64,000 nucleotides of DNA from Dehalococcoidia bacterium (GTDB lineage: Bacteria > Chloroflexota > Dehalococcoidia > Lucifugimonadales > Australimonadaceae). A program made the position numbers and the translations under genes. Positions 1-64,000 of this stretch are shown here, piece by piece (positions within the stretch are counted from its first letter, which is position 1; every line of letters begins with the position of its first letter). The notes beneath the pieces were generated by a model. The model saw only the letters and a program-made list of their open reading frames with translations, was not told the DNA's origin and made no database searches. The stretch covers positions 132,630 to 196,629 of the forward strand of contig CBDFHJ010000007.1 in the NCBI GenBank assembly GCA_965247635.1. The letters are read 5' to 3'.

Positions 1-23
1 GGTCTGATTTGCCGAAGCCATAG

Positions 24-1067
24 CTAGTGAATCTCCCTTTGGACCTCTCTCCAAACCTGATCGATGATGACGTCGGTGGCCGTGTCCCACCCTCCCAGGT
101 ATGCAACCGTGAAGGGCAGCTCCACGGCCTGGTATTTATTGGCGTACCGCTCCGCGACTCCTTCGTTCCGCACCCGGAAATGGTTCCTGGCCAGCGCTTC
201 CTGGGCCTCCTCCGTCCAGAGGAAGTCCACGAAGGCCTTCATCAGCGCCTCGTCGTTCTCCTGGACGTTCTTGTCCACGATCACGACCTTGGGCTCGATG
301 TAAATGGTGCTTTCGGGAATGACGAGCTCGTACTCCTTCCCCTTGGCGATGTCGAGCAGAGCCTCGTTCTCGTAGGTGAGCAAGGCGTCGCCGTAACCCA
401 GCCCAAACTGGGTCAATGCCCTGCGGGCGGACTCCGGCAAGCTATCGGTGTTCAGGCTGACCGCCTTCAGTAGCGCTCTGGCGTCGGCTTCATCGGCGGG
501 CCCGGACGCGCTGCCGCTCCGTTGTAGGGCGGAGCCGTAGAGGGCGAGGATCGCCCACTGCGCCCCGCCGGAGGTCGTGGGGTCGGGGTACACGACCTCC
601 ACTCCCTCTTTGCCCAGCTCCTCGAAGGAGTGAAGACCCTTCGGGTTGCCCTGGCGGGTCACGATGCTCGCGATGGTGTAGGCGTAGGTGCCTTCGTTCT
701 TAAACTCACGCCAGTCGGTAGTTAGTAGGCCATCCTCCCGCAGGTTCAGGGCGTCCATCTCGGTTGCGACCATGGCCACTTGAGCGGGTGCCCCGAAGCG
801 GACCTGGTTGGTGATGGTGCCCGAGCCGGCGAACGAAGTAACGATCTGGACCTCCTCGCCGGTCTGCTCCTTCCAATGCTTTTGGAAGGCGGGGATCACC
901 TCTTCCTTCATCACGTCTTCCATGGCGCTGAAGGCGTACAGGACTATGGTCCGGTTCTTGCCCCCGTCCGCGCCGCAACCGCTCCAAGCGGCCGCCAACA
1001 GCACGACTCCCGCAAGGGCCAGCGCCTTCAGCGGTGTTGGTGTCACGGTATGCTCTCCCCTGCACAA
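24..1067 (-). CDS. sulfate/thiosulfate ABC transporter substrate-binding lipoprotein (Sbp/CysP-like)
   Basis: 347-aa ORF with a lipoprotein-type signal (LLAAAWSGC). The body resembles the sulfate-binding protein family (SFAGSGTITNQV, TTSGGAQWAILALYG). Confidence 0.75.
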   Translation of the reverse strand: MCRGEHTVTPTPLKALALAGVVLLAAAWSGCGADGGKNRTIVLYAFSAMEDVMKEEVIPAFQKHWKEQTGEEVQIVTSFAGSGTITNQVRFGAPAQVAMVATEMDALNLREDGLLTTDWREFKNEGTYAYTIASIVTRQGNPKGLHSFEELGKEGVEVVYPDPTTSGGAQWAILALYGSALQRSGSASGPADEADARALLKAVSLNTDSLPESARRALTQFGLGYGDALLTYENEALLDIAKGKEYELVIPESTIYIEPKVVIVDKNVQENDEALMKAFVDFLWTEEAQEALARNHFRVRNEGVAERYANKYQAVELPFTVAYLGGWDTATDVIIDQVWREVQREIH

Positions 1068-1209
1068 AGGCGTGTCGGAAGCTTCGTGAACTACTATTCA
1101 ACCCACACCCTCTGGGCTAAACGTCTGCCGTGGAAAGCGATTGCGAGGGCTGGGCGTATAATTCCGGCGAGACACGACCACGAAGCGCTGAGGCAGAGGA
1201 GAGAACAGC

Positions 1210-1608
1210 TTGGCTGATGTGATCGAGATACGGTTGCCGCTGAGGCCCGGATATCTCCAGGTCTTACGCGCCGCGGCGGGCGTGATCGCCGGGACGCTGT
1301 CTTTCACGTACGACGAGGTGATGCAGCTTCGGGCGGCGGTCTCGGAGGCTTTTAACGTGGCACTCGGTCAAGCAGAGGCAGCAGGAGAAGCGGGGGAGGA
1401 GCTGACCGTCCGTTTTCGAGTGGACTTGGCCGCCTTGGAGATACAACTCGAGGGACCAGAAGGGCTCGTCAGCAGCCTTCAGCGTCCTGAAAGGGAGGAG
1501 AGCAAGGTGCTGCTGGAGAGCTTGATGGACGAAGTGGATATAGACCATGATGCGGCCGGGAAGCAGGTGCTTCGCATGACCAAGCGCAAGTCTATCGAAG
1601 CAACCTAG
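1210..1608 (+). CDS. anti-sigma regulatory factor-like ATP-binding protein (RsbW/SpoIIAB-like)
   Basis: 132-aa ORF with a non-ATG start. The N-terminal pattern IEIRLPLRPGYLQVLRAAAGVIAG is typical of short HATPase-like anti-sigma kinases. No partner genes are visible. Confidence 0.4.
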   Translation: MADVIEIRLPLRPGYLQVLRAAAGVIAGTLSFTYDEVMQLRAAVSEAFNVALGQAEAAGEAGEELTVRFRVDLAALEIQLEGPEGLVSSLQRPEREESKVLLESLMDEVDIDHDAAGKQVLRMTKRKSIEAT

Positions 1609-1853
1609 CAGCCCTCGGTTTGCTCGAAATCAGCATCCCGGCTGTCTTGACACTCCGACGACTGTAGCTGGTAGAGTCCTACCGTCTTAATGGGCACCAT
1701 CCGTGCCCGTAGAACGCGACGGAGAGGAGCGCCGCCAGGCGCTCTCCCGCGCAAATGTTAAGACCGGGCTTAGCCCGATCTCGACGTAAGGACATCGGCT
1801 ATGGGTGACCTGTTAGCAACCAGCAAAAGTGGGACACATTGGGAGCCGAGAGA

Positions 1854-2841
1854 TCAGGGGCTGGATGGAGGTCTGGCGAGCTCCCTGAGGGCCCTGTTGT
1901 AGCGTCGTCGCCGTTCGGTGGTTTGAGCCTTCACCTCCTTCCTGCGTTGTAGGATCTCTTGCCGTCTTCCCTTGAGCACGTCTGATGGTGTCACGTTGCC
2001 CAGAGCCTTGTGATAGCGCCGGTAGTTGTAGTAGCTGACGAAGGCCGCGATAGCAGCCTCAAGGTCGGCGGGCAACTCATAAGGCACCTGGTTGACGTCC
2101 CGTTTGATGGTCTGGTGGTAGCGCTCCAGCTTCCCGTTGGTCTGAGGGTGGAAAGGAGTTGCTAGGATGTGCTTGATGCCAACCATCCCCAGGTAGTCCC
2201 TGAATGCTCTTGAGACATAGCCTGGACCGTTGTCACTCAGCAGCCTGGTGCGGTCTGTGACTGGAACTTGGTCCAATGCTGGTCGTGTCCACAGCATCCT
2301 GGACCACCTCGATGAAGGAGTCGGCCGTCATATCTTGCTGAAGCCTGTGAGCCAGGATGAAGCGGGAGTAGTCGTCCATAACGGTGACCAGGTAGTAGTA
2401 GCCCCACCCAACCACCCTGAAGTATGAGGCATCGGTGGCCCACATCTGGTGAGGTCCTGTGGTCTTGCGGTGGTACTCCTTCCCCGCGGCCAACCGCATC
2501 TCAGGCCTCTTCACTAGGCCCTCCCTGCCCAGGATACGGTAGACGCTGGACTCTGAGACTGAGAAGCCCTGGTTGTCGGTGATCCCCGCGGCCAGCTGAC
2601 GGCAGCTCAGCTCTGGCATCTCCCTGGCTGATAACAGGACTGAGCGTTCTTCCTGAATAGTAAGACGGTTCCATGGTGGCTGATCGCCTCCTGGTCGGTC
2701 CTCAAGTCCTTGTTGGTCTTGGCGTCTGAGCCACCGGTAGTAGGTGCTCTTAGGGATGCCCAGCTCTCTGAGGACCTTTCGCTTGGGGAGGGGAGACGAG
2801 GATACTTTGGTAACTACCTCTGCCTTCTCCGGGGCGCTCAT
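1854..2841 (-). pseudogene. IS3-family transposase OrfB (DDE/rve), disrupted by a 1-nt insertion
   Basis: The track splits it into 2233-2841 and 1854-2297. Copy 1 reads gtccaatgct at 2271-2280 where copy 2 reads gtccatgct, so there is an extra A at about 2275/2276. Confidence 0.85.
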
Positions 2842-3245
2842 CCGCTGGTACCGGTGGCGTCCTGGGGCATGGGGATGACCGTTTTTTTGAGACGGTACGC
2901 CTCCAGCGACAGATCGGCCACTAGCTCCTTGAGTTCCCCGTTCTCTCGCTTGAGTTGCCCTACCTCATGCTGAGTGGCGTCCCGAACCGAGTCACGGGTC
3001 AACCTCTCCTTGCCCGCCTCCATGAACTCTTTGGTCCACGAGTAGTAGGAGTGGGGCTTGATCCCCTCCCGCCGGCACAGGTCGTTGACTGTGACCTCGC
3101 GGCGGAAGCCCTCCAGAACAATTCGGATCTTCTCTTCGGGGGTGTACTTACGTCGGGCAGCCGCCTTCACTGTGCGGACGAAAGACCTGGTCTGCTCGCT
3201 TCGTTCCTCGGCGGCCTCTGCTTTGCTTACTTCTAGTTGGGACAC
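2838..3245 (-). CDS. IS3-family transposase OrfA (HTH)
   Basis: 135 aa, identical to the orfA of copies 2 and 3 except for 2 substitutions. It has a leucine-zipper-like C-terminus and ends in an ATGA overlap with orfB. Confidence 0.85.
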   Translation of the reverse strand: MSQLEVSKAEAAEERSEQTRSFVRTVKAAARRKYTPEEKIRIVLEGFRREVTVNDLCRREGIKPHSYYSWTKEFMEAGKERLTRDSVRDATQHEVGQLKRENGELKELVADLSLEAYRLKKTVIPMPQDATGTSG

Positions 3246-3404
3246 ATCTGCTCCTTTCTGTGGGTAGCTCTACCCTCATTTCAGGAGCTCACACCACCCT
3301 CCGACTCTCGGGTTTTCCTACCCTTATATGTGTCCCATTATCGCTGACGGTCTACAGTTCAGGTCCTGTAGCGTCGTTTCCATCGCAACTCTCTTTGGTC
3401 TAGG

Positions 3405-3650
3405 GTGGTGAGTCAGTCCCGACCTGTCCCGACCCCTCGGGACCTGTCGGGACATAATCCGTTCGTGGTGAGCCCTTCGGTTTCGCTCGGGACAGGCTCA
3501 GGAATACCTGTAGCGCCTGTCATTCCGAGTCCCGATCCAATCGGGACGAGGAATCTGGTACCAGACCCTTCACTTCGTTCAGGGTGACAGAAGGGGGCTC
3601 GTGGCAAGCCCTTCGGCTTCACTCGGGACAGGCTTGTCGCACCACGAGCT
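3405..3650. repeat. cluster of interspersed hairpin (REP/MITE-like) repeat units
   Basis: Contains units also seen at 6984, 11129, 39481, 42801, 46185 and 49378. Examples are gtcattccgagtcccgat..atcgggacgaggaatc...cagggtgaca and gttcgtggtgagcc. The ORFs 3405-3587 and 3413-3622 are artefacts of these repeats. Confidence 0.7.
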
Positions 3651-3673
3651 TCAGTTTTCAGCTCCCGTTCCCG

Positions 3674-4570
3674 CTACGGATGCTCGCCAACCGTGACCGT
3701 GACCTCCAGGGCATTGCCGCCTCGAACGATTCGCATGGGTAGCGCCGAGCCTACCGTTGCGCCGCTAAGCAACGTGAGGAGCTGACCGACGGACGGGACA
3801 AGCTGGCCGTCCACGGCTGTCAGAACATCCCCCAGCAGCAGGCCGGCGCCCTCGGCGGGGCTGTCCGGCGCCACGTGGACGAGCAGCAGCCCAGTGTCCT
3901 GCTTGAGCTGTTCCGCGAGGCCCGCTGGCAGGCGTACGGGCTGGGTGCCTACCCCCAGATACCCACGGCGTATCCGTCCGTGGGTCAGGAGGGCCTCGAC
4001 GGTTTGGCGGACGGTTGCCGACGGTAGCGTGATGGTGATGCCACGCCGCACCGAGGAGGTGTTGATCCCCAGAACGTGGCTGGACGCGTCGACGAGGGGT
4101 CCGCCCGAAAACCCCGGATACATCACGACGTCGGTCTGTAGGTACCGGTCCACGCGGCCGCCGGCGGGGGTGACCCAGTCACCACCCACGGAGCTGATGA
4201 TGCCCAACGCCGTCCGTACGCTCTGGCCGGGCCGGCCCAAGGCCAGCACCAAGTGCCCCACGCGCACGCCTTCGGTCTCGCCCCACGGAGGCGGCGTCAG
4301 GCCGCTGGCATCAGCCCGAAGCACCGAAAGGTCGGTGGCCGGGTCGCGTCCCGCCAGCCTTGCCGAAGCGGTCTGGCCGTCGGGCAGGCCAACGCGGATG
4401 TCGTCCTCCTGCTCTACCACGTGGTGCGCGGTCACGATCGTGCCGTCGGCTGACCAGACCACGCCGCTCGCGGGCCGCCGCCGTCTGGCTTCGACGCGGA
4501 CCACGCCGGTGCCGGCCTCGGATACTATCGGCGCCAGGTCGTCGGAGAGATTCGAAAGTACGCTCGCCAT
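3674..4570 (-). CDS. HtrA/DegP-family serine protease with C-terminal PDZ domain
   Basis: 298 aa. The triad context is TIVTAHHVV / DLSVLRAD / GFSGGPLVD. The C-terminal stretch GLLLVHVAPDSPAEGAGLLLGDVLTAVDG is PDZ-like. Confidence 0.8.
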   Translation of the reverse strand: MASVLSNLSDDLAPIVSEAGTGVVRVEARRRRPASGVVWSADGTIVTAHHVVEQEDDIRVGLPDGQTASARLAGRDPATDLSVLRADASGLTPPPWGETEGVRVGHLVLALGRPGQSVRTALGIISSVGGDWVTPAGGRVDRYLQTDVVMYPGFSGGPLVDASSHVLGINTSSVRRGITITLPSATVRQTVEALLTHGRIRRGYLGVGTQPVRLPAGLAEQLKQDTGLLLVHVAPDSPAEGAGLLLGDVLTAVDGQLVPSVGQLLTLLSGATVGSALPMRIVRGGNALEVTVTVGEHP

Positions 4571-4710
4571 AGCTTTTTACCTCACTTCCAGGGTTACGGT
4601 AGGTCGTTCACAAGGGCGTTGGAGTCCAACCCCTCAGGTCTACGTTACTGGTGGGTAGCAGGTTACGCACTGCCCATTTGGCTAGGGTCTGTCCTGGAAA
4701 AAGGGACGGC

Positions 4711-5355
4711 TTACAGAAGGACCAGCCCCTGACGGGTGGCGAGGACCACGGCCTCCGTCCGGCTCTGGGCTCCCAGCTTGCCCATGATGGCGTTCACGTG
4801 AAACTTGACGGTGTGCTCGGTCACGCCCAGGCGGTCGGCCATGGACTTATTGGGGAGGCCCTCCGCCAGCAGGCGCAGCACGTCCATCTCCCGGGGGGTC
4901 AACGCGTGGGGTGGTGTGCCCGTCTCGCGATCCGCGGCGGGCGTCAAAACAACGGCGAGCTCTGGGGGCAGGACCACCAGCCCCTGCTCCACGGCCCTTA
5001 TCGCGGAGACGAGCTCGGAGGCCGTGGCGTCCCGAAGCAAAAGGCCGTGTGCTCCAGCGGCCCAGGCCAAGGGGGCCTGGGTCTCGTCGGGCACCAGGGC
5101 CAACACGGGCAACCCCATGTCCCGAACGTCCGCTACCCGCTCCAGCGCCAAGGCTGGGTTCCACCCGACGTCGTCTTGGTCGACGTCGGGGCGGTAGACC
5201 TCCATATCGGTCCGCAGGTCTCCGTCGCCCGGGACCTGCCCAACCACCGTGCATCCCGGCTGGCCGGCCAGCAACGCCGCCAGGCCGGCCCGCGCCAGCG
5301 GGTCGTCGGCCATCACCAGCACTCGCGAGTCGTCTGTGATTGATGGCGTGCGCAT
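4711..5355 (-). CDS. LuxR/NarL-family response regulator (atypical receiver)
   Basis: 214 aa with an N-terminal receiver-like domain (VLVMADDPL) and a C-terminal LuxR HTH (LTPREMDVLRLLAEGLPNKSMADRLGVTEHTVKFHV). Confidence 0.75.
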   Translation of the reverse strand: MRTPSITDDSRVLVMADDPLARAGLAALLAGQPGCTVVGQVPGDGDLRTDMEVYRPDVDQDDVGWNPALALERVADVRDMGLPVLALVPDETQAPLAWAAGAHGLLLRDATASELVSAIRAVEQGLVVLPPELAVVLTPAADRETGTPPHALTPREMDVLRLLAEGLPNKSMADRLGVTEHTVKFHVNAIMGKLGAQSRTEAVVLATRQGLVLL

Positions 5356-5484
5356 GAGGTTTGAGGGTCGCTCCTGGTGTAACCACTATAGCAAAGGGCC
5401 ATCCATCGTCAGAACGACCATCGGTTCTCCGCTGCTTACGCCGCTTTCTGGCCCTGCGTACGCCGGTGCATTAAACTCAGACGC

Positions 5485-6081
5485 ATGATCAAGGCCGTGC
5501 TCTTCGACCTGGACGGCGTGCTGGTCGACAGCTTCGAGGCGTGGTGGCGGCTGCTTGACGCCGCGGCCCGTCACTTCGGCTGCCCCCCGGTCAGCCGTGA
5601 CCAGTTCCGCGCGGCCTACGGCCAACCCACCGAGGACGACGTACGGACCTTTTTCCAGGGCCAAACTGTGGAGGAGCTGGAGTCCTTTTTCGCCGGACAC
5701 TTCAAGGAGTTCACTCCCTACGTTCGAGTGGAACCGGAAGCGTCGCGCGTCGTCGCCGCCTTACGCCAGCAGGGAATCGGGACCGCGGTCATCACCAACA
5801 CAGCGACGCCCATCGCCCGCTTCATTCTGGATGAGGCGGGTATTGAGCTGGATGCGCTCGTAGGCAGTACCGACGTCCCGCGGGCCAAGCCGGCCCCCGA
5901 TATGGTGCAGCGGGCGTGCGAGTTGTTGAACGTGCTCCCGACGGAAGCCCTGATCGTGGGGGATTCGCGGTACGACCACCAAGCCGCCGAGGCGGCGGGT
6001 ACGAGGTTCGCCAGCCTTGGCGTGCCTGGGGGCCAGGAGCTAACGCGACTCACCGACGTGTTGGACGTGGTCAAGCAGTAG
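5485..6081 (+). CDS. HAD-superfamily hydrolase (phosphoglycolate phosphatase-like)
   Basis: 198 aa. Motif I is MIKAVLFDLDGVLVDS, motif II is AVITNT, and motif IV is IVGDSRYD. Confidence 0.8.
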   Translation: MIKAVLFDLDGVLVDSFEAWWRLLDAAARHFGCPPVSRDQFRAAYGQPTEDDVRTFFQGQTVEELESFFAGHFKEFTPYVRVEPEASRVVAALRQQGIGTAVITNTATPIARFILDEAGIELDALVGSTDVPRAKPAPDMVQRACELLNVLPTEALIVGDSRYDHQAAEAAGTRFASLGVPGGQELTRLTDVLDVVKQ

Positions 6082-6092
6082 CGCAGGCGCGG

Positions 6093-6545
6093 CTACCCCG
6101 CCAGGTGCGTCTCCAGGGCGGCAAAGCAACCGTTCCAGCCATCGTTGTGCTGGTCGCGCTCGGCGTCGTCGGCAAACTGCTCGTGGGTCACCACCACCTC
6201 CGTCTGGCCATCGAGGGGGTTGAACTCAACCGTGACCAGCGTCTCGTGGCCCGGCGACCCGTCCTCCTCCCGCGCCCAGGTATAGACAAGCCGGTTCGGA
6301 CGGTCTATCTCCACGTAGGTCCCGGCGACCCACAGCGTAGGGCCCTGCGGCATCTGCATGGCTATCCGGTACCTGCCACCGACCCGTAGGTCCACCTCCG
6401 CTTCGGGCGTGGTCAGGCCAGGCGGCGCGAACCAGTGTTTCAGCTCCTCCGGGATCGTCCATGCCTGGAACACACGCTCCGGCAAGGCGGCAAAGACGCG
6501 CCGGAGTGTAAGCGATAGGGCCTGGCCAGGTTGGGTGCTCGTCAT
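6093..6545 (-). CDS. SRPBCC/AHSA1-family (START-like) protein
   Basis: 150 aa. The pattern RVFAALPERVFQAWTIPEELKHWF...GGRYRI is typical of Aha1-like SRPBCC proteins, which are commonly paired with ArsR regulators. Confidence 0.65.
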   Translation of the reverse strand: MTSTQPGQALSLTLRRVFAALPERVFQAWTIPEELKHWFAPPGLTTPEAEVDLRVGGRYRIAMQMPQGPTLWVAGTYVEIDRPNRLVYTWAREEDGSPGHETLVTVEFNPLDGQTEVVVTHEQFADDAERDQHNDGWNGCFAALETHLAG

Positions 6546-6560
6546 GACGGACCTCCTCGT

Positions 6561-6950
6561 CTACGGTGAAGTTTCTTGGGGCGGGTCGGGAGCGCCAGGT
6601 TGAGCGGTACCAGGCGCGTTCAGGTAGCCGGACAGCGCGTCGAGCTGCCGCTCCCAAAACTCCCGGTACCGCTCCATCCAGCTAGCCGCACTCTCCATGG
6701 GTGCGGCCATCAGCTGACAGTGGTGGACTCGGCCATCGATCTCCCGCGCCAGCAGGCCGGCGCGCTCTAGCACCTTCAGGTGTTTGGAGACCGCCGGGAG
6801 CGATATCTCGAACGGCTCCGCCAGCTCCATGACCGTGGAGGGGCCGAGCGCCAGGCGGGCCAGGATGGCGCGGCGCGTCGAGTCCGAAAGCGCGGAGAAG
6901 ACCCTGTCCAGGCCGAGGTGTAAGTTAACCATATGGTTAACTATTACCAC
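6561..6950 (-). CDS. ArsR/SmtB-family transcriptional regulator
   Basis: 129 aa with a wHTH (VFSALSDSTRRAILARLALGPSTVMELAEPFEISLPAVSKHLKVLERAGLL). It lies 15 nt upstream of the SRPBCC gene. Confidence 0.8.
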   Translation of the reverse strand: MVIVNHMVNLHLGLDRVFSALSDSTRRAILARLALGPSTVMELAEPFEISLPAVSKHLKVLERAGLLAREIDGRVHHCQLMAAPMESAASWMERYREFWERQLDALSGYLNAPGTAQPGAPDPPQETSP

Positions 6951-6983
6951 GACTCTTATTTCCTGTCAAGGGACGCCGGGACA

Positions 6984-7025
6984 TGTCACCCTTCGTCCCG
7001 ATTGCATCGGGACTCAGAATGACAG
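6984..7025. repeat. REP-like hairpin unit (family A)
   Basis: tgtcacccttcgtcccgattgcatcgggactcagaatgaca is the reverse-complement version of the units at 3519, 46185 and 49378. Confidence 0.65.
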
Positions 7026-7225
7026 GGCAGTGAGCCGGGAACGGCGGTGTATTTCGGGGGCCGCGGCGCTTCCCCTCTTGCCAACTAGGCCTGAGACCAT
7101 TATCATGCGCCCGCCGGATGTCTCCCGTCTCGCTGTCCTGAATCGGGTAGCACACATGGGGTACACTTTGGCGCGATACTTTAGCTGCCTGATCAGAGTG
7201 CAGGAGCATATGGAGGCTTCAGACC

Positions 7226-7498
7226 GTGATGGAAGAGACCAACACTAGGTTGTTCGTAGGTAACCTCCCGTTTCGAGCGTCGCGAGAAGAGCTCGAGGAG
7301 CTGTTCGCTCAGGCGGGGACCGTAGTCTCCGTCCATATCCCCACCGACCGTGAGACCGGACGGCCCCGTGGATTTGGCTTCGTTGAGATGGGTGAGCTCT
7401 CAGAGCTGGAGCGGGCCGTCGAGCTGTTCAATGGCTACTCGATGGATGGTCGGGCGCTGGTAGTCAACCAGGCCAGGCCCCGCCAAGAGCGCCGCTAA
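7226..7498 (+). CDS. RRM-type RNA-binding protein
   Basis: 90 aa with RNP-2 (LFVGNLPF) and RNP-1 (RGFGFVEM) motifs. Confidence 0.85.
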   Translation: MMEETNTRLFVGNLPFRASREELEELFAQAGTVVSVHIPTDRETGRPRGFGFVEMGELSELERAVELFNGYSMDGRALVVNQARPRQERR

Positions 7499-7719
7499 CA
7501 CCCCCTCACGCCAAGGACCTCGTTCCAGCCACTTACAACGCTGGCCAGGATAGCTCTGGCCGGTGGCTGTTGCATTGGAAGGCGCTTGTCGGCCGCAAAA
7601 CACGCCGTGGCTAGCGAACACTCGAAGGCGGGAGTCTGGCACGTGGCAGGGTGGGTCGGGTAGCCGCTCAGGTGAGGGAGTCGGGGATACGGCGCAGGGA
7701 CGGCTGGGCCGCCGACAGG

Positions 7720-8145
7720 CTAGTCGCGGTTAACCCAGCGCCAGAGCCGTTCCAGGGGGTTCCTGCGTCCGGAAGGTGGACCATCCTCTATGCTGCGCCC
7801 GCGCCACCGACGCTCGATGGACCGGCGGGGCCTGGTGAAGAAGATGACGTACGCGGCGATAAACAGGCCAACGCCCGTCCAGGTAAGCGGGCCAGCGATG
7901 CCAGGAATCGCGCTGCGTAGCACCATGGCGGCAAGCAGCAAGACGATTCCGGTAAGCAGTAACCGGCCCGGAGAGATCCCGATTGGGATCAAAGAGAGGA
8001 GTCCTCTGCGGCCCCCTCTCGAGCGTCGCGGTGGGGATGCTTGGTCGGCCGGGCTGCGAACCGGGCGGCCGCCCTTCTCCGCTGGCGCTTCAGCGTTTAC
8101 TTGGTCGAGGATCTCTTCGATTTCCCGCTGATACCGCTGTGACAC
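7720..8145 (-). CDS. hypothetical membrane protein
   Basis: 141 aa with two predicted TM helices (LLLTGIVLLLAAMVL; GVGLFIAAYVIFF). No family was recognised. Confidence 0.4.
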   Translation of the reverse strand: MSQRYQREIEEILDQVNAEAPAEKGGRPVRSPADQASPPRRSRGGRRGLLSLIPIGISPGRLLLTGIVLLLAAMVLRSAIPGIAGPLTWTGVGLFIAAYVIFFTRPRRSIERRWRGRSIEDGPPSGRRNPLERLWRWVNRD

Positions 8146-8547
8146 GACGGCCCTCTGCGAACTACCCTCTTCCTACCTTGCCGGCCATCACTGGGTCTCA
8201 GAGCCGAGATCTGTGCGCCTGCCCAAAGCGCGGACACCGTCCTTGTTATCGTACCACCACAATGGGCTTTACAACAGGAGCTTTGCCCGTATTATCCCTT
8301 TTTGCTAGTTATCGTCGGCGCTGCCCATGCGTTGCCTAGCCGTGCGCTGGGTGAGCTCTGCCGGCGACGCCACCGATACCAGAAAAGCATATAACGAAAC
8401 GAACGCCGCTGCCAAGAGGGTTTTAGGCCCAAGTGCCTTCGTGCCACGGGTGCGGCGCCGCTTGCCGGCCGCGTGTATGGTGACCGGCGCTTATCGCGTT
8501 CCCAGGACGCCTTTTTCGCTCGTGGTCCGATGGGCCGCCAGGGTGGC

Positions 8548-8841
8548 TTAGCCGACTACCCCAGCCCGGCGGAGCAGGTCCGGAAACTCGCTGAAGTCGG
8601 CCACCGGAGAGATGTCCGGATAGTCCTTCATGACGACCCAGGTAGCGTGGAGCGCCTCGAAGAAGGCGTCCTCGTTGGGCACGTCCAATATGATGGTTAT
8701 CATGCGGCGGTCCAGCGAGAAGTACATTCCGAGGGGGTTGAGGGCCTGCCACTTGCCCATCAATTCTTGGATCTGGTCCGGGTGTTGCTCTACCTCAATC
8801 CCCGTCTCCGGGTCTACGTTGGCCTGAATCAGGTACTTCAT
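8548..8841 (-). CDS. small hypothetical protein
   Basis: The start was moved to Met26 (ATG at 8841), which is preceded by GGAGGAGG. The product is 97 aa (MKYLIQANVDPETG...). No family was recognised. Confidence 0.45.
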   Translation of the reverse strand: MKYLIQANVDPETGIEVEQHPDQIQELMGKWQALNPLGMYFSLDRRMITIILDVPNEDAFFEALHATWVVMKDYPDISPVADFSEFPDLLRRAGVVG

Positions 8842-8979
8842 GGGTCCCTCCTCCGATCGCCGATGGTAATGCGCCTGGGACGGCGGCATGGTACGACAGG
8901 TCGGGGGGCTCGGCAAACAGGAGTTACGAGAATGCGGGAGGTGGCCGAAAGGTTAGTTAGTTGGGACGCGACCTAGGCC

Positions 8980-10353
8980 TTACCCTATCTTCACGGGAAC
9001 GTGCGCCTCCTCACACTCCGCGCCGTCCTCCTCCAGCTGCACGGTCATGTGGCTGATGTTGAAACGCTTGGCCATGAGGTGACGCACCTCGTCCAGCAAC
9101 TGTTGGCGGCTGGCCTGGGCACATTCCGAAGTGATCACTACATGGGCGCTCATGGCGTCGTAACCCGGCGTGATGCTCCAAATATGGATATCGTGAGCCT
9201 CCATCACCATCGCAGAGGCTTCTATAGTCCGCTGGGCCTTAGCTACGTCGGTGTGCCGAGGCGCGGCCTCCAGCAGCACGTTGATGGCGTCGCGCACCAG
9301 GCGGTAAGAGGCAGTGAGGATGATGAATCCGATGGCCACACTGATGATGGGGTCAGCCAAAGACCAGCCCATGGTGAGCACAAGCACGCCGGCGATAATG
9401 ACCCCCACTGAGCCAAGGGCATCGCCGGTCACGTGCAGCAGCGCCCCGCGTACGTTGATGCTCTCCCGGGAGCCCCGCATGAGGAGCAGCCCAGCTATGG
9501 TATTGGCGGCCAGACCGAAGGAGGCGACCAGGATAACGATGCCCCCGCGGACCTCGGGGGGCGATGCGATGCGATGGCCTGCTTCCCAGAAGATGTAGCC
9601 AGCGATCGCCCAGAGCATTAGGCCATTGAGCAGCGCCGCCATCACCTCTACTCGCAAGTAGCCGTAGGTGCGTCTGGCGGTATTCGGCCGGTTGGTGAGC
9701 CAGGCGGCCACCAACGCCAGCCCCAGTGCCGCCACATCCGTCGCGCTGTGACCCGCGTCAGCAATCAGCGCCAGGCTCCCTGATAACAAGGCGCCGGCCA
9801 CCTCCACCACCATGAAGACCAGGATAACGGCCAGCGCCCAGGCCAGCGGCCTCATACGCCGTGCCGTACCAGCCGACGCAGGGCCACGGTGGTGAGCGCT
9901 ATGGGATTGCGAATGGCTCACGCAGCTCCCTCCCGCGTTACCAAGGTCTCTCTCGGGAGTGTGCTCAAGGTGCTCCACGGTCAGGGCTAGTAGGCTGCGC
10001 ACGTGCTCGTCGTCCAGGGAGTAGAACACCCGGTTGCCATGCCGGTGGCCGCGGACCACCCGGAGCATGCGCAGCAACCGAAGGTGTTGGGAGACAGCGG
10101 GCTCGGAGATCCCAATAATGGCAGCTAAGTCGCTGGTGCATAGCTCCTGGTGGACAAGTGCGTCGACAATCTTCACCCTGCTGGGCTCCGCCAGCACGTA
10201 AAAGGTCTCAGCGATGCGGTCGTATGAGTCGGTAGCGCGAAGCGCGCGCAGGCCTTGGGCCACCCGCTGTACGTTGGTGTCCTGGAGCTCGTGCGCCGGC
10301 TTACTTTCCGGTACCGACCCTGCGTCTTGATCGGCTAGAGCTGCATCAGTCAT
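8980..10353 (-). CDS. ArsR-type wHTH fused to a cation diffusion facilitator (CzcD/ZitB-like) transporter
   Basis: 457-aa single ORF. Residues ~40-130 are ArsR/SmtB-like (CTSDLAAIIGISEPAVSQHLRLLRMLRVV). A His-rich linker (SHSQSHSAHH) follows, then the CDF core (SGSLALIADAGHSATD, HVTGDALGS). Confidence 0.7.
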   Translation of the reverse strand: MTDAALADQDAGSVPESKPAHELQDTNVQRVAQGLRALRATDSYDRIAETFYVLAEPSRVKIVDALVHQELCTSDLAAIIGISEPAVSQHLRLLRMLRVVRGHRHGNRVFYSLDDEHVRSLLALTVEHLEHTPERDLGNAGGSCVSHSQSHSAHHRGPASAGTARRMRPLAWALAVILVFMVVEVAGALLSGSLALIADAGHSATDVAALGLALVAAWLTNRPNTARRTYGYLRVEVMAALLNGLMLWAIAGYIFWEAGHRIASPPEVRGGIVILVASFGLAANTIAGLLLMRGSRESINVRGALLHVTGDALGSVGVIIAGVLVLTMGWSLADPIISVAIGFIILTASYRLVRDAINVLLEAAPRHTDVAKAQRTIEASAMVMEAHDIHIWSITPGYDAMSAHVVITSECAQASRQQLLDEVRHLMAKRFNISHMTVQLEEDGAECEEAHVPVKIG

Positions 10354-10411
10354 TAAGCAAGAACTTAATTACTATTGCTGACGTTTGTCAAGTCTACCAA
10401 TGGGCTGCCTC

Positions 10412-11062
10412 CTACAGCCCCAGCAGGCGGACCGACGTACGCGTCTTATACCGGCGGTTGAGGTCCAGCAGCAGGGCCGTCAGGGACTCCGAGTGGCGGG
10501 AGTTGTCCAGGCCGCCGCCGTCCACGGCCCGCAGGGTTCGTACCTGCTCGACCAACGCCATCACCTGCCCCTTCGCCTCCTCGGCATCGCCACAGACGAT
10601 GACGTCACCCTCCACCTCCGTATCGGGGACCAGCAGGTCGTGGGCGCTCACGTGGTGAAAGGCGGAGACTACCTGGCTGGTTGGCAACAGGCCGGCTACT
10701 TGCTGTGCCGCGGAGCCCTCCGGCACCTCGACTGGCCGTGGGCGTCCGCCTTGAAAGGTGACGGCCGACACCACGGAGATAACCAGCTTCCCTACCAGCG
10801 ACGGCGCCAGGGCCTGGGCCGTGGACGCCAGGCCGTCGTAGGGCGTGGAAAGCACGACCCATTCGGCGTCGCTGGCAGCGTCGGCGTTGGGGGCTCCGGT
10901 GACGGACGACCCGGGCCGAAGCGCCAGTAGCTCTTTAGCCGCCGCCTTGGCCCGGTCGGCGTCCCGGGAGCCGAGGACCACCGCATGGCCCGCCATGGCG
11001 AATCGCAGGCCGAGGCCTCGGCCCTCGGGTCCCGTACCGCCGATGATGGCGATGGTGGCCAT
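10412..11062 (-). CDS. NADPH-dependent F420 reductase (NpdG-like)
   Basis: The start was set at Met22 (ATG 11062), preceded by AGGAGGAG. It has a Rossmann motif (MATIAIIGGTGPEGRGLG). Confidence 0.7.
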   Translation of the reverse strand: MATIAIIGGTGPEGRGLGLRFAMAGHAVVLGSRDADRAKAAAKELLALRPGSSVTGAPNADAASDAEWVVLSTPYDGLASTAQALAPSLVGKLVISVVSAVTFQGGRPRPVEVPEGSAAQQVAGLLPTSQVVSAFHHVSAHDLLVPDTEVEGDVIVCGDAEEAKGQVMALVEQVRTLRAVDGGGLDNSRHSESLTALLLDLNRRYKTRTSVRLLGL

Positions 11063-11128
11063 GGGTATCTCCTCCTGGGATGAGAAGCCCATTCTAGCCG
11101 CGACAGCGGTGGTTGACCACGTCAACCC

Positions 11129-11160
11129 CGTTCGCGCTTCGACAAGCTCAGCGCAAGCGG
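11129..11160. repeat. REP-like hairpin unit (family B)
   Basis: ccgttcgcgcttcgacaagctcagcgcaagcgg parallels ccgctcgtccttcgacaagctcaggacgagcgg at 42841-42873. Confidence 0.55.
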
Positions 11161-11309
11161 GGAAACCTAGTAGTAGGGTCGATCTCTACCATGAACGCAG
11201 GATGCCCATGCCGCTGGTTGCCCAGAGTTACTACACGAGCCCCAAACTAGCTAGGTGAGCCAACCTCTAGATTATGCCCCGATGAACGATCAGCTAGGCT
11301 CTTACCAAA

Positions 11310-12920
11310 CTAGCTGTACCTAGTTGGGGCCTCAGTTCGAATCCCCCACTGTGGGCCGGACTTGACGAAATCGAGAACCGAGGCCGATTCCCGCTTCACA
11401 CCGTCCTTTGGCATGGGAACGGTGTACGTCAGCGTCGCCTCGTCTCCCACCACCTCGATGCCCTCCACGAAGTTGCGGATGAGGACCTTGCGCTCGGGGA
11501 ACGTCCCCTCTTGCAAGAACTCCCGGAAGTCCGCCACGTACCCCTTGATCTCCTCGGTGGTCGGAAGCTCAACCCTCCGCTGCTCAAGCTGGGTCTCGGC
11601 GTCCTCTCTCGCAGCCTCCAGTTGCTCCTCACGGTGCCTCAGCGAGAAGATTCGGGGCGACAGGACCTCCAACGTCAACTCGCTCGTTTCAAGGGCCTCG
11701 TAGAGCCGCTCAAGACGCTTCCTCACGTCCCTTAGCTCGGCCTCGATGACCTCCAGCCTGCCGGACAGCTCACCGGCCATTGCGTCGATCTCTTCCGCCA
11801 CCAGCGTCACCAGCTCCACGATGGTCTCCTCGGTGAGGATTCGCTCCCGTATCTTCTCAACAATGAAGTCCTCCACCCTGGGGGCGTTCAGGTAGCGGGC
11901 GCTGCACGTCCCCGCTCCCTCCCGGAACAATGTCCCGCAGACGTAGTAGGCGAACTGGCCGCTCTTGGCCCCCTGGCCACTGTAGGGCCTGCCGCACACC
12001 CCGCACTTGAGCAAGCCGCTCAGCAGGAACTTGCTACCCACTCTACCGGGCCTCTGCACCTTCGGGGCACGGTCCCGCATCGCCTGCTGCACGGCGTCGA
12101 ACAGCTCCCTCGACACCAGCGCGGGCCATGCTCCCTCCACTCGCACCGGGTCCTGGGCCTTCTCTACCTTGGTGGTTCTGCCCCAGACGGCGGTTCCGGT
12201 GTAGGCTTCGTTGGTCAGCAGGTAGTGGAGTCCTCCCTTGTACCAGCGCTTTCCCCGGTTGGTGATGCCCCGGTCGTTCAGGGTCCTGCATATCTCCTTG
12301 AGGCCGTAGCCGCTGAGCGAACTCTCGAATATCTCCTTCACCACCGGAGCGGTGGCGGGGTCAACTTCCAGCGTGGGACGCTCCTTCATCCCGTCGCTGA
12401 CCTTCACCCGCCTGTAGCCGAAGGGGGCCTTGGAGCCGAGGAAGAAGCCTCTCGAAGCGGCCTCCCTCATTCCCCGGACAACGTCCTGCGCAAGATTTTC
12501 GCTGTAAAACTCATCGATGCTCCCGATGATGGCCTCCATCAGCTTGCCCGTGGGGGAGTCGTCGGCGTGTTCGGTGATGGAGACCACCTTGACACCCTTT
12601 CTCCTCAGCATGGACTTGAAAGCCACGGCGTGCTCCCGCTTGCGGGTGAACCGGCTGAACTTCCAGACGAGGATGACCTCAAAGGGAGCCTTCGGCTGGC
12701 TGCCCTCCTCGATCATCTCTCTGAACTGGGGTCTGTCCGCCACGCGTCCGCTCCCGGCCTCGTCCACGTACTCGCGGGCGACGGAGTAGCCGTTGGCTCT
12801 GGCGTAGTCCTTGAGCGCTCGCAACTGGGCGGACACGGACAGGTCCACGTCCTGCCGGTCGCTGGATACCCTGGCGTAGAGCGCCGCAGGTGTGAGCGGC
12901 TGTAGGTGCTTCTTCTTCAT
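11310..12920 (-). CDS. large serine recombinase (resolvase domain + recombinase domain + zinc ribbon + coiled coil), copy 1
   Basis: 536 aa. The catalytic N-terminus is ALYARVSSDRQD. The recombinase domain contains GLHYLLTNEAYTG, the zinc ribbon is CGVCGRPY...YYVCG, and there is a long C-terminal coiled coil. Confidence 0.9.
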   Translation of the reverse strand: MKKKHLQPLTPAALYARVSSDRQDVDLSVSAQLRALKDYARANGYSVAREYVDEAGSGRVADRPQFREMIEEGSQPKAPFEVILVWKFSRFTRKREHAVAFKSMLRRKGVKVVSITEHADDSPTGKLMEAIIGSIDEFYSENLAQDVVRGMREAASRGFFLGSKAPFGYRRVKVSDGMKERPTLEVDPATAPVVKEIFESSLSGYGLKEICRTLNDRGITNRGKRWYKGGLHYLLTNEAYTGTAVWGRTTKVEKAQDPVRVEGAWPALVSRELFDAVQQAMRDRAPKVQRPGRVGSKFLLSGLLKCGVCGRPYSGQGAKSGQFAYYVCGTLFREGAGTCSARYLNAPRVEDFIVEKIRERILTEETIVELVTLVAEEIDAMAGELSGRLEVIEAELRDVRKRLERLYEALETSELTLEVLSPRIFSLRHREEQLEAAREDAETQLEQRRVELPTTEEIKGYVADFREFLQEGTFPERKVLIRNFVEGIEVVGDEATLTYTVPMPKDGVKRESASVLDFVKSGPQWGIRTEAPTRYS

Positions 12921-13005
12921 GCTGTCCTCCTTGAGTGGATTGGTTAATCGTCAAGAGATTCGAAATGTGCCCCAGACAATGGCATACTTGTCCAAGATGC
13001 TTGGC

Positions 13006-13641
13006 TTACTCCCTCCCCGGGGGCAACGGGTCCTGCTCACTGGCCAACGCCTGAGACTCCCGAATAGACAGTCCTCGACTGGTCTTGTCTCCCCAAAGGC
13101 TCTTGACGTAGTTGAGCACCTCGACAATCTCTTCGTGGCTGAGCTGGTCCCCAAATGCAGGCATACCGCTCTTGAAGCTCGGATAGCTCGGGTCTTCCAG
13201 TAGCTTCCCGCCCTTGCTGACGATTCGATACAGGAGACCGTCTGAATGGTGCCACGTGTGGCCGTCGCCGTTGAGCGGTGGCGCTGGAAGCGTGCCGTCA
13301 GCCTTTTTGATATGCCAGTCGGGCTGACCTTCGGCAGCGACTCCATGACACACAGCGCAGTTCGCGACGAACAGCTCTCGCCCTGTTGAAGAGGCCAGAG
13401 GAGGAGAGTAGACTCTGCTGTCTGTTGGACTGTTGTCTCCGTTTGGTGAGGGAGAGCAGGCGGTCAACAAGACGAAGACCAGCATCAATGTGGCGAAAGC
13501 GGCGGCGTAGCTGCCTAACCCCACAACGATGGCGTGCAGGCAACAAACTACCGGCACGGTTCCCCGCTTGTGTATCACCGCACCAAACCTGCTGGGGACA
13601 CTGTAGCTTCTGGCTGATTGTGGATGTTTCTTCACACTCAA
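13006..13641 (-). CDS. membrane-anchored c-type cytochrome
   Basis: 211 aa with a TM anchor, a haem-binding CAVCH motif and a distal SGMPAF Met-ligand context. The start is non-ATG (TTG 13641 or GTG 13635), directly after the vapC stop. Confidence 0.6.
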   Translation of the reverse strand: MSVKKHPQSARSYSVPSRFGAVIHKRGTVPVVCCLHAIVVGLGSYAAAFATLMLVFVLLTACSPSPNGDNSPTDSRVYSPPLASSTGRELFVANCAVCHGVAAEGQPDWHIKKADGTLPAPPLNGDGHTWHHSDGLLYRIVSKGGKLLEDPSYPSFKSGMPAFGDQLSHEEIVEVLNYVKSLWGDKTSRGLSIRESQALASEQDPLPPGRE

Positions 13642-14064
13642 CTATCTGTCCACCAGTTCGATGCGATCGCCGTAACGTCGAAAGTCTGAGACGTTGAACG
13701 TCAATAGCCTGCGCTCCCCATGCGCCAGCATGGTTGCGACGATGTTGGCGTCGTGAATCTGCCGTCCCCCCGCGGGAATCTCTCGACACAGCCCCACGAG
13801 CGATTCGGTCACCACGGGACCGTCCTCGAGTATCTCGAAGCTGCCTATCAGCCTGCTCACGTCATCCAGGGCATCCTCACGGGTGATGGCCACCGTCCAG
13901 GTCTGCGGTCGAGTGACGACGGCCAGGTACTCTCGTATCACCTGACGGCTGATCCTTAGCGGTTCGGGGTCTCGAAAAGCGCGTTCCAAGCTGGCCCTGG
14001 CCGCGTCGTGGTCCGGCGCGCTGGGGACACGGGACTTCACCAGCACGTTCGTGTCTATGAACAT
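13642..14064 (-). CDS. vapC: PIN-domain ribonuclease toxin (VapC-like)
   Basis: The start was set at MFIDTNVLV (ATG 14064). The PIN acidic residues occur in the contexts DTN, EY, D..I and FNVSDF. It lies 7 nt after the upstream antitoxin-like ORF. Confidence 0.75.
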   Translation of the reverse strand: MFIDTNVLVKSRVPSAPDHDAARASLERAFRDPEPLRISRQVIREYLAVVTRPQTWTVAITREDALDDVSRLIGSFEILEDGPVVTESLVGLCREIPAGGRQIHDANIVATMLAHGERRLLTFNVSDFRRYGDRIELVDR

Positions 14065-14071
14065 GGCGGGA

Positions 14072-14476
14072 CTAAACCCTCTCCTCGTAGAGATCCTCAC
14101 GTCTGAGGCTCAGACCTTCCGGCCACACCGCGGTGGGGTGGACGGGCCACGCCTCGTCGAGAGAGAGCCTGGGTATGGGCTTCGTGTGCGTTCGCCGGAA
14201 CAGCAGCATCTCGCCATCCATATCGACCTCCGCCGTCTCCCAGCCGGCGACGCTCCAGGCAAGGGCGTGGCTGTGGCCATTGCCGCCTCTCTGATTTCCC
14301 CACCAGGGCCGGTGCAGCCGTGCGGACGGAGGCAGCTCGAATCCGATGACTGCCTCGACCTCGTTGAAGGAGGTCCTCCACTCCTGCACCTGAAGACTGG
14401 TCAGGTACGTGTACAGTCTCTGGTACTTGCCCCGAATCACCATCTCCAGGTACTTGTCCTTCTGGTCTACGGCCAT
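14072..14476 (-). CDS. chimeric antitoxin-like protein (defence-island-type N-terminal domain + VapB-like C-terminal tail)
   Basis: 134 aa. The N-terminal pattern YQRLYTYL...SFNEVEAVIGFELPPSARLHRPWWGN...HALAWSVAGW recurs in hypothetical proteins near R-M loci. The C-terminal WPEGLSLRREDLYEER resembles the toxin-binding tails of PIN antitoxins. Confidence 0.5.
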   Translation of the reverse strand: MAVDQKDKYLEMVIRGKYQRLYTYLTSLQVQEWRTSFNEVEAVIGFELPPSARLHRPWWGNQRGGNGHSHALAWSVAGWETAEVDMDGEMLLFRRTHTKPIPRLSLDEAWPVHPTAVWPEGLSLRREDLYEERV

Positions 14477-14530
14477 GTCGTGCCTCCTTCGTTTTAGCTT
14501 GCCCTAACCGGAGGGTAGACGTCGACATAT

Positions 14531-14559
14531 ATTGTAGTGAGTTAGTGACTCTAACACAA
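14531..14559 (-). promoter_or_regulatory. predicted sigma70-type promoter of the antitoxin-vapC-cytochrome operon
   Basis: On the minus strand this reads TTGTGT-N17-TACAAT. A GTAGACGTCGAC palindrome lies just downstream, and AAGGAGG precedes the ATG at 14476. Confidence 0.4.
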
Positions 14560-14993
14560 GCGCCTAGACAACGGCAACGGACCGGGTAGGGCTCACACGC
14601 ACAGCCCCCCCTCAGAAGGCGTGAGATGCCAGGGGTCGCTGGCGGTGTCACACCCGTGTACAGGAGATCGCACGGGGCGGCAAGTTGCAGTTCGGGCGAT
14701 TCCGTAGCTGAAATCGGGGTGAATGGGGCATCCTGCTAAATCGGAGCGAGCAATTTGATTCCGGTACTCGTTCCACCCCTACTGGACAGTCGCAGCTACG
14801 AAAGTGGACAAAATGGCAGTGGCGTTCGCGGACGTGATTGGAACATGGACTTTGGACTGCGTGATGGGGCATCGGCAGCTACGGATTGGGGAAAGTGGAA
14901 CATCGACGCGTAAGAGAGGCGGATGGGGTTGGAAGAACCGGAGGTCCGGGTGTTAGCAACCAGCAAAAGTGGGACACATTGGGAGCCGAGAGA

Positions 14994-15980
14994 TCAGGGG
15001 CTGGATGGAGGTCTGGCGAGCTCCCTGAGGGCCCTGTTGTAGCGTCGTCGCCGTTCGGTGGTTTGAGCCTTCACCTCCTTCCTGCGTTGTAGGATCTCTT
15101 GCCGTCTTCCCTTGAGCACGTCTGATGGTGTCACGTTGCCCAGAGCCTTGTGATAGCGCCGGTAGTTGTAGTAGCTGACGAAGGCCGCGATAGCGGCCTC
15201 AAGGTCGGCGGGCAACTCATAAGGCACCTGGTTGACGTCCCGTTTGATGGTCTGGTGGTAGCGCTCCAGCTTCCCGTTGGTCTGAGGGTGGAAAGGAGTT
15301 GCTAGGATGTGCTTGATGCCAACCATCCCCAGGTAGTCCCTGAATGCTCTTGAGACATAGCCTGGACCGTTGTCACTCAGCAGCCTGGTGCGGTCTGTGA
15401 CTGGAACTTGGTCCATGCTGGTCGTGTCCACAGCATCCTGGACCACCTCGATGAAGGAGTCGGCCGTCATATCTTGCTGAAGCCTGTGAGCCAGGATGAA
15501 GCGGGAGTAGTCGTCCATAACGGTGACCAGGTAGTAGTAGCCCCACCCAACCACCCTGAAGTATGAGGCATCGGTGGCCCACATCTGGTGAGGTCCTGTG
15601 GTCTTGAGGTGGTACTCCTTCCCCGCGGCCAACCGCATCTCAGGCCTCTTCACTAGGCCCTCCCTGCCCAGGATACGGTAGACGCTGGACTCTGAGACTG
15701 AGAAGCCCTGGTTGTCGGTGATCCCCGCGGCCAGCTGACGGCAGCTCAGCTCTGGCATCTCCCTGGCTGATAACAGGACTGAGCGTTCTTCCTGAATAGT
15801 GAGACGGTTCCATGGTGGCTGATCGCCTCCTGGTCGGTCCTCAAGTCCTTGTTGGTCTTGGCGTCTGAGCCACCGGTAGTAGGTGCTCTTAGGGATGCCC
15901 AGCTCTCTGAGGACCTTTCGCTTGGGGAGGGGAGACGAGGATACTTTGGTAACTACCTCTGCCTTCTCCGGGGCGCTCAT
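14994..15980 (-). CDS. IS3-family transposase OrfB (DDE integrase core)
   Basis: 328 aa with the rve-type motifs WATDASYF, VMDDYSR, LLSDNGPGY and QTNGKLERYH. Confidence 0.9.
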   Translation of the reverse strand: MSAPEKAEVVTKVSSSPLPKRKVLRELGIPKSTYYRWLRRQDQQGLEDRPGGDQPPWNRLTIQEERSVLLSAREMPELSCRQLAAGITDNQGFSVSESSVYRILGREGLVKRPEMRLAAGKEYHLKTTGPHQMWATDASYFRVVGWGYYYLVTVMDDYSRFILAHRLQQDMTADSFIEVVQDAVDTTSMDQVPVTDRTRLLSDNGPGYVSRAFRDYLGMVGIKHILATPFHPQTNGKLERYHQTIKRDVNQVPYELPADLEAAIAAFVSYYNYRRYHKALGNVTPSDVLKGRRQEILQRRKEVKAQTTERRRRYNRALRELARPPSSP

Positions 15981-16384
15981 CCGCTGGTACCGGTGGCGTC
16001 CTGGGGCATGGGGATGGCCGTTTTTTTGAGACGGTACGCCTCCAGCGACAGATCGGCCACTAGCTCCTTGAGTTCCCCGTTCTCTCGCTTGAGTTGCCCT
16101 ACCTCATGCTGAGTGGCGTCCCGAACCGAGTCACGGGTCAACCTCTCCTTGCCCGCCTCCATGAACTCTTTGGTCCACGAGTAGTAGGAGTGGGGCTTGA
16201 TCCCCTCCCGCCGGCACAGGTCGTTGGCTGTGACCTCGCGGCGGAAGCCCTCCAGAACAATTCGGATCTTCTCTTCGGGGGTGTACTTACGTCGGGCAGC
16301 CGCCTTCACTGTGCGGACGAAAGACCTGGTCTGCTCGCTTCGTTCCTCGGCGGCCTCTGCTTTGCTTACTTCTAATTGGGACAC
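15977..16384 (-). CDS. IS3-family transposase OrfA
   Basis: 135 aa with an HTH plus a leucine zipper. It has an ATGA overlap with orfB, and a -1 shift at the A7 run would fuse OrfA to OrfB. Confidence 0.9.
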   Translation of the reverse strand: MSQLEVSKAEAAEERSEQTRSFVRTVKAAARRKYTPEEKIRIVLEGFRREVTANDLCRREGIKPHSYYSWTKEFMEAGKERLTRDSVRDATQHEVGQLKRENGELKELVADLSLEAYRLKKTAIPMPQDATGTSG

Positions 16385-16495
16385 ATCTGCTCCTTTCTGT
16401 GGGTAGCTCTACCCTCATTTCAGGAGCTCACACCACCCTCCGACTCTCGGGTTTTCCTACCCTTATATGTGTCCCATTATCGCTGACGGTCTACA

Positions 16496-18544
16496 CTTGT
16501 CCACGTACATGGTGTGCAGCAGCGGCTCGTCGTAGCCGGTCTGGAACTTGTCCGCGCAGACCAGGAAGCGGTACGGCTCTTCTTGTATCTTGTCGGCTAT
16601 CAGGTTCGATGAGAAGCCGTTGAGGGACGCCTCGGTTACCTTCGTCCCTGCGTATTCGTGCTCACCGGAAAAGGCGACGATTGCCTGGTATGGACTCTTG
16701 CGCTCTGCCAAGTAGTCTTGGATAGCGTGGTAGTAGCGGATGGCGCGCTCGATACTCCCTGTCACCACCATGGCCCTGGCCTGCCCGCCGACCTTCTGAA
16801 GGCCGATGACCTGCTCGTGGAAGTGGTCCACCATGATCTCGGACTTGAGGCGGATGGCATGATCGTTGTTCTCAACATAGCGCCTCAGCTTCTTCGCCGC
16901 ACGCTTCATATCGAACTCCGGGTCCGCCTCCACCGTCTTGACCAGCCGGTAGTAGCTTTCCACCGGTGTGTAGTGCTTCAGCACGTCTACTATGAACCCT
17001 TCCTCGGTTGCCTGCTTCATGGTGTAGGAGTGGTACGGGACGTGCCTGACCTTGTCTCCCTCCGGGATAGGCCGGCCGAAGATCTCCAGCGTCCGATTCT
17101 TTGGCGTGGCCGTGAATGCGAAGTAGCTGGCGTTGGGCAGCAGCTTCTTGCTCTCGATGATTCTGTTGATCTTGTCCTCGGCGGTCTCTTCTTCCTCTTC
17201 TGCACCGGCCTGTCCCAGGGCCATGGACACCGATGCGGAGGTGCGGCCTCCTTGGCTGGAGTGGGCCTCGTCGATGATGATTCCGAAGCTGTGATTACGG
17301 TGTTCGTCCCCGATGGCGTCCAGAATGAAGGGAAACTTCTGCACGGTGGTGATGACAACCTTCTTCCCATCCTGAAGGAAGGTGCGCAAGTCCTTGGAGT
17401 TCTGGGCATGGCCCACCACGGAGCCTACCTGGGCAAACTGCCGAATAGTATCCCTGATCTGCCTATCGAGAATCCTCCGGTCCGTGACTACTATGATCGA
17501 ATCGAAGAGGGGCTTGCCGCTAACCTCGAACCTAATTAGCTGGTGGGCAAGCCAAGCGATGGAGTTGGACTTGCCGCTTCCCGGAGAGTGTTGGACGAGG
17601 TACCGCTTGCCAACTCCTTCGGCCGGCACATCCGTTAGGAGCCGCCGCACTACTTCCAACTGGTGGTAGCGTGGCCAAATTTGCACCCGCTTCTTACGCC
17701 CGGTTTTGTCATCCTTGGTTTCGACAACTTGGGCGTAGTTCTCAATGATGTCGGTGAGGCCTTCTCGGGTAAGGACCTGCTTCCACAGGTAATCGGTCTT
17801 GATTCCGTTGGGATTGGGAGGATTGCCCGCGCCGTCGTTCCACCCCTTGTTGAAAGGCAGGAACCAGGAACTCTTTCCCTGTAGGTGAGTACAGAACTGC
17901 ACCTCGTGATCGTCGACGGCAAAGTGGACAAGGCAGCGCCCCAGCTCGAAGAGCTTTTCGCGAGGGTTGCGGTCTTCCCTGTACTGCTTAACGGCGTCCG
18001 CTACCGTCTGCTTGGTCAGACTGTTCTTCAGCTCGAAGGTGGCCACAGGCAGCCCGTTGATGAAGAGGCACAGGTCCAAGGCAAGCTGGGTGTTGTCCTG
18101 GCTGTAGTGGAGCTGCCTAGTCACGCTGAATCGGTTCTGCCCGTACTGGACCCCGGCCTTCTCGTTCCCCGGCGACGGTGTGCCGTACATCAGGTCAATC
18201 TGGTGCGGACCGTGCTTGACGCCCTTACGTAGCACGTCAATGGTCCCTCGCTTTGCGACCTCCCCTTGCAGCCGGGCCAGGAACTTGCGCCGCGTTGGGC
18301 TGCCCTGGCCCAGGTCCAGTGGCTCGGCGGCAACGGGCTGGGTGTCGTGGAGGAAGGCGGAGAGTTGGGCCAGGTCTATGCAGTACTCCCGGTCGTAATC
18401 TTGTGGGTCTCCGCCGATCCAGCCTACGCCGTAATTGGCCGGACGTTCTGCCACAGCGCCTCCCTGGGCAGGCTCACACGCATGGCCGGCCATGGCGATA
18501 CAAATGAGCCGCTCAAGTCCCTTCTCAGTGGTATCTGTGGTCAC
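16496..18544 (-). pseudogene. hsdR: Type I restriction enzyme R subunit, 3'-truncated by IS copy 2
   Basis: 683 native codons with a GTG start. It has a PD-(D/E)xK context (LDLCLFINGLPVATFELKN), Walker A (SPGSGKSNS), DEAH (IIIDEAHSS) and QTGYDEPLLHTMYVDK. The reading frame then runs into the IS inverted repeat and stops after 10 codons. Motif VI and the C-terminal domain are absent. Confidence 0.85.
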
Positions 18545-18545
18545 G

Positions 18546-18881
18546 CTATCCCTCTTCCATCTCTTGGATCGGGACTTCTCTCAGTTCACCGGGGCGTATT
18601 TCGTTAATGACAGTGCGAATCTCCTCTATACGCGGCTGGACATAGGGCCATGCCGTGGACAGTAGGACGACAATCGCCAGTCGCCTATCTGTGAGGTTCT
18701 GTTGGTATCGCATATTCTGGTCAGTGGTGATGAGGATTTCGTATCCCTCCTGCTCGGCCTCCTCGACTAGGTCCCCATTACCGAGTCCTGACCATCCTCG
18801 CTCCGCTGCCGTATCCACCGAGTGTCCGTGCAGATGTTCTCGAAGCGGCCGAGGCGTTCCCTGGTCCAATAGAATCCTCAC
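18546..18881 (-). CDS. DUF5615-like (PIN/Mut7-C-like) putative toxin
   Basis: The GTG start at 18881 overlaps the DUF433 stop (GTGA). The sequence VRILLDQGTP...GDLVEEAEQEGYEILITTDQNM matches the DUF5615 pattern. The stop lies 1 nt before the hsdR start. Confidence 0.6.
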   Translation of the reverse strand: MRILLDQGTPRPLREHLHGHSVDTAAERGWSGLGNGDLVEEAEQEGYEILITTDQNMRYQQNLTDRRLAIVVLLSTAWPYVQPRIEEIRTVINEIRPGELREVPIQEMEEG

Positions 18882-19105
18882 GGTTCTACGGAAACCTTGA
18901 CGGACTTCGCCGCGTATTCGAGAACAGCTCTGACCTTCCATTCCTCCACGCCCTCGAACCAATCGAGAAACTGTTCTATGGTAGCGCCGCTCTCAAGGTT
19001 CTCGAAAAGGGCGGATACCGGCACTCTGGTTCCGGTGAACACCCAGGCCCCACTCAGCCTGCCGGGCACGCTCTCGACTGCCGTGCACTTTCCCCAGTCC
19101 GTCAT
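18878..19105 (-). CDS. DUF433-like putative antitoxin
   Basis: The ATG at 19105 overlaps the hsdS stop (ATGA). It has the motif GAWVFTGTRVPVSALFENLESGATIEQFL, which is typical of DUF433. Confidence 0.6.
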   Translation of the reverse strand: MTDWGKCTAVESVPGRLSGAWVFTGTRVPVSALFENLESGATIEQFLDWFEGVEEWKVRAVLEYAAKSVKVSVEP

Positions 19106-20562
19106 ACGGTCACCTCGCTTTCCATTGCCAACTCTTCTGGCCATTCGTCGGGGTGGTGCAGGTCTTCGGCCACACTGTCGGCCAATGGGCCGCCCTCGTC
19201 CATAGGCTCTTCATCGTCGGCTTCGTCCGGCAGCAGCGCCGCCGCCTCGCTCACGTCCAGCTTGCCCGTCACCACGTCGGAGATGAGCCGTGTGCGGTAC
19301 TCCTGAAGCAGTTCGATTTGGCGGCGGGCGCGGGCGATGGCGGCGTAGATGATCGCAGTGGCCTCATCAAGATGCTGGACGATAGCGGCCTGTTCGGAGA
19401 GGGGTGGGATAGGTAGGTGCAAGCTAGTTAGCGTTTCGCGGTTAATCTTTGGCATCGCAACTCTGTCGGATTCAAGGACCGACCAAGCTGTGAAACCTTC
19501 CGAGAGCATCAGCCAGAACAGGTAAACATTTAGGAGTGAATTGCGCGGACGTAGCGGGTACATGTCAGCGCTACATAGGCAGTCGGCCGGGGCCACTAAC
19601 ACTTTTGCCAGTGCCGGGCGAATCTTGCTGTAGATCACATCACCGGCTAGGCAAAAGTACTTACCGCTAATTGCTGCCTGTTCGGAAGCTGTCTCTCTAT
19701 ACAGGAGGCGGCCTGTCTTTGACTCGAGGTGATTTGGAGCGATGAGCAGCATTGATGAATACGGTTCAATTTCTGGATCAACCTGCCCTTCGGCTATGTC
19801 TACTTGGCGGGAAAACCGGGTAGTCTCCCAATGCTCCGGCACGTCGCCGAGCCACTCGACGCCGGAGGGCTTGAGGCGGACGTTGGGGTCAAGGCCGCGT
19901 GTGACGGCCTGGTTGACGATGGCCTGCTTCTCCTCTTCCAGCACCGCGATGAGCTTCCGCTTCGCGCTGACGTACCGCCGGATGCGCCGGTCTACGTGGT
20001 CCAGGTAGCGCACGATTGAGGCCTGTTCGGAGAGATGGGGAAGGGACACCCGAAAATACTTGAGCTGGGCACTGTGGACGTGCATGATGGTGATGCCGCG
20101 CCCCATCAGGGACTTCTGGGTTTGAGCCGAATGACAGTCCAACGAGTAGCCCGCAAACTTCGGCTCCATGGGAACTGTTGGCCGGAAGATGATCAAGTCT
20201 CCACCACAGAAAACTTGGGTGTGCATCAAGTTGACTGCGGATTTGCCAATGTCCTCTATGGTCTCACCTGACGTAGGGAAGAGAACGTCGCCTCTATTGA
20301 TTGGCGTATATGCACTAGCCCTCGCTAGCGAAACATAACTCCGTGTCCGCCTAATGAAGTGGGTGTGAGTCGTGTAAAGGTCCCCATACCGAACACAGGG
20401 TATCCCATCGGGGACCTCGTCATCCTTCGTTCCTCCAGAGCCTTTGGAGAAGACGCCAATCCTTCCAAGTTGGACAACTTCCCAGTGCGCCGGCACGTCG
20501 CCGAGCCAGGGGACAGCAGAGGGCTTGTAGGCGGAGTAGCGGTAGATAGCGTTCGCGTACAC
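19102..20562 (-). CDS. hsdS: Type I R-M specificity subunit
   Basis: 486 aa with two target-recognition halves, each followed by a conserved helix (LSEQASIVRYLD...; LSEQAAIVQHLD...). GC is lower in the TRDs. The start is GTG. Confidence 0.85.
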   Translation of the reverse strand: MYANAIYRYSAYKPSAVPWLGDVPAHWEVVQLGRIGVFSKGSGGTKDDEVPDGIPCVRYGDLYTTHTHFIRRTRSYVSLARASAYTPINRGDVLFPTSGETIEDIGKSAVNLMHTQVFCGGDLIIFRPTVPMEPKFAGYSLDCHSAQTQKSLMGRGITIMHVHSAQLKYFRVSLPHLSEQASIVRYLDHVDRRIRRYVSAKRKLIAVLEEEKQAIVNQAVTRGLDPNVRLKPSGVEWLGDVPEHWETTRFSRQVDIAEGQVDPEIEPYSSMLLIAPNHLESKTGRLLYRETASEQAAISGKYFCLAGDVIYSKIRPALAKVLVAPADCLCSADMYPLRPRNSLLNVYLFWLMLSEGFTAWSVLESDRVAMPKINRETLTSLHLPIPPLSEQAAIVQHLDEATAIIYAAIARARRQIELLQEYRTRLISDVVTGKLDVSEAAALLPDEADDEEPMDEGGPLADSVAEDLHHPDEWPEELAMESEVTV

Positions 20563-20563
20563 G

Positions 20564-21259
20564 TTAGTTTGCCCCCGAGGTTAGATCAAACCCGATAGGG
20601 TTCCTTTGAATCAGGTCAAGTGCATGATCAATCGCGGCAGCCACCACGATGCCAGTGTTATCGTAGTACGTGAAAGGTGTCTCGCTTTCGCCAACGTAGA
20701 TTGGTTTGGGCTCATCGTGATAGCCAGAAACGATACCTATAGCAGTAAGTTCATTGCTCCGGTCGTTCACTATCTGGCAAACTACGGGTCCGCCGGAAAA
20801 CCCAGGGTTATTGTGGCCGTCCAGTAATAGTGTTTTCACTTCACCTACTTGAAATGCGGAAAGTATCCCCTTCTTTACCAATGGTATGGGAAAGTTCCTG
20901 TTTAAGTTCCCTCCGTCATTGGTAAGGTCGTAAGGAAATCCCAAGAAGTAAACGTCCTGACTGAGCACTATACCAGCGGTTCCTGTGGGCAATGGGTGCG
21001 TGGGTGAAATTTGCACAGGAGGAGCTAACACTGTCACGTCGATGTCTCCTTGTCCATGCCCCACCAACTCAACGGCAAGGCTCTTCCAAGTGTTTTCATG
21101 CTGTATTTGCAGCAAATTGGGCCCGGCAATGGAGGACACAAAATGGCGGGCGGTAATTATGTATTGTCTGCAATCGACGTCTACCGTAAAGCAAGTGCCC
21201 GTGGACCCACCGTACTGGATGCGAAAGGTACGTTGCAGTATGTTCGTAGTCATTAGCAT
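20564..21259 (-). CDS. cytoplasmic trypsin-fold (S1/Trypsin_2-like) serine protease embedded in the hsd operon
   Basis: 231 aa with no signal peptide. The triad contexts are YIITARHF, GDIDVTVL and NNPGFSGGPVV. It lies 10 nt after the hsdM stop and 1 nt before the hsdS start. GC is visibly lower than in hsdM. Confidence 0.7.
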   Translation of the reverse strand: MLMTTNILQRTFRIQYGGSTGTCFTVDVDCRQYIITARHFVSSIAGPNLLQIQHENTWKSLAVELVGHGQGDIDVTVLAPPVQISPTHPLPTGTAGIVLSQDVYFLGFPYDLTNDGGNLNRNFPIPLVKKGILSAFQVGEVKTLLLDGHNNPGFSGGPVVCQIVNDRSNELTAIGIVSGYHDEPKPIYVGESETPFTYYDNTGIVVAAAIDHALDLIQRNPIGFDLTSGAN

Positions 21260-21269
21260 GTTGCTTTAC

Positions 21270-23387
21270 CTAGCCTTTGACAATCTCCGCCAGCAACCCC
21301 TCCGTCTCCCGCTCCAATGCCAGGATGTCGGCCCGTATCTCCTCCAATGGACGCAGGGGCTGCGGCTTGTAGAAGTGGCGGGTGAAGCTGATTTCGTAGC
21401 CAACCTTGACGCTGCTCGCCACATACCAGGCGTCGGTTGCGTAGGGCAGCACCTCGCGACGGATGAAGGCTTCGACGCCTCCCTCCTCCAGCAACGGCAC
21501 CTGCTCCGTGTCCCGGAGTTCCGGGTCGGGCTCGTACTCCACCACTGTGCTCTGACCGTCCAGGGCCGCTTCGATCAGTCCGCGGATCGGATCAGGTTCT
21601 ACCGCGCCTGGCTTGTTGGTCTTCTTGATGACTGGCGCGGCGGCCTCTTGGCGGGATGCCAACGCCGTCTGTAATAGGTTCTTCCGCTTGGCCGTCAACT
21701 TGACGCCATGCGCGGAGGCATCTGCCACAACGGCCTCCATGAATCGGTTGAAATCGGGGTGAGGTCCGGCGCCCAGTACTGCCGCCACCCGATCAATGAC
21801 GTAGGAGAGTGGCTCTTCCTTTGCGTCACCACAGACGGCCCGGAAGCGCTGGCGATGGTCCGGTGATAGATCGATGGTGAGCCGCAGCGGGCGCTCCACG
21901 GTGACCTTCAAGTAGCCGAAGGCCTCATTAAGGAAGATCTTGGACTGCTCCGTTTCCTCGAAAGCGAGGAACGCATCGCAGATGCGGCCGATGTCCTCGT
22001 CGGATACCTCGCAGTTCTTACTGCCAAGGTTCTTGCGAAGGGGCCTGTACCCCTGTGTGGCATCAATGAGCTGCAACTTGCCATGGCGATGCTCAGGCTT
22101 TCGGTTGCTGAGCACCCAGATGTAGGTGGCAATGCCGGTGTTGTAGAACATGTTCAGCGGGAGGGCGACGATGGCTTCCAGCCAGTCGTTCTCGATGATC
22201 CAACGACGGATGTTGCTCTCGCCCTGGCCGGCGTCGCCGGTGAAGAGGGAGCTGCCGTTGTGCACCTCCGCGATGCGGCTGCCCATCGGTGTGTCCCGCT
22301 TCATCTTGCTCAGCATGTTGGCCAGGAACATCATCTGGCCGTCGCTGGAGCGGGTGATGAGGGAGTAGTCCGGGTCGCCGCCGTGCTCCACGACGAAGCG
22401 CGGGTCCGTGATGTCGGACTTTCCGCCCATGCGTTCCAGGTCGCTCTTCCAGCTCTTGCCGTAAGGCGGATTGGAGAGCATGAAGTCGAACTCACGGGCT
22501 GGGAAGGCGTCGGCAGAGAGGGTGGAGCCGTATTGCATGTTGTCTGCCTCGCCGCCTTCTCCCTTCAAGATGAGGTCGGCCTTGCTGATGGCGTAGGTCT
22601 CAGGATTCACCTCCTGGCCGTACAGATGGACTGACGCCTCCTTGCCTTGTTCCCTGGACAGCTGCGTCAGCGTCTCTTCCGCTACCGTCAGCATCTCGCC
22701 TGTGCCGCACGCGCCGTCATAGACCAGGTAGGTGCCGGACCTGACCTCTTCGGCAACCGGCAGGAAGATGAGCCGTGCCATGAGTTGCACCACGTCCCTT
22801 GGAGTAAAGTGCTCCCCGGCTTCCTCGTTGTTCTCCTCGTTGAAGCGGCGTATGAGCTCTTCGAAGACCGTACCCATGCCGTGGTTGTCTAGGCCCTCCA
22901 GTCTGACGGAGCCGTCCCCGTTCAGCACGGGTACAGGGCTCAGGTTGATCGACTTGTCGAGGAACTTCTCCAGCAGGAACCCCAGCGCATGCGTCTCGAC
23001 CAGCCTGGGAATCTGGTTGCGGAACTCGAACTTCTCCAGGACCTCCTGGATGTTGGGCGAAAAGCCGTCGAGGTACGCCTCGAAGTCAGATCGCAACTGC
23101 TGTTGCCGCCCGCGTGAAGCAAGGTCGCGGAGCCGGAAGTCAGATGTGTTGTAGAAGGCCTGGTCGGAGGCCTGGCGCAGGGCGGCATCCTGATTCGTAA
23201 TGCCTGCGTCGTCTAGCTGGTCCTTCATGCGGAGAACAGCGTCCTTGGTCGGTTCCAGAACTGCGTCCAGGCGACGTATGACGGTCATGGGCAGGATGAC
23301 GTCGCGGTACTTGCCCCGGACGTAGACGTCCCGCAGCACGTCGTCGGCGATGCCCCATATAAAGCTGCTGATGTTCAGGTCGCTCAT
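21270..23387 (-). CDS. hsdM: Type I R-M N6-adenine DNA methyltransferase subunit (long form)
   Basis: 705 aa with an HsdM N-terminal domain, a SAM motif (YDGACGTGEML) and the catalytic MLSNPPYG. The conserved C-terminal tail is GYEISFTRHFY. Confidence 0.9.
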   Translation of the reverse strand: MSDLNISSFIWGIADDVLRDVYVRGKYRDVILPMTVIRRLDAVLEPTKDAVLRMKDQLDDAGITNQDAALRQASDQAFYNTSDFRLRDLASRGRQQQLRSDFEAYLDGFSPNIQEVLEKFEFRNQIPRLVETHALGFLLEKFLDKSINLSPVPVLNGDGSVRLEGLDNHGMGTVFEELIRRFNEENNEEAGEHFTPRDVVQLMARLIFLPVAEEVRSGTYLVYDGACGTGEMLTVAEETLTQLSREQGKEASVHLYGQEVNPETYAISKADLILKGEGGEADNMQYGSTLSADAFPAREFDFMLSNPPYGKSWKSDLERMGGKSDITDPRFVVEHGGDPDYSLITRSSDGQMMFLANMLSKMKRDTPMGSRIAEVHNGSSLFTGDAGQGESNIRRWIIENDWLEAIVALPLNMFYNTGIATYIWVLSNRKPEHRHGKLQLIDATQGYRPLRKNLGSKNCEVSDEDIGRICDAFLAFEETEQSKIFLNEAFGYLKVTVERPLRLTIDLSPDHRQRFRAVCGDAKEEPLSYVIDRVAAVLGAGPHPDFNRFMEAVVADASAHGVKLTAKRKNLLQTALASRQEAAAPVIKKTNKPGAVEPDPIRGLIEAALDGQSTVVEYEPDPELRDTEQVPLLEEGGVEAFIRREVLPYATDAWYVASSVKVGYEISFTRHFYKPQPLRPLEEIRADILALERETEGLLAEIVKG

Positions 23388-23737
23388 TGGTTCGCCATGC
23401 TCCGATAGGCTGCCTTGACTATCTGGTCAAGGGCAACGGCGGCTTCCTCGTTGAGGCGGGGGTCGGAGTGGAGACAGGACGAGATCACCGCGAGGGGCTC
23501 CGGCTCATTCTTGGCGGCGGCGCTCCTGACGAATCGGTCTACGTCCAGTCCCGACCACGCCGCCAAGGCTGCGAGACCGTTGACGTCAGGGTGTTTGCCT
23601 TGGGACATACGGCTCAAAGTGGAGGCGCTGATGCCGCACTCCTCCGCCACTTGCTTCCAAGTGCAATGGCGGGCCTGCCTCTCAGCGTCCAAAGCGGCGA
23701 AGAAGGCGCCGCCGTCGAACCTCGCTGTCTTGGCCAT
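23384..23737 (-). CDS. XRE-family HTH protein (possible controller of the R-M operon)
   Basis: 117 aa with the HTH TWKQVAEECGISASTLSRMSQG. It has an ATGA overlap with the hsdM start. Confidence 0.7.
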   Translation of the reverse strand: MAKTARFDGGAFFAALDAERQARHCTWKQVAEECGISASTLSRMSQGKHPDVNGLAALAAWSGLDVDRFVRSAAAKNEPEPLAVISSCLHSDPRLNEEAAVALDQIVKAAYRSMANQ

Positions 23738-23803
23738 TAGCCGCTCCTTCGTGGTTCACATCCGAGATAGTCATCACCGACAATGGAATGAATCGCCTAT
23801 TCG

Positions 23804-23832
23804 ATTATCGCAACCACATGATATGATTGCAA
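23804..23832 (-). promoter_or_regulatory. predicted promoter of the XRE-hsdM operon
   Basis: On the minus strand this reads TTGCAA-N17-GATAAT, with the direct repeat TTGCAAT/TTGCGAT. GAAGGAG precedes the ATG at 23737. Confidence 0.4.
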
Positions 23833-24155
23833 TAGCCGCCAGGGACTGAGGAGGTCCAACCCTCTACATTTCCGTGGTGAAGGGAGGCAGGAGGATCGAC
23901 AGGTGTCGAGCAGTACAGCTACTACGGCCGTGAGGCGTTGAATCTCAGCCTTCTACCCTGCCATGTAGGTAATCGAGCGATTAGGGTGGGTTCACAGCAC
24001 AAGCCGCATCTCAAAGATGGTTCTGCCTACCGTCAACTTAGGCCCACCAAACTGGACAAAATCAAGAACCTTCACATTGAGATTCAGGCTAGCAGCTTGA
24101 CATGGACCTTGGGCTAGGAATGCCCTGATGATCCCAAGAGAGGAAGCCGCGACGT

Positions 24156-24776
24156 ATGACGGGATGCCCCGCCAACAACTCTCCCGTAGCCCGCGCATTG
24201 GGGGACGACTTTATCAATCTACACACGGCGGTGCGTAAGCACTACTCTGAGCCAACGGTGGTTTTGAGTGGGGTCATGAACAGTATCAATGTTAAGACGG
24301 CAATCAGGCCAGTAGCATTGCTCTCATACATGCTGTTCCGTGCCCCGGTCCCGCACAACGGAGAGAATGTTGAATTCACCGTGCACAGCCGAGTCGATGG
24401 TTCGGGCGTGATGCATTGGTTTAGGACCTTCTTCGGCAACGACGGCTTTCGTAGGGACGTGACGTTCTCTTCTCACATGGTATTTTCAGACGACCATAGA
24501 ATCATCGAAACTACGAGATGGGGTCTGGGGGTAGAGTCGGACTTGCGAGTTGACGACGTAGGAAGCTTGGTCTATGACATCCGGAAGTACGTGTTAAGGG
24601 TACCTTTTCTTGGGCTGATTATTGGGTTCCCCACCTGGGTCTCGCCTTTTGGAGGTGGCTGCACCACCGAAACCGGAGAGAGTGAAGCCAGTTTCAGTGT
24701 CAACTTTGAGATGACCCATCCGGTATTCGGACGAACTATCGGCTACTCGGGTAGGTGTCGGATGTCGTCCTCTTGA
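24156..24776 (+). CDS. DUF4166-like protein
   Basis: 206 aa. The N-terminal LGDDFINLHTAVRKHY matches the DUF4166 signature. It lies in a lower-GC region. Confidence 0.4.
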   Translation: MTGCPANNSPVARALGDDFINLHTAVRKHYSEPTVVLSGVMNSINVKTAIRPVALLSYMLFRAPVPHNGENVEFTVHSRVDGSGVMHWFRTFFGNDGFRRDVTFSSHMVFSDDHRIIETTRWGLGVESDLRVDDVGSLVYDIRKYVLRVPFLGLIIGFPTWVSPFGGGCTTETGESEASFSVNFEMTHPVFGRTIGYSGRCRMSSS

Positions 24777-24947
24777 GCTAGCCAAGACTGGGCAGGCGGC
24801 AAAAGACATGGCCAAGGGCCAGCCACTGCCGCCGGGGTCGCCGTTGCAGCTGCGGGGGTTGCAAAGGGTGGGGGGCATAACTAGAATTGGGCTATCGCTC
24901 GGTCCCTTCGGGCGACATCGCCAGGACGAGGCCAAATAGGAACCCCG

Positions 24948-25337
24948 CTAACGATTCTGAGAAACTAATGGTTCCGGCGCTGGGGCAACTGTAAATTCGA
25001 GAGGGAAGTCGCTCTCGATGACCTGACGCGCCCGGTCGATCTGTTGCGCCGAGTCAAGCCGCTCAGTGGGTTCAATCCCGACTCCTATTCCTGAGAAGTC
25101 AGGAAGAGGTCCTGTCTCAGTGACATTGACGCCTGCCTCAGAGAGATCAAGTCCGACAAGCCGCCTTGCCTCCAACTGAAGCTCTATGAGTGAGTAGGGT
25201 CTTTCAACTACTCGAACTGGGACGCTGGTCCGCAACGTCCGCACAAGCGCGACCATCCTGTGAGGGACTTGTCCCTTCCAGTAGAGGATTACCTCCCCCT
25301 TGTCATTGTCAAGCCGCATCCCTGTGAAGCCTTGCAA
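24948..25337 (-). CDS. hypothetical protein
   Basis: 129-aa ORF in a lower-GC region. No family was recognised, and it may be a fragment. Confidence 0.25.
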   Translation of the reverse strand: MQGFTGMRLDNDKGEVILYWKGQVPHRMVALVRTLRTSVPVRVVERPYSLIELQLEARRLVGLDLSEAGVNVTETGPLPDFSGIGVGIEPTERLDSAQQIDRARQVIESDFPLEFTVAPAPEPLVSQNR

Positions 25338-25751
25338 GCCTTCTCTCTGTCAAAGCTCGTAGATTTGACTCGACGCATCTACTAGAGGCATCTGCCTAAA
25401 CGATCCTGGGGTCTATTGTTGGAGGAGCGGCCTCATGGGATATCTTCGATTTGTGACCAGTTGCCGATTCGTAACCACCGGTGCCTCGGGCGTACAAGAA
25501 CCCCGCAGCGGCAATCAACGGCAGCGCTACTACCAGAATTGCAGAGTATGTGAATCTCCGGCTCATACCAACGCTTCTTCGTCTTCACGAATGCAATTAC
25601 GACAGCAATGTCGTCAAAGCCGACGAACCCTACTAGAATAGAGAGGCATCTAAGTTTCGATTTTACCACGCCGGGGTTTAGCCATCAGAGGTGGTCTCGT
25701 TTGTCTGAACAGCGCTGCCCGGTTTGATAAGTGGAATCACGCTGCCGTGCG

Positions 25752-26579
25752 TTAGGCCGCCGCGGACTCGGCAGGCGCTCTGTCAAAGAACTGGTCCGGC
25801 GTCATTCCCCCAAGGCTCGAATGGGGCCGTCCGGCATTGTAAAACTCGAAGTACCGCCCGAGTCCAGTTCTGGCTTCCGGGACCGATTCGTAGGCTCTCA
25901 GGTACACCTCCTCGTACTTGACGCTCTTCCACAGCCGTTCGACGAACACATTATCCTTCCAGCTTCCCTTCCCGTCCATGCTGATCTGGATCCCATTGGC
26001 TTTCAGCAGGCCGGTGAAGGCGTCACTTGTGAACTGGCTTCCCTGATCTGTGTTGAATATCTCCGGCGCGCCGTGGCGTCCCAGGGATTCTTCGAGCGCC
26101 TCCACGCAGAAGTCTGCGTCCATTGTGACCGATACCCGCCAGGCCAGCACCTTGCGGCTATGCCAGTCCATCACTGCGGCTAGGTACACGAACCCCCTGG
26201 CCATCGGAATGTACGTGATATCCATTGCCCACACCTGGTTGGGCCTGCTCACCTCAAGCCCGCGCAGCAGGTACGGATACACCGTATGGCCGGGCCGTCG
26301 CCGGCTGGTGTTGGGCTTGCGGTACAGCGCCTCGATGCCCATCCGCCGCATCAGTGTGGCGATGTGCCTACGCCCGGAGGAGAGTCCCTCCTGGCGGAGC
26401 AGGCCTCGCATCATCCTACTGCCTGCAAACGGATACTCAAGGTGCAGCTCATCGATGCGGCGCATCAGTCCGAGACCGGCTTCGCCCACCGGCCGTGGCC
26501 GGTAGTAGATGCTCCCGCGGCTGATGCCCACTGCCTTTGCCTGGCGGGCGAGAGGCAGCTTGTGATCACGGTCGATCAT
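25752..26579 (-). CDS. IS3-family transposase OrfB (DDE)
   Basis: 275 aa with WAMDITYI, VMDWHSRKV, FNTDQGSQF and rve-type motifs. Confidence 0.85.
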   Translation of the reverse strand: MIDRDHKLPLARQAKAVGISRGSIYYRPRPVGEAGLGLMRRIDELHLEYPFAGSRMMRGLLRQEGLSSGRRHIATLMRRMGIEALYRKPNTSRRRPGHTVYPYLLRGLEVSRPNQVWAMDITYIPMARGFVYLAAVMDWHSRKVLAWRVSVTMDADFCVEALEESLGRHGAPEIFNTDQGSQFTSDAFTGLLKANGIQISMDGKGSWKDNVFVERLWKSVKYEEVYLRAYESVPEARTGLGRYFEFYNAGRPHSSLGGMTPDQFFDRAPAESAAA

Positions 26580-26881
26580 CGCCTTGCGCCCGGCAATCCC
26601 GCCTTCGTGAGCGCGGCCTCTAAAAAATCGTTCTCCAACGCAAGCTCACCGATCTTAGCGTGAAGGACCTTCATATCTACCGGCTTTTCAGCCTGCCCTG
26701 TCCCGGCGCCAAATAACTGCGCCGCCCGATCCAGCAACTGGGTCTTCCATTGCGTGATCTGGTTCGGGTGCACATCGAACTGGCTTGCCAGCTCCGAAAG
26801 TGTCCGGTCGCCGCGTACTGCGGCAAGAGCCACCTTCGCCTTGAACTCTGCCGAGTGGTTACGGCGGGGTCGTCTCCTCAT
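26576..26881 (-). CDS. IS3-family transposase OrfA
   Basis: 101 aa with the motifs [14 protein letters not shown] and LASQFDVHPNQITQWK. Confidence 0.85.
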   Translation of the reverse strand: MRRRPRRNHSAEFKAKVALAAVRGDRTLSELASQFDVHPNQITQWKTQLLDRAAQLFGAGTGQAEKPVDMKVLHAKIGELALENDFLEAALTKAGLPGARR

Positions 26882-27509
26882 CTCTCGCTCCTGTCTCCGA
26901 GAGCACTATCATGCCCTCAATCAGGCAGCGATTCCACTTATCCCCCTGTTCAGATTTCCGGAGCCACTTCTATCTCAACTCAGGCGCTTCGTGATACCCG
27001 GGAGCCCGGTGCACGAAACGTAGTAGCGCTTGGTACGGAGGGACATCTGAGGTCTATCGGCGTAGCCACAGTATCTGCATGGGTCGCCCATGCCTTTGCC
27101 TGGGCCGCTGGGGTCTGGTTGGCGTTCTGGCCCACATTATGCGAGACGGTGACTCGATCCTGGCTACGTCGATCGGCATCACGCATGTACGACTGCTCAG
27201 CCTACTCAAGACGATGGTAGTGCTCCAAAGGGACCCTGAAACCCTAGCGGGACACCAGCAGGAATACGAGCAGTTCTACAAATACAGGACAAGCCCCCAG
27301 CGCGGCACACCACCCTAGAACAATGCGAAGCATATTGAGGTTCAGCTTTGCTCAATAGGCCCCACTGGAGACAGTCTCCGTCAGTACCAGGACTCGATTA
27401 GCAATATGAGGATGAAGTACATCCGACAATCATGGATTCGCAGATTAATCTCGCGCTGGACGTTGCGGAGGTACGCTGTACTAGGCATTGGTGAGCCAGT
27501 AAGAAACGC

Positions 27510-27596
27510 ATGATCGACACGCTGATACTGGACTTCGATGGTGTCATCATCGATTCGGAAATGCCCGAGTTTGAAGCGGTGCACGCAATTAACTGA
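27510..27596 (+). pseudogene. remnant of a HAD-hydrolase N-terminus
   Basis: The 28-codon ORF MIDTLILDFDGVIIDSEMPEFEAVHAIN has a perfect HAD motif I and then stops. It is a gene fragment at the edge of the low-GC block. Confidence 0.4.
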
Positions 27597-27609
27597 AGCG
27601 GCTGACCTC

Positions 27610-28233
27610 ATGACTCCGGACAGTAACGACCGAACCTGGCACGTGTTGCTGATTGGAGGCAACTCCGCGTCAGGGAAGACGACCCTTGCTAGGCAACTTG
27701 GACTCCTGCATGGGATTTCCTGGATGATGGTCGATGATTTACGACTAGCGTTTCAGCGTGCTCGTGCCCATCTGCCCGAAGGTGCGGACGCCCTGTACTT
27801 CGACAAGCAGCCTAACTACTGGACGCGTCCGCCGCGGGAGCAGTGCGACGCTCTTATAGGCGTCGGCGAAGCCCTATCGGCCCCGCTGGAAGTAGTAATC
27901 GAGAATCATGTGGACCAGGCTAATCCGATCGTAATTGAGGGGGATGGCATTCTACCGTCGCTCTTGTCCCGACCGCCAGTGGTCGAGCGGGCGCCTTCGA
28001 CTAGGGCAGTTTTCCTCGTGGAACAGGATGAGTCCGCTATCCTGGCAAATATAGTCGAGCGCGGCCGCCATGTTGCAGGCTGGGCGGAAAGGGATTTGAG
28101 GAACGACGCTCGCTCGAAGTGGTTGTTCGGGCAGTGGCTGGTTGGGCAGGCGGCGAGCCACGACTTCCAGGTCATCGAGCCGCGTCCGTGGGAAACACTT
28201 CAAGAACGCGTGCTGGGGATAGTCCAGCCTTGA
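27610..28233 (+). CDS. P-loop kinase-like protein (AAA_33/2-phosphoglycerate-kinase-like)
   Basis: The start was set at ATG 27610. It has a Walker A motif (LLIGGNSASGKTTLARQLG). Confidence 0.5.
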   Translation: MTPDSNDRTWHVLLIGGNSASGKTTLARQLGLLHGISWMMVDDLRLAFQRARAHLPEGADALYFDKQPNYWTRPPREQCDALIGVGEALSAPLEVVIENHVDQANPIVIEGDGILPSLLSRPPVVERAPSTRAVFLVEQDESAILANIVERGRHVAGWAERDLRNDARSKWLFGQWLVGQAASHDFQVIEPRPWETLQERVLGIVQP

Positions 28234-28249
28234 GCGTTATTCATTATCG

Positions 28250-29065
28250 ATGAAATACTATTATCGCGAACACTTATCTGGATATCAGATGGTCGAGCGG
28301 GAAGGCAAGAGTTCGTGGGGTGAAATTCACGGGCACCCAGATGGATTCGAGCGATTCGCATCCAGGTCTTTCCTAGAGCAGGTGCTACCGCAACTCGAAT
28401 TCGATTCCAAACGACCGAGGGCCCTTGAGTTGGGTTGCGGCACGGGTCCTGGAGCCTGCTTCCTGGCGGAACGAGGCTTCCGGGTAGATGCTGTCGATTT
28501 GATACCGACCGCCATCGACATCGCCCGCAGGATTGCCATGGAGCGCAACCTGGACATCCGCTACGAGGTCACGGACGTCACGAAAATCCCGCTGTTCGGC
28601 ATTCGGTACGACCTGATCGTCGACAGCTATTGTCTCCAGTGTATTGTTCTGGACGCAGACCGGAGGAGCGTGTTTGCCGCGGTCCGTGCCAGGCTGAAGC
28701 CATCTGGCTACTACTTGATCAGTACAGCTATCTACGATGACGCGAGGCACTATCCCGACGACCCAGTCGTCGACTCCGTCTCAGGAACCGTCTATCACAG
28801 ATACGACAAGCATTGTCTCTTCGACTCGGCCACCGACGTCTACTATGAACCGTTCTCAGGTACCGGATACGACTACGGCCTCAACGCCCCGCCCGAGGAC
28901 TACGAAGGAAGTACCCAGATCGCCGGGAGATGGTATTTGCCGACAAGGAGATACCGAACTGCGAACGGTTTGAAAGCCGAACTGGAGGCTAAAGGCTTCA
29001 GGACGGTTCTCCAGACTGGTAAGCTTGGCGAGAACGTGCTATGCACCGTGGCTGGGGACTCCTAG
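28250..29065 (+). CDS. class I SAM-dependent methyltransferase
   Basis: 271 aa with motif I (ALELGCGTGPGACFLAERGFRVDAVDL). Confidence 0.7.
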   Translation: MKYYYREHLSGYQMVEREGKSSWGEIHGHPDGFERFASRSFLEQVLPQLEFDSKRPRALELGCGTGPGACFLAERGFRVDAVDLIPTAIDIARRIAMERNLDIRYEVTDVTKIPLFGIRYDLIVDSYCLQCIVLDADRRSVFAAVRARLKPSGYYLISTAIYDDARHYPDDPVVDSVSGTVYHRYDKHCLFDSATDVYYEPFSGTGYDYGLNAPPEDYEGSTQIAGRWYLPTRRYRTANGLKAELEAKGFRTVLQTGKLGENVLCTVAGDS

Positions 29066-29179
29066 GTCCTAGAGACGTCGGCTCGCGGATGGCTAGGCGG
29101 CTATCGTTGGCTTCATGGTGAGGACGCGGTTCAGCCCGATGTCCAGTGAAACAACCAAGAACTAAGGGAATGGGAGCGA

Positions 29180-29629
29180 ATGCGTTACGGGATTAGCGCG
29201 GCCGGTATAGTCGTGGAGAATGCCAAGGTTCTGATGGCCCACCACGTCGAGCCTGGCTACGACTTCTGGACGCTCCCTGGGGGCAGCCTTAAAGGCGACG
29301 AGTCTGTTTTCGAATGCGTCAGGCGAGAGATGGCCGAGGAGACGGGCCTGTCCGTTGAGCCAGACAAGATCGTCTATATCCAGGAGTTCGTCGAGCCAGA
29401 CTATCACTTCTGCAAGTTCTTCATTCTATGTGGCGCTCAAACGGGGAACCTCACGATCGACCACAAACCCGAAGGCGAAGACGAGCTGGTCGGCGTACGC
29501 TTCTTGTCGAGGGCGGAGATCAGGGAGCTAGAGGTCTACCCCGAGGTACTGTACGACGAGTTCTGGGACGACCAGAAGGAAGGGTTCCCCGAGACCAAGT
29601 ATCTAGGGTTGCAGCACGTAGACCCTTGA
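29180..29629 (+). CDS. NUDIX hydrolase
   Basis: 149 aa with a Nudix box (GGSLKGDESVFECVRREMAEETGL). Confidence 0.8.
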   Translation: MRYGISAAGIVVENAKVLMAHHVEPGYDFWTLPGGSLKGDESVFECVRREMAEETGLSVEPDKIVYIQEFVEPDYHFCKFFILCGAQTGNLTIDHKPEGEDELVGVRFLSRAEIRELEVYPEVLYDEFWDDQKEGFPETKYLGLQHVDP

Positions 29630-29685
29630 GTTCCTTACCCGTCGAGGGGCTCGGAGGCTTCCATTCCCAGTTTCCAGGAGTTGCC

Positions 29686-30402
29686 ATGAAAGAGGAACCT
29701 ATAGCGCTGGACGTGTGGGAAGAGATGGCTGAGTTATATGCAGCACGCGTTGAAACGAAGGCCCACAACGCCTTCTATAACTGGCCGGCAATACGCACTC
29801 TGTTGCCCCCCGTCGAAGGAAACCGGGTGCTCGACGCTGCCTGCGGACCGGGAGTTTTCGCCGAATGGCTAGTAGACGGAGGCGCGGAGGTTGTTGGTTT
29901 CGACGTCAGCCCTAAGATGGTAGAGATAGCCGAAAGACGTCTTCAAGGCAAAGCGCGAATCGTCAAAGCCGACTTCGACCAGCCGCTTGACTTTCTTGAG
30001 ACGGGTTCGTTTGACTTGGTGGTTAGCTCATTGGCTCTAGATTACGTGAAGGACTGGGACCCTATATTCAGGGAGTTCTCCAGGGTGTTGCGACCATCTG
30101 GTCGGTTCGTATTCTCAGTCGGACACCCATCTGACGAGTTCTACGAACACCATTCCGAAGGCAACTACTTCGACGTAGAACAAGTCGATATGGTATGGAC
30201 CGGATTCGGCACGCCTTTTACGGTGCCGTACTACAGACGCTCACTTGGCGCAATGCTAGACCCGGTGCTCGGCGCAGGCTTTACACTCGAGCGCTTGCTT
30301 GAACCCAGACCGGTCGAGGAATTCAAAGACCTAGACCCTGGAGATTATCAAAAGTTGATGAAACAACCCGGATTCATATGTCTTAGTGCGGCGAAACCGT
30401 GA
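29686..30402 (+). CDS. class I SAM-dependent methyltransferase (type 11)
   Basis: The start was set at ATG 29686 after AGGAG, because the upstream part of the track ORF overlaps the NUDIX gene. Motif I is VLDAACGPGVFAEWL. Confidence 0.7.
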   Translation: MKEEPIALDVWEEMAELYAARVETKAHNAFYNWPAIRTLLPPVEGNRVLDAACGPGVFAEWLVDGGAEVVGFDVSPKMVEIAERRLQGKARIVKADFDQPLDFLETGSFDLVVSSLALDYVKDWDPIFREFSRVLRPSGRFVFSVGHPSDEFYEHHSEGNYFDVEQVDMVWTGFGTPFTVPYYRRSLGAMLDPVLGAGFTLERLLEPRPVEEFKDLDPGDYQKLMKQPGFICLSAAKP

Positions 30403-30446
30403 AAGGGAGTGGAGGCACGGATCGAGGAGATCAGGGTCGCTCAAGT

Positions 30447-31151
30447 ATGAAGAAGTCAAGAGCATCTGTTCGTGCCAAGGCGGACAAGATCCGAGATTTT
30501 CGGTGTAAGAATTTGATCGCCGTCATGGAGAATCCCGATGACATAAGAAACATCGGAACCATTATCCGCAACGTCAATGCGTTGGGCGTTGAAAAGGCCT
30601 ACATTGTCACCTCTCATGAGTCTTTGCCTGACGACTGGCAGGAGATGCGCGGTCGTTCGAAGCTGAACGCCGTATCGGCATCCGGTATCAAATGGAGCTT
30701 CGTTAAGAAGTTTGAGGACACAGAAAGTTGCTTAGCGCACTTGGAGAAGAATGGCTTCGTGTCTGCCGTAACCTCACCACATACGAAGGGTCGTAAGAAC
30801 GTCGAATTACACAAGGGTGACTACACTAAGTACAAGAAGCTGGCAGTCTGGTTCGGGAATGAGGTAACTGGCATCAGCAAGCTCGCGCTCGAGAAAAGCG
30901 CGCTGTGTATCAACATACCCATGTTCGGAATGATCGAAAGCCTGAATCTCGGTACTTCTTCAGGCATTGTCTTCTACGAGATCACGAAACAACGGAGAGA
31001 ATTTCAGTTCAGACTCAAGGAGAAACGAGTTGTAAAGAGGCAATCGCAAAGCGCGCCCCAACAGTTTATTGAAGCCGACCCTGCTACGCGTCGCCGCTTG
31101 ATTCAGGCAGCCGAGAGTGAACGGGGTTCTAGTCGTGCCAGGAATGCCTGA
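30447..31151 (+). CDS. SpoU/TrmH-family RNA 2'-O-methyltransferase
   Basis: It has SPOUT motifs (IRNIGTIIRNVNALGV; AVWFGNEVTGIS; IPMFGMIESLNLGTSSGI). The start is uncertain (30399 or 30447). GC is low. Confidence 0.7.
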   Translation: MKKSRASVRAKADKIRDFRCKNLIAVMENPDDIRNIGTIIRNVNALGVEKAYIVTSHESLPDDWQEMRGRSKLNAVSASGIKWSFVKKFEDTESCLAHLEKNGFVSAVTSPHTKGRKNVELHKGDYTKYKKLAVWFGNEVTGISKLALEKSALCINIPMFGMIESLNLGTSSGIVFYEITKQRREFQFRLKEKRVVKRQSQSAPQQFIEADPATRRRLIQAAESERGSSRARNA

Positions 31152-31798
31152 CATCGCTGTGACCAATGAGCAGATCGTCGAGTTCGAGCTAGAAGATGAA
31201 GGGTCAGAGGTAGAGTTGGAAGAAGGAGTTCTCGAGACCGAAGCAAGAAACAGCACTGGCAACCGCCGAACGCGGCGGCACTAACATCGAAAGGATGACC
31301 CAGTGAAACTCTGTCCTCGACCTGGATGGGACCTTGTGACTCTCGAATAGCCCGCGACGTATCGATACCGTAACCAGTAAGTTTCATGGCAGTCGCGCAA
31401 TAGCGACAAAGCGTTTCGCTACTCTTGGGCCGTTGGGCTGGGTACGGTGAGCGGCGAGACCGAGCCGTCCGGCTAGTCACTGCTACCCGTGCTCCTCGTG
31501 CTCGCGCTGCGGAGCTAGGGATCCACTTGCTCTCTCCGCTTTCCAGGACTTTCCAATCTCCAAACGGCCCAAGCGGCGTCCCCTCCGTCTCCCTCAACGC
31601 ATCGACTAATCGCCGAAGGTTCGCTTTGGATGTGTCGGGTACGATGTCGAGATCCGCTGCCTGAAGATCTACTCCGTAGGCCTCCATAGCGATTGATCCG
31701 ATCACAATATACTGAACACCCCGATTTTCGAGGATCCTGAGTAACTGGGCCACGTCGGGACTCCTGCTGTCGTATCGAACGCGAGAGAAGTTGTTCAT
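31103..31798 (-). CDS. nucleotidyltransferase-fold protein; the 3' half is doubtful and it may be a pseudogene
   Basis: The first ~95 aa look like a minimal NTase (IVIGSIAMEAYGVDLQAADLDIVPD). The rest is Arg/Ser/Ala-rich and overlaps the SpoU gene end. Confidence 0.3.
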   Translation of the reverse strand: MNNFSRVRYDSRSPDVAQLLRILENRGVQYIVIGSIAMEAYGVDLQAADLDIVPDTSKANLRRLVDALRETEGTPLGPFGDWKVLESGESKWIPSSAARARGARVAVTSRTARSRRSPYPAQRPKSSETLCRYCATAMKLTGYGIDTSRAIRESQGPIQVEDRVSLGHPFDVSAAAFGGCQCCFLLRSRELLLPTLPLTLHLLARTRRSAHWSQRCQAFLARLEPRSLSAA

Positions 31799-31934
31799 AT
31801 ACCAGTATCTCCATCAATGGGCTGAGCGGCTCTTTGATTCCACAGCATTGGCAGCAACGGTGACGGCGACAGGCACCCCTAATTGGCATTAGCAAGGTCA
31901 CAGTTTCCGAAGAGCGGCGTCCTTGTTTGCCCTG

Positions 31935-32429
31935 TGCAGTGAGGTGGACCCCAAAATTCGGACAGGTGGCTAAGAGAGAGTCCCGCTCCTAAAATAGGAC
32001 GGAAAGAAGGAGCAGGACATGAATCAAACGTGTAAGAAGCACAGCCCAGTCTTCAAGGCCAAAGTGGCTTTGGCCGCGCTCCAGGGGGAGCACACGATTG
32101 CAGAGCTGGCCAGCCGGTTTGAAGTCCACCCGAGCCAGATCCATGCCTGGAAGAAGGCCTTGACTCAGGGGGCGCCGCACCTCTTTGGAAATGGTGCTGG
32201 ACGCCAGGAGAAGGACCAAGAGGTCCTCACTGCCCAGCTCTACCAACAGATTGGGCAGCTCAAGGTGGAACGGGATTTTTTGTCACGGAGCTTCGGGTTG
32301 TGAGCCGGTCCCAACGCCGGGCCATGATTGACCGAGAAGAACCGAAGCTGTCTCTGGTGCGCCAGTGCGCCTTGCTGGGTATCAGCCGCTCCTCGTTGTA
32401 CTACCTGCCAACCGAGGCCGGCGCCGAGG
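31935..32429 (+). mobile_element. 5' remnant of a third IS3-family element, truncated by insertion of IS copy 3
   Basis: orfA is intact. After a TTTTTTG site (32276-32282), the orfB N-terminus (MIDREEPKLSLVRQCALLGISRSSLYYLP) parallels OrfB of 25752-26579 and ends exactly at the IS copy 3 terminus. The left boundary is approximate. Confidence 0.7.
32019..32303 (+). CDS. IS3-family transposase OrfA (of the truncated element)
   Basis: 94 aa. The sequence [39 protein letters not shown] is homologous to the 26576-26881 product. Confidence 0.8.
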
Positions 32430-32540
32430 TGTAGACCGTCAGCGATAATGGGACACATATAAGGGTAGGAAAACCCGAGAGTCGGAGGGTGGTGTGAGCT
32501 CCTGAAATGAGGGTAGAGCTACCCACAGAAAGGAGCAGAT

Positions 32541-32948
32541 GTGTCCCAACTAGAAGTAAGCAAAGCAGAGGCCGCCGAGGAACGAAGCGAGCAGACCAGG
32601 TCTTTCGTCCGCACAGTGAAGGCGGCTGCCCGACGTAAGTACACCCCCGAAGAGAAGATCCGAATTGTTCTGGAGGGCTTCCGCCGCGAGGTCACAGCCA
32701 ACGACCTGTGCCGGCGGGAGGGGATCAAGCCCCACTCCTACTACTCGTGGACCAAAGAGTTCATGGAGGCGGGCAAGGAGAGGTTGACCCGTGACTCGGT
32801 TCGGGACGCCACTCAGCATGAGGTAGGGCAACTCAAGCGAGAGAACGGGGAACTCAAGGAGCTAGTGGCCGATCTGTCGCTGGAGGCGTACCGTCTCAAA
32901 AAAACGGCCATCCCCATGCCCCAGGACGCCACCGGTACCAGCGGATGA
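32541..32948 (+). CDS. IS3-family transposase OrfA
   Basis: 135 aa, identical to OrfA of copy 2. Confidence 0.9.
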   Translation: MSQLEVSKAEAAEERSEQTRSFVRTVKAAARRKYTPEEKIRIVLEGFRREVTANDLCRREGIKPHSYYSWTKEFMEAGKERLTRDSVRDATQHEVGQLKRENGELKELVADLSLEAYRLKKTAIPMPQDATGTSG

Positions 32949-33880
32949 GCGCCCCGGAGAAGGCAGAGGTAGTTACCAAAGTATCCTCGTCTCCCCTCCC
33001 CAAGCGAAAGGTCCTCAGAGAGCTGGGCATCCCTAAGAGCACCTACTACCGGTGGCTCAGACGCCAAGACCAACAAGGACTTGAGGACCGACCAGGAGGC
33101 GATCAGCCACCATGGAACCGTCTTACTATTCAGGAAGAACGCTCAGTCCTGTTATCAGCCAGGGAGATGCCAGAGCTGAGCTGCCGTCAGCTGGCCGCGG
33201 GGATCACCGACAACCAGGGCTTCTCAGTCTCAGAGTCCAGCGTCTACCGTATCCTGGGCAGGGAGGGCCTAGTGAAGAGGCCTGAGATGCGGTTGGCCGC
33301 GGGGAAGGAGTACCACCTCAAGACCACAGGACCTCACCAGATGTGGGCCACCGATGCCTCATACTTCAGGGTGGTTGGGTGGGGCTACTACTACCTGGTC
33401 ACCGTTATGGACGACTACTCCCGCTTCATCCTGGCTCACAGGCTTCAGCAAGATATGACGGCCGACTCCTTCATCGAGGTGGTCCAGGATGCTGTGGACA
33501 CGACCAGCATGGACCAAGTTCCAGTCACAGACCGCACCAGGCTGCTGAGTGACAACGGTCCAGGCTATGTCTCAAGAGCATTCAGGGACTACCTGGGGAT
33601 GGTTGGCATCAAGCACATCCTAGCAACTCCTTTCCACCCTCAGACCAACGGGAAGCTGGAGCGCTACCACCAGACCATCAAACGGGACGTCAACCAGGTG
33701 CCTTATGAGTTGCCCGCCGACCTTGAGGCTGCTATCGCGGCCTTCGTCAGCTACTACAACTACCGGCGCTATCACAAGGCTCTGGGCAACGTGACACCAT
33801 CAGACGTGCTCAAGGGAAGACGGCAAGAGATCCTACAACGCAGGAAGGAGGTGAAGGCTCAAACCACCGAACGGCGATGA
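32945..33880 (+). CDS. IS3-family transposase OrfB, shortened by 17 codons through a CGA-to-TGA change
   Basis: 311 aa versus 328 aa in copy 2. The TGA at 33878-33880 corresponds to CGA in copies 1 and 2. The DDE core is retained. Confidence 0.85.
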   Translation: MSAPEKAEVVTKVSSSPLPKRKVLRELGIPKSTYYRWLRRQDQQGLEDRPGGDQPPWNRLTIQEERSVLLSAREMPELSCRQLAAGITDNQGFSVSESSVYRILGREGLVKRPEMRLAAGKEYHLKTTGPHQMWATDASYFRVVGWGYYYLVTVMDDYSRFILAHRLQQDMTADSFIEVVQDAVDTTSMDQVPVTDRTRLLSDNGPGYVSRAFRDYLGMVGIKHILATPFHPQTNGKLERYHQTIKRDVNQVPYELPADLEAAIAAFVSYYNYRRYHKALGNVTPSDVLKGRRQEILQRRKEVKAQTTERR

Positions 33881-33958
33881 CGCTACAACAGGGCCCTCAG
33901 GGAGCTCGCCAGACCTCCATCCAGCCCCTGATCTCTCGGCTCCCAATGTGTCCCACTT

Positions 33959-35977
33959 TTGCTGGTTGCTAACACAGCAGAGACCCTGAACGGCAGAGGG
34001 CAGGGCGGTCCCGAGTTCAAGCGGGCCGTCCGGGACTACGTGCGCGCCTACGTGTGGCGACATGGACGGCCGAAGACAGCTGAGGACCTCGGAGTGTCCC
34101 GCCACACACTCTGGCGATTCCTTGAACGGGGCCACATGGGGCTAGCCGTGCCCTCCGCCGTCCTGAACTCTGCCGGCGGGAGCGTCCGAGCGATTGAGAG
34201 TGCCAGGCAGCAGCTGATCATCGACCTGATGGGCCTCAGACCGGACCCTGCCCTGCGTCCCCTGCGCGAGGGTCTTGAGGAGGCGCTCCTGCTGCTCTGC
34301 GCTACACCTCTGTCTACCGTGGACGAGCTGTCGCGGTTGGGCCGCGTTCCCGCCTCCACGCTGCGAGAGCGGCTGGAGAAGCTCGCCAAGCGGGGGTTGG
34401 TGAACTCCGCGCCGCACCATCTGAGCGTGTTGGGGCCTCGCCCGCTGCGCCGGTACTTCCCAACGGAGAAGGGCGTCATCGCCGGGGGAGTAGCCACCAA
34501 GGGCGAGGCGCACATGCTGCGGGCCTACCCGGTGTCGAAACAGTGGGTTCGGCTGTTGGCCGAGCGGCTGGACGCCGTGGCTGTGCTCTACCGCATCGCC
34601 GCCACGGTCGCCGACTCTGATCCGCACAACGATCCTATGCGCGTAGACCACTACCGCAAGGGTCCCTACGACATGCTGCTCACCCTGTCCGGGGGCCGCT
34701 CCATCGGTCTACTGCGCCAGGGGCCGACACTATCCACCTCCAACCTCCGCTACCGCATCAGGAGCATCGAGCGGTTGCACAATGCCGAGAGACCCTTTGT
34801 CACCCTCGTACTGACCCACGCAGACCAGGCCACCCGCCGGGCCATCCGCTCACAGGGCGACCCTTCAGAGCACGGCAGGACATTCGCGGCGACGGAGGGG
34901 GAGCTTCTGGCCGGAGACCACAATGGAGTCGTCTGGCAGCAGTGCGGGAGCGGCCTCGGCGACGAGCCTCCCGTGCGGGTCTCCCCCGACGCCAGCCTGC
35001 CCGGCATCCTGGTGTGGGCGGAGCGCCTGTTGGACTCGTCCTACTCCTTCCTCCGCGACATCCCGAAGCCGAGTCCCGGCGCCCTGTACTCCTCCGGCGT
35101 TCAAGCCTCCATGCCGGAACCGTCGCAGCAGCTAGTGCCGGCCCTCTCAGTGCAGCTGACGCGGGCCGACAAAGAAGCCCTCGACCTGCTGGCCGCCTGG
35201 CCCCTGTGCACCCGTGAGCAGCTTGCAGGGCTGATGGGAGGCGTCACCCTGCGTCGGGTCAACCAGGTGCTCCGTTCCCTGAGCCAACACGGTCTCGTGC
35301 GAGCGGACAGCCCCTTGCACATGCTCACCGACGAGGGGCTTACCTACCTGGCCCGCAGGGACCGGGCCGCTGTCGGGCTCACCCTCGACCGGTGGAGCGC
35401 TGAGCCCTCGTACTCGAACCCTGACGTTTACGCAGGGACCGCGCTGCGCACCCTTGCCTCCCAGCTCCGTCATCACGCCGGCGTCACCGGTTTCGCCACC
35501 GCCCTGTCCACCGAAGTCGCCCGCTCTCCACACCACGACCTGTTTGACCTGCTGCCCACCTCCCGCTCCAGCATCGGCTACCGCTACGACTGGACCACCT
35601 ACGTGATACTCCCTGACGCCTCCTTCACCCTGGAGTACCGGGGCCGGTGGCGTCCCTACCTGCTGGAGTTCGAGCGTCGTGCCACGACACCCAAGCGCAT
35701 TCTCGACCGCCTGGAGTCCTACCGCCGGTACTTCCTGAGCGGCTGGGCGGAGCGGGACCACGGCGGATTCCTGCCCCGGGTGCTCTTCGTCTTCGAGACT
35801 CCCGGCAACGAGGATGCCTTCCTCAATGTCGCTGACAGACTGAACGGGCCGGCCATCATCACCTCTAACGCCGAGGCCCTTGCCGAGCGGGGCATCCTGG
35901 GCGATTCCTGGCGTCTCCCGTCACCGCATCCCTCTGATCGGAGGCCGCTATCCTCCCTGGACCCAGTTGCAGAATGA
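33959..35977 (+). CDS. tandem-duplicated wHTH + replication-relaxation-like protein, 5' end replaced by the IS terminus
   Basis: 672-aa ORF. Both halves have a wHTH (LSTVDELSRLGRVPASTLRERLEKLAKRGLV; CTREQLAGLMGGVTLRRVNQVLRSLSQHGLV) followed by a Replic_Relax-like core (ILPDASFTLEY...LLEFERRATTPKRILDRLESYRRYF). The first 5 codons lie inside the IS inverted repeat and there is no ATG start. Confidence 0.55.
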   Translation: MLVANTAETLNGRGQGGPEFKRAVRDYVRAYVWRHGRPKTAEDLGVSRHTLWRFLERGHMGLAVPSAVLNSAGGSVRAIESARQQLIIDLMGLRPDPALRPLREGLEEALLLLCATPLSTVDELSRLGRVPASTLRERLEKLAKRGLVNSAPHHLSVLGPRPLRRYFPTEKGVIAGGVATKGEAHMLRAYPVSKQWVRLLAERLDAVAVLYRIAATVADSDPHNDPMRVDHYRKGPYDMLLTLSGGRSIGLLRQGPTLSTSNLRYRIRSIERLHNAERPFVTLVLTHADQATRRAIRSQGDPSEHGRTFAATEGELLAGDHNGVVWQQCGSGLGDEPPVRVSPDASLPGILVWAERLLDSSYSFLRDIPKPSPGALYSSGVQASMPEPSQQLVPALSVQLTRADKEALDLLAAWPLCTREQLAGLMGGVTLRRVNQVLRSLSQHGLVRADSPLHMLTDEGLTYLARRDRAAVGLTLDRWSAEPSYSNPDVYAGTALRTLASQLRHHAGVTGFATALSTEVARSPHHDLFDLLPTSRSSIGYRYDWTTYVILPDASFTLEYRGRWRPYLLEFERRATTPKRILDRLESYRRYFLSGWAERDHGGFLPRVLFVFETPGNEDAFLNVADRLNGPAIITSNAEALAERGILGDSWRLPSPHPSDRRPLSSLDPVAE

Positions 35978-36403
35978 CAACTGCCGCCGTTCCAGTCACT
36001 TCCTGTAGGGGACGTCCCAGCATGGCTGCTGGGACCCCTTTGGAGGAGTTCTCCAACCTTCATGCCCCTTCCGCCCTCACGATTGCAATTTGGTGCAGAA
36101 CTGATGCGTCAGGATCTCATCGTTGATACGCCGCACACCGCCCATCCCGACCAGCTGTCAGGTACGGCTCCTAGCGAGAACCACCCCGACTAGGGCCTCG
36201 ACGGACCAGTGCTCTGGGGCCTCGGAAGCATGTTGCACCCATGCACTAAAGCAGTTCCCAGGGTTTCCTATAGGGGACACAAGGGCATTCTCTGCACCTA
36301 CCGTGTCAGCCCCCAACAGGCCGAAACGGGACATTTGTTGCAGCGCTCGGAACCCGCAGATCCTGGCGGCGGCTCCTCCCTGTGTCGGTTGAAGATCGGT
36401 TGG

Positions 36404-36438
36404 CCGGTGGTATATAGTAAGACAGCGTACTATACCGG
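36404..36438. promoter_or_regulatory. imperfect palindrome upstream of the RHH gene (candidate operator/promoter)
   Basis: CCGGTGGTATATAGTA-N8-TACTATACCGG has perfect 7-bp arms (TATAGTA/TACTATA) that are also -10-like. It lies 19 nt upstream of the ATG at 36457. Confidence 0.4.
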
Positions 36439-36456
36439 CAGACGAAAAGAGCAACC

Positions 36457-36690
36457 ATGCCCCCAAAGTCGAGAAGCACCGACACCATCACCTTCTCCCT
36501 GCCACCGGAGATGGCCCAAAATCTGCGGCAGGTGGTCAAGGAGGAGGACCGCACCGTGAGCGAGCTGCTCCGGGAGGCGGTCCGCCTCTACATGGAGGAG
36601 AGGGAGTGGCGAAGACGAGAACGACTCGAAAGACTGCAAACTAGACAGACGGGACATGCCCGAACAGAAGGAGGAAAGGCTGATGAATGA
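36457..36690 (+). CDS. ribbon-helix-helix (CopG/MetJ-type) protein
   Basis: 77 aa. The sequence ITFSLPPEMAQNLRQVVKEEDRTVSELLREAVRLYM is a classic RHH pattern. Its stop overlaps the recombinase start (ATGAATGA). Confidence 0.7.
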   Translation: MPPKSRSTDTITFSLPPEMAQNLRQVVKEEDRTVSELLREAVRLYMEEREWRRRERLERLQTRQTGHARTEGGKADE

Positions 36691-38326
36691 CCGACTTGAT
36701 CTGATACCGGCGGCCCTCTACGCCAGGGTCTCCAGTGACCGCCAGGACGTGGACCTGTCGGTGGCGGCCCAGCTCCGCGCGCTCAGGGACTATGCCGAGA
36801 GGAACGGCTACCTGGTCGCCCGTGAATACGTGGACGAGGCCGAGAGCGGACGCACCGCCAACCGGCCCCAGTTCCGAAGGATGCTGGATGAGGCCGCCAA
36901 GCCGGAGGCTCCCTTCAAGGAGATTCTCGTCTGGAAGTTCTCTCGCTTCACCCGAAAGCGCGAGCACGCCGTCGCCTTCAAGGCCATGCTCCGGCGCAAG
37001 GGCGTGAGGGTGGTCTCCATCACCGAGCACGCCGACGACTCCCCCACCGGCAAGCTCATGGAGGCCATCATAGAGTCTGTGGACGAGTTCTACTCGGAGA
37101 ACCTTGCGCAGGAAGTTGTCAGGGGTATGCGAGAGGCCGCTTCTCGCGGCTTCTGGGTGGCCAGCCGGGTGCCCTACGGCTACCGGAAGCTCATGGTGCA
37201 GGACGGGGCCAAGAAGCGTCCCACCCTCGAACCCGACGCGGCCACCGCTCCCGTGGTGGAGCGCATCTTCAACATGGCCGAGGCGGGCAGGGGCATCCTG
37301 GACATCACCCGCACCCTCAACGACGAGGCATCGCCAACCCCACCGGCAGGCTCTGGTGCAAGAACGGCGTCCACATCATCCTCAGGAATCCTGTCTACAC
37401 GGGAACCTTGGTCTGGGGCACTGATTCCAAGGACAAGGCCGAGCCGGTGCGGGTGGAGAAGGCCTTCCCCGCCATCGTCTCCAAGGCCCAAGTTCAAGCG
37501 GGTGAACCGGAAGCTGCGCTCCCGCGCTCCCAGGAGGACTCATCCCCGCCGGGTCGGGAGTTCCTACCTCCTCAGTGGCCTGGTCAGGTGCAGGGCGTGC
37601 AACCGGGCGCTCAGCGGCCAGGACGCCAAGAGCGGCCGGTTCGCCTACTACGTCTGCCAGTCGATCATGAAGCGCGGCAAGGACGCCTGCGAGACTCCCA
37701 GGCTCAACGCACGCCGTTTCGAGGAAATGGTGGTGGGGAAGATCCGGGAGAACGTGCTCACCGAGTCCAACATCCGCGAACTGGTGAAGCTGGTGGACGA
37801 GGAGATGGACGGCATCGCCCACGAGCAGCGCCAGCGGCTGGAGACCGTCGAGGCGGAGCTTGTGGACGTGAAGCGCAGGCTGGACCGGCTCTACAACCTG
37901 GTGGAGACCACAGACCTGGACGTTGACGACTTCAAGCCCCGCATACGCGAGCACAGGGAGCGGCAGGAGAGGCTTGAAGCCACGGCGGAGGAGGCGAGGG
38001 CGATGCTCTCCCAGCGCAAGGAGGTCCTGGACGATGTGGAGACCATCACGGCCTACGCCCAGGACCTGAGTGTGTTCCTGAACGAGAGCGAGCTGACGGA
38101 GCGCAGGGCATTCATCGAGAGTTTCGTGAAGGAGATCATCGTCATGCCCGACAACGCCGTGGTGCGCTACACGATTCCGATGTCCGACGACAGCCCCATC
38201 CCGGGGAGAGATGCCGAGGAGATGGCCCTGCACGCCCCGGTTCTGTCTACCGTCAAGTTTGGTGGAGCAGGGGATACTGGCAAAAAACTTGCCGATTTCC
38301 CAACCTCGTCATCCGGAGAGGGTTGA
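36683..38326 (+). CDS. large serine recombinase, copy 2, with an internal out-of-frame segment (compensated double frameshift)
   Basis: Paralogous to 11310-12920 (ALYARVSSDRQD, YYVCQ zinc ribbon, coiled coil). Codons at about 37328-37492 read ASPTPPAGSGARTAS..., while another frame gives the expected GIANPTGRLWCKNGVHIILRNPVYTGTLVWG. Confidence 0.8.
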   Translation: MNDRLDLIPAALYARVSSDRQDVDLSVAAQLRALRDYAERNGYLVAREYVDEAESGRTANRPQFRRMLDEAAKPEAPFKEILVWKFSRFTRKREHAVAFKAMLRRKGVRVVSITEHADDSPTGKLMEAIIESVDEFYSENLAQEVVRGMREAASRGFWVASRVPYGYRKLMVQDGAKKRPTLEPDAATAPVVERIFNMAEAGRGILDITRTLNDEASPTPPAGSGARTASTSSSGILSTREPWSGALIPRTRPSRCGWRRPSPPSSPRPKFKRVNRKLRSRAPRRTHPRRVGSSYLLSGLVRCRACNRALSGQDAKSGRFAYYVCQSIMKRGKDACETPRLNARRFEEMVVGKIRENVLTESNIRELVKLVDEEMDGIAHEQRQRLETVEAELVDVKRRLDRLYNLVETTDLDVDDFKPRIREHRERQERLEATAEEARAMLSQRKEVLDDVETITAYAQDLSVFLNESELTERRAFIESFVKEIIVMPDNAVVRYTIPMSDDSPIPGRDAEEMALHAPVLSTVKFGGAGDTGKKLADFPTSSSGEG

Positions 38327-38596
38327 TTCAGGGATCCCGGTGAGACGTCGCATTACGAAGCCGTTGCTATACGTAGGGTGCAGGTCGGCTCCGACTGCTG
38401 AGTGCCAATTCTAGACGTTCATTAGGTCATTCATCGCGATGGCCTGTGGTCCCTGCGGCATAATCGCTTGGACAGCAGAGGGGAGCGCCGCTAAACGGAC
38501 CACTGTGGGATCGGAACGCCCTTGCGTAGACCTCATGCGAACGCCAAAACAGAGCCAACTCTCTTTCCTAGGAAAACCCTTTTGACTCAAGCAAAC

Positions 38597-38824
38597 ATGG
38601 TATCTGACCTCCAGAACCAGCCGATCCGCATGGCGGAGATTCTGAGTGCGTTCTCCTTCGCCACTGACCTGGGCGCCGGCCAACCGATGGGGGATGTTCT
38701 CCGGACGTGTTACGTGGCCATGGCTATCGCGCAGAAACTGAAGCTATCTTCTCAGGAACAGGCCGATGTGTATCACACAGCTTTGCTGGCCCACGCTGGG
38801 TGCACGGCCGGAGCGAGTCTGTGA
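38597..38824 (+). pseudogene. N-terminal fragment of an HD-like/LuxR-associated sensor-domain protein
   Basis: The sequence MAEILSAFSFATDLGAGQPMGDVLRTCYVAMAIAQKL...LLAHAGCTA resembles the N-termini of much longer regulators. The ORF stops at 38824, exactly where GC drops. Confidence 0.35.
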
Positions 38825-39378
38825 GCACAAAAGGAGTGTTGTTCTATTATCCTAACGATCACATCAAAAACGCGGACTTTCGGGAGCGCTTCAAAGAGGC
38901 GATCGCGGATTGCATCACTAATCCCAGTAACACAGATAGTCAGGTGCTGGAGACGATCTCGGGGCGGGGGTCACTTTTTGAAATCATCCAGAAGGACGAG
39001 TTAATGCGACGGTTGGCAGCTCTGACTTCGGAGTGCGATTATAACGACACCTCGCTCAAGGACATCGTGGGCACGATTAGTGATAATGAAAAAAGAGCAC
39101 GGGGCAACTGGCTGACCCCAACCGTTCGATTACGCATGACCGCCGCTGAGTTGTTAGTCACCTGGCGCTACCTCGACAAACCTCAGTCCTTTTATGTTGT
39201 GGGAGAGAATTGTCTCAGGGACCTTATTGAGATGAACTCACAATTGAACGCCTGGGATGCCTCCCCTGATAATACTCAGGAGTGGATCAGGGATCACCTC
39301 GGCGAATTGCGTAACAACCTCCGGGGGTTCAAAAAGAGGATCCTAAACTCCAGCAAAGAGCTTGCTTCCCGTCCGTGA
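38822..39378 (+). CDS. hypothetical protein (low GC)
   Basis: About 185 aa from GTG 38822 (VSTKGVLFYYPNDHIKNADF...). No family was recognised. Its composition is distinct from the flanks. Confidence 0.3.
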
Positions 39379-39477
39379 AGCGGGCTTACCCACCTCTACC
39401 ACCCAACGTCCGCCTGCCAGCGGTAACCCGCCTCTGCAGCCCGGTGAACAGCGCTGGCACGCTAGCAATCATACCGC

Positions 39478-39515
39478 CTACCGTTCATGGTCCGACAGGC
39501 TCACCACGAACGGTC
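39478..39515. repeat. REP-like unit (family B)
   Basis: ccgttcatggtccgacaggctcaccacgaacgg is nearly identical to 42801-42831. Confidence 0.65.
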
Positions 39516-39647
39516 CTTAGCGCGGTCTTGACCCGCTCGTCCTGTCCGATGATGCTTCGCTCATCGAGACTCCTGACGAAGTCGGAGAGCCCGTCGAAGG
39601 ACGAGCTTGCAAGCGAAGAAGCGGCTACGACCCCATGCCTACTTGGC

Positions 39648-40019
39648 CTAGACGTCGCGGGAGAGCTCGATGCGGTTGCCGCCGGGGTCCAGCACGTAGA
39701 GGGAGTACCCTCCGCTGTCGCCGTGGGCTCGCACCTGCTCCACGCTGATCCCGGCGGCCTCCAGCTCCTTGGTGGCGGTTTCCGGATCGTCGGGCCCCTC
39801 GAAGGTGAAGGTGTGGTGCGGCACGCCCGGCCGCGGCCCGTCGGACGCATCAAAGAGGCCCAGCCCGGTATCGCCGACCCGCAGGCGCACCACCGCGGCA
39901 CCACCGATGGTCTGCTCGGAGCGCTCGGCCAGACCGAGCTGGTCGCAGTAAAACCGCACCGTCTCGTCAAAGGGCGCGGCGTTGAGGTTCCAGGAACGCA
40001 GGCCCGTTATACGGAACAT
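39648..40019 (-). CDS. VOC/glyoxalase-family protein
   Basis: 123 aa with the beta-alpha-beta-beta-beta pattern typical of the glyoxalase/bleomycin-resistance fold (HHTFTFEG..., YVLDPGGNRIEL). Confidence 0.7.
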   Translation of the reverse strand: MFRITGLRSWNLNAAPFDETVRFYCDQLGLAERSEQTIGGAAVVRLRVGDTGLGLFDASDGPRPGVPHHTFTFEGPDDPETATKELEAAGISVEQVRAHGDSGGYSLYVLDPGGNRIELSRDV

Positions 40020-40074
40020 AGCTTCACCTCCCGTTACGCAACACAGTGGCCGGTATTCTACTACACGGGATGGT

Positions 40075-40914
40075 CTACACCTTGGCCGCCACCAACAGCC
40101 CGTACCCCAGTGTTCCGTCGGATATCAACGCTTGAACATCGCTCAGCACGCCCTTGGCCCGGTCGATGAGCGCGGGGGCAACGGGCAGCTTGCCGAGCTT
40201 GGCCGCCACCTCCGCCAGCAGCAGCCGTCCCTTGACGTCTCGAACGGTCTGAGCAGCGGCCTCCGGAAGGTCCTCGGCGTGGACTATGGTCAGTCCGGTT
40301 TGCTCCAGCAGCGCCCGATACTCCGCCAGGGGCCGGGCGTCACCCACGCATCCTGCAATGGCCAGCACACCCTGGAGGCCACTGGGTATGGGTCCGTTCA
40401 CGGTGACGTCGGTCAGGGCCAAGCGCCCTCCCCGCCTGAGCGCTCCGCTGAGCCGCCGGAGGGCCGCTTCCTTCGTCGGCAGGATCGACAGCACGCACTC
40501 CATGAGGACCAGGTCGAAAGTTTCAGGCTCCAGCGCGATTTCCAGCACGTCACCGACCGTGAAGGAGACCCGCCCTTCCACGCCTCGTTCCCGGGCGTGC
40601 TCACGGCCGGCCGCCGCACCGGCGTCCTCCAGGGTCAGGCCATCCACCCGGCAGCCCGTTTCGGCAGCCAGGTGCACGGCGCTGGCGCCGCGTCCCGATC
40701 CGACGTCCAGCACCCGAGAGGATTCGCTCACCCCCGCCAGGCGCGCCACATAAGACGTCAAAGCCAGGCCGCCAGGGTGGAAGGAGTCGCCCAGGAGCCA
40801 GCGGGCGGCCGGATGGCTGTACACACCGGCACAGCACGCCGCGACCTGGTCGCTCCATGCCGAGGCCGGAGAAGCAGCACCGGCGATGCCAGGCCTACTA
40901 GCTTGGGAGCGCAT
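40075..40914 (-). CDS. class I SAM-dependent methyltransferase with Cys-containing N-terminus
   Basis: The start was set at ATG 40914, which overlaps the radical-SAM gene end by 17 nt. It has the motifs ACCAGVYSHP...SFHPGGLALT and motif I VLDVGSGRGASAVHLA. Confidence 0.65.
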   Translation of the reverse strand: MRSQASRPGIAGAASPASAWSDQVAACCAGVYSHPAARWLLGDSFHPGGLALTSYVARLAGVSESSRVLDVGSGRGASAVHLAAETGCRVDGLTLEDAGAAAGREHARERGVEGRVSFTVGDVLEIALEPETFDLVLMECVLSILPTKEAALRRLSGALRRGGRLALTDVTVNGPIPSGLQGVLAIAGCVGDARPLAEYRALLEQTGLTIVHAEDLPEAAAQTVRDVKGRLLLAEVAAKLGKLPVAPALIDRAKGVLSDVQALISDGTLGYGLLVAAKV

Positions 40915-42349
40915 CGCGCTTCCTCCGTACCCGGGCCATCGCGCGGTCCCGCCGCATCTCTTCACGCACTTGCTCGCGATAGCCCACGTTGTTGTACGCG
41001 CAGAAGGGGACCAGGCGGCCGTCTAGAGTGATGATCTCCACGCAGCACTTCATTACCTTCTTCACGTCAAAGGTGTAGGCGTCCATGAAATCCTTGACCG
41101 TGATGGCGAAGATGCGCTTGGCCAGGTCATGGTTGGAGATGGTCAGGTCGACGTTGCAGCTGGCGCACGTGAACTGGGCGGCGAGGCTCTCCGTGCCTGG
41201 GACGGCCGACGACGACCAGAGCGCCTCCAAGGCGTGACGGACCTCCTCCGAGGGGTCCGGCCAGGCGCGGTTGGTGATGTAGTCCAGGTGCTCGTCCACG
41301 TTCAGCACCCGGGGCAGCGGCGTCACCTGGCCATCCTCCACGTAGGCGTAGGTGATGGACTGGCAGCCGGGGTTGCAGCAGGGCACCGGCACGAAGTCGC
41401 TCTTCACGAATAGGCCCTCCGTTTGGTCCTGGATGCGGCCGACGACCTCCGGAATGGTCACGCGGTCCAGGGGGTCGAACCCGCCATGACGTCCCGTGTG
41501 GGTGACGGGCTGGAAGCTGATTCCTCGGACGGCCGGGTGCTCCAAGGCGAACCGCACCAGGGCGCCGACTTCGTGCTCGTTCACCCCTCGCTCCACGGCG
41601 GCCACCAAGATGGTGTTCAGGTCCAGCTCCGCAAGCCGGTCCAAGGCGGCCAGCTTCTCTTGCAGCAACGGCTCGCCCCGGAGCGTCACGTAGGTCACGT
41701 CCTCCAACCCATCGAACTGAAGGTAGACCATGGGCCGTAACGCGCCGAACTGCGCGGCCCACTCGGGGTCCTGGGCGATACGCAGTCCGTTGGTGTTGAC
41801 CATGACGTGGCGGATGCCCTTCTCCTGGGCCATGCGCACCATGTCGAAAAGCTGGGGGTGCAACGTGGGCTCGCCGCCGCTGAACTGGACCACCTCCGGG
41901 TCACCCTCGGTACGGATGAACTGGTCCAGCATGAACGCCACTTCACTCAGCGTCAGGTTGTAGCCCGCGCCGGCGTTGGCGAAGCAGGTCGGGCAGGCCA
42001 GGTTACAGCCGGTGTTCACCTCGACCAGGGCCAGGCAGGCATGCTGCTGGTGCTCGGGACAGAGACCGCAGTCGTAGGGACAGCCGTCCTTCACCTCGGT
42101 GAGGTACTCCAGCGGTGCCTGGCCCGGCTTGTCGTACTTCTGAGAGGCCAGGTAGCCCTCGGCGTCCGGCGAGATGAGGACCCCGAACCAGCCATGCTCG
42201 GGGCATTGCTTGCGCATGATGACGCGGCCGCTTTCGAGGCGTACCTCCGCGTCAATCAGCCGCTTGCACTCAGGGCACAGGCTCCGGGTTTGCTCGTGGA
42301 CCACCGAGTCGGGGGTGCGCGGCTGGGCCGTGGGTTGGCGTAGTTGCAT
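40898..42349 (-). CDS. radical SAM protein with N-terminal zinc-ribbon
   Basis: The start was set at ATG 42349 after AAGGAG. The product is 483 aa, with the zinc ribbon CPECKRLIDAEV...CPEHGW and a CX3CX2C cluster (GCNLACPTCF). The upstream 153 codons of the track ORF run through a REP element. Confidence 0.75.
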   Translation of the reverse strand: MQLRQPTAQPRTPDSVVHEQTRSLCPECKRLIDAEVRLESGRVIMRKQCPEHGWFGVLISPDAEGYLASQKYDKPGQAPLEYLTEVKDGCPYDCGLCPEHQQHACLALVEVNTGCNLACPTCFANAGAGYNLTLSEVAFMLDQFIRTEGDPEVVQFSGGEPTLHPQLFDMVRMAQEKGIRHVMVNTNGLRIAQDPEWAAQFGALRPMVYLQFDGLEDVTYVTLRGEPLLQEKLAALDRLAELDLNTILVAAVERGVNEHEVGALVRFALEHPAVRGISFQPVTHTGRHGGFDPLDRVTIPEVVGRIQDQTEGLFVKSDFVPVPCCNPGCQSITYAYVEDGQVTPLPRVLNVDEHLDYITNRAWPDPSEEVRHALEALWSSSAVPGTESLAAQFTCASCNVDLTISNHDLAKRIFAITVKDFMDAYTFDVKKVMKCCVEIITLDGRLVPFCAYNNVGYREQVREEMRRDRAMARVRRKRDALPS

Positions 42350-42800
42350 CGTCTCTCCTTCGTGCGAGATTGTGCCTGGATGACCTCGGGTACCCCAGCG
42401 AGGCATGTGGTGAACGTGGCTCCTTAGACCCACGCTTGGTACAGGATACCGAACAGCGCGCTCCCGCGCCCCTTCGGCCCTCGGTGCGCTCCTTAACTCT
42501 TGCTGGGGGCCGCCCGCCGCCTGCCCTCCGAAGGAGTCCGGAGTCCTTCGGACCGACCTGTCGGTGGCGCCCCCAGTACACCCCTTTTTGAGATGCGGCT
42601 GCCGAGCAATCAGGTGCAGCTCTGGGCTGCCCCGCCAAAGCTCTCTGCGCATAATTCGCCGCGCGTTCAGGGGGCGTTTCGCCGAGTCCTGGTGGCCATC
42701 CTCAGCACCCACCCTCCCCTTCGGCCTACCTAACGGGTAGACTGAGGCTATCTCCTGAGTCACTAATTCGTTCAATAAATGCTGGGAGAGTTGCAGAGCT

Positions 42801-42908
42801 CCGTTCATGGTTCGACAGGCTCACCACGAACTGGGAAAATCCGCTCGTCCTTCGACAAGCTCAGGACGAGCGGAGTCAGTCCCGACCTGTCGGGACTGAC
42901 TCACCACA
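42801..42908. repeat. composite REP-like element (families B and C)
   Basis: It contains three hairpins also found at 39481, 11129 and 3405: ccgttcatggttcgacaggctcaccacgaac, ccgctcgtccttcgacaagctcaggacgagcgg and gtcagtcccgacctgtcgggactgac. Confidence 0.7.
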
Positions 42909-42961
42909 CTAGCTCCTCGCACCGGCTTTAGCGAGGAGTCGAAGGCGGGAGGAAAAACGCC

Positions 42962-44992
42962 ATGGTTACGCAGACCACCGGTCAAGCGTTGGATGACCTG
43001 TGCATCAACACCGTGAGATTTCTGGCCGTGGACGCCGTCGAGCAGGCGGGGTCTGGCCATCCGGGCACGCCCATGGGCGCCGCGGCCATGGCCTACGTGC
43101 TGTGGGACCGCTTCTTGAAGCACGACCCCACCGACCCGGCGTGGCCCGACCGAGACCGGTTCATCCTCTCCCCTGGGCATGCGTCGGCGCTGCTCTACTC
43201 CCTGCTCCACCTCACCGGCTACGACCTGCCCCTGGACGAGCTAAAGCGGCTCCGGCAGTGGGGCAGCAAGACGCCGGGCCATCCGGAGCACGGCCTGACC
43301 CCTGGCGTGGAGATGACCACCGGACCGCTGGGTCAAGGTTTCGCCCACGGCGTCGGCATGGCCATCGCCGAGCGGTGGCTGGCGGGCCACTACAACCAGC
43401 CTGGACACCCGGTGGTAGATCACTACACCTACGCCATCGTATCCGACGGCGACCTGCAAGAAGGAGTCGCCTCCGAGGCGGCGTCGCTGGCCGGCACCCT
43501 GCAACTGGGCAAGCTCATCTACCTGTACGACGACAACGACATCTCCATCGAAGGCAATACCGGCATCGCCTTCGCCGAGAACGTGCCCCAACGGTTTCAG
43601 GCCTACGGGTGGCACGTGCTGGGACCTATCGATGGCATGGACCCGGCGGCGGTGGACGCGGCCATCCGCGCGGCCAAAGCGGAGACCAGCCGTCCCAGCC
43701 TTATCGTCTGCCTCACCACCATCGGCTACGGCAGTCCCAACAAGGCGGGGACCGCGGGAGTGCACGGCGAGCCTCTGGGCGAAGACGAGGTGCGCCTGAC
43801 CAAAGCACACCTAGGCTGGCCCTCCCAGGAGCCGTTCGTCATCCCACCCGACGCCTTGGGCCATTTCCGCCAGGCCGTGGACCGGGGACGCCGGTGGCGG
43901 GCCGATTGGACTGATGGGCTGGGGGCTTACCGCGCCGCCTACCCCGACGGCGCCCGTCAACTCGAAGCGGACCTCCGGGGTGACCTGCCTCCGGAGTGGG
44001 ACAGCGACCTCAGCGGGATGTTCAGCAGCGATGAAAAGCCCCTCGCTACCCGGGAGGCGTCAGGCAGGGTGATGAACCGTATCGCCGACCGTGTTCACGC
44101 CTTCACCGGTGGTTCCGCGGACCTGGCGCCCTCCACCAAGACCCTGCTGAAAGACCACGGCCACTACGGCTTCGAAGACTACTGCGGCCACAACATGCAC
44201 TTCGGCGTCCGGGAGCACGCCATGGGCGCCATCGCCAACGGCATGGCGCTTCACGGCGGGACCATCCCCTACACGGGCACCTTCCTCATCTTCTCCGACT
44301 ACATGCGCCCGCCCATGCGGCTAGCGGCCCTGATGGGGCAGCGAGTGGTCTACGTCTTCACTCATGACTCCATCGGGCTGGGTGAGGACGGACCTACCCA
44401 CCAGCCCATCGAGCAGCTCGTGGGCCTGCGGGCAGTGCCGAACCTGAACGTGGTCCGGCCCGCGGACGCCACCGGGACCGCCGAAGCGTGGAAGGCGGCG
44501 CTGGGCCGCCGCGACGGTCCGACGGCGCTGGTCCTCAGCCGTCAGAACCTGCCTATCCTGGACAGGAACGCGCTCGCTCCAGCCGACGGCCTGCACCACG
44601 GTGCCTACGTTTTGTGGGAGTCCAGCAGCGAGCCTCAAGTGCTCATCCTCGGCACTGGCTCCGAGGTGCATATCGCCTTGGAGGCGGGCCGAGAGCTCGC
44701 CGAACGGGGGGTGCGAGCGCGGGTGGTCTCGATGCCCTCCTGGGAGCTCTTCGACGCTCAGCCGCAAGGGTACCGCGACTCGGTCCTCCCGCCCTCGGTA
44801 CGGGCGCGGGTAGCCGTCGAGGCGGCGTCGCCCCTTGGCTGGGAGCGGTACGTGGGGTTGGACGGCGCGACGGTGGGCATCGCGCGCTTTGGAGCGTCTG
44901 CCCCCGCGGGCGTTCTCTACCAGCGGTTTGGAGTCACGGCCCAACACGTAGTAGAGGATGCGCTTAGGCTGGTTGGTGGCGGGGGTGGATAA
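42962..44992 (+). CDS. tkt: transketolase
   Basis: 676 aa with the TPP-binding motifs [32 protein letters not shown] and [13 protein letters not shown]. Confidence 0.95.
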
Positions 44993-45019
44993 AACGGGCG
45001 TACGCCTGAATGCCCAGCT

Positions 45020-46021
45020 TCAGCCTCGGGCCTGTAGCGCTCTGAAGGTTTCACTCAAAATGCGCCACACGACCTCGGGCCGAGCGCACCGGATGGCCGA
45101 CATATGAGCGCAGCCACGGTATCCCCAGGCAGCCACGTCCCTGGCCCCCGCTTGGTAGGCGGTCTCGGCGGTCCTGGCCAGCTCCTCCTCCTGCCCCTCC
45201 TCGATGAGGAACGCCTGGAGCCAGACCATCGGCGCCTTGCCATAGGCGTCGCATAGCTCCACCATCTTTCTCGTCCAATAGCCGACGAAACTGTCGCGGT
45301 CCTGGCCGAAGAGCTGCCAGAAGGGTGACACACCCAGGGCCTCCACGTCGGCGATGGCGGCGATCTTCTCCCAGTGCACGACTCCGTGCTCCGGGTCCTC
45401 GAAGGGCAAGAGGCCGACCGCGCTCCTCACACCACTCGCTTTCGCTCGCGCGCATCCCACACGGATGAACTCCACGAGCGTCTCTTCGCGGAACTCCACT
45501 ACCTCCGGGCTCATCTGGGCCGGCATGGGATGGCCGTACCTCTGGTGGAACAGGTCCCGGCAGACGGCGCAGTGGCACGTCCAATCCATCCCGTCGCCTA
45601 CCGGGCCGGGCGGAAAGTACAGGTGTGGGTCGTCCCAAAAAATAACATCAGGGCCAAGGGCACCGGTCGCCTCCAACCATCCGTCCATGAACGTTCGGAA
45701 CTCAGGGTTGTTGGGGCAGGCGGCGGGCACCGGAGCGCCGTCCGCCTTTACCTGCCAGGTCTCCGGGTGTTGGACCAGGAACTGGCTGAACGCCTCTCCG
45801 GCGAACACGCCACCCACGCCCCACGGGTCCATGTACGCCTCCAGGCCTGCCTGCCGCGTGGCCGCCACCATCTCTTCCATCGCGCCACGATAGAACTGGA
45901 GGTCGTTTTCGCTGAAGGCATGCACGACGTAGGAGCAACCCGCGCTCACGATGTCTGGAAGGTCTCGCTCACGGAAGTGTTCCGGGATGCGGTTGCCGAA
46001 GTAGCTAACGCCCGTTTTCAT
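45020..46021 (-). CDS. hypothetical protein (possibly TIM-barrel glycosidase-like)
   Basis: 333-aa ORF with coding-like composition and an ATG start. No confident family was recognised. Confidence 0.45.
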   Translation of the reverse strand: MKTGVSYFGNRIPEHFRERDLPDIVSAGCSYVVHAFSENDLQFYRGAMEEMVAATRQAGLEAYMDPWGVGGVFAGEAFSQFLVQHPETWQVKADGAPVPAACPNNPEFRTFMDGWLEATGALGPDVIFWDDPHLYFPPGPVGDGMDWTCHCAVCRDLFHQRYGHPMPAQMSPEVVEFREETLVEFIRVGCARAKASGVRSAVGLLPFEDPEHGVVHWEKIAAIADVEALGVSPFWQLFGQDRDSFVGYWTRKMVELCDAYGKAPMVWLQAFLIEEGQEEELARTAETAYQAGARDVAAWGYRGCAHMSAIRCARPEVVWRILSETFRALQARG

Positions 46022-46184
46022 ATCGCCCTTGGGTTATCACGGCGCCGCCCCACTTGCAAGGAGGGCGCTCGCTCATTGGCCGTGAGTGTCATGTTAAGCC
46101 CTTCACTTTGTCACCTTTCCTCCCGAGGGAAGGGTCTCGTCTCCTTCCAGACGGGAAAACTAGTGCTTAGTCCACAAAGTTCCT

Positions 46185-46258
46185 ATCATTCTGAGTCCCG
46201 ATTCATCGGGACGAAGAATCTCTCACCCGAGAGACCCTTCGCTGCGCTCAGGGTGACA
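46185..46258. repeat. REP-like unit (family A)
   Basis: atcattctgagtcccgattcatcgggacgaagaatctc...agacccttcgctgcgctcagggtgaca. Confidence 0.7.
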
Positions 46259-46316
46259 AGGAGATGAAACGTATTTCCCGGGCAGAGCACGAGATTCCTC
46301 GTTCCGCCTCCGGTGG

Positions 46317-46940
46317 ATGAGGAATCTCGTCCAGAGTGAGCTCCGCGAAGCGCCTCTCGAATCCAAGGCGGCATGGTATGCTCCGTCCGTGGACCCCGGC
46401 GACTTTTGCGCCTTAGACGTCGAGACCGCTGGCGGCGTATGGGCGGAATTCCCCCGCGGCTTCGACCTGCTCCTGACCGGGGTTCGGTACGGAGACGCCT
46501 ACCACGCGTACTCGGCGGACCCCGTCAGCCTGGCCCTCTTGGCCGACTTCTTGGAGCGTTTTACCGGCGTGGTGGTCACGTTCAACGGGACGGGGTTCGA
46601 CCTGCCTTTACTGGACACGTACTTCAGCCAGCTCTTGGGCCGCCGGTTGCAAGTGGCGCACCACTACGACGTCATGCAGGAGATCGAGCGGCAGACGCAG
46701 CTACGGATAAGCCTGGACAGACTGTCGCAATACACCTTCGGCGAGCAGAAGATGCCTTGGGACCATCGACAGAACCGCCGGGTGTGGGGGGAAGCGCCCC
46801 AACAGCTCATTGAGTACAACCGGGTGGACTTGGACCTTACCCATCAGATGTATCAGCGGGTACTGAACGGTCAGCACCTATTCCTCGGCAACGCCACGGT
46901 GCTCCTGACGCCTCCCGGGCCTGGAGCGTCTGCACCCTAA
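46317..46940 (+). CDS. RNase H-fold 3'-5' exonuclease-like protein
   Basis: 207 aa with DEDD-like contexts (CALDVETAG; TFNGTGFDLPLL; YNRVDL). Confidence 0.5.
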   Translation: MRNLVQSELREAPLESKAAWYAPSVDPGDFCALDVETAGGVWAEFPRGFDLLLTGVRYGDAYHAYSADPVSLALLADFLERFTGVVVTFNGTGFDLPLLDTYFSQLLGRRLQVAHHYDVMQEIERQTQLRISLDRLSQYTFGEQKMPWDHRQNRRVWGEAPQQLIEYNRVDLDLTHQMYQRVLNGQHLFLGNATVLLTPPGPGASAP

Positions 46941-46968
46941 CCAAGCCCATACAGTACAATGTGCCGCA

Positions 46969-47766
46969 ATGGCTGCCTCACGTGTCCTGGAACGCTATCG
47001 CCTGGAGCAGAGCCTCTTGCGGGCCCGCTGGCTGGGCGTTGCGGCCCTGGTCCTCTTGGCCGCCCTCAGCAGCGTGAGCACGTGGGCGCTGTGGGGTCCC
47101 GCGGCCCTGTTGGCGGGCGGTAACTTTGCGGTCTGGCGCTTGGGCCGCCGGGTAAGGACGCTTGAAGGGCAGCGGCGGCTGGGCGTGGCGGCCACCGCGC
47201 TAGACGCCACGGTGGTGTGGGCGGTGGCCACGTTGGTGACTTCAGGACTCACGCCGTCCATCTACGCGGTCTTCATGCTCATCGTGGCGGAGGTGTCCGT
47301 GCGGTACGCCCCGCTGAAGGGCATTGCCGTCTCGGCGGCGCTGGTGGCCACTTTGGCCGGGGCGATGGCCCTCCAAAGCATACGGGGCAACGACCCCTTC
47401 GACGTCTGGCTTTTCGCGTTTTGGTCGGCCCTTATCCTGCTGGTCGGGACGTTGGTGGGCACCGCCGTACGCGAGATATACCGGCCCCGCCCGGCGCTGG
47501 CGGTTACCCTGGCCGGGCTGGACCCCGTGGTGGAGGAGCTCTTGACGCGGCGAGAGCGCCAGGTGCTGGCGATGATCACCGAAGGCCAGAGCAACGCGCG
47601 TATCGCCGAAGCCCTGGTCATCGAACGAAAGACCGTGAAGAACCACATCAACAGCATCTACAGCAAGCTCCACCTGAACAGCCGTTACGAGGCAATCACC
47701 CGCGTCCTCGCCCAGCGGCAGCGCGAGGACCGCCAGCCGACCCCCGAGGAGGCCTTCCATGCTTAA
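46969..47766 (+). CDS. membrane-anchored LuxR-family transcriptional regulator
   Basis: 265 aa with 4-5 TM helices followed by a LuxR HTH (LTRRERQVLAMITEGQSNARIAEALVIERKTVKNHINSIY). Confidence 0.7.
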   Translation: MAASRVLERYRLEQSLLRARWLGVAALVLLAALSSVSTWALWGPAALLAGGNFAVWRLGRRVRTLEGQRRLGVAATALDATVVWAVATLVTSGLTPSIYAVFMLIVAEVSVRYAPLKGIAVSAALVATLAGAMALQSIRGNDPFDVWLFAFWSALILLVGTLVGTAVREIYRPRPALAVTLAGLDPVVEELLTRRERQVLAMITEGQSNARIAEALVIERKTVKNHINSIYSKLHLNSRYEAITRVLAQRQREDRQPTPEEAFHA

Positions 47767-48025
47767 GACCGAATGCACCCACTACCACGACCAGCTAGTC
47801 CCTGCTGCCGCACCCCGCGCCGAGGTGTGCGAAGTGTGCGGGCTTGAAGGGCCGCTGCGTATGTGCGCGACCTGCGGCTTCGTGGGGTGCTGTGAGTCGC
47901 GAAGCAGCCACGATACCGACCACTGGAAGCAGAGCGGACACGCCATCATCATCCAGCTGCCCATCTCGGACCGGTCGTTCACCTACTGCTACGAGCACGC
48001 CGCGTACCTCTCGGACGAAGCGTAA
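47759..48025 (+). CDS. UBP-type zinc-finger protein
   Basis: 88 aa with Cys/His spacing typical of zf-UBP (CEVCG...[10 protein letters not shown]...[11 protein letters not shown]). It overlaps the LuxR gene by 8 nt. Confidence 0.6.
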
Positions 48026-48095
48026 AGCGACGCAGGGCATACCGGGAGCACCCTTGTACCACCTACACACCCCTTTTCAGGCTCGTACCAGGTGG

Positions 48096-48722
48096 TTGGG
48101 GTGGCTTGCCGTACCCGTGGTGGTGTTGGTGGCGGCGGGGTGCGGCTCGGCCGCCACACCTACACCGGAGGGTTGTAGCCCGGCCAACCAAAGAGGCACC
48201 CTGCCGGAGAGCTACGATAGCCCGCCGGCATTGACCATTGACCCCGCTAACCAATACGTCGCCACCTTGGAAACGGAGCGAGGCAACATCGTCGTCGAGC
48301 TTTTCGCCGCGGACGCGCCCAACACCGTGAACAATTTCGTCTTCCTGGCGCGCGAAGGCTTCTACGACAACTCCACGTTCCACCGGGTCATCCCGGGATT
48401 CATGGCCCAGGGGGGCGACCCCACCGGCACGGGCAGCGGCGGTCCGGGGTATCGGTTCGACGACGAGTTTAGCCCCAACCTCCGTCACGATGGACCGGGT
48501 GTCCTCTCCATGGCCAAATCTCCCGCACCCAGCACAAATGGCAGCCAGTTCTTCATCACGTACGTGGCCACACCCCACCTGGACGACCTCCACTCCGTGT
48601 TCGGCAGGGTGACCGAGGGAAGGGACGTGCTGGAAAAGCTCACCCCTCGTGACCCGCTGCAGAGCCCAAGCTACCAAGGCGATACGCTCCGCTGCATCAC
48701 CATCGTGGAGAGCACCGCGTAA
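48096..48722 (+). CDS. cyclophilin-type peptidyl-prolyl isomerase, lipoprotein form
   Basis: It has a lipobox ([10 protein letters not shown]) and then a cyclophilin core ([33 protein letters not shown]). The start is uncertain (TTG 48096 proposed). Confidence 0.7.
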
Positions 48723-48821
48723 CGCCCGCTGGACGGCCGGCGTGCTGGTTAGCGTGTTGGCGGTGGCGGGAGCAGCTTGGCCAGACAGGGAAGTTACAGC
48801 CTAACCAACGAAGGAGGCACC

Positions 48822-49340
48822 GTGCAGAAGCGCTACAATAGCCCGCCAGCATTGACCATTGACTCCTCTACCCGATACGTCGCCACCTTGGAAACGGAGC
48901 GAGGTAACATCGTCGTCGAGCTTTTCGCCGCGGACGCACCCAACACCGTGAACAACTTCGTCTTCCTGGCGCGCGAAGGCTTCTACGACAACTCCACGTT
49001 CCACCGAGTCCTTCCAGGATTCATGGCCCAGGGGGGCGACCCCACCGGCACGGGCAGCGGCGGTCCGGGGTATCAGTTCGGCGACGAGTTTAGCCCCAAC
49101 CTCCGTCACGACGGACCGGGTGTCCTCTCCATGGCCAACGCCGGCCCCAACACTAATGGCAGCCAGTTCTTCATCACCTACGCGCCCACACCCCACCTGG
49201 ACGACCGCCACGCCGTGTTCGGCAAGGTGACCGAGGGGATGGACGTGCTGAACAGCCTCACTTCTCGTGACCCACAGCAGAACCCGAGCTCCCAGGGCGA
49301 TACGCTCCGCCGCGTCACCATCGCGGAGGGCACCGCGTAA
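48822..49340 (+). CDS. cyclophilin-type peptidyl-prolyl isomerase, cytoplasmic paralogue
   Basis: The start is GTG 48822 after AAGGAGG. The core is near-identical at nucleotide level to the upstream copy. Confidence 0.75.
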
Positions 49341-49377
49341 CGCCGCGCTGGCCATGCCGATGGGCGGCGCGACACCT

Positions 49378-49457
49378 GTCATTCTGAGGCGCGCAGCGAC
49401 GAAGAATCTCTCCGGCAACGGGACAGTGAGAGACCCTTCGCTCCGCTCAGGGTGACA
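49378..49457. repeat. REP-like unit (family A)
   Basis: gtcattctgaggcgcgcagcgacgaagaatctc...agacccttcgctccgctcagggtgaca. Confidence 0.7.
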
Positions 49458-49640
49458 GACGACGCACAGGCATTGCCAGTATTGCGTCTCCCGTTCGCGA
49501 TCAGCGTGTCGAAGCGCGAGGACACGCTTTCCAGCAAACTCAAGCGCCCGCTAGACGGCTGGTTCGCTAGCGGACTATGATGGTCTTCTGGTACGCTGGG
49601 GCACCCTCTCCATGAAAAACGCAGGGTGCCACTAACGGCG

Positions 49641-49729
49641 GGAGAGGTGCTGGAGTGGCCGATCAGGCACGCCTGGAAAGCGTGTAGGGGCTCTGTCCCT
49701 CGCGGGTTCGAATCCCGCCCTCTCCGCCA
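49641..49729 (+). tRNA. tRNA-Ser (anticodon GGA), CCA encoded
   Basis: Folded manually. The acceptor is GGAGAGG/CCTCTCC, the D stem CTG/CAG, the anticodon stem CACGC/GCGTG with loop CTGGAAA, there is a long variable arm, and the T arm is GCGGG-TTCGAAT-CCCGC. The discriminator is G followed by CCA. Confidence 0.9.
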
Positions 49730-49880
49730 GGCACACCCTTAACCTTAGCTTTGCAAGTGCTGTCTTTTGTCGATTTTATGCGTGAGTCAGCTACAGCCAA
49801 GGTTCTCATGGTTGCTCATAGATTATCTTACCGTCTCATACAATCCCAACTATAATGTGGGGTAAAATGTGGGGGGTGAC

Positions 49881-51038
49881 ATGGCCGAGAATCGCAAGGC
49901 TCGTCCGTTGACTGCGGCGCGAGTGAGAACGGAGAAGCGGCCTGGCCGATACCACGACGGTCAGGGGCTTTACCTTCAGGTGGACCCGTCCGGCGCTCGC
50001 AGGTGGCTTCAGCGTGTTGTGATACGCGGCAAGCGGACTGATCTCGGACTTGGCGGGTGGCCTCTTGTGTCCCTGAACGCTGCGCGTGAGAAGGCGATGG
50101 AGAACCGCAGAATCGCTCGTGTGGGCGGGGACCCTCGGACAGTGAAGCGAGACGTACCGACCTTTGCTGAGGCTGCCGCTGAGGTTATCAAGCTCAACCT
50201 CCCCACATGGAAGAACGCCAAGCATGCGGCCCAGTGGGGTTCTACTCTCAGGACATACGTCTTTCCACACTTCGGCTCCAGATTGGCAACCGAGGTGTCG
50301 GGTTCGGATGTTATGAAGGCTCTAACGCTGATATGGACTGCCAAGCCAGAGACAGCGCGGCGAGTGCGCCAGCGCATAAGCGCGGTGATGAAGTGGGCTA
50401 TAGCCAACAACTACAGGCTGGATAATCCGGCTGGCGACGCCATCGAGGCCGTGCTTCCCAAGACTTCGCGGACCCAGGCGCACCATGCAGCTCTACACTA
50501 TGCGGATGTCCCGGTAGCCCTGGACGCCATTCGAGCGTCCACCGCCAGGCCCGCCACCCGGCTGGCCCTGGACTTCGCCGTGCTGACCGCCGCCCGCTCC
50601 GGTGAGGTTCGCGCCGCCAGGCGGGATGAAGTCTCTCTGGACTCCCGGGTCTGGACCGTTCCGGCGGCGCGGATGAAGGCGGGCAGGGAGCACCGCGTAC
50701 CGTTGTCGAGGCGCGCCCTGGACGTCCTGGAAGAGGCGCGCAGCCTGGATGACGGTCCCGGGCTGATTTTCCCCGGACGTTCGGGCAGACCGTTGTCGGA
50801 TATGACTTTCACGGCGTTGCTCCGGCGGCTGAACATCCCCTGCGTTCCGCACGGATTCCGGTCGAGCTTCCGAGACTGGGCGGCTGAGAAGACAGACGCA
50901 CCGCACGCGGTCATGGAGGCGGCGCTAGCACACGTAGTTGGGGACTCTACCGAAGCCGCGTACTTCCGCTCTGACCTGTTCGAGAGGCGGAGGACGCTCA
51001 TGGATCAGTGGGCGGAGTACCTGGCTGAGAGCGAGTAG
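49881..51038 (+). CDS. int: tyrosine integrase (P4-type, DUF4102-like N-terminus)
   Basis: The N-terminal arm-binding pattern is GRYHDGQGLYLQV...RRWLQR. The catalytic contexts are TAARSGEV, HGFRSSFRDW and AYFRSD. It lies about 150 bp downstream of the tRNA. Confidence 0.9.
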   Translation: MAENRKARPLTAARVRTEKRPGRYHDGQGLYLQVDPSGARRWLQRVVIRGKRTDLGLGGWPLVSLNAAREKAMENRRIARVGGDPRTVKRDVPTFAEAAAEVIKLNLPTWKNAKHAAQWGSTLRTYVFPHFGSRLATEVSGSDVMKALTLIWTAKPETARRVRQRISAVMKWAIANNYRLDNPAGDAIEAVLPKTSRTQAHHAALHYADVPVALDAIRASTARPATRLALDFAVLTAARSGEVRAARRDEVSLDSRVWTVPAARMKAGREHRVPLSRRALDVLEEARSLDDGPGLIFPGRSGRPLSDMTFTALLRRLNIPCVPHGFRSSFRDWAAEKTDAPHAVMEAALAHVVGDSTEAAYFRSDLFERRRTLMDQWAEYLAESE

Positions 51039-51097
51039 TGCATTCATCTTGACACTTCAGCCGCCTTCTCGACTGGCCGATCAGAGATAGGCGCAGC

Positions 51098-51883
51098 CTA
51101 TCCCACGTGCGTCCCATCGGCGTCGTAGACGTACACCTTATCGTCGGCGGTGTCCACCACGTAGAAGTATGCTCCATCCCAGGCTATACCCAAGGCGACG
51201 GTGTTGCCGGGGGCGAGGTCGAAGTCTCGGTCTGACTGGTAGTTCCCATCGGCGTCGTAGACGTACACCTTATCGTCGGTGGTGTCCACCACGTAGAAGT
51301 ATGCTCCATCCCAGGCGATATGCCCCAGGGGCTGGCCGTTGCCGGTGGCGAGGTCGAAGTCGCGGTCTGACTGGTAGTTCCCATCGGCGTCGTAGACGTA
51401 CACCTTAACGTCGGTGATGTCCGGCACGTAGAAGTATGCTCCATCCCAGGCTATACCCGAGACGTTGGTGTTGCTGATGGCGAGGTCGAAGTCGCGGTCT
51501 GACTGGTAGTTCCCATCGGCATCGTAGACGTACACCTTAAAGTCGGTGATGTCCAATACGTAGAGGTATGCTCCATCCCAGGCGATGCTCCTGGGGTAGG
51601 TGTTGCCGGTGGCGAGGTCGAAGTCTCGGCCTGACTGGTAGTTCCCATCGGCGTCGTAGACGTACACCTTAGCGTCGGACCAGTCCACCACGTAGAAGTA
51701 TGCTCCATCCCATGTTATGCCCAAGGGGACGGTGTTGCCGGGGGCGAGGTCGAAGTCGCGGGCGTCCCTTCGCCACGTCCCATTGACCTTGGTCCAAGAA
51801 TGGGCTGCCTTCCATGTCCCCGCCACCTTCACCTTGGCGGCCGCCGTCTGCCATGCCCCCGCTGCCTTGACCTTGATCGGCAT
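51098..51883 (-). CDS. repeat (beta-propeller-like) tail fibre / receptor-binding protein
   Basis: The start was set at ATG 51883, 2 nt after the upstream stop. The N-terminus has KVKAAGAWQ/KVKVAGTWK/TKVNGTW mini-repeats. Five 44-aa units follow (DFDLAxGNxxxxGIAWDGAYFYVVDxxDxKVYVYDADGNYQS). Confidence 0.6.
   Translation of the reverse strand: MPIKVKAAGAWQTAAAKVKVAGTWKAAHSWTKVNGTWRRDARDFDLAPGNTVPLGITWDGAYFYVVDWSDAKVYVYDADGNYQSGRDFDLATGNTYPRSIAWDGAYLYVLDITDFKVYVYDADGNYQSDRDFDLAISNTNVSGIAWDGAYFYVPDITDVKVYVYDADGNYQSDRDFDLATGNGQPLGHIAWDGAYFYVVDTTDDKVYVYDADGNYQSDRDFDLAPGNTVALGIAWDGAYFYVVDTADDKVYVYDADGTHVG
51100..51760. repeat. five tandem 132-bp (one 135-bp) coding repeats
   Basis: The string gtcgaagtc recurs at 51218, 51353, 51485, 51617 and 51749. 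Long stretches are identical between units. Confidence 0.85.
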
Positions 51884-51885
51884 CG

Positions 51886-52431
51886 CTAGTACTCCATCCA
51901 CACGTCGCCGTCGTTACCGTCCGAGCTGGTGGGCGCGGAGTCGCTCACCGTGACCTTGCGGTACCCCAGAGAGGCCAGGCCAGCAGGTGTGATCGCGCTG
52001 GTCGCATCGGTCCCGTCCCCTGCATCCGTGGCTAGCCTGACAACCCCGCGCTCCGTGGCGGAGGCATTGGGGGGCGACGTATTCAGTGGCTTCCAACGGG
52101 ACTCGCCGCTGTCGGTAACCGGATCGACGTTGGTGGAGTCCTGGACGCTTACGTACAGCAGGGCGTCGCTGCCCGTTACCAGCGCCGGATGCTCGTATGA
52201 GATCGAAGAGTCCCACTCAAGCCCTGCGCCGTGGACGTTCACCTCGACTCCCAGGGCGGTCACTTCCCGGTGAAGCTCGTTTAAGTGCTCCCGCTTGGGC
52301 AGCGACCCGCCGGGCTGGGAGTACCTGATGTCCCAGCCAATAGAGCGGTCTATCCCACCGTCCTCCGGGTCCTCAACGTCCCCTGTGGCTGCCCACTTAC
52401 CGATTTTTAGTGCGTCCGGGTCTCTTGCCAT
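51886..52431 (-). CDS. phage tail fibre protein
   Basis: 181 aa. The motif ATERGVVRLATDAGDGTDATSAITPAGL is a common tail-fibre motif. It sits between the baseplate genes and the repeat protein. Confidence 0.6.
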   Translation of the reverse strand: MARDPDALKIGKWAATGDVEDPEDGGIDRSIGWDIRYSQPGGSLPKREHLNELHREVTALGVEVNVHGAGLEWDSSISYEHPALVTGSDALLYVSVQDSTNVDPVTDSGESRWKPLNTSPPNASATERGVVRLATDAGDGTDATSAITPAGLASLGYRKVTVSDSAPTSSDGNDGDVWMEY

Positions 52432-52433
52432 GA

Positions 52434-53516
52434 CTACTCACTCCTCAAGCTAATGTCGTCCCAATAAAGCACGTGCGGGGCCGAACGGTCGGTGACTCTC
52501 AAAGCCAGCCGAATGTTCTGACAAGCGGCGGAGATAGTCGTCGTGGCTTCGAGATATTCCCAGGAGTCATAGGAGGTCGGGTTCTCCGATCTCGTATTCT
52601 CCCATGTGGTGGCGCCCTCTGAATCCACCTCGCCGCACATTAGCTCTAGCCCCACATCGGAGAGGAGCAGGTCGCTCGCGGGGACGTAGACCCACGCCGA
52701 GAAGGTGATTTGGGTCATAGGCAGTAGGTCGGCGTATGCGACGTTGAAGCCAATGAAGACGCTTGCCGAATCTGAAGCGCCCTGTGCAACCGTGATCTTC
52801 CAACTGTGGTTGCCGGAGTGGGCCTGCTCGTCGCTCCGTTCGTACTCGCTAACGTTGGTATGGCTAGAAGTATGGCCCGCCACGACCGGCGGCTCGTCTC
52901 CCTCACAGTCTCCACCGACCACGTACTCCCACACGACCCTGGACAGCTCGACACCCGCCGGAGAAGGCAACCCCCCAGTGATATCGAGCGCCTCCAGGAG
53001 GCTCCGGGAATCGAGGCCCTGGTACGTTCCCTGGACCTCCGCCGTCATGTCGCCACCGTCCCTATAGCTCACCCCAGGGAACACATGCCCCACCGCATCG
53101 CTAAGACGCTCCACCGTACCGTCCGCAAGCAGCGCCTCCGCCCGCATCATAAGCAGCTTCCGGTAGAACTCGTCTCCCACCGGCACCCTGGGCGACAACG
53201 CCTCAACCACCGTAGCGAACGGACCCTGGTCGAAGCCGACACCACCTGAGCCGTGGAAACCAAAAGACGCAAAGTCGGCGATGTCCGTCGCCGGACGCGG
53301 AAGCATCAGCCGTTCTCCAATACAGTCCAGCCAGAAACCTTCAGCGGTGGCAATGCGGAGGCGTTCCTCCATGTCCGCCAACGGCCTGATCAGGTGATCG
53401 TCCATCACTCCTTGGAGCGCATCCACCAGGGCGCGCATACGCGGAGCCTGTTGCCACTGCTGGATCAGCAGGCCAGCATTGGCGTGAACGTCGATCCGTT
53501 TGGCCAGGTCGCTCAT
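52434..53516 (-). CDS. baseplate/tail-fibre adaptor protein (XkdU/gpI position, DUF2612-like N-terminus) with carbohydrate-binding-like C-terminus
   Basis: 360 aa. The N-terminus contains FWLDCIGERLMLPRP. The C-terminal ~150 aa look like a beta-sandwich ending in YWDDISLRSE. Its start overlaps the baseplate J stop. Confidence 0.5.
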   Translation of the reverse strand: MSDLAKRIDVHANAGLLIQQWQQAPRMRALVDALQGVMDDHLIRPLADMEERLRIATAEGFWLDCIGERLMLPRPATDIADFASFGFHGSGGVGFDQGPFATVVEALSPRVPVGDEFYRKLLMMRAEALLADGTVERLSDAVGHVFPGVSYRDGGDMTAEVQGTYQGLDSRSLLEALDITGGLPSPAGVELSRVVWEYVVGGDCEGDEPPVVAGHTSSHTNVSEYERSDEQAHSGNHSWKITVAQGASDSASVFIGFNVAYADLLPMTQITFSAWVYVPASDLLLSDVGLELMCGEVDSEGATTWENTRSENPTSYDSWEYLEATTTISAACQNIRLALRVTDRSAPHVLYWDDISLRSE

Positions 53517-55069
53517 GATGCCAACACCGTGATGGTGATGTCTTCGGGGATAACCGTCAGCCGCTCGGTCAGCTCGATGTCGTCCTGGCTGGTGACGGAG
53601 CCCTGGACCGTATCGACGGTATCCAGCCCCAGCTCGTCAGCCGTATCGCCAGTCACCGCGCCGGACACCACAATGGGGTTGCCGTCGGCATCCAGGGGAA
53701 TAGTGATGACGAACTCTCCATCCACATAGGCCACCTCTACCTGGTCCAGGTCTGTCTCGGAGGCTCCCCGCAGCGCGCCCTTGACTACCGTGGCCACGTC
53801 GTCGTAGTCGGTGACGTCGCCGAAGTCCAGACCGGATGCAGTCGCACCGTGCAGCGTGATCGTGCCGCTCCTGATGGCATCCACTCCGTCTACGATGGTT
53901 GCGGTGTCCAAGCCCAACTCGTCGGCGTTGTCCCCGGTGAAAGCGGTACTTGCCGTGGTGGCCGCCCCATCGGAGTCCAGGGGCAACGTCACCACGAACG
54001 CCGCGCCGTCGTGGGTGACCTCCACATTGTCCAGGTCCGTGGAGCTGGTAGCCCGGAGCGCGGTCTGAAGCGTGGAAGCCACGTCGTCGAGGTCATTGTC
54101 GGAGGAGAAATCGAGCCCGGTCACAGTCTGACTCAGGAAGGCAACAGTCCCGCTGGTGATGCCCTGAAGCGTCGTCAGAGTACTGTGATTCCCCCCGGTC
54201 AGCACGGTGGCCCGACCGTGGAACGTATCCAGCGACGCCACAGTACCGCTGCCCCTGAGCAACGTGCCAGCCTTGCGCCCGACACCGAGGTTCACGGTGT
54301 GTCCCGGCACCAACAGCACGTCGGCAAGGAGCCGCTGTGCGGTCAGGCGCTCCCCAAGGGCCAGCCCTATCACATGGTCTACCACCCGCATGACGATCCG
54401 GCTCGTGCCGTCCGAAGGAAAGCCTGCCATCAGCGTCAGGGCCAGCTTGACTTTGATTGGGACTGGAGTCACACGGGACAGTCGGATGGGCACGCTCCAG
54501 CCTCCGGCATGGGGCACGTCAACGCTGGTTTCTCCGCTGGTGCCCGTTCCTACTGGCTTTGACCGGGCTATCGCCGCTGCGACAGCTTCGTCCGTGCCAC
54601 CGTCTACAACCAGGCAGATCGAGTAAGCGCCAATGGTCTTGCCCTGCTCGGTCACCTCGGCGGCGGTGGCGTTCTCACGGATTAGTGCATCGGTTACACC
54701 CTCGACGCTAAGCACTGCGGCCAGTATCGCCTCAGCCGAGCCCCTGGCGTTCCTCGCCACTAGCCTTCCGTACCTGGCCCGGTACTCGTCGTCCGTCTCT
54801 CCTTCCAGGCGCGAGATACCCAAGAGAGACCCCAGATCGTCGAGTTGGACTCCCAGCGCCCTGCTGCGCGACATGCCGTTGCCCACCGCAACCAGCGCCT
54901 CGTCCGTCTCCGTCAGCGTCACGGCCAGGGTTCCAACCAACTGGCCCGCTGGCGTCTCCGGGGCCAGATCAATGTCCTGGCCCAACGCAGACCGGAACGC
55001 CGCCTCCAACGCGTCGATGTAGCCCTGGAGCGTCGTGGGCTCTATTCCCTGCGCCGTCACCCGTGCCAT
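53513..55069 (-). CDS. baseplate J-like protein with an internal duplicated ~78-aa module
   Basis: 518 aa. The N-terminus (LQGYIDALEAAFRSALGQDIDLAPETPAGQL...DDEYRARY) is typical of the gpJ/gp47 family. The C-terminal half carries two copies of LDF..D.DDVA...ALR..S.TDLD.VEV....FV.T.PLD.DG......A.TGD.ADELGLDT. Confidence 0.75.
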   Translation of the reverse strand: MARVTAQGIEPTTLQGYIDALEAAFRSALGQDIDLAPETPAGQLVGTLAVTLTETDEALVAVGNGMSRSRALGVQLDDLGSLLGISRLEGETDDEYRARYGRLVARNARGSAEAILAAVLSVEGVTDALIRENATAAEVTEQGKTIGAYSICLVVDGGTDEAVAAAIARSKPVGTGTSGETSVDVPHAGGWSVPIRLSRVTPVPIKVKLALTLMAGFPSDGTSRIVMRVVDHVIGLALGERLTAQRLLADVLLVPGHTVNLGVGRKAGTLLRGSGTVASLDTFHGRATVLTGGNHSTLTTLQGITSGTVAFLSQTVTGLDFSSDNDLDDVASTLQTALRATSSTDLDNVEVTHDGAAFVVTLPLDSDGAATTASTAFTGDNADELGLDTATIVDGVDAIRSGTITLHGATASGLDFGDVTDYDDVATVVKGALRGASETDLDQVEVAYVDGEFVITIPLDADGNPIVVSGAVTGDTADELGLDTVDTVQGSVTSQDDIELTERLTVIPEDITITVLAS

Positions 55070-55410
55070 TACAACACCTCCGCGACCGTCACCTGGCCGT
55101 GGACCGTACTGACGCGGAACTCCAGCGACAGTCTCCGGGTGAGGGGATCAAGGACGGCTCGAACGACAGCTACATCCGTAACGTCCTCTACGCCGAGCAC
55201 TTCGGCGGCAATGAGCTGTGCGGCGAATTCAGGACTACTGCCGCCGGCGAACAGGCCATCGAAGTATGGGATGCCCTGGTCCGAGTCAAGAAACCACTCG
55301 CCCGAGGTAAAGCGTAGATGCTGAATTACCCGCTGCCTGGTGGCCTCAAGGCCATCCACTACAGCGAATCCGTCAAGGAGATCGTCCACGGCTGAGATGG
55401 TGCGCATCAC
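55069..55410 (-). CDS. baseplate wedge protein (gpW/XkdS-like)
   Basis: 113 aa with the motif RQRVIQHLRFTSGEWFLDSDQGIPYF. Confidence 0.55.
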   Translation of the reverse strand: MMRTISAVDDLLDGFAVVDGLEATRQRVIQHLRFTSGEWFLDSDQGIPYFDGLFAGGSSPEFAAQLIAAEVLGVEDVTDVAVVRAVLDPLTRRLSLEFRVSTVHGQVTVAEVL

Positions 55411-55940
55411 ACGATACTCTCTGGCTCTTCGTCCGTACCAACGGTCTTGAACGTCACGTCCTGCGCCTCTATAGCGAGCTTGCCGGTAGTCTTGATGTGA
55501 ATCCCGTCCGCCTCAATGGCGATATGGTTCTCTGGCTCATGGTGGCTTACAAACCCTGGTATCGCTATGGCGTCCTTCTCGCTGAGGAACCCGAACATGT
55601 CCGGGGTGGCTACGTCAAGACTCTTCTTCCAATTCGTCAATCCGCGCTGGGAGTAAACCAGCAGCACGGGGTCTCCCTGCTCCAAGGGGAAGGTCATAGC
55701 GAATCCACCACCGGATGGAAACACCACCGGGACGTTGTGGATGGCCTCTCGCTCGATCTCCTCTTTCTTAGTGGTCACCACCCTGAGCGTTCCCTTCACC
55801 ACCGCCCGCCGGGTCTCCGCGTCGTAGGACTCCACTATCCCAGGCATACAGGTGTACAGGTCCTTGAGCGATTGGCGGATGGCGAATCGAATGGACTGTG
55901 CCATGTTCGCGTAGTCGGTATCTCGGTTCATGCTGCTCAT
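55407..55940 (-). CDS. baseplate spike/hub protein (Gp138 N-terminal-like, gpV/gp45 position)
   Basis: 177 aa with the motifs MPGIVESYDAETRRAVV...VPVVFPSGGGFAMTFPLEQGDPVLLVYSQR. Confidence 0.6.
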   Translation of the reverse strand: MSSMNRDTDYANMAQSIRFAIRQSLKDLYTCMPGIVESYDAETRRAVVKGTLRVVTTKKEEIEREAIHNVPVVFPSGGGFAMTFPLEQGDPVLLVYSQRGLTNWKKSLDVATPDMFGFLSEKDAIAIPGFVSHHEPENHIAIEADGIHIKTTGKLAIEAQDVTFKTVGTDEEPESIV

Positions 55941-56779
55941 GGCGCTACCCCCACCAGTGCAGGGGAATCGGTCTTCGCTCCCTCGATCTCCGTCACAAAC
56001 TCACCGTCCCAGTTGTCTCCCCTGTGGACAATGGTCTTGACCCCGAACCAGCCGTCCACGGCCTCGCTCCTGACCTCGACCAACTGGCCCAACTCGATGG
56101 AGCCGTTCAGCGCCATCTTCGCCCTCAACCCTTCGTCCTCGGTGAGGGACGGCGTGCCAATAAGCCCCGTTGCATGGCTGAGAAAGAATGTGCCACGCTC
56201 CGGCTCGTCGTCCCTGTGGGTGAAGTGCATCACGTCGCCTACCTCATAAGCGGTAACCTTGTGAGGCTCCAGAAGGTCCTTGAGCGCCGACTTCGCCGAG
56301 CCGTTGTAGAAGAACCCGTCCTCAATCTCCTCGTCGGGAACGGCGTGGTCAGACTCGATGCGTAGGCCCATAGCGTCCACGATGCGGCGCACGAGGGCAC
56401 GCAGCCTGACAGGTCCCACGAGGCTGATGGAGACCAGTGCGCCGGTCGTCGCCGAGTCGGAACGGCCAAGCACGATGGTCGTCACGCGGTCTACCCCAGT
56501 GCGCTCATGGAGGACGCGCCGTATCTTGCCATCGAAGATAGGTTCAGCGTTTCTTATATCCCCGTAGCCAGCCTTGACCCGCACGATCTGCTCTGGCTCG
56601 GCAATGTGCGAGGCCGACGCCTTGGCCAGGTTCCATATCTTGACCGTGGACGGCGACGATGAGGACTGATCGTCTATGTGCAGGTCGAAGGTGATGCGAA
56701 GCTCCTCGATGATGAGCACGGAGCGGTCTGCGCCCTCGATCTCGACGCTTATCTGGCGTAGGTACTGCCTCATGCTCAT
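55937..56779 (-). CDS. baseplate hub / late-control-D-like protein (XkdQ position)
   Basis: 280 aa. The call rests on position in the conserved tail gene order and on overlapping stop/start codons with its neighbours. Confidence 0.45.
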   Translation of the reverse strand: MSMRQYLRQISVEIEGADRSVLIIEELRITFDLHIDDQSSSSPSTVKIWNLAKASASHIAEPEQIVRVKAGYGDIRNAEPIFDGKIRRVLHERTGVDRVTTIVLGRSDSATTGALVSISLVGPVRLRALVRRIVDAMGLRIESDHAVPDEEIEDGFFYNGSAKSALKDLLEPHKVTAYEVGDVMHFTHRDDEPERGTFFLSHATGLIGTPSLTEDEGLRAKMALNGSIELGQLVEVRSEAVDGWFGVKTIVHRGDNWDGEFVTEIEGAKTDSPALVGVAP

Positions 56780-57105
56780 AGCGCCCAGCTCACCTGCTCG
56801 ATTTCGGACGGCTCAAGGTAGGCCAGCCCGTGGGTCTGCCCCCACGCCTCCCGGCCTATCGGCACCCCGTAGCGCTCCAAGGGGACGGTCACCAAGTCGC
56901 CGACGAAGCCAGGAGCCTCAATCAGCCTCCGGGCCGTCGTTACCTGACGCCCCAGCGCTATCGGCTCCTCTCCCCTGGTGTAGAGCGACAGGTACCACGC
57001 TTCGGAGAGCGGCTGCCACCAGGCGCGGAGGATGACCGGCTGGTTGCCCAGCGTCACCCGCATTCGCTGCCTTGCGTCTGTTGTCAACGGTATCGCCTGC
57101 ATCAT
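56776..57105 (-). CDS. phage tail-module protein, unknown function
   Basis: 109 aa, translationally coupled to the downstream gene. Confidence 0.4.
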   Translation of the reverse strand: MMQAIPLTTDARQRMRVTLGNQPVILRAWWQPLSEAWYLSLYTRGEEPIALGRQVTTARRLIEAPGFVGDLVTVPLERYGVPIGREAWGQTHGLAYLEPSEIEQVSWAL

Positions 57106-57120
57106 CCGATCCTGAACAAC

Positions 57121-57804
57121 CTACCTACGGCCTTGAAAGCGCCGACTCTCCAACCACCGATCGATTGAGGGTATGGACGGCGCGTTGACCCTGTCATCCT
57201 CCTCCGAACGGCCTTGAAAGCGTCGACTCTCCAGCCACCGATCGATTGAGGATATGGACGGCGCGTTGACCCTGTCCCTGTCAACCTCCTCCGACCTATC
57301 CTCGGCGGGGCCTATCCGCACTGGGGGAGGCCGCTGGCCTCGCTCCAGGGCGCGGAACTGCACCTCCTCAAGCTCCATCTCGAAGCGGAGCGCCCGTCCC
57401 GTGGTCCTATCAACCGGAGCCTTGAGCGACGTAATCAGCATCGAGGGGTAGGCGCCCAGCATTGTGACCGCCAGGAACGGTTCCCTCGATTCGACCAGCC
57501 GGTTAAGCTGAAGCCACGCATCACTGCCGCGAGACGGGTTGCCCCGCCTCCCTTCAGGAGCCAGCAGGTCCGAGACCCAGCCCACAAGCTTGAGCGTGCG
57601 CGGCTGTACAACCGCGTGGTCCACGAGCGACCCGCCCGTCTCGACGGGATACGAGGTCTTGCTGAGCCTGACGGCGTGTTCTTCAGAGATGAACCCGTCG
57701 GCAATGGCAGCAAGAGGCTGTACCAACCTGAACAGGGCGCTCGACAGCCCAGGACTCCCGTGCAGGAGCAAGAAATCTCGGCTCTGTATGACGCCAGCCG
57801 CCAT
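57121..57804 (-). CDS. distal-tail/baseplate-hub-like protein (XkdP position) with duplicated C-terminal 27-aa unit
   Basis: 227 aa. The core is YPVETGGSLVDHAVVQPRTLKLVGWVS...TMLGAYPSMLITSL. Its ATG overlaps the stop of the tape-measure remnant (TGATG). Confidence 0.45.
   Translation of the reverse strand: MAAGVIQSRDFLLLHGSPGLSSALFRLVQPLAAIADGFISEEHAVRLSKTSYPVETGGSLVDHAVVQPRTLKLVGWVSDLLAPEGRRGNPSRGSDAWLQLNRLVESREPFLAVTMLGAYPSMLITSLKAPVDRTTGRALRFEMELEEVQFRALERGQRPPPVRIGPAEDRSEEVDRDRVNAPSISSIDRWLESRRFQGRSEEDDRVNAPSIPSIDRWLESRRFQGRR
57127..57276. repeat. 81-bp tandem duplication
   Basis: A 69-bp core (acggccttgaaagcg.cgactctcca.ccaccgatcgattgagg.tatggacggcgcgttgaccctgtc) occurs at 57127 and again at 57208 with 3 mismatches. 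Confidence 0.85.
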
Positions 57805-58690
57805 CAGCGCTCCACCGGCCCGTCGTGGTCGTAGGCGATGTTCCGAATCTGGTCCTGGATCGCCTCGCCTAGCTCCTGGGCTATCCCCTTCGCGTCCGTC
57901 GCCTGGGTCTGGATCACAATGGGCTCATGTTATGTTGACGGTGACCGATCTATTGACCACCGAAGACCTGTACATCTGGCCGTAGTGGTACGGCGCTTGC
58001 GGCAAAGCGGCGGGGCCGAGCTGGAACCCTTCAAGCATCTGAGCGATGACCCTGGACGCCCCTACTGGCAGCACCATCTCGCCGCCGTGGACAATGGCGG
58101 GCACCGGCCTACCCAGCGGTCCGGGAACGACCCCTCCTGCGGCCCCGGTAAACACTTTGCCAATACCACCGAGAAAGCCCTTGGCCTTGTCCACCACACC
58201 ACCGGCGGCGTCCAACACCTGTCCCACGACAGGAATGTCCTTCACGGCGTCCTTCACCATGTTGGGAATGTCCTTCACGGCGTCCCTGACCCTGCTGGGA
58301 AGCTCCTTGATCAAGGCGATGATCGCGTCTATCCAGCCCTTAACGGTGTCGTAGACGCGGTTCCAGATGTCCCCAACGATCCCGACGATCTGGTCCCATT
58401 CCTGGGCTATCAACAGCGGGCAGGCCGACCGCTGGGAAGATGACCGCCAGAACTTAGCCCAGGGTCTCGGAAGATGCCCAATGGTTCCCCATAGCCCATG
58501 AAGAGTCCCTGACCTTGGTGAACCATCTATGAGCTTGTCCCGCAGTCCGAAGGGTTGGCGATCAGGCCAAGGGACCAAGGATGGGCAGCAGGAGCAGGGC
58601 CGCAATGGCGCCAGTGCCATTGATGAAGTTCCGCACGCCCATCAGAGCGTCCACGATCTGCCTGCGGAACCTGAAGTGGCCGCTATGAGT
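57804..58690 (-). pseudogene. 3' remnant of the tail tape-measure gene, multiply frameshifted
   Basis: TMP-like segments lie in three different frames: FRRQIVDALMGVRNFINGTGAIAALLLLPILGPLA(stop); IVGIVGDIWNRVYDTVKGWIDAIIALIKELPSRVRDAVKDIP...VTVNIT(stop); EPIVIQTQATDAKGIAQELGEAIQDQIRNIAYDHDGPVER(stop). Confidence 0.6.
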
Positions 58691-60795
58691 GCTACAGCCC
58701 CGATAGGGCTATGATCGATGCCCACTGACGCTGCTGTTGCGCCAGCATCCCAATCCTGGTTGAAGGCTGAGCACGAATTTCGACTGCCAGATGGTTCCCG
58801 CCACGCTCAGGCCGCCACTATGCGCCCGAAGGAAACCATGAGTGTTGCGTGATGGGCCACCTAGGACCAAGGAGGCAGCGGACACCCGATAGAACGATAA
58901 GCCGGTCTGGATAAGAGACGGGAGTTTCCCGAACGCCGTAGCAAGGGGACCACGGCGGCATTGAGAAGCTATCCAATAACCAGTTTCAATGCTGGTTGCT
59001 ATCTGTGCTTGAAATGCCCCTGTGGTTTCGTATATCTCCAGACCAGCGTTGACACTGCCCAATGCGTTTCGGTTCGCCCAAGGCGGAGTGTACGTTCGCA
59101 TATTGTTACCGGTGGCGTCGATCACGTTGCTGACTGCTTCTGTTGCTGCCTAAGAGCTTTCTGAATGAGACATCTCGTCCTCACTATGTTGCACTTCGCA
59201 GAAACGCCAATGTCTTGAGTAGCCCATCCCGACGTAGGCGTTCATGTAGCAGTGCAACCGCGTTCTCGGCTCCACCGCAGTGGACATTTTTAAGTATGGG
59301 CAAGCTCTCGGTCGTAGGCGCGAAAAGCTGAATCAGTGTCGCCCGGATGGCCATTAATGACCTCTGATATTGGCCCGGTTGGTGAATAGCCAGCAACGAC
59401 TGCGCAAAGCTCCTCGAAAGTGAGGTTTAATTCTTTGCCTGGCGTGAGCAATCTACCAAAGCCAGACGCGAGCGCTTCTGGACGTCGGGGATAGTCCCCG
59501 ACCTTATAGTGGCATGGAGAATATCAAGCCCGAGCCTTCTCGCTAATGACGTCTTCTCCAAACGTTCGTATCCCTGAGCCCTGCCAGCACCCTACCGAGA
59601 TCATCAACATTGCCAAGCTCGATTGTTGCGGCCTTAGCTTCCCTGCCGTTATAACCTCAATGAGCTCTTTCGTCGCTGATACCCTGCGCTGATGATTCTG
59701 AGATCCAAAGGCAGCGGCGGCCAGTTGGTCATACGCCTGGCCATCGTTTCTCGGGAGAGCGCCAGCGCAGGGGAGGTTTGATCGCCTCAACTGGCTCCTT
59801 TCCACGGTGTCGGCCGAGCTGTGTTTGAAAACAATGCTCCCGTTCAGCCTTTGAGCCGGTGAAGAGGCTGCCGTGCCAATGCCTATCAAGCTGGGGTCCG
59901 ACAGCCAACTTTGGCACCGCGGACGACAGCCTGAATCCGCCTATCATATCGCCAGTCTTCCGGTTGACATTGGCTAGGCCCTTTGTGTCTCCTCGAAAGA
60001 TCCAACAAAGAGCGGTCTATACGGCGCGTTGCCAGCCACCCCCCCAACTTGCATTCAACCCTCTAGTCACCTGCGGTTGACCGCGTTTTGTATTTGTTGA
60101 GCCATTCCCCCGCTCGAACAGTTGTGCCCAATCGCCATCGGATCGCCAGAAAGACACCATCAGCAATCTTCGAAATGTCAGTCCCAGGGAAGTGAACCAG
60201 AAAAGCAGCCTTGACTTGGACCTTATTGCTTCCTGTTGTGACGAGTCTCTGTAGAAAACGGTTCCCATGCGTGCCTCTTCCTCCGTATCCATTCCAGGAA
60301 GATAGAACCTATAAACATCCTTCGAGCTAATACTACCACGTTCGCGTCTTGGACTCTTCAGTTGGTGTCACTCAGGGGCTTCAGAAGCACCATTTCCCCG
60401 CACCCTGCGACTGCTACTAGACCTACGACGTTTACAACGGTAGAACCGCCAATCTTGGAATCTTCGCAATGCTCTACAACCTTCACTCCATGTCGTCTAT
60501 CTGCAACCCAGCCACACGCTTCGCTATCAGAATCTTGGCCAAGGCTTCGCTAACCCCAGCATGGCTACCTGGATGTGTCTCTTCATGGTGTACCTCCTAT
60601 TCTTTGTCCTCGCCACTTCTGTGTCCTTCGCCTCCCAAAGCCTCGGAAAGTCTTCGAGCCTCTGCTTAAACCTATCAACGCCCCGGCATCGGCCTTGAAG
60701 CCGAGCTTGGCGACTACCTCGTCAATGATGGTTGCTTCCTGTCCGTTGAGGTCGAGCTTGGCGGTCTTCTGCTTCTTCAACGTTCGTCCCCCATA

Positions 60796-61011
60796 CTAGA
60801 CGTGGATATTCACACCACCACGGTCTGTGAACACGGCATCCACCGCTTCTGCCGCTTCTTTCATCACCTTCTGGGCCTTGGCGATGTAGTCCGCCTCGGT
60901 CCAAGCCCCTGACGGTTGCGGCTTTTCAGGGATGATTCGGGAGGCCAGCTCCCAGGCGATATCCATCTTTCGCATCCTATAGTCCCACATAGTCATGGCT
61001 CTCTCCTTCAT
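60796..61011 (-). CDS. small hypothetical protein
   Basis: 71-aa ORF flanked by 28-bp perfect direct repeats. AGGAGAG lies upstream. Confidence 0.3.
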   Translation of the reverse strand: MKERAMTMWDYRMRKMDIAWELASRIIPEKPQPSGAWTEADYIAKAQKVMKEAAEAVDAVFTDRGGVNIHV

Positions 61012-61097
61012 CTCGACTACTCTTAGTAGCTCTCGAGCTTGGCGGTCTTCTGCTTCTTCATGGTGTCCCTCCTAAGATTAGTTGGGGGCCTTCTCCC

Positions 61098-61126
61098 TTG
61101 ACATACTGTAAACCACAGTATACAAT
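61098..61126 (+). promoter_or_regulatory. consensus sigma70-type promoter with embedded palindromic operator (TA module)
   Basis: TTGACA (61098-61103) and TACAAT (61121-61126) are separated by 17 nt. The spacer holds the 7-bp inverted repeat ATACTGT/ACAGTAT (61103-61109 and 61115-61121). The ATG lies only 6 nt after the -10 element. Confidence 0.65.
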
Positions 61127-61132
61127 AAGGTC

Positions 61133-61425
61133 ATGCTCACGATAGTCCAGACCGCCACTTTAGGGCCTGGCTCAATGGCCTCAGAGACAGGCAGGTCGCT
61201 GGTCGCATCCGCGCCCGGATGCGCCGAATGGCCGGTGGCAATTTGGGCGACGTTAAGCCGGTCGGAAGCGGCGTGTTCGAGGCCAGGCTTTTCCACAGGC
61301 CGGGGTATCGCCTCTACTTTATCCGCGAAGGCAACGCGGTGATCGTCCTTCTGTGTGGTGGCGACAAGGGCAATCAAGACCGGGACATTGAGCGTGCTAT
61401 TGAGATGGCGAAAGAGAGGGAATAG
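61133..61425 (+). pseudogene. RelE/HigB-type addiction-module killer protein, frameshifted near codon 10
   Basis: The frame from ATG 61133 gives MLTIVQTAT. The family-typical continuation FRAWLNGLRDRQVAGRIRARMRRMAGGNLGDVKPVGSGVFEARL...LLCGGDKGNQDRDI is in the next frame. One nucleotide is missing at about 61160 (ACTTTAGGG). Confidence 0.7.
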
Positions 61426-61428
61426 ACG

Positions 61429-61755
61429 ATGGCAAAGGGAGATAGGATTTGGGACCCTGCGGAGGACATCCAGAATGAAGAAGACGCGCGCTACTATCTG
61501 GAAGGCTGCATTGAGGAAGACCCTGGGGATGGCAGTCTCATTCGGGCAGCATTGAGCGATATTGCTCGTGCTCAGAACATGACCCATCTGGCCAAGGCAG
61601 CGGGCATTACTCGGGTGGGCCTGTATAAGGCGTTGTCCCCAGACGGAAACCCCTCCTTCGCCACGGTGATTCGCATCGCGCGGGCGTTGGGCGTTGACTG
61701 GAGAATCGCCATGGAGGACCTCCCAACTAGCGAGCACGCTCGTACCTCCTCCTAA
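61429..61755 (+). CDS. HigA-type HTH antidote protein
   Basis: 108 aa with the motifs ALSDIARAQNMTHLAKAAGITRVGLYKALSPDGNPSFATVIRIARALG. It starts 3 nt after the toxin stop. Confidence 0.75.
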   Translation: MAKGDRIWDPAEDIQNEEDARYYLEGCIEEDPGDGSLIRAALSDIARAQNMTHLAKAAGITRVGLYKALSPDGNPSFATVIRIARALGVDWRIAMEDLPTSEHARTSS

Positions 61756-61866
61756 CAACGCTCTCTGCGTCGCTATGAGTCGTTCGTTCTCTTCGTACTC
61801 GACGACGAGGGAGCCTATCGCCGCGTTTCGCTCTTCGTCAGTCATTCCAAACACTCCCCATTCCTG

Positions 61867-62148
61867 TTAGCCCTCCGCTTCCACAGCAGCGCCGTCCAGC
61901 TCGAACCGGAGCTTGATCTTTGGGTCGGAGACTTTCGACAGCCGCCGGATCAGTAGCACTAGCTCGTCCATTCCGTCCCGGTCCACCATTTCTTTATCCA
62001 ATGAGACCTGGCACATGGGACAAAATCCAGGCAGGTACCAGTGGAATCCGCGGAGGTGTTGCACCAGCTCTCCCTGGCACTTGGAACACTGGAATCGGAC
62101 ACTCACCAAGTCATTCAGACCGAACACGATCCGGGTTTCCTTGGTCAT
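61867..62148 (-). CDS. small zinc-ribbon protein
   Basis: The start was set at ATG 62148 after AGGAGG. It has the cysteine pairs CSKC...CPMC. Confidence 0.4.
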   Translation of the reverse strand: MTKETRIVFGLNDLVSVRFQCSKCQGELVQHLRGFHWYLPGFCPMCQVSLDKEMVDRDGMDELVLLIRRLSKVSDPKIKLRFELDGAAVEAEG

Positions 62149-62191
62149 GGCGCCTCCTAACTTAGACCCTAGAACCAAGCTCTCACGGTGT

Positions 62192-62590
62192 CTAGATGAC
62201 CTCGTAGTACAGTCTCTCAAACTCAAAGGTGAACGTCTTTTCAGCCGTCTCGTCCATGAGCGTTCCCATTGGCGCGCTGGTCATAACGCCGTGCATGAGC
62301 CTCAGAACCGATCCATGCTTGGCATCCTTGACGCTCCCTTCCCAGTTCACGATGCCGCCACCAACTATCACCTTCATCTGCTGCTGGAAGAGCGCCAGCG
62401 ATGGGGCGCCAGGTTGCAGCGCAACAGCAACGGCCCCACCGTGGTCGCCGGTGGCAGTAGCCATCATGTCCCCGGTGGCTCCCCTGCGGACAGTGGCAAG
62501 CTCAACAGTATCGGGAATATCGAGTGCCCTAAGTCCCAGTACTAAGTGTCCGTTTAGGGTAACGCTCAGGGTGTCTGCCGGGATTGTCAT
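62192..62590 (-). CDS. tail-tube-like protein, paralogue of 63267-63704
   Basis: 132 aa. Alignable blocks are TLNGH.V..L....D.......ELATVR.GATGDM....TGD.GG.VA..L.P...SL..F.QQ and TFTF.F. Confidence 0.45.
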   Translation of the reverse strand: MTIPADTLSVTLNGHLVLGLRALDIPDTVELATVRRGATGDMMATATGDHGGAVAVALQPGAPSLALFQQQMKVIVGGGIVNWEGSVKDAKHGSVLRLMHGVMTSAPMGTLMDETAEKTFTFEFERLYYEVI

Positions 62591-62783
62591 ATTGTTCCCC
62601 CAATATTTTCTTGCTACCGCTTCTCCTTGGCCTTCTGCTCGGCCGCGTCATGGGCCCTATGTTCGTTCTCGACCTTGGCGGTCAAATGCTCGTGCAAGTC
62701 CATCGCTTCATCCAGGCTCAAAGTGGCTTTCAAGTCCAGGTATTCAGCCAGCTCAGCGTCTATGAGAGCGCCGAAGAAGGGCT

Positions 62784-63254
62784 TTATTCCGAGGGGGCGG
62801 ACGGGCTCGAACCCAGGGGGGCGTCTCTCAACCTGGAGACGAGGGCGTCTAAGGACGGCGTAAAATTTACGGCTGCACTCCGCAGCAACACCTCGTAGAC
62901 AGCGATGGGCTCCAGCCCGTCGAAGGCCATCTCCTCGGCCCCAGCTAGCTGCTGTGGCGCAGGGACCCGGCTGTTGGAGAAGCTCACCTTCTCGAACAGT
63001 GCCGACCGTACCTTCCGCACAAACGCAGGGTCCAGCGACAGCACTATCTTGAGGAAGGATGCTATCGACCTGTCGCCTTCGTTCAAGACCTCTGTGGGCA
63101 GGGACAGAGCCTGGGACTTGCCCAGCTCGTGCCTGATCGCCTCCAGGAGATCGAAGCCCGCCATCGCCGGCAGCTTCGCAATGAAGAATCGCGTGTCGCC
63201 GATCTCAAACTCGGTCTTGGTGAGGTCTCCCCCTATGCCGTTGAGCGATACCAT
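62784..63254 (-). CDS. tail assembly chaperone-like protein (XkdN/gpG position)
   Basis: 156 aa immediately after the tube gene. A -1 frame stays open for a further ~57 codons to 62614 (LGIKPFFGALIDAELAEYLDLKATLSLDEAMDLHEHL...), as in G/GT chaperone pairs. Confidence 0.5.
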   Translation of the reverse strand: MVSLNGIGGDLTKTEFEIGDTRFFIAKLPAMAGFDLLEAIRHELGKSQALSLPTEVLNEGDRSIASFLKIVLSLDPAFVRKVRSALFEKVSFSNSRVPAPQQLAGAEEMAFDGLEPIAVYEVLLRSAAVNFTPSLDALVSRLRDAPLGSSPSAPSE

Positions 63255-63266
63255 TTCCCTAGCCTC

Positions 63267-63704
63267 CTAACCGGTTGCATTCACCTTCTCGTAGCTCGGT
63301 ATGATGTCCTGGAAATGGAAGGTGAAGGTCTGGTTCGCCACATCGTTTCTGCCCATACTGTGGCCCAGCGGACCGGAGAGCATAACGCCGCGCTCTAGCT
63401 TGAAGGACCACCCGGCCCTGGTGTTCTTGACTTCGCCGTCCCAGATCACCACTCCACCATTCCGCAGAACTCCCAACTGCTGCACGAAGAATGGGAGGGA
63501 CCTGGAGTGGGGGAGCAGCTTGATAGCGACTTCGCCACCCCTGTCCCCGGTGCTGAACGCCACCATGTCACCTGTTGCGCCTATGCGCACGGTGGCCAAC
63601 TCAAAGCTGTTCGGCATGGTGAGGGCGTCCGCGTCCTCACTCAGGTCCTTAACCTCATGGCCGTTGAGAGTGATGGTGGTGTCTTTCATGTTGATTAGCT
63701 GCAT
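63267..63704 (-). CDS. tail tube protein (XkdM position)
   Basis: The start was set at ATG 63704 after AAGGAGG. The product is 145 aa and follows a sheath-like C-terminal fragment. Confidence 0.5.
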   Translation of the reverse strand: MQLINMKDTTITLNGHEVKDLSEDADALTMPNSFELATVRIGATGDMVAFSTGDRGGEVAIKLLPHSRSLPFFVQQLGVLRNGGVVIWDGEVKNTRAGWSFKLERGVMLSGPLGHSMGRNDVANQTFTFHFQDIIPSYEKVNATG

Positions 63705-63715
63705 GGTCTGCCTCC

Positions 63716-64000
63716 TTACCCAGCAAATGTAAGAATTATGGTCGCCGAGTGCATGGCGCCCGAACCCGTGATCCACACCCTTGCGGGCGGGGCCTTACGA
63801 GCGTTGCGATCTTGCTCTAGCTGGTCGGCGATGCTCCCCACTACGACAAGGTATCCACGGGTCAGGAACCCGTCGAAGTCGGGATTGTTGATGGCCAGCC
63901 GTATGTCGTTGGCGACCGCCTCGGACACTCGGCCCGGAGCGAGGCCGCCGTTCCTGCGGCCCGCCTCACACACCCGCTCGATGGCTGCCTCTATGCTGGC
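63716..64000 (-). CDS. partial CDS, probably the C-terminus of the tail sheath protein
   Basis: The frame is open to the window edge and stops 11 nt before the tube gene. The call is by position only. Confidence 0.35.
   Translation of the reverse strand, partial: ASIEAAIERVCEAGRRNGGLAPGRVSEAVANDIRLAINNPDFDGFLTRGYLVVVGSIADQLEQDRNARKAPPARVWITGSGAMHSATIILTFAG

Follow-up and report, generated by a model that had tools for sequence, protein, structure and literature searches.

Large serine recombinases (LSRs) such as the phiC31, Bxb1 and A118/LI integrases have their domains in the order Resolvase, Recombinase and zinc ribbon, and the sites of phage LSRs span about 50 bp, with dyad-symmetric arms and a central dinucleotide that sets polarity. 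LSRs also serve SCCmec, whose tandem elements share a chromosomal site and lie between repeats of the integration-site sequence; the ccr genes form an adjacent, co-transcribed pair in one element, and the target is the end of a protein-coding gene. Among the systems closest to the locus described here are the ssrA islands of Dehalococcoides, integrative mobilizable elements in tandem at the 3' end of one RNA gene (McMurdie et al. 2011, PMC3146451). According to the sections of that paper used here, a serine recombinase of about 540 aa, DsiB, lies beside the att site, and its 3' end overlaps att, so that the flank determines its stop codon; the authors proposed accretion and remnants mobilizable in cis, and SCCmec-type islands with CcrA/CcrB are mentioned. 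In the tandem accretion of IMEs, ICEs and CIMEs, the incoming element integrates into an att site belonging to an element already in place, which creates a chimeric internal junction (Guedon et al. 2017, PMC5704250). The parts of that review drawn on here add that one partner often decays, that transfer of the whole tandem is possible, and that serine-recombinase IMEs mostly disrupt dispensable genes.

The window, i.e., the whole 64,000-nucleotide stretch of DNA that was analysed, contains a 27-kb island ending in two LSR genes. Judged from its sequence, this island probably represents two different mobilizable elements side by side at one att site, in a decayed tandem (accretion) array scrambled by insertion sequences. 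The two families of putative integrative mobilizable elements are common in Dehalococcoidia, and the stacked pattern is most likely ordinary in this bacterial group, without a new invertible or composite device. The two LSR genes face outward with accessory DNA between them, as the earlier note had claimed, and both reading frames were confirmed:

11310..12920, minus strand: recA, A-type LSR of 536 aa, ORF intact; its last ~13 codons are flanking DNA past the crossover
36656..38326, plus strand: recB, B-type LSR of 556 aa with a compensated double frameshift; its last ~20 codons are flanking DNA

The start of recB lies at 36656, or at 36683 if the second ATG is used. In BLASTP, the two proteins shared 283 of 510 aligned positions (55%; E = 0), and all four long identical stretches quoted previously were present in the alignment. 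They have in common the motif YARVSSDRQ, which presumably contains the nucleophile serine. An SCC-like element with two recombinases, for which adjacent co-oriented genes of the CcrAB kind would be expected, does not fit, the genes being divergent and 23.7 kb apart.

Pfam searches identified the N-terminal resolvase domain PF00239 in both recA (E 4e-33) and recB (E 1.9e-33). In recA it is followed by Recombinase (PF07508) and then by the zinc beta-ribbon Zn_ribbon_recom (PF13408), both in frame. In recB only the zinc ribbon is in frame after the resolvase domain, and PF07508 was seen only in the other frame of 37327-37491 (E 3.9e-9; 55% to recA residues 218-271). Compared with its two closest paralogues, recB has lost one nucleotide after 37326 (GGG to GG) and gained one at 37490 (A to AA); the two indels compensate each other, and 164 nt of the Recombinase domain are therefore out of frame. 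This makes recB an LSR by descent, broken in its present form and probably inactive; recA looks intact. The frameshift pair is absent from the earlier sequence-only reading.

The deduced att sites of both families are about 50 bp long and consist of two 19-nt arms flanking a 12-nt spacer (5 nt, a central GG and 5 nt); at tRNA targets, GG/CC corresponds to the final two bases of the acceptor stem. One arm of each element's att site is held in the 3' end of its LSR gene. Three sites were expected in the window, two outer ones centred on 11353 and 38264 and an internal hybrid near 24045. All three are present, with half-sites of both the element and the target kind:

11329..11378, plus strand: site L, outer att junction of the recA element, found by site scan, GCCTCAGTTCGAATCCCCC-ACTGT GG GCCGG-ACTTGACGAAATCGAGAAC
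24020..24070, minus strand: site M, internal hybrid att junction, read on the minus strand as GTTCTTGATTTTGTCCAGT-TTGGT GG GCCTA-AGTTGACGGTAGGCAGAAC
38240..38289, plus strand: site R, outer att junction of the recB element, GTTCTGTCTACCGTCAAGT-TTGGT GG AGCAG-GGGATACTGGCAAAAAACT

Target-type half-sites aligned as about 5 bp shorter than element-type ones (19 vs 24 nt to the centre), a difference in line with what is reported of attB and attP geometry for LI integrase. The right half of site L corresponds, in reverse complement, to the recA 3' end, and homology to the C4 and C10 paralogues ends 41 nt before the recA stop. The left half of the site has the look of a tRNA 3' half, with T-loop, T-stem and acceptor, but the rest of a tRNA is missing; Rfam and tRNA searches gave no match at the site. 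A half-site of this outer type follows 21 of the 79 A-type LSRs in other genomes, and a 1812-nt contig from run X15 covers 9577-11388 with zero mismatches. Site M has the chimeric structure of an internal junction in a tandem array: its left arm is the distal arm of the A element, and beyond the core, its right, B-type distal arm agrees with the reverse-complemented recB 3' arm in 17 of 19 positions. Contigs from run X1 have loose ends in the middle of site M, at 24041 and 24046, where their sequence shows different arms. At site R, the outer half resembles the first ~16 nt of the reverse-complemented 3' end of tRNA-Ala and then diverges; no tRNA was found at the site, and this half matches the T-arm-like half-sites elsewhere poorly. 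No target repeat longer than a few bases was found.

Further copies of both families occur in the same genome, which has 13 loci at least 40% identical to recA. Five B/C-type LSR 3' ends directly abut convergent tRNA 3' ends (Val, Leu, Met, Ala and Ala), and a sixth lies ~90 bp from tRNA-Arg. The recB locus (33987-38265) is 82.4% identical in DNA over 4291 bp to C10:8665-12911, a module of relaxase, two small ORFs and LSR that ends at tRNA-Val. The recA DNA is 76-81% identical to only two other copies. The edge of the A-type element on C10 is formed by tRNA-Val(tac). Next to it comes a 19-nt arm, which the LSR 3' end of the element, at a distance of 17 kb, repeats perfectly in inverted orientation. 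In all, 18 att-like sites obey the one grammar, and eight of these, including site M, are hybrids of the A arm TTGGTGGGCCTA with a B- or C-type distal arm. In addition, convergent LSR pairs on C4 and C10 show the order recB-type arm, core and reverse recA-type arm. By the identities of the recA and recB loci, the two LSRs belong to two different element families.

Each element encodes its own LSR, placed differently in the two families. In the B/C type (recB), the gene reads toward the core from the TTGGT side and comes to lie beside, and convergent with, its tRNA or tRNA-like target; in the A type (recA), it reads toward the core from the GCCGG side and comes to lie at the end of the element far from the target. 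Because the two families thus have the LSR gene on opposite sides of the core, the order A then B would give outward LSRs, and the reverse order, B then A, would give convergent pairs. The hybrid junction would join the distal arms of A and B through the core. We infer the order of element entry, and also that both elements may have entered one original target, composed of the left half of site L and the right half of site R. The previous suggestion of two elements inserted head-to-head holds in that two elements are supported; however, the data point to a tandem array with the shared hybrid junction M, not to separate head-to-head sites.

The same architecture was found in other Dehalococcoidia genomes, where A-type LSRs at 79 loci are 79-98% identical to the recA protein. 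The A-type distal arm adjoins real tRNAs at two of these loci (L021 and L065) and B/C-type distal arms in at least nine of the 17 distal arms found, and convergent LSR pairs occur at 19 of the 79 loci. Two genomes have the same three sites, spanning 18 kb in G041 and 22 kb in G042. In G041, the counterparts of L, M and R lie at 194439, 203297 and 212474 on one strand, with a recA-type LSR (97% aa identity) facing left and a recB-type LSR (77%) facing right. The layout in G042 is the same, with LSR identities of 88% and 83%, and sits in an array with further elements. In both genomes, the right-hand element carries the relaxase, o35974, o36209 and the LSR in the order found in the window.

The gene content of the interior (PIN protein, restriction-modification, insertion sequences, methyltransferases and relaxase) bears out its earlier description as accessory DNA:

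13006-13641, minus strand: cytochrome c gene
13642-14872, minus strand: three-gene module with a PIN protein, DNA 96-97% identical to C4:19846-21088 and C9:199908-201114
14950..16495, minus strand: IS-A copy 1, IS3 family, 1546 bp, without target-site duplication
16463..23737, minus strand: type I restriction-modification cargo with hsdR, a small ORF, hsdS, a trypsin-like peptidase gene, hsdM and an HTH gene
24156..27473: terminal region of an A-type element, with a DUF4166 gene, the gene at 24948-25337, IS-B and remnants
25687-26971: IS-B, within the A-type terminal region
27538..31798, plus strand: low-GC cargo with an unknown gene, two SAM methyltransferase genes, a SpoU-type methylase gene and an unknown minus-strand gene
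31940-32429, plus strand: IS-C fragment, cut by IS-A copy 2
32430-33975, plus strand: IS-A copy 2, inverted relative to copy 1, without target-site duplication
33959..36559, plus strand: transfer module of the recB element, with a Replic_Relax-type relaxase gene and two small ORFs

Among insertion sequences, the island thus has a 1.5-kb IS3-family element in duplicate, a single further IS and a fragment of an IS. Contigs that omit the cytochrome c gene, joining 12931 to 13642, exist in runs X15 and X19. Truncation of hsdR at the IS removed its C-terminus and left PADLOC profile positions 116-650 of 1029. Site M polarity suggests that the restriction-modification cargo may belong to the recB element as its distal part and now lie in inverted orientation. 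The gene at 24948-25337 is 70% identical in amino acids to the gene that neighbours the distal arm in the A-type element of C10, and the remnants at 27126-27473, which match DNA flanking other att sites, may be traces of a third element. Besides its LSR, the B element encodes a relaxase of PF13814 (E 4e-8), whose homology to paralogues begins at 33987. In the window, the A element keeps its LSR but has lost its relaxase, which is present in the A elements on C4, C10 and G041. No mating-pore or coupling-protein family was among the Pfam matches of the 58 ORFs scanned, some of which received no assignment.

The GG cores of L and R lie on the plus strand and that of M on the minus strand; the att sites of the array thus share one orientation in G041 and G042 but not in the window. 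Site M is wrongly oriented here, so that an array can be proposed only together with one further event. Recombination between inverted IS-A copies may later have inverted the central ~16 kb (16496-32429), with the hybrid junction, and brought deletions as well. The segment carrying site M does sit between inverted IS-A copies, and in a paralogous copy at C9:199.9-207.6 kb, which is 94-98% identical, the orientation of the PIN module relative to the M region is opposite to that in the window. The hybrid site has canonical polarity in that copy, likewise in C4. Un-inverting the segment places all B-element genes on the plus strand and the A-element genes that change strand on the minus strand. 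The IS-A copies lack the swapped target duplications predicted by a simple inversion; no target duplication was found at any of the three IS-A copies in the window, and genome-wide an exact test detected one at only nine of 43 left ends. The second half of IS-C was not found near IS-A copy 2, and deletions must therefore be invoked. The source is a metagenome-assembled genome, and a stretch bracketed by inverted repeats of 1.5 kb might have been assembled in the wrong orientation or might vary within the population. Considering the inverted hybrid junction between inverted IS copies, the frameshifted recB, the truncated hsdR and the A element without a relaxase, the array has apparently decayed.

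The flanking genes, which had been said to look core, fit that description on the left, where 5485-11125 was syntenic in all three relatives fetched. The right flank is not clearly core: the region at 38.4-42.8 kb showed no synteny with the conserved transketolase gene (42962-44992) in the five relatives searched, and the GC content is 0.567 at 38-39 kb. No empty site (attB) was found in the relatives compared, all from other genera with broken synteny, no circle (attP) was recovered from the relatives' genomes or the metagenome contigs examined, and a metagenome scan with the left flank gave 0 matches.

Alternatively, the island might be a patchwork of at least four unrelated element remnants, joined by IS rearrangement or assembly error, in which the outward LSRs are coincidental and no A-plus-B array ever existed. 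We regard this as unlikely: the 39 full-length IS-A copies of the genome, mostly without target duplications, and the extra remnants at 27126-27473 would suit it, but the exact complementarity of an A-type LSR, a B-type LSR and an A/B hybrid junction between them would then be a coincidence, and the same combination is intact in G041 and G042. The polarity of site M is wrong for both LSRs as placed, which also favours a patchwork; nevertheless, a single inversion restores strand coherence, and the C9 paralogue keeps the un-inverted linkage of PIN module and M region. That the two LSRs flip the 27 kb as an invertible cassette between inverted sites is scarcely credible, although the LSR genes themselves are inverted. 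The GG cores of L and R are direct, on the same strand, and recombination between them would therefore delete, not invert; moreover, the arms come from two different site families, recB has no in-frame Recombinase domain, and the G042 layout is part of an array with further elements.

The deletion that L and R could undergo would excise a circle, as expected if the 27 kb moved as one composite element, its att site forming on the circle by joining of the recB and recA 3' ends and its LSR genes becoming the termini after integration. The circle junction of such an element (recB arm, core and reverse recA arm) is present in the convergent pairs on C4 and C10 and at the 19 loci elsewhere, but these are more simply explained as B-then-A arrays. 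In C10, the partner LSR and the C-type copies resident in the genome are 96-97% identical, whereas the A-type LSRs are only 78% alike; therefore, the pairings arose independently, and the C10 A-type element has its own distal arm at tRNA-Val(tac). The joined outer halves of L and R form an imperfect palindrome (ATCCCC...GGGGAT), and whole accreted tandems transfer in other elements, as stated in the part of PMC5704250 used here. Against this stand the internal hybrid junction in the window, the frameshift in recB and the failure to find either circle or empty site in the genomes and contigs searched, so that we consider a composite element distinctly improbable. Contrary to both the composite and the cassette proposals of the earlier note, each LSR belongs to an independent element with its own att arms.

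Large serine integrases are not known to accept, as a partner for attP, a site in which a P-type arm remains, and repeated accretion would therefore need relaxed site choice. A speculative and rather unlikely possibility is that the A and B/C LSR families regularly land on each other's element ends (attP pairing with a site that retains one long, element-type arm), that alternating arrays might grow at tRNA-like palindromes, and that an A/B pair might leave as a composite circle whose att site is the overlap of convergent recombinase genes. If true, the 19 convergent pairs among 79 loci and the eight hybrid sites would be products of cross-family, polarity-coded stacking and not chance neighbours.

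The array reading places this locus close to the ssrA islands, with which it shares the bacterial class, the tandem stacking at RNA-gene-type 3' ends and the overlap of the LSR 3' end with the att site. In the sections of PMC3146451 used here, however, the ssrA islands target the tmRNA gene with a 20-bp direct repeat, whereas the targets here are tRNA or tRNA-like 3' halves with a repeat of a few bases at most; their module includes another, small serine recombinase (DsiA) along with ParB, Mom and others, in place of the Replic_Relax relaxase and small ORFs found here. The opposite gene-to-core polarity of two families, with outward and convergent pairs, does not appear in those sections. The internal chimeric att junction and the decayed partner resemble the accretion of IMEs, ICEs and CIMEs, but the accretion examples in the parts of PMC5704250 consulted involve tyrosine integrases, whereas here both partners are LSRs at tRNA-like targets. 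Like SCCmec, the locus combines LSRs with tandem elements at one site, yet each of its elements has a single LSR, and the two lie at the array's opposite ends. The domain order and the ~50-bp sites with a central dinucleotide are those of phiC31, Bxb1 and A118/LI; unlike these phages, the elements here are mobilizable islands, with an att arm inside the integrase coding sequence and sites apparently reused for stacking.

The two large serine recombinase (LSR) genes that the earlier note placed at the ends of the 27-kb island proved to be real, and all the identical stretches it quoted were found in the alignment of their products (55% identity over 510 aligned residues, E = 0). The recombinase genes and the three att-like junctions of the window, each with a GG core, are as follows.

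11310-12920, minus strand: recA, A-type LSR gene, 536 aa
GG at 11353: site L, consisting of a tRNA-3'-half-like arm, the core and the recA arm
GG at 24045, minus strand: site M, a hybrid junction
36656-38326, plus strand: recB, B-type LSR gene, 556 aa
GG at 38264: site R, consisting of the recB arm, the core and a short tRNA-Ala-like stretch

RecA carries the Resolvase, Recombinase and zinc ribbon domains, that is, the full LSR set. RecB as assembled showed no Recombinase-domain match because its gene differs from its two closest paralogues by two mutually compensating frameshifts: one nucleotide is missing after 37326 and one is added at 37490, each within a short homopolymer. When translated in the alternative frame, the 55 codons between these indels matched PF07508 (E 3.9e-9) and were 55% identical to recA residues 218-271. 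Judging from its sequence, recB as assembled is probably inactive.

A tblastn search identified 13 LSR loci in the genome (at least 40% identity), five of which abut a convergent tRNA gene, 3' end to 3' end (Val-gac, Leu-tag, Met, Ala-tgc and Ala-ggc), and one further locus ends approximately 90 bp short of tRNA-Arg. Specifically, the recB locus (33987-38265) showed 82.4% identity over 4291 bp to a relaxase, small-ORF and LSR module on contig C10 that ends at tRNA-Val(gac), and this homology stops 61 nt ahead of the recB stop codon. Besides recA, only two A-type copies are present (76-81% DNA identity), and their homology to recA stops 41 nt ahead of its stop codon. Therefore, the last LSR codons are flank-derived in both families.

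Based on alignment of the LSR 3' ends and a genome scan, a common site pattern was identified, consisting of two 19-nt arms, each separated by 5 nt from a central GG. In B/C-type sites, the LSR 3' end forms the left arm and is followed by TTGGT GG and the tRNA in reverse complement; this GG pairs with the final two C residues of the acceptor stem, and the discriminator A and the CCA are contributed by the element. In A-type sites, the LSR 3' end forms the right arm on the other strand, with GG GCCGG ahead of the arm. At the target end of the A-type element on C10, the sequence after tRNA-Val(tac) is ACCAA and then a 19-nt arm, which recurs as a perfect inverted repeat in the arm within the LSR gene of this element, 17 kb off. 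Thus, the A-type LSR lies distant from the tRNA and is directed away from it; the B/C-type LSR adjoins the tRNA and is directed toward it. Because the distal arm was found at tRNA-Val(tac), we discarded the notion that recA-type elements have the 3' ends of other LSR genes as their targets. Long direct repeats of tRNA ends were found as boundaries for none of six elements, as expected for serine recombinases. C10 also has a B-type distal att arm 5.6 kb from one contig end (C10:969435-975074), with its LSR/tRNA-Val counterpart 12.9 kb from the C10 start (C10:1-12911), so the contig ends may adjoin within one element of approximately 18.5 kb.

Under this polarity, a B/C-type element followed along the DNA by an A-type element would have convergent, overlapping LSR genes, and the reverse order would have LSR genes facing outward with a hybrid junction in between. 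Convergent overlapping pairs are present on contigs C4 and C10; the convergent partner on C10 is 96-97% identical to resident C-type copies, and this pairing is therefore recent and independent. The hybrid junction, which reads A distal arm, TTGGT GG GCCTA and B/C distal arm, occurs eight times in the genome. In the window, 17 of the 19 positions in the B-side arm of site M agree with the recB arm in reverse complement. The outer halves of sites L and R are not tRNAs, and an Rfam search of both outer junctions returned no match at E up to 1. The left junction was confirmed by a 1812-nt contig from the public sequencing run X15. With sites L, M and R, the window sequence fits the pattern of an A element followed by a B element.

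A search for related loci yielded 79 A-type LSR loci at 79-98% identity, nearly all in Dehalococcoidia MAGs. The LSR arm was followed by a T-arm-like half-site as at site L (21/79), a convergent LSR gene (19/79), a B-type distal arm without an LSR (8/79), an element-type arm without an LSR match (6/79) or other sequence (17/79); the arm was not found by the search pattern used in 6/79, and the contig ended at the junction in 2/79. Distal arms were found upstream in 17 of the 79 loci, and at least nine of these adjoin B/C-type distal arms. Real tRNAs adjoin the distal arm in two loci, L021 and L065, and a tRNA-Ala-like fragment does so in a third, L025. At L065:1219-2697, from another Dehalococcoidia MAG, the A-type element adjoins the last of 16 tRNA genes crowded in 1.5 kb.

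The window-like arrangement was found intact in two complete chromosomes, G041 and G042. In G041, a recA-type LSR (97% aa identity) points leftward and a recB-type LSR (77%) rightward across 18 kb, and its three sites (194439, 203297 and 212474) share one strand; no tRNA was found in its 19.9 kb. G042 has the same arrangement over 22 kb (LSRs 88% and 83%), followed by another A-type element. The right-hand element of both chromosomes contains a relaxase, two small ORFs and an LSR, ordered as in the window. The left-hand G041 element encodes a separate relaxase, different from the right-hand one, and the search gave no relaxase match in the left-hand element of G042.

In the window, the polarity of site M is opposite to that of sites L and R. 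In a paralogous region on contig C9 (94-98% identical), the PIN module is oriented as in the window and the M region is reversed; the hybrid site polarity is canonical there and likewise on C4. The window segment with site M is flanked by two inverted copies of IS-A (14950-16495 and 32430-33975). Un-inverting 16496-32429 brings the HTH, hsdM, hsdS and hsdR genes to the plus strand, beside the relaxase gene and recB, and the methyltransferase genes to the minus strand, beside the PIN module and recA. From this arrangement we infer a later inversion of the segment carrying site M, with the caveat that, in an assembly from a metagenome, a segment flanked by 1.5-kb inverted repeats can be placed in the wrong orientation. 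Against it, the two IS-A copies lack target duplications, swapped or otherwise; such duplications were uninformative as proof of inversion. Also against it, the other half of IS-C is absent, so deletions occurred too. Genome-wide, IS-A is present in 39 full-length copies (99.5-100% identity), including one at 1810-3356 of the window. By an exact test, only 9 of 43 left ends had a matching 8-10-bp target duplication, and one left end pairs with a right end on another contig (C10:319483 with C7:386694), which points to frequent IS-IS recombination.

The accessory character of the interior, which the earlier note had claimed, was borne out by the gene content between recA and recB. The island contains a cytochrome c gene, a three-gene module including PIN, a DUF4166 gene, three methyltransferase-type genes, a Replic_Relax relaxase and a type I R-M system whose hsdR ends at PADLOC profile position 650 of 1029, exactly at an IS. 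Its IS elements are the two inverted IS-A copies (IS3 family, 1546 bp), IS-B and the IS-C fragment. Among 16 island and flank proteins, the type I R-M system was the only PADLOC detection apart from a weak LmuA-like match (E 2.8e-6) for a trypsin-like peptidase encoded between hsdS and hsdM (20564-21259). The cytochrome c gene (13006-13641, between recA and the PIN module) is missing in the C4 paralogue and in contigs of runs X15 and X19, which have a 25-nt filler in its place; it is a recent cargo gain within the integration module.

The genes outside the island had been described as looking core; their order was kept in the three relatives compared for the left flank, and was not kept for the right flank, up to 42.8 kb. 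No usable empty site was found for the left flank in 41 genomes (none of the same genus, 64-77% identity) or for the right flank in 5 genomes (none of the same genus). Synteny on the left flank extends as far as the F420-type oxidoreductase gene; in one genome, G010, it runs on into genes located 120 kb away in the source genome.

Public reads were searched as short Logan contigs over stretches of up to 20 kb, less than the length of the island. A metagenome scan with 24 nt of the left flank gave 0 matches. The summed depth of the LSR, IS and R-M parts was 100 to 10,000 times the flank depth, so such parts are widespread across the samples. Contigs of run X1 stop at the centre of site M and have other arms there. 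Contigs of X15 (depth 2.8-4.6, near the flank depth of this organism) and X19 join 16495 to 24040/24049, thereby linking the end of IS-A with the middle of site M; on one side these joints comprise only 25-26 nt, and they may derive from other organisms.

Several other features lie near the locus. A conserved stretch of approximately 110 nt with predicted stems (11216-11330), upstream of the F420-type oxidoreductase gene, has two further copies (C9:~211950-212060 and C8:~86390-86500, 73-79% identity) and gave no Rfam match (E up to 1); this stretch may represent either a cis-regulatory RNA of no known family or a repeat. A single ORF at 8980-10353 encodes an ArsR-type HTH fused to a cation-diffusion-facilitator transporter with its dimerisation domain. 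At 39533-39572, inside an ORF (39375-40169), there is a 32-40-nt repeat that also occurs elsewhere in this genome and in many copies in G003, a genome of another genus (95-100% identity). At 49641-51038, tRNA-Ser(gga) is directly followed by a P4-type tyrosine integrase gene (Arm-DNA-bind_3, Phage_int_M and Phage_integrase), which probably marks where a further island begins, one that integrates by a different system.

Neither the composite element nor the recombinase-mediated invertible cassette proposed in the earlier note was supported. The island is decayed mobile DNA of a known kind rather than a new mechanism, and its sequence is that expected of a tandem accretion of integrative mobilizable elements. 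For the window itself, this is mostly clarification. More broadly, the orientation of adjacent LSR genes gives the stacking order of two mobilizable-island families in these Dehalococcoidia, many of which are sponge-associated or marine, going by record titles. The deduced 50-bp sites can provide exact island boundaries in hundreds of metagenome-assembled genomes, as well as attP/attB pairs that can be tested for a group of LSRs that has received little study, enzymes of interest as genome-engineering tools.

Tandem accretion is known for tyrosine-integrase elements (PMC5704250). It has also been proposed for the ssrA islands of Dehalococcoides, which use serine recombinases and whose DsiB likewise takes its last codons from the flank (PMC3146451). 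Added here, with no priority claimed, are a site grammar spelled out in full and the finding that the two LSR families have opposite polarities, which explains both the outward and the convergent pairs.

Follow-up and report, generated by a model that had tools for sequence, protein, structure and literature searches.

With moderate confidence, the seven same-strand genes are explained here as a mobile Type I restriction-modification (RM) operon in which two inter-subunit junctions serve as cargo slots and the passengers are independent add-ons. In the window (the whole 64-kb stretch of DNA that was analysed), the non-RM genes nested on the same strand among the hsd genes were a protease gene between hsdM and hsdS, and DUF433 and PIN-like genes between hsdS and hsdR (Table 1). 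The operon is a known kind of defence island, namely Type I RM with embedded cargo, and the cargo-slot reading matched the published embedded-defence pattern, e.g., RptR-hsdM-hsdS-DarTG2-hsdR. The protease is the new element and a candidate for a role in defence.

Table 1. Positions of the operon features and of the adjoining insertion sequence in the window
Feature	Position	Strand	Description
Candidate promoter and operator	23804-23833	minus	Consensus scan and sequence; putative function
XRE ORF	23384-23737	minus	117 aa; leads the operon
hsdM ORF	21270-23387	minus	705 aa; Type I methyltransferase subunit
Protease ORF	20564-21259	minus	231 aa; between hsdM and hsdS (embedded cargo 1)
hsdS ORF	19102-20562	minus	486 aa; specificity subunit
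DUF433 ORF	18878-19105	minus	75 aa; ATG at 19105 (embedded cargo 2a)
PIN-like ORF	18546-18881	minus	111 aa; GTG at 18881 (embedded cargo 2b)
hsdR ORF	16463-18544	minus	hsdR-derived part (hsdR') = 16497-18544
IS3-family insertion sequence	14951-16496	minus	1546 bp; HTH_Tnp_1 and rve domains, terminal inverted repeats
IS3 orfA	15977-16384	minus	Within the IS at 14951-16496
IS3 orfB	14994-15980	minus	Within the IS at 14951-16496

Operon layout and upstream region

The seven minus-strand ORFs and all junctions given in the preliminary description agreed exactly with the sequence, and the domain identities that it had proposed were borne out by Pfam and PADLOC. Adjacent ORFs overlapped by ATGA at XRE/hsdM (23384-23387) and hsdS/DUF433 (19102-19105) and by GTGA at DUF433/PIN-like (18878-18881), and were separated by 10 nt at hsdM/protease (21260-21269) and by 1 nt at protease/hsdS (20563) and PIN-like/hsdR (18545). 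In bacterial operons, stop and start codons ordinarily overlap or nearly abut, and the junction pattern alone is no more than expected of any co-transcribed gene set. The earlier argument from tight coupling to a fixed stoichiometry of the passengers with the Hsd subunits was not upheld, since such junctions are uninformative on stoichiometry.

The upstream promoter candidate TTGCAA-N17-GATAAT (23832-23804) was present as first described, with 9 of 12 consensus matches and a TG-extended -10 in the scan, but the 5 promoter-like matches in the region were not in excess of the number expected after shuffling (2.6 +/- 1.7). The -35 element TTGCAA (23827-23832) lay within a perfect 8-bp palindrome, ATTGCAAT (23826-23833), and another box, GTTGCGAT (23807-23814), shared positions with the -10 element GATAAT (23804-23809). 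Both boxes also occurred upstream of the XRE gene of L084, a metagenomic contig, with the 20-nt start-to-start spacing kept and the spacer diverged; these two sequences, window and L084, are the basis of the operator proposal. The XRE protein matched HTH_3 (24.4 bits; cut-off 23) and HTH_31 in Pfam as well as PHROGs repressor families, its gene had a good Shine-Dalgarno sequence (GAAGGAG), and homologues stood upstream of hsdM in L084 (77%) and L015. It is presumed to be an autoregulator or controller of the operon. All genes would be co-transcribed from the promoter at 23804-23833, and the ATTGCAAT and GTTGCGAT boxes are the probable sites of its repression by the XRE protein.

Internal separation of the passengers from the hsd genes had been named as evidence against a single unit. 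A sequence scan found no minus-strand terminator-like sites inside the operon, and one promoter-like site within the protease gene (21183-21156), to which no weight was given because promoter-like counts did not exceed the shuffled expectation. With counts at this level and a site inside the protease gene, the sequence alone is compatible with one transcript or several. No RNA families were found in the Rfam scan of 14000-24600.

Hsd subunits and passenger proteins

HsdM matched HsdM_N (PF12161; 78.9 bits) and N6_Mtase (PF02384; 180 bits) in Pfam, and MTase_I (PDLC03029; 822 bits) in PADLOC over its full length. HsdS carried Methylase_S in 2 stretches, corresponding to two target-recognition domains, and an acidic C-terminal tail, and had full-length PADLOC Specificity_I matches. 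The hsdR gene was incomplete: hsdR' corresponded to residues 1-683 of about 1006, with HSDR_N, SWI2_SNF2/ResIII and a partial T1R_D3-like domain (Pfam), and the last third was missing. Its ORF entered the inverted repeat of the IS at 16496 and stopped at 16463 after 10 IS-encoded codons. Neither the sequence past the IS nor any other part of the window held the missing 3' third: with the intact HsdR of L084 as tblastn query, only residues 1-683 aligned, ending at 16496, and there was no second match in the window. Further copies of the IS (99.5-99.7% identical) lay at 1811-3356 and 32429-33974, making three in the window, and the IS3-family element that truncates hsdR is active. A complete HsdR with nuclease, SF2 motor and C-terminal domain was present in the orthologous operon of L084 and not here. 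Because the element cuts hsdR at residue 683, the restriction arm is almost certainly dead, as judged from the sequence, and with the R subunit broken the module is not intact in this genome. The six other ORFs were full length relative to L084, and an M2S1 methyltransferase would still modify DNA, with restriction lost.

The DUF433 (COG2442) protein, a predicted antitoxin, matched the three-helix DUF433 domain PF04255 (51.6 bits; cut-off 23.6), and a GAGGTGA Shine-Dalgarno sequence preceded its start codon. The PIN-like protein matched DUF5615 (PF18480; 26.2 bits; cut-off 23.8), as did 4 of 5 homologues, and D6, E27, T52, D54 and N56 were invariant in 5 homologues; it is a predicted toxin of the DUF5615/COG4634 Mut7-C type. 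Single-sequence PDB searches with the two proteins gave nothing significant. The antitoxin-then-toxin order was also found in L084, L089, L029 and L011. A COG2442 (DUF433)-PIN toxin-antitoxin (TA) pair was predicted by Makarova (2009, PMC2701414). PIN-like TA pairs in transcriptional coupling with Type I RM subunits had been described before by Matelska (2017, PMC5499597), among them a DUF433-PIN_10 pair with hsdM and hsdS in Belliella baltica. The pair in the window resembled predicted type II TA systems of the COG2442-COG4634/PIN_10 kind in domain pairing, antitoxin-first order, gene overlap and conserved acidic residues; it differed from them in that its toxin fits DUF5615 better than PIN_10, and in lying exactly at the hsdS/hsdR junction of an (ancestrally) complete M-S-R operon. 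Such a pair would stabilise the island and may give an abortive-infection back-up: if transcription or translation collapsed, decay of the labile DUF433 antitoxin would leave RNA to be cut by the PIN-like RNase.

The only Pfam families matched by the protease were Trypsin_2 (41.7 bits) and Trypsin. Its catalytic triad (H39, D74, S155) was invariant in 26 homologues, the alignment held 41 invariant columns, and the triad was intact across phyla; by this alignment the family, with >2500 homologues, is under strong purifying selection. The AF2 model (pLDDT 84.6) was a single protease domain of chymotrypsin fold, with the protease domains of DegS, DegP and DegQ as best fold matches (TM about 0.6-0.7; Foldseek E about 2e-9). 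Identity to HtrA proteases was only about 20% (PDB profile E-value about 1e-4), and no signal peptide was evident. The protease shares fold and H-D-S triad with HtrA/DegS/DegP (S1C) and, unlike HtrA with its one or two C-terminal PDZ domains, has none; on the model it is HtrA-like in fold, not a canonical HtrA (S1C), and predicted to be stand-alone and cytoplasmic.

The protease had no strong PADLOC match, only weak hits to defence domains (LmuA, 2.8e-6; RT-Protease (RT-Protease_XI), about 1e-5), and it matched no PADLOC candidate model (PDC, HEC). Compared with Lamassu LmuA and RT-protease effectors, it is a weak profile match of about 230 aa with no fused sensor. The NCBIfam scan assigned no family to the protease, DUF433 or PIN-like proteins, and a literature search for an hsdM-serine protease-hsdS arrangement returned unrelated co-mentions only, e.g., the spl genes of S. 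aureus.

The protease gene had a GC content of 49% and a GC3 of 0.53, compared with a GC3 of 0.78-0.81 for hsdM and hsdR, and in 55 of 63 genomes it was richer in AT than the flanking sequence (p about 9e-10); in three diverged operons its GC3 was about 0.5 against about 0.8. When every ORF up to 5 kb away was clustered across 80 genomes, no conserved partner gene emerged, and Pfam and PADLOC scans of the immediate neighbours of the protease pointed to no dominant family. Defence proteins of PADLOC were nevertheless enriched among these neighbours: by a rough count, about a tenth of the 137 matched models of the RM, DISARM or Pbe type. The hsd genes lay within 10 kb of a protease homologue in about 7 of 80 genomic loci, most being without them. 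Homologues were found in or beside a type IIG MTase with PLD-helicase (L001), a DUF499/DUF1156/SNF2 system (L087 and L050/L051), a Type ISP system (L058) and a distant Type I system (L018), and 2-2.5 kb from orthologous hsd operons (L026, L029). Many others, such as L090 and L011, stood amid housekeeping genes, so a non-defence role is possible. Under the cargo-slot reading, the protease would move as a mobile cassette and is a candidate for a second-line defence effector encoded by a single gene. A dedicated role in degrading the DUF433 antitoxin was also considered, the two genes being adjacent in L011 and co-occurring in the window, L084 and L089; this was not adopted because L015, L086 and L088 have the protease without the DUF433-PIN pair.

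Cargo in related operons and published islands

The order XRE-hsdM-protease-hsdS-DUF433-PIN-hsdR was complete in L084, where HsdR was intact (1006 aa) and the operon was flanked by an integrase and a resolvase. The hsdM-protease-hsdS arrangement was also kept in five more loci (L015, L085, L086, L088 and L089), and was stable over 62-87% protease identity within the clade. DUF433-PIN directly preceded hsdR in three loci (L084, L089 and L029). The gene order is thus not unique to this genome and the arrangement not a one-off, in accordance with the preliminary description, whose view of a composite defence module and not a random insertion is reasonable, given this recurrence and the fit to published embedded-defence islands. 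Duplicated 3' fragments of hsdM and hsdS adjoined the cargo in L088, L085, L015 and L089, which indicates that a cassette brings its overlapping junctions along by descent. The tight junctions would be inherited with the cassettes, which would be exchanged where hsdM and hsdS recombine in their conserved 3' ends.

The passengers varied independently of each other: BrnT replaced DUF433-PIN at hsdS/hsdR in L015, VapBC was added in L088, and L029 had the TA pair and no embedded protease. Among 80 orthologous hsd loci (62-74% HsdM identity), none carried the protease, DUF433 or PIN-like passengers. Other cargo occupied 39 of 66 hsdM/hsdS junctions (59%; GmrSD, Hypoth_Ymh, TIR, Abi_2, Fic, Mrr and KwaB) and 25 of 50 hsdS/hsdR junctions (50%; Schlafen/AlbA_2, DarT+Macro, Zeta, NTase, PIN and DUF4411). 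Because the 80 orthologues lack these passengers, the slots hold diverse cargo and most protease homologues occur outside RM loci, the passengers of the window are read from sequence as modular cargo and not as Hsd subunits. Their independent variation and their absence from the orthologues also spoke against taking them for integral parts of the enzyme.

A close published parallel is the RRDM island (rptR-hsdM-hsdS-darT-darG-hsdR and one further gene downstream) of enteropathogenic E. coli, an island whose hsdS/hsdR junction has been suggested to be a hotspot of recombination (Zhang et al. 2025, PMC12255303). Both are seven-ORF, same-strand Type I RM operons with a small regulator gene first and a TA pair between hsdS and hsdR; palindromic sites overlap the promoter in RRDM, and the candidate boxes of the window overlap its -35 and -10. 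Cargo of the RRDM type (DarT+Macro) also occurred at hsdS/hsdR in orthologues of the present system. Unlike RRDM, the window has a 117-aa XRE-type HTH regulator and not the 79-aa RptR, a DUF433/PIN-like pair and not DarTG2, an additional protease at hsdM/hsdS and an IS-truncated hsdR, and is known from sequence alone.

PrrC, an ABC-ATPase/nuclease with anticodon nuclease activity, is the paradigm of an RM-guarding abortive-infection effector. As with PrrC in the EcoprrI Type I locus, a candidate effector gene is nested in the window between hsd genes, with which it would be co-expressed. PrrC occurs hardly anywhere but in Type I loci (bioRxiv 10.1101/2024.01.29.577857), whereas the protease is of another fold and mostly outside RM loci. 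Guilt-by-embedding has been applied to genes embedded in Type I RM, BREX, DISARM and Hma (Payne et al. 2024, bioRxiv 10.1101/2024.01.29.577857); as in those systems, the genes for the subunits of a multi-gene defence system had non-RM genes nested between them here, the cargo was diverse and mostly defence-like, and the protease family resembled many cargo families in being mostly non-embedded with few embedded instances. The portion of the supplement of Payne et al. that was available did not name trypsin, peptidase or DUF433 (bioRxiv 10.1101/2024.01.29.577857).

Competing explanations and biological meaning

That the TA pair and the protease cassette are selfish hitch-hikers, addictive or mobile elements lodged in the recombination-prone junctions of an RM island that is itself mobile, with no part in phage defence and with the whole locus decaying in this genome, was considered unlikely. 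The foreign base composition of the protease gene, the IS-flanked remnants among relatives (L081-L083 and a truncated L085), the cutting of hsdR by an IS in the window, the many kinds of TA in the hsdS/hsdR slot and the often solitary protease amid housekeeping genes are consistent with it, but the strong conservation of the protease, with 41 invariant columns and its triad intact across phyla, the full length of all six non-hsdR ORFs relative to L084, the enrichment of defence proteins beside the protease and the high experimental hit rate of embedded genes as defences (bioRxiv 10.1101/2024.01.29.577857) argue against it.

Less probable again is an integrated composite, in which the Hsd complex would be coupled, by contact or in function, to the protease, the PIN-like toxin or both. 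In one form, a PrrC-like guard would be held latent under the RM enzyme and released on phage inhibition; in another, the protease would remove HsdR (restriction alleviation) or destroy phage anti-restriction proteins. PrrC in EcoprrI and ClpXP-dependent HsdR proteolysis are established precedents. The stable inheritance of the hsdM-protease-hsdS junctions across 62-87% protease identity agrees with such coupling, as does the independent occurrence of the protease beside or inside several translocase-type modification systems; the stable association and the proximity to hsd in L026 and L029 may mean that the protease and the hsd genes are linked in function and do not simply share a locus. On the other side, the protease was in none of the 80 orthologous hsd operons, most of its homologues, unlike PrrC, have no RM neighbour, the cargo at both slots was highly diverse, and most of the embedded systems tested by Payne et al. 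worked alone (bioRxiv 10.1101/2024.01.29.577857). Lowest in probability, and rather doubtful, is that the protease is an unrecognised accessory of translocase-type RM (Type I, Type ISP/IIG, DISARM-like), acting as a guard that would fire when an anti-restriction protein disables the RM enzyme or would destroy such inhibitors, or alternatively degrading the R subunit as dedicated restriction alleviation; being co-translated with HsdM and HsdS would then matter for its function.

Under the preferred reading of a mobile RM operon with cargo slots, the protease and TA modules would be independent add-ons rather than Hsd subunits, and the genome of the window would hold a restriction-dead system, probably reduced to methylase and cargo. 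The operon is a clean, recurrent example of the two cargo slots of Type I RM (hsdM/hsdS and hsdS/hsdR), into which defence and TA cassettes would be swapped by recombination. Defence catalogues seem to be without one widespread, strongly conserved family of stand-alone cytoplasmic serine proteases; should the protease turn out to act in defence, it would be one of the rare effectors made of a single protease domain without a fused sensor.

Operon structure and predicted control

The seven consecutive minus-strand ORFs and all their junctions were exactly as reported in the preliminary description, both by ORF listing and by direct reading of the junctions, and the domain assignments of all seven held (see table). 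The DUF5615 score of the PIN-like protein was above the cut-off and depends on a 111-aa ORF starting with the GTG at 18881. The six ORFs other than hsdR were full length relative to L084, an ENA metagenomic contig with all seven genes and an intact HsdR. No Rfam match was obtained across the operon region. HsdS was strongly acidic over its last 45 or so residues (…DEADDEEPMDEGGPLADSVAEDLHHPDEWPEELAMESEVTV), and its final codons overlap the DUF433 start.

The promoter candidate TTGCAA-N17-GATAAT was recovered by a promoter scan, and no minus-strand terminator-like sites were found by scanning inside the operon. Promoter-like matches in the region were not above the shuffled expectation (5 observed versus 2.6 ± 1.7), and one further match fell within the protease gene, so that the transcription of all seven genes on one transcript stays presumptive. 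The -35 upstream of the XRE gene sits within a perfect palindrome, ATTGCAAT, and the -10 shares bases with a related box, GTTGCGAT. The counterpart boxes of L084 (ATTGCAAT and ATTGCTAA) had the same 20-nt spacing as in the window, with a diverged spacer. Resting on these two sequences, the comparison suggests autoregulation by XRE through the predicted boxes, analogous to that by RptR or C proteins.

Features of the operon and its surroundings, and of comparison loci from other genomes or metagenomes (L-numbers, each with its own coordinates)
Sequence	Feature	Position	Strand	Detail
Window	Large serine recombinase	11310-12920		536 aa
Window	VapC PIN toxin	13642-14100		Overlaps DUF7662 gene
Window	DUF7662 gene	14072-14476
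Window	IS3-family element in hsdR	14951-16496		1546 bp; orfA 15977-16384, orfB 14994-15980
Window	Further copies of this element	1811-3356; 32429-33974		Second of these inverted
Window	hsdR/IS junction site	16476-16503	minus	TGGACA-N16-GATAAT, 10/12 matches
Window	HsdR ORF			HSDR_N + SF2 motor
Window	PIN-like/hsdR junction		minus	1-nt gap
Window	PIN-like protein			DUF5615, 26.2 bits
Window	DUF433/PIN-like junction	18878-18881	minus	GTGA overlap
Window	DUF433 protein			DUF433, 51.6 bits
Window	hsdS/DUF433 junction	19102-19105	minus	ATGA overlap
Window	HsdS acidic tail	19102-19240
Window	HsdS			Methylase_S in two stretches
Window	Protease/hsdS junction		minus	1-nt gap
Window	Protease			Trypsin_2
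Window	hsdM/protease junction		minus	10-nt gap
Window	HsdM			HsdM_N + N6_Mtase; PADLOC MTase_I, 822 bits
Window	XRE/hsdM junction	23384-23387	minus	ATGA overlap
Window	XRE			HTH_3 + HTH_31
Window	Promoter candidate	23832-23804		TTGCAA-N17-GATAAT
Window	Second, different IS3-type element	25752-26881
L001	Protease			Between type IIG-like MTase and PLD-helicase
L087, L050/L051	Protease			Inside DUF499/DUF1156/SNF2 systems
L058	Protease			Adjoins Type ISP enzyme
L018	Protease			Adjoins distant HsdR
L002	Protease homologue	within 3715-10675		Directly 3' of TIR-TPR protein, itself beside Eco57I-like methylase
L048	Protease homologue	within 7147-10654		Directly 3' of nSTAND1 NTPase
L188	Protease			Amid TIR/ThsB genes

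Truncation of hsdR

The ORF named hsdR in the preliminary description was present but truncated by an insertion sequence which that description left out. Its final HsdR residues (LLHTMYVDK) were followed by ten codons of an IS3-family inverted repeat. The intact HsdR of L084 (1006 aa) was matched in the window at residues 1-683 only, the match ending at base 16496, and the rest of this query had no match elsewhere in the 64-kb window. The DNA beyond the IS did not continue hsdR, and the 3' third of the gene was therefore likely lost through an IS-mediated deletion or rearrangement; the absence of a matching target-site duplication at the hsdR-borne copy, together with that of the 3' third from the window, suggests the same. 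The source genome almost certainly has an inactive restriction arm. The three copies of the IS in the window were 99.5-100% identical. A promoter-like site spanned the hsdR/IS junction, with its -35 in hsdR and its -10 in the inverted repeat of the IS, and may be a hybrid promoter that reads into the transposase genes. The surroundings of the operon (11310-14476 and 25752-26881) look like a mobile island.

Recurrence of the gene order and probable exchange of cargo

The gene order was not unique to the source genome and recurred within one lineage. The order and junction style of the window were repeated in L084, with identities of 77% for XRE, 88% for HsdM, 87% for the protease, 62% for HsdS, 63% for DUF433, 57% for the PIN-like protein and 83% for HsdR; a tyrosine integrase and a resolvase flanked that operon. 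The hsdM-protease-hsdS core was also present in L015 (a Dehalococcoidia MAG), L085, L086, L088 and L089 (protease identity 62-86%), and L081-L083 held IS-flanked remnants with the protease and an hsdS fragment. DUF433-PIN lay immediately 5' of hsdR also in L089 and in L029 (Acidobacteriota), the latter with a protease homologue not embedded, 2 kb off and on the opposite strand.

Across 80 loci encoding an HsdM orthologue (62-74% identity), no homologue of XRE, the protease or either member of the DUF433/PIN-like pair was found. In these loci, other genes amounting to >600 nt filled the hsdM/hsdS junction in 39 of 66 cases and the hsdS/hsdR junction in 25 of 50. Cargo at the former comprised GmrSD (12), Hypoth_Ymh, DUF5655, TIR, Abi_2, Fic, Mrr, KwaB, DUF4062 and others, and at the latter Schlafen-AlbA_2/HATPase_c_4 (6), DarT with Macro (3-4), Zeta toxin, nucleotidyltransferases, PIN, DUF4411, Fic and PD-(D/E)XK. 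The hsdS/hsdR slot varied even within the protease-bearing clade: L015 had a BrnT ribonuclease toxin in place of DUF433-PIN (6156-6428). L089 had an additional 256-aa gene, and in L088 a VapBC pair was inserted ahead of the protease.

Duplicated 3' fragments of hsdM (L088 6515-7992, L085 8862-8981, L015 3904-3993) or hsdS (L089 6211-6399) lay directly upstream of cargo, the order in L088 being hsdM, VapBC, hsdM fragment (aa 600-705) and protease. These duplications indicate that cassettes are exchanged by recombination in conserved gene ends, in which case overlapping junctions would be inherited together with the cassettes. The tight coupling is thus not evidence of selection for the fixed stoichiometry with the Hsd subunits that had been deduced from it. 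The composite module proposed earlier was recurrent and defence-island-like, but the evidence favours passengers that are modular cargo over integral parts or stoichiometric partners.

The window operon belongs to an already described type of RM locus with embedded cargo. Type I RM, BREX and DISARM often hold embedded genes, mostly defence-related, and in many defence families most members are non-embedded and a few are embedded (Payne et al., bioRxiv 10.1101/2024.01.29.577857). Among described systems, the EPEC RRDM island, rptR-hsdM-hsdS-darTG2-hsdR, comes closest; its hsdS/hsdR junction has been put forward by its authors as a hotspot of defence-system recombination (PMC12255303). DUF433 (COG2442) is a predicted antitoxin of PIN-family toxins (Makarova et al., PMC2701414); COG4634 and PIN_10 were assigned to the Mut7-C group, and some PIN-like TA pairs, a DUF433-PIN_10 pair among them, were noted to be coupled in transcription with Type I RM subunits (Matelska et al., PMC5499597). 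The invariant D6, E27 and D54 were retained in the window toxin. The window operon is distinguished by the protease at the hsdM/hsdS slot, and by two cargo modules together with an XRE leader.

The protease family and the probable role of the operon

The protease family had more than 2500 database matches, with members of about 230 aa, about 50% identical across phyla and invariant at H39, D74 and S155 (in GFSGGP); it turned up in 304 scanned species genomes and 16 IMG/VR contigs. The AlphaFold model (pLDDT 84.6) was a single chymotrypsin-fold domain with no PDZ domain, closest to the protease domains of DegS, DegP and DegQ. PADLOC gave weak matches only (LmuA and RT-Protease_XI). No description of the family in RM operons was found in the literature searched.

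Neighbourhood analysis returned no conserved neighbour gene. Many copies lay amid housekeeping genes (L090, L011), and others within or adjoining DNA-modification defence systems (see table); the arrangements in L048 and L002 are possible other sensor-effector pairings. In L011 (8277-9673; an Abditibacteriaceae MAG) a protease homologue was directly followed by a DUF433/PIN-like pair, with an MFS transporter and a GSDH-like gene upstream and no RM system nearby, a second and RM-independent co-occurrence of both cargo modules.

The protease gene was compositionally foreign. Its GC was about 49-50% and its GC3 about 0.5, versus a GC3 of 0.78-0.86 for hsdM/hsdR (window 20564-21259, L084 9001-9684, L089 3196-3906), and the low GC3 persisted across three operons diverged to 63-87% protease identity. 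Across the family, the gene was richer in AT than the flanking DNA in 55 of 63 genomes (median difference -7.2 points, p ~9e-10). In a neighbour-joining tree without support values, the hsd-embedded copies formed one clade, which also held the solitary L090 and the DUF499-embedded L087, and the remaining RM-associated copies fell on separate branches. This profile is that of a putative mobile single-gene cassette, and guilt-by-embedding makes the protease a defence candidate.

Most likely, the operon would be controlled by XRE and express an M2S1 methyltransferase, ancestrally with HsdR, plus two autonomous add-ons: a candidate protease effector and a TA module, which may serve in abortive infection or stabilisation. 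That the protease is functionally linked to translocase-type RM enzymes is improbable, and would, if true, be the interesting outcome.

Follow-up and report, generated by a model that had tools for sequence, protein, structure and literature searches.

A PDZ-less, HtrA-like serine protease encoded between hsdM and hsdS of a Dehalococcoidia Type I operon is a candidate embedded immunity gene

Results

A Type I operon with two embedded units

The window analyzed here, a 64,000-nucleotide stretch of contig CBDFHJ010000007.1 from a Dehalococcoidia bacterium, carries the genes of a Type I restriction-modification (R-M) operon on its minus strand, where all the features described below also lie. The methyltransferase gene hsdM (21270..23387) is intact and encodes a 705-aa Type I N6-adenine DNA methyltransferase, with Pfam HsdM_N and N6_Mtase domains, a PADLOC MTase_I match at E=8e-248 and 88% identity to the HsdM of the intact operon at a related locus, L085. 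The specificity gene hsdS (19102..20562; 486 aa, GTG start) matches Pfam Methylase_S and PADLOC Specificity_I (E=2e-96). The gene for the restriction/translocase subunit, hsdR (16463..18544), has Pfam HSDR_N, SWI2_SNF2 and ResIII domains and is truncated, keeping only residues 1-683 of ~1006 before its frame enters the inverted repeat of an insertion sequence (IS). A tblastn search with the 1006-aa HsdR of L085 recovered residues 1-683 only, and no further remnant within the window. The IS that interrupts hsdR (14961..16485) is bounded by terminal inverted repeats at 14961-14979 and 16467-16485 and holds two frames, orfA (16384..15977) and orfB (15980..14994), whose transposase-like translations suggest an IS3-family element. 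Of the three genes of a complete Type I system, hsdM and hsdS are thus intact and hsdR is broken by the IS; the locus can probably methylate DNA but not restrict it.

Between hsdS and hsdR lies an embedded unit of two genes. One encodes a DUF433 protein, a putative antitoxin-like partner (18878..19144; Pfam E=8e-14), and the other its partner, a DUF5615 (PIN-like) protein (18546..18962), whose Pfam match (E=1.5e-4) scores slightly under the gathering score and whose true start is probably downstream of the called TTG. The pair also occurs in L085, in L030, where the DUF5615 protein has a 60% identical homologue, and beside a solo protease gene in L011. At the other end of the operon, a small XRE-type HTH protein (23384..23737; Pfam HTH_31/HTH_3, E~1e-5, near the gathering score) is a probable operon regulator. 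The stop of its gene overlaps the hsdM start, and its position is analogous to that of RptR and C proteins (PMC12255303). A promoter-like site was seen upstream of the HTH gene at 23832..23804. Promoter and terminator scans gave signals that are compatible with one transcript beginning upstream of the HTH gene but too weak to support it.

A protease gene between hsdM and hsdS

The other embedded gene (21259..20564, that is, 20564..21259 on the minus strand) starts with ATG and encodes 231 aa. The coordinates bear out the spacing given in a preliminary description of this DNA: the frame opens after a 10-nt gap from the hsdM stop, and its own stop is separated from the hsdS GTG by 1 nt (TAAcGTG). 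Given these 10-nt and 1-nt spacers, the gene is very probably co-transcribed and translationally coupled with hsdM and hsdS. The TAAcGTG junction is common to the window, L085, L084 and L081; in L087 the gap is likewise 1 nt, and hsdS begins with ATG (TAAcATG).

The GC content of the gene is 0.493 (GC3 0.53), against 0.612 (GC3 0.81) for hsdM. The preliminary description was right to call it lower, but a reading of this as a mark of recent acquisition in the window is rejected. In 77 of 89 loci the protease gene has a lower GC content than its flanks, by a median of 7.4 points (-7.4). The deficit is therefore a property of the whole family and no sign of recent arrival here. Moreover, the hsdM-protease-hsdS order is older than the split between operons that share 81-88% identity in HsdM.

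Fold, catalytic residues and cellular location

Sequence and model together identify the product as an S1-fold serine protease of clan PA with putative proteolytic activity. A Pfam profile search placed Trypsin_2 (PF13365) on residues 21-161 at 41.7 bits and E=2.4e-10, above the cutoff of 27.6. The motifs YIITARHF, GDIDVTVL and NNPGFSGGPVV were all found in the reading frame, and H39, D74 and S155 are invariant in an alignment of 23 diverse homologues, in agreement with the S1/Trypsin_2 triad in canonical order that had been proposed earlier. The catalytic aspartate is D74 (in DVTVL), not D72. In profile search the triad aligns with the HtrA catalytic residues in IVTNxH, DLAVL and GNSGGP. An AF2 model (pLDDT 86.5, pTM 0.85) is almost all beta and gave 776 PDB matches at E<=1e-3 in Foldseek, the top ones being the catalytic domains of DegQ, DegP and DegS (E~1e-9, TM~0.6); model and matches agree with the double beta-barrel chymotrypsin fold, and the structural likeness to S1 proteases that the proposed assignment implies was thus found. 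The relation to HtrA emerged only by profile and fold search: a single-sequence search of the PDB returned noise (methionine aminopeptidase, E~1).

The HtrA/DegP/DegQ/DegS group (MEROPS S1C) thus provides the best structural and profile matches, with the same triad order and a GxSGGP serine motif, but the window's protease is only ~17-22% identical to these relatives and differs from them in architecture. The Pfam scan found no PDZ domain, and the protein stops at residue 231, straight after the catalytic domain. It has no signal peptide or transmembrane segment, as previously described; its N-terminus is not hydrophobic, and Kyte-Doolittle hydropathy over 19 residues peaks at 0.97. Having neither a PDZ domain nor a means of export or anchoring, it falls outside the HtrA/DegP family proper, and since it has no signal peptide or membrane anchor we place it in the cytoplasm, as a predicted stand-alone, PDZ-less, HtrA-like S1C serine protease with the triad H39/D74/S155.

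A widespread family under purifying selection

The protease belongs to a large family, which at E<=1e-30 forms ~907 clusters of 50% identity and has roughly 370 hits in genomes. Its members are almost all stand-alone proteins of ~230 aa; among the best 150, nearly every one is 210-300 aa long, with no recurrent fusion. Members are 42-54% identical across phyla, with 40 invariant residues. Unlike the HtrA enzymes, the protein has an unusually long beta-hairpin towards its C-terminus (residues 171-209), and it ends in a conserved NPIGF motif region. Values of dN/dS between 0.13 and 0.27 indicate purifying selection. In orthologous operons the protease is 62-67% identical, compared with 77-83% for HsdM and HsdR, and its synonymous divergence is mosaic relative to that of hsdM and hsdR.

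The phyletic distribution is patchy, over more than 15 phyla, and we regard the family as a horizontally mobile accessory one. Temperate gut phages carry distant homologues at their accessory end, as does a Rhodococcus plasmid beside IS256; the phage and plasmid collections yielded only four such matches, at 32-34% identity, which say little on the movement of the gene.

Repeated embedding in methylation-based systems

We surveyed 80 species-representative loci, with 74 usable copies, for matches to R-M and Hma seed genes within 8 kb. Type I, Hma or Type IIG genes lie within this distance in 17-18 of the 80 loci. Seven usable copies are near Type I genes, 7 near Hma and 3 near Type IIG/PLD; the other 57 are solo, a count inflated by short contigs and by the homology-seeded detection of defence genes. 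Solo copies, ~70% of the total, sit among ordinary housekeeping genes such as PanE, thiolase, MFS and rpsO/pnp, and in Accumulibacter-like genomes an Fe-ADH-PanE-protease context is syntenic across species.

Relatives at 62-87% identity retain the hsdM-protease-hsdS order. The protease lies within the Type I hsd operon in the window, L085, L084, L087 and L015, and intact operons of the L085 type read HTH-hsdM-protease-hsdS-DUF433-x-hsdR. More distant members occur in other Type I arrangements (L046, L071, L018 and L040): hsdR-protease-hsdM in L046; between hsdS and hsdR in L071, accompanied by a TIR protein and a pAgo-SIR2 pair; and between a complete Lamassu system and hsdR in L018. Linkage to hsd genes, which the preliminary description had made a test of its proposal, therefore recurs. 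Hma systems show HmaA-protease-HmaB-HmaC in L033, L034, L048, L056 and L069, and a Type IIG methyltransferase, the protease and a PLD/Snf2 helicase follow one another in L001. Embedding is on the same strand in Type I operons of the window, L085, L084, L087, L046 and L071 and in Hma operons of L033, L034, L048, L056, L069 and L086. The Type I, Hma and Type IIG cases fall on separate tree branches; embedding in these systems is repeated and independent. Hma genes lie within 8 kb in ~9% of loci, against <1% of genomes with Hma, a rare system of which 1,485 instances were counted across 234,099 genomes (Payne et al. 2024, bioRxiv 10.1101/2024.01.29.577857).

The protease also outlasts its host genes. 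In L081-L083 an 86%-identical copy is intact, with a dN/dS of 0.157, although a transposase occupies the place of hsdM and only a 166-aa stub of hsdS is left, and in the window it is intact while hsdR is inactivated by the IS. Neither BLAST clustering of all ORFs in the 80 loci nor Pfam and PADLOC scans of 116 immediate neighbors of solo copies found a conserved partner gene; for want of such a common partner we rejected the idea of a two-gene system.

Discussion

Comparison with other embedded genes

That independent defence genes can lie embedded within operons of other systems, namely Type I, Hma, BREX and DISARM, has already been published (Payne et al. 2024, bioRxiv 10.1101/2024.01.29.577857), and TgvAB and DarTG2 sit in the Type I operon of V. 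cholerae VPI-2 (PMC11411939) and in the Type I island of EPEC (PMC12255303), respectively. Like the embedded genes HEC-01..09/PDC, the protease gene is closely packed between genes of a methylation-based system and shares their orientation; its family too is embedded and, more often, non-embedded, occurs in both Hma and Type I systems, and shares the window's operon with a second embedded unit, the DUF433/DUF5615 pair. The gene differs in its product, since the embedded families covered in the available part of that literature are ATPase-nuclease pairs, GmrSD-like enzymes, RNases and toxin-antitoxin modules, with no protease among them. No trypsin or PF13365 entry was found in the accessible portion of the HEC/PDC supplements, and none of the published HEC/PDC models in PADLOC v2 matches the protease. 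It differs also in its insertion point, between hsdM and hsdS, whereas TgvAB, DarTG and PrrC sit beside hsdR. Our literature search turned up no S1 protease reported as embedded in a Type I, Hma or BREX-related system, in keeping with the earlier remark that a Type I system of this kind is not known to have been described.

An autonomous defence candidate

On its sequence and contexts the gene appears a good candidate immunity gene, and we propose that it encodes an autonomous, embedded, single-gene defence protease, a proposal that we consider about evenly poised between right and wrong. We infer the anti-phage function, latency, trigger and substrate that it entails. The protease would be an independent, embedded module of second-line immunity or abortive infection, produced constitutively together with the methyltransferase. 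Its latency would be an intrinsic property, HtrA-type enzymes being switched on allosterically by ligand-induced ordering of loops; a phage-derived cue would turn it on, and the active enzyme would then act as Lit does, cutting a conserved protein of the host or the phage so that phage production stops. Residence in R-M-type operons would then offer co-regulation, co-transfer and layered defences, with no physical dependence on Hsd proteins, and the restriction enzyme is probably not a partner on which the protease depends.

Autonomy is favored by the stand-alone architecture, by solo loci with no conserved neighbor and by persistence where hsd genes are no longer intact, a defence role by the non-random association of the family with Type I, Hma and Type IIG systems, and an accessory role by the GC deficit, the mosaic synonymous divergence and the homologues in phages and plasmids. 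When Hma-embedded candidates were tested, seven of nine gave phage defence, and embedded genes match the orientation of their host operon in 96.7% of cases (Payne et al. 2024, bioRxiv 10.1101/2024.01.29.577857). Several observations count against a defence role: most copies sit among housekeeping genes and the Fe-ADH-PanE-protease context is syntenic, both of which a non-defence cytoplasmic protease would fit too, conservation is unusually high for an immune protein, and PADLOC v2 and NCBIfam offer no model match beyond weak protease-domain similarity. The latency of a bare catalytic domain is also a puzzle, since DegS without its PDZ domain is constitutively active.

Proteolysis serves as the effector activity in known anti-phage systems. 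Lit, of the e14 prophage, is an anti-phage effector encoded by a single gene, but is a zinc metalloprotease, and the protease-type LmuA of Lamassu, the retron/UG RT-Protease class XI and the trypsin domains of Avs1, Avs2 and Avs4 are protease-based immune effectors (PMC12642450; bioRxiv 10.64898/2026.08.25.746987). In LmuA, Avs and the RT-proteases the S1 domain has a sensor, either fused to it or as a separate partner (LmuB, a STAND ATPase or a reverse transcriptase), and often a cleavage-activated toxin as well, whereas members of the family described here consist of the catalytic domain alone, and no sensor or substrate gene is conserved in their neighborhood. A scan of PADLOC-DB v2.0.0 gave only weak protease-domain matches, to LmuA (E=2.8e-6) and RT-Protease_XI, and no NCBIfam model matches. 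The LmuA match covers only positions 3-171 of a 425-position model. This match, and an LmuB directly upstream in L018, raised the idea that the protease is a Lamassu effector, which we rejected because the Lamassu system of L018 carries a separate, DUF4297 nuclease-type LmuA and LmuB occurs in no other locus.

Alternative explanations

A protease without a role in defence, whether a cytoplasmic housekeeping or quality-control enzyme or a neutral hitch-hiker, whose gene occasionally inserts between genes of accessory operons where this is tolerated, would account for the majority of copies lying among metabolic and housekeeping genes, for the synteny kept in Accumulibacter-related genomes and for the strong sequence conservation; HtrA-type domains are, moreover, classically involved in protein quality control. 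We nonetheless think it unlikely. Tight, same-strand insertion into rare systems has happened repeatedly and independently, at a frequency for which chance fails to account (Hma at ~9% versus <1%), the GC deficit relative to flanking genes is consistent, and a patchy spread over many phyla and into accessory regions of phages and plasmids is atypical of a core gene.

It is similarly improbable that the protease is a purpose-built controller or sentinel of translocase-plus-methylase systems (Type I, Hma/DUF499-type and Type IIG-helicase), with solo copies acting in trans. As a controller it would clip the motor subunit against self-restriction, a portable substitute for ClpXP alleviation; as a sentinel it would sense and answer anti-restriction proteins that disable such systems. 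In the form of a dedicated post-translational regulator, which, in a cell with an under-methylated chromosome, would clip the motor/nuclease subunit (HsdR, HmaA or the PLD-Snf2 helicase) or a different one, or of a destroyer of phage anti-restriction proteins, we hold the idea to be decidedly doubtful. Every system in which the protease is truly embedded (Type I, Hma and Type IIG with PLD-Snf2) does contain both an N6-adenine methyltransferase and an SF2 translocase, and coupling with hsdM and hsdS would set the level of the protease relative to that of the complex. Links between proteases and R-M systems have precedents: degradation of HsdR by ClpXP is an established means of avoiding self-restriction in Type I systems (cited in PMC12255303), and an M48 metallopeptidase is conserved beside Type I systems. 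ClpXP is a housekeeping machine encoded elsewhere and tied to Type I systems functionally, while the M48 enzyme, tied to them genetically, has another catalytic class and fold and lies downstream of hsdR. Weighing against a regulator are the 57 of 74 usable copies with no such system within 8 kb, purifying selection on the protease after loss of hsdM and hsdS (L081-L083) or of hsdR (window), and its place beside the methylase-free Lamassu, TIR and pAgo systems. The protease is highly conserved across phyla, while its supposed substrates, HsdR, HmaA and the PLD-helicases, are unrelated in sequence outside the helicase core. A protease with no unfoldase, here of 231 aa, cannot processively degrade a folded protein of 1000 aa.

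The preliminary description put forward a latent effector guarded by the R-M complex: HsdM and HsdS, perhaps with HsdR, would hold the protease inactive until a phage anti-restriction protein frees it to cause abortive infection. The precedent is PrrC of EcoprrI, which resembles the protease in being a potentially self-harming enzyme made together with R-M proteins from inside a Type I hsd operon, and which shows that such guarding exists (Payne et al. 2024). The tightly coupled position in the methylase/specificity core, kept in relatives of 62-87% identity, would suit a guard, as would the faster divergence of the protease than of HsdM and HsdR, expected of a protein facing phage proteins. 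We consider this very unlikely. PrrC, an ABC-ATPase fused to an anticodon nuclease and masked by the R-M complex, is embedded almost solely in Type I loci (Payne et al. 2024, bioRxiv 10.1101/2024.01.29.577857); the protease is an S1 enzyme with only Trypsin_2/Trypsin matches in Pfam and no PrrC homology in PADLOC. The near-exclusive Type I association that a PrrC-like guard predicts is not what we see: 57 of 74 usable copies have no R-M or Hma seed-gene match within 8 kb, and others occur in Hma, Type IIG and mixed defence islands. An unmasked toxin should be counter-selected, yet the L081-L083 copy is intact and under selection with its supposed guards destroyed, and the hsdR of the window is already broken.

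The other function proposed earlier, processing or quality control of Hsd subunits, is disfavored by the solo copies, the occurrence in other systems and the persistence without hsdM and hsdS.

Significance and distribution

Should the autonomous defence reading hold, a compact, single-domain and sensor-less protease would join the bacterial immune repertoire, and "guilt by embedding" would extend to a family that PADLOC v2 and NCBIfam miss. New questions of mechanism would then arise: which proteins the enzyme cleaves, and what keeps a lone HtrA-like domain from doing damage in the cytoplasm. Should it instead regulate R-M systems, the gene would bear on the old problem of how hosts survive Type I-like enzymes outside the families controlled by ClpXP. 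For either case, the recurrent HmaA-protease-HmaB and hsdM-protease-hsdS cassettes are ready-made test constructs.

Members of the family are found, for the most part, not among RefSeq isolates but in uncultured lineages such as sponge symbionts, Chloroflexota, Poribacteria and Acidobacteriota, which is likely why PADLOC v2 and NCBIfam miss it. The nearest relatives were found in metagenome assemblies from ENA and in a Dehalococcoidia MAG.

A trypsin-fold protease between hsdM and hsdS

The gene between hsdM and hsdS (21259..20564, minus strand; 231 codons and an ATG start in the ORF listing and raw sequence) encodes a protease of the S1/trypsin type. As stated in the preliminary description, it is separated from hsdM by 10 nt (TAGgtaaagcaacATG) and from hsdS by a single nucleotide (TAAcGTG), and the three motifs listed there (YIITARHF, GDIDVTVL and NNPGFSGGPVV) are all present. 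The fold proposed from these motifs is borne out by a profile match to Pfam Trypsin_2 (41.7 bits; gathering threshold 27.6) and by an AlphaFold2 model (pLDDT 86.5, pTM 0.85) that matches the catalytic domains of DegQ, DegP, DegS, MucD and AlgW (Foldseek E~1e-9, TM~0.6). H39, D74 and S155 are invariant across 23 aligned homologues (50-86% identity), and in the profile of this alignment they fall on the His, Asp and Ser that form the catalytic triad in HtrA-family structures. A Pfam scan found no PDZ domain and sequence analysis no signal peptide or hydrophobic segment, in agreement with the earlier statement that signal peptide and transmembrane segment are lacking. Toward the C-terminus the family has an unusually long beta-hairpin (residues 171-209), then a helix and a near-invariant NPIGF (N220, P221, G223), which could mediate oligomerization, autoinhibition or docking.

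An uncharacterized stand-alone family

A word-indexed search returned 2,500 proteins at E <= 0.001 from 3,288 candidates; nearly all of the best 120 are ~230 aa long with Trypsin_2 (or Trypsin) as their sole recorded Pfam domain. Among the best 150 of the 907 clusters (50% identity) obtained at E<=1e-30 by exhaustive profile search, nearly all are 210-300 aa and no domain fusion recurs. No NCBIfam model matches the protease, PADLOC v2 gives only weak matches to protease portions of the Lamassu LmuA model (E=2.8e-6) and RT-Protease_XI, and the literature searched holds no description of the family, which lies outside the coverage of both resources. Given this single-domain size, the lack of recurrent fusions and the database results, it is by sequence criteria an uncharacterized stand-alone protease family. 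A large share of the 80 GTDB species-representative loci belong to uncultured lineages that are marine or associated with sponges, including Poribacteria, SAR202/Dehalococcoidia, Spongiisociaceae, Poriferihabitaceae and Nitrospinota, with very few cultured isolates; this bias may explain the family's absence from RefSeq-based defense catalogs.

Selection and mobility of the protease gene

In all comparisons, including one with a copy whose hsd flanks have decayed, dN/dS is 0.13-0.27, a range that marks a functional gene under selection of its own. The orthologous operon is intact in a relative with 87% protease identity (L085; HTH-hsdM-protease-hsdS-DUF433-x-hsdR, HsdR 1006 aa), and in L084 (67%) and L087 (62%) the protease again stands between hsdM and hsdS at 1-nt spacing, with the TAAcGTG junction kept in L084 and an ATG start (TAAcATG) in L087. 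Copies with 86% identity (L081-83) are flanked by a transposase in hsdM's place and a 166-aa hsdS stub, another (L086, 64%) lies within a DUF499/DUF1156 (Hma-type) system, and a further one (L089, 60%) is solitary, with a Rieske gene on one side and rpsO-pnp on the other. The 3' part of hsdM is disrupted in L087 by an inserted toxin-antitoxin pair (91-aa + PIN; 6985-7658) and in L084 by a break in the frame, past which a 76-aa C-terminal ORF remains (7757-7987); both regions encode the C-terminal extension of the 705-aa HsdM form, which may be dispensable or an insertion hotspot.

The protease gene has a lower GC content than hsdM (0.493 versus 0.612; GC3 0.53 versus 0.81), as noted previously, and the suggestion of separate acquisition drawn from this holds in part. 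The deficit is family-wide (below the flanks in 77/89 loci, median -7.4 points) and protease GC correlates with host GC (r=0.71), so that composition marks an accessory, horizontally moving gene and not a recent event in the window. Within orthologous operons, identity is 81-88% for HsdM, 77-83% for HsdR and 62-87% for the protease, whose synonymous divergence is lower than that of its flanks in some comparisons and higher in others, indicating a mosaic, recombining, hsdS-like history. Three temperate gut phages carry distant homologues at their accessory end, and a further one sits on a Rhodococcus plasmid with IS256 and a recombinase as neighbors.

Genomic contexts and possible functions

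Linkage to hsd genes, which the preliminary description had proposed to survey, is recurrent; with the S1 fold also found, neither of these two of its refutation tests goes against it. The 80 representatives, an unbiased sample, gave 74 usable copies, around which Type I, Hma and Type IIG genes were mapped by homology and Pfam/PADLOC. Five copies are embedded in Hma systems (HmaA-protease-HmaB-HmaC), and two adjoin Hma genes. Two are Type I-embedded in other gene orders (L046, hsdR-protease-hsdM; L071, hsdM-hsdS-TIR-protease-pAgo-SIR2-DUF3800-hsdR), one (L018) lies against hsdR with a complete Lamassu system immediately before it, four have a Type I system 1-6 kb away, and three have Type IIG/PLD-helicase genes within 8 kb, one of them (L001) lying directly between the Type IIG methyltransferase and a PLD-Snf2 helicase. 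In the Nitrospira MAG locus L071 (3124-16313) other immune genes crowd the space between hsdS and hsdR, where the protease homologue is accompanied by a TIR-domain protein, DUF3800 and a short pAgo paired with SIR2, and in the Thiotrichaceae MAG locus L018 (5047-14662) Lamassu (DUF4297 LmuA + LmuB), the protease homologue and hsdR-hsdS-hsdM run head to tail on one strand.

The remaining 57/74 copies are solo, meaning that homology-seeded detection found no Type I, Hma or Type IIG genes within 8 kb; given this definition and some short contigs, the share associated with defense is a minimum estimate. Neither BLAST clustering nor bulk scans of 116 genes immediately next to solo copies revealed a conserved partner, and these neighbors are mostly metabolic or housekeeping, with a handful of defense matches. 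Such neighborhoods, and synteny in Accumulibacter-like genomes, would suit a non-defense cytoplasmic protease or a hitch-hiker, a reading made unlikely by the accessory-gene signatures and the enrichment in rare defense systems. Hma is rare (1,485 systems in 234,099 RefSeq genomes; Payne et al., bioRxiv 10.1101/2024.01.29.577857), so chance cannot account for the ~9% of copies that have Hma genes within 8 kb, in a comparison of MAG-rich loci with a RefSeq baseline.

Embedded copies always share the strand of their host system and usually overlap or nearly abut their neighbors. A quick neighbor-joining tree intersperses solo copies with embedded ones of both kinds, the latter divided among at least four lineages for Type I and at least three for Hma. 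Each truly embedding system combines an N6A methyltransferase with an SF2 motor, and ClpXP/HsdR and the conserved M48 peptidase adjoining Type I systems are precedents for a protease dedicated to regulating or protecting translocase-plus-methylase systems, acting in restriction alleviation or destroying anti-restriction proteins. This role is weakened by the predominance of solo copies, by survival of the protease where hsd genes are lost and by its strong conservation in contrast to the diversity of its supposed substrates; it is unlikely, slightly more so than the non-defense reading.

The PrrC-like effector restrained by the Hsd complex that had been suggested earlier is a poor fit, and we regard it as improbable. 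PrrC is almost exclusively Type I-embedded (Payne et al.), whereas this family is mostly solo, is also embedded in mechanistically different systems and has TIR, pAgo-SIR2 and Lamassu genes among its neighbors; moreover, the protease persists under selection after loss of hsdM/hsdS or hsdR, which is not expected of a toxin restrained only by that complex. The other earlier proposal, an Hsd processing or quality-control factor, fails on the solo majority, the other host systems and this same persistence.

The most likely explanation, to which we give about an even chance, is a latent protease module that acts autonomously in second-line defense or abortive infection. The gene itself, its fold and triad, the selection acting on it, its autonomy and its link to defense systems are established here; its trigger, target, latency mechanism and anti-phage role are inferred. 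Lit is a single-gene protease that senses a phage peptide and cleaves EF-Tu. By analogy, the protease would work like Lit or like the effector proteases found in Lamassu, Avs and retron systems; it belongs to none of these families. Translational coupling would co-express it with the methyltransferase. Accessory genes in R-M-type operons and proteolysis as an immune effector activity are already known, and this is not the unprecedented R-M-guarded protease first envisaged; this particular family, which the literature searched does not describe, is a well supported and easily testable candidate. These observations agree with the published "guilt by embedding" pattern, in which 96.7% of embedded genes share host-operon orientation, most embedded families are commoner outside host operons and 7/9 tested candidates were active (Payne et al.); TgvAB (PMC11411939) and DarTG2 (PMC12255303) are worked Type I examples.

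The host operon and its surroundings

Upstream of the protease, hsdM (23387..21270, minus strand; 705 aa) carries Pfam HsdM_N and N6_Mtase (PADLOC MTase_I E=8e-248), and its start codon is overlapped by a 117-aa XRE-type HTH gene (23737..23384, minus) with a weak match to the RstR family (E=6e-4), placed like RptR or C-protein regulators of R-M operons and preceded by a promoter-like site (23832..23804). Downstream lies the GTG-initiated hsdS (20562..19102, minus; 486 aa; Methylase_S, Specificity_I E=2e-96). The last gene, hsdR (18544..16463, minus), is broken: in tblastn with the 1006-aa HsdR of L085 it covers residues 1-683 only, its frame entering the inverted repeat of a putative IS3-family element after ~residue 683 of ~1006 (14961-16485, minus; repeats 14961-14979 and 16467-16485; orfA/orfB 16384..14994). 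The same search found no C-terminal remnant anywhere in the 64-kb window, so the system has probably retained methylation and lost restriction.

Just beyond this element lie a VapC-family PIN toxin gene (13642-14100, minus; TIGR00028 E=8e-18, 65.0 bits, just below the cutoff of 73.6) and a neighboring 134-aa ORF (14072..14476) with no family match. A second IS3-type element (25752-26881, minus; orfA 26881..26576, orfB 26579..25752) lies ~2 kb upstream of the operon, placing insertion sequences on both sides of the R-M locus. Between hsdS and hsdR, a toxin-antitoxin-like DUF433 and DUF5615 (PIN-like) pair (19144..18546, minus) forms a second embedded unit; the orthologous operons L085 and L030 carry it too, and in L011 (8866-9415) it immediately follows a protease gene that is otherwise solo.
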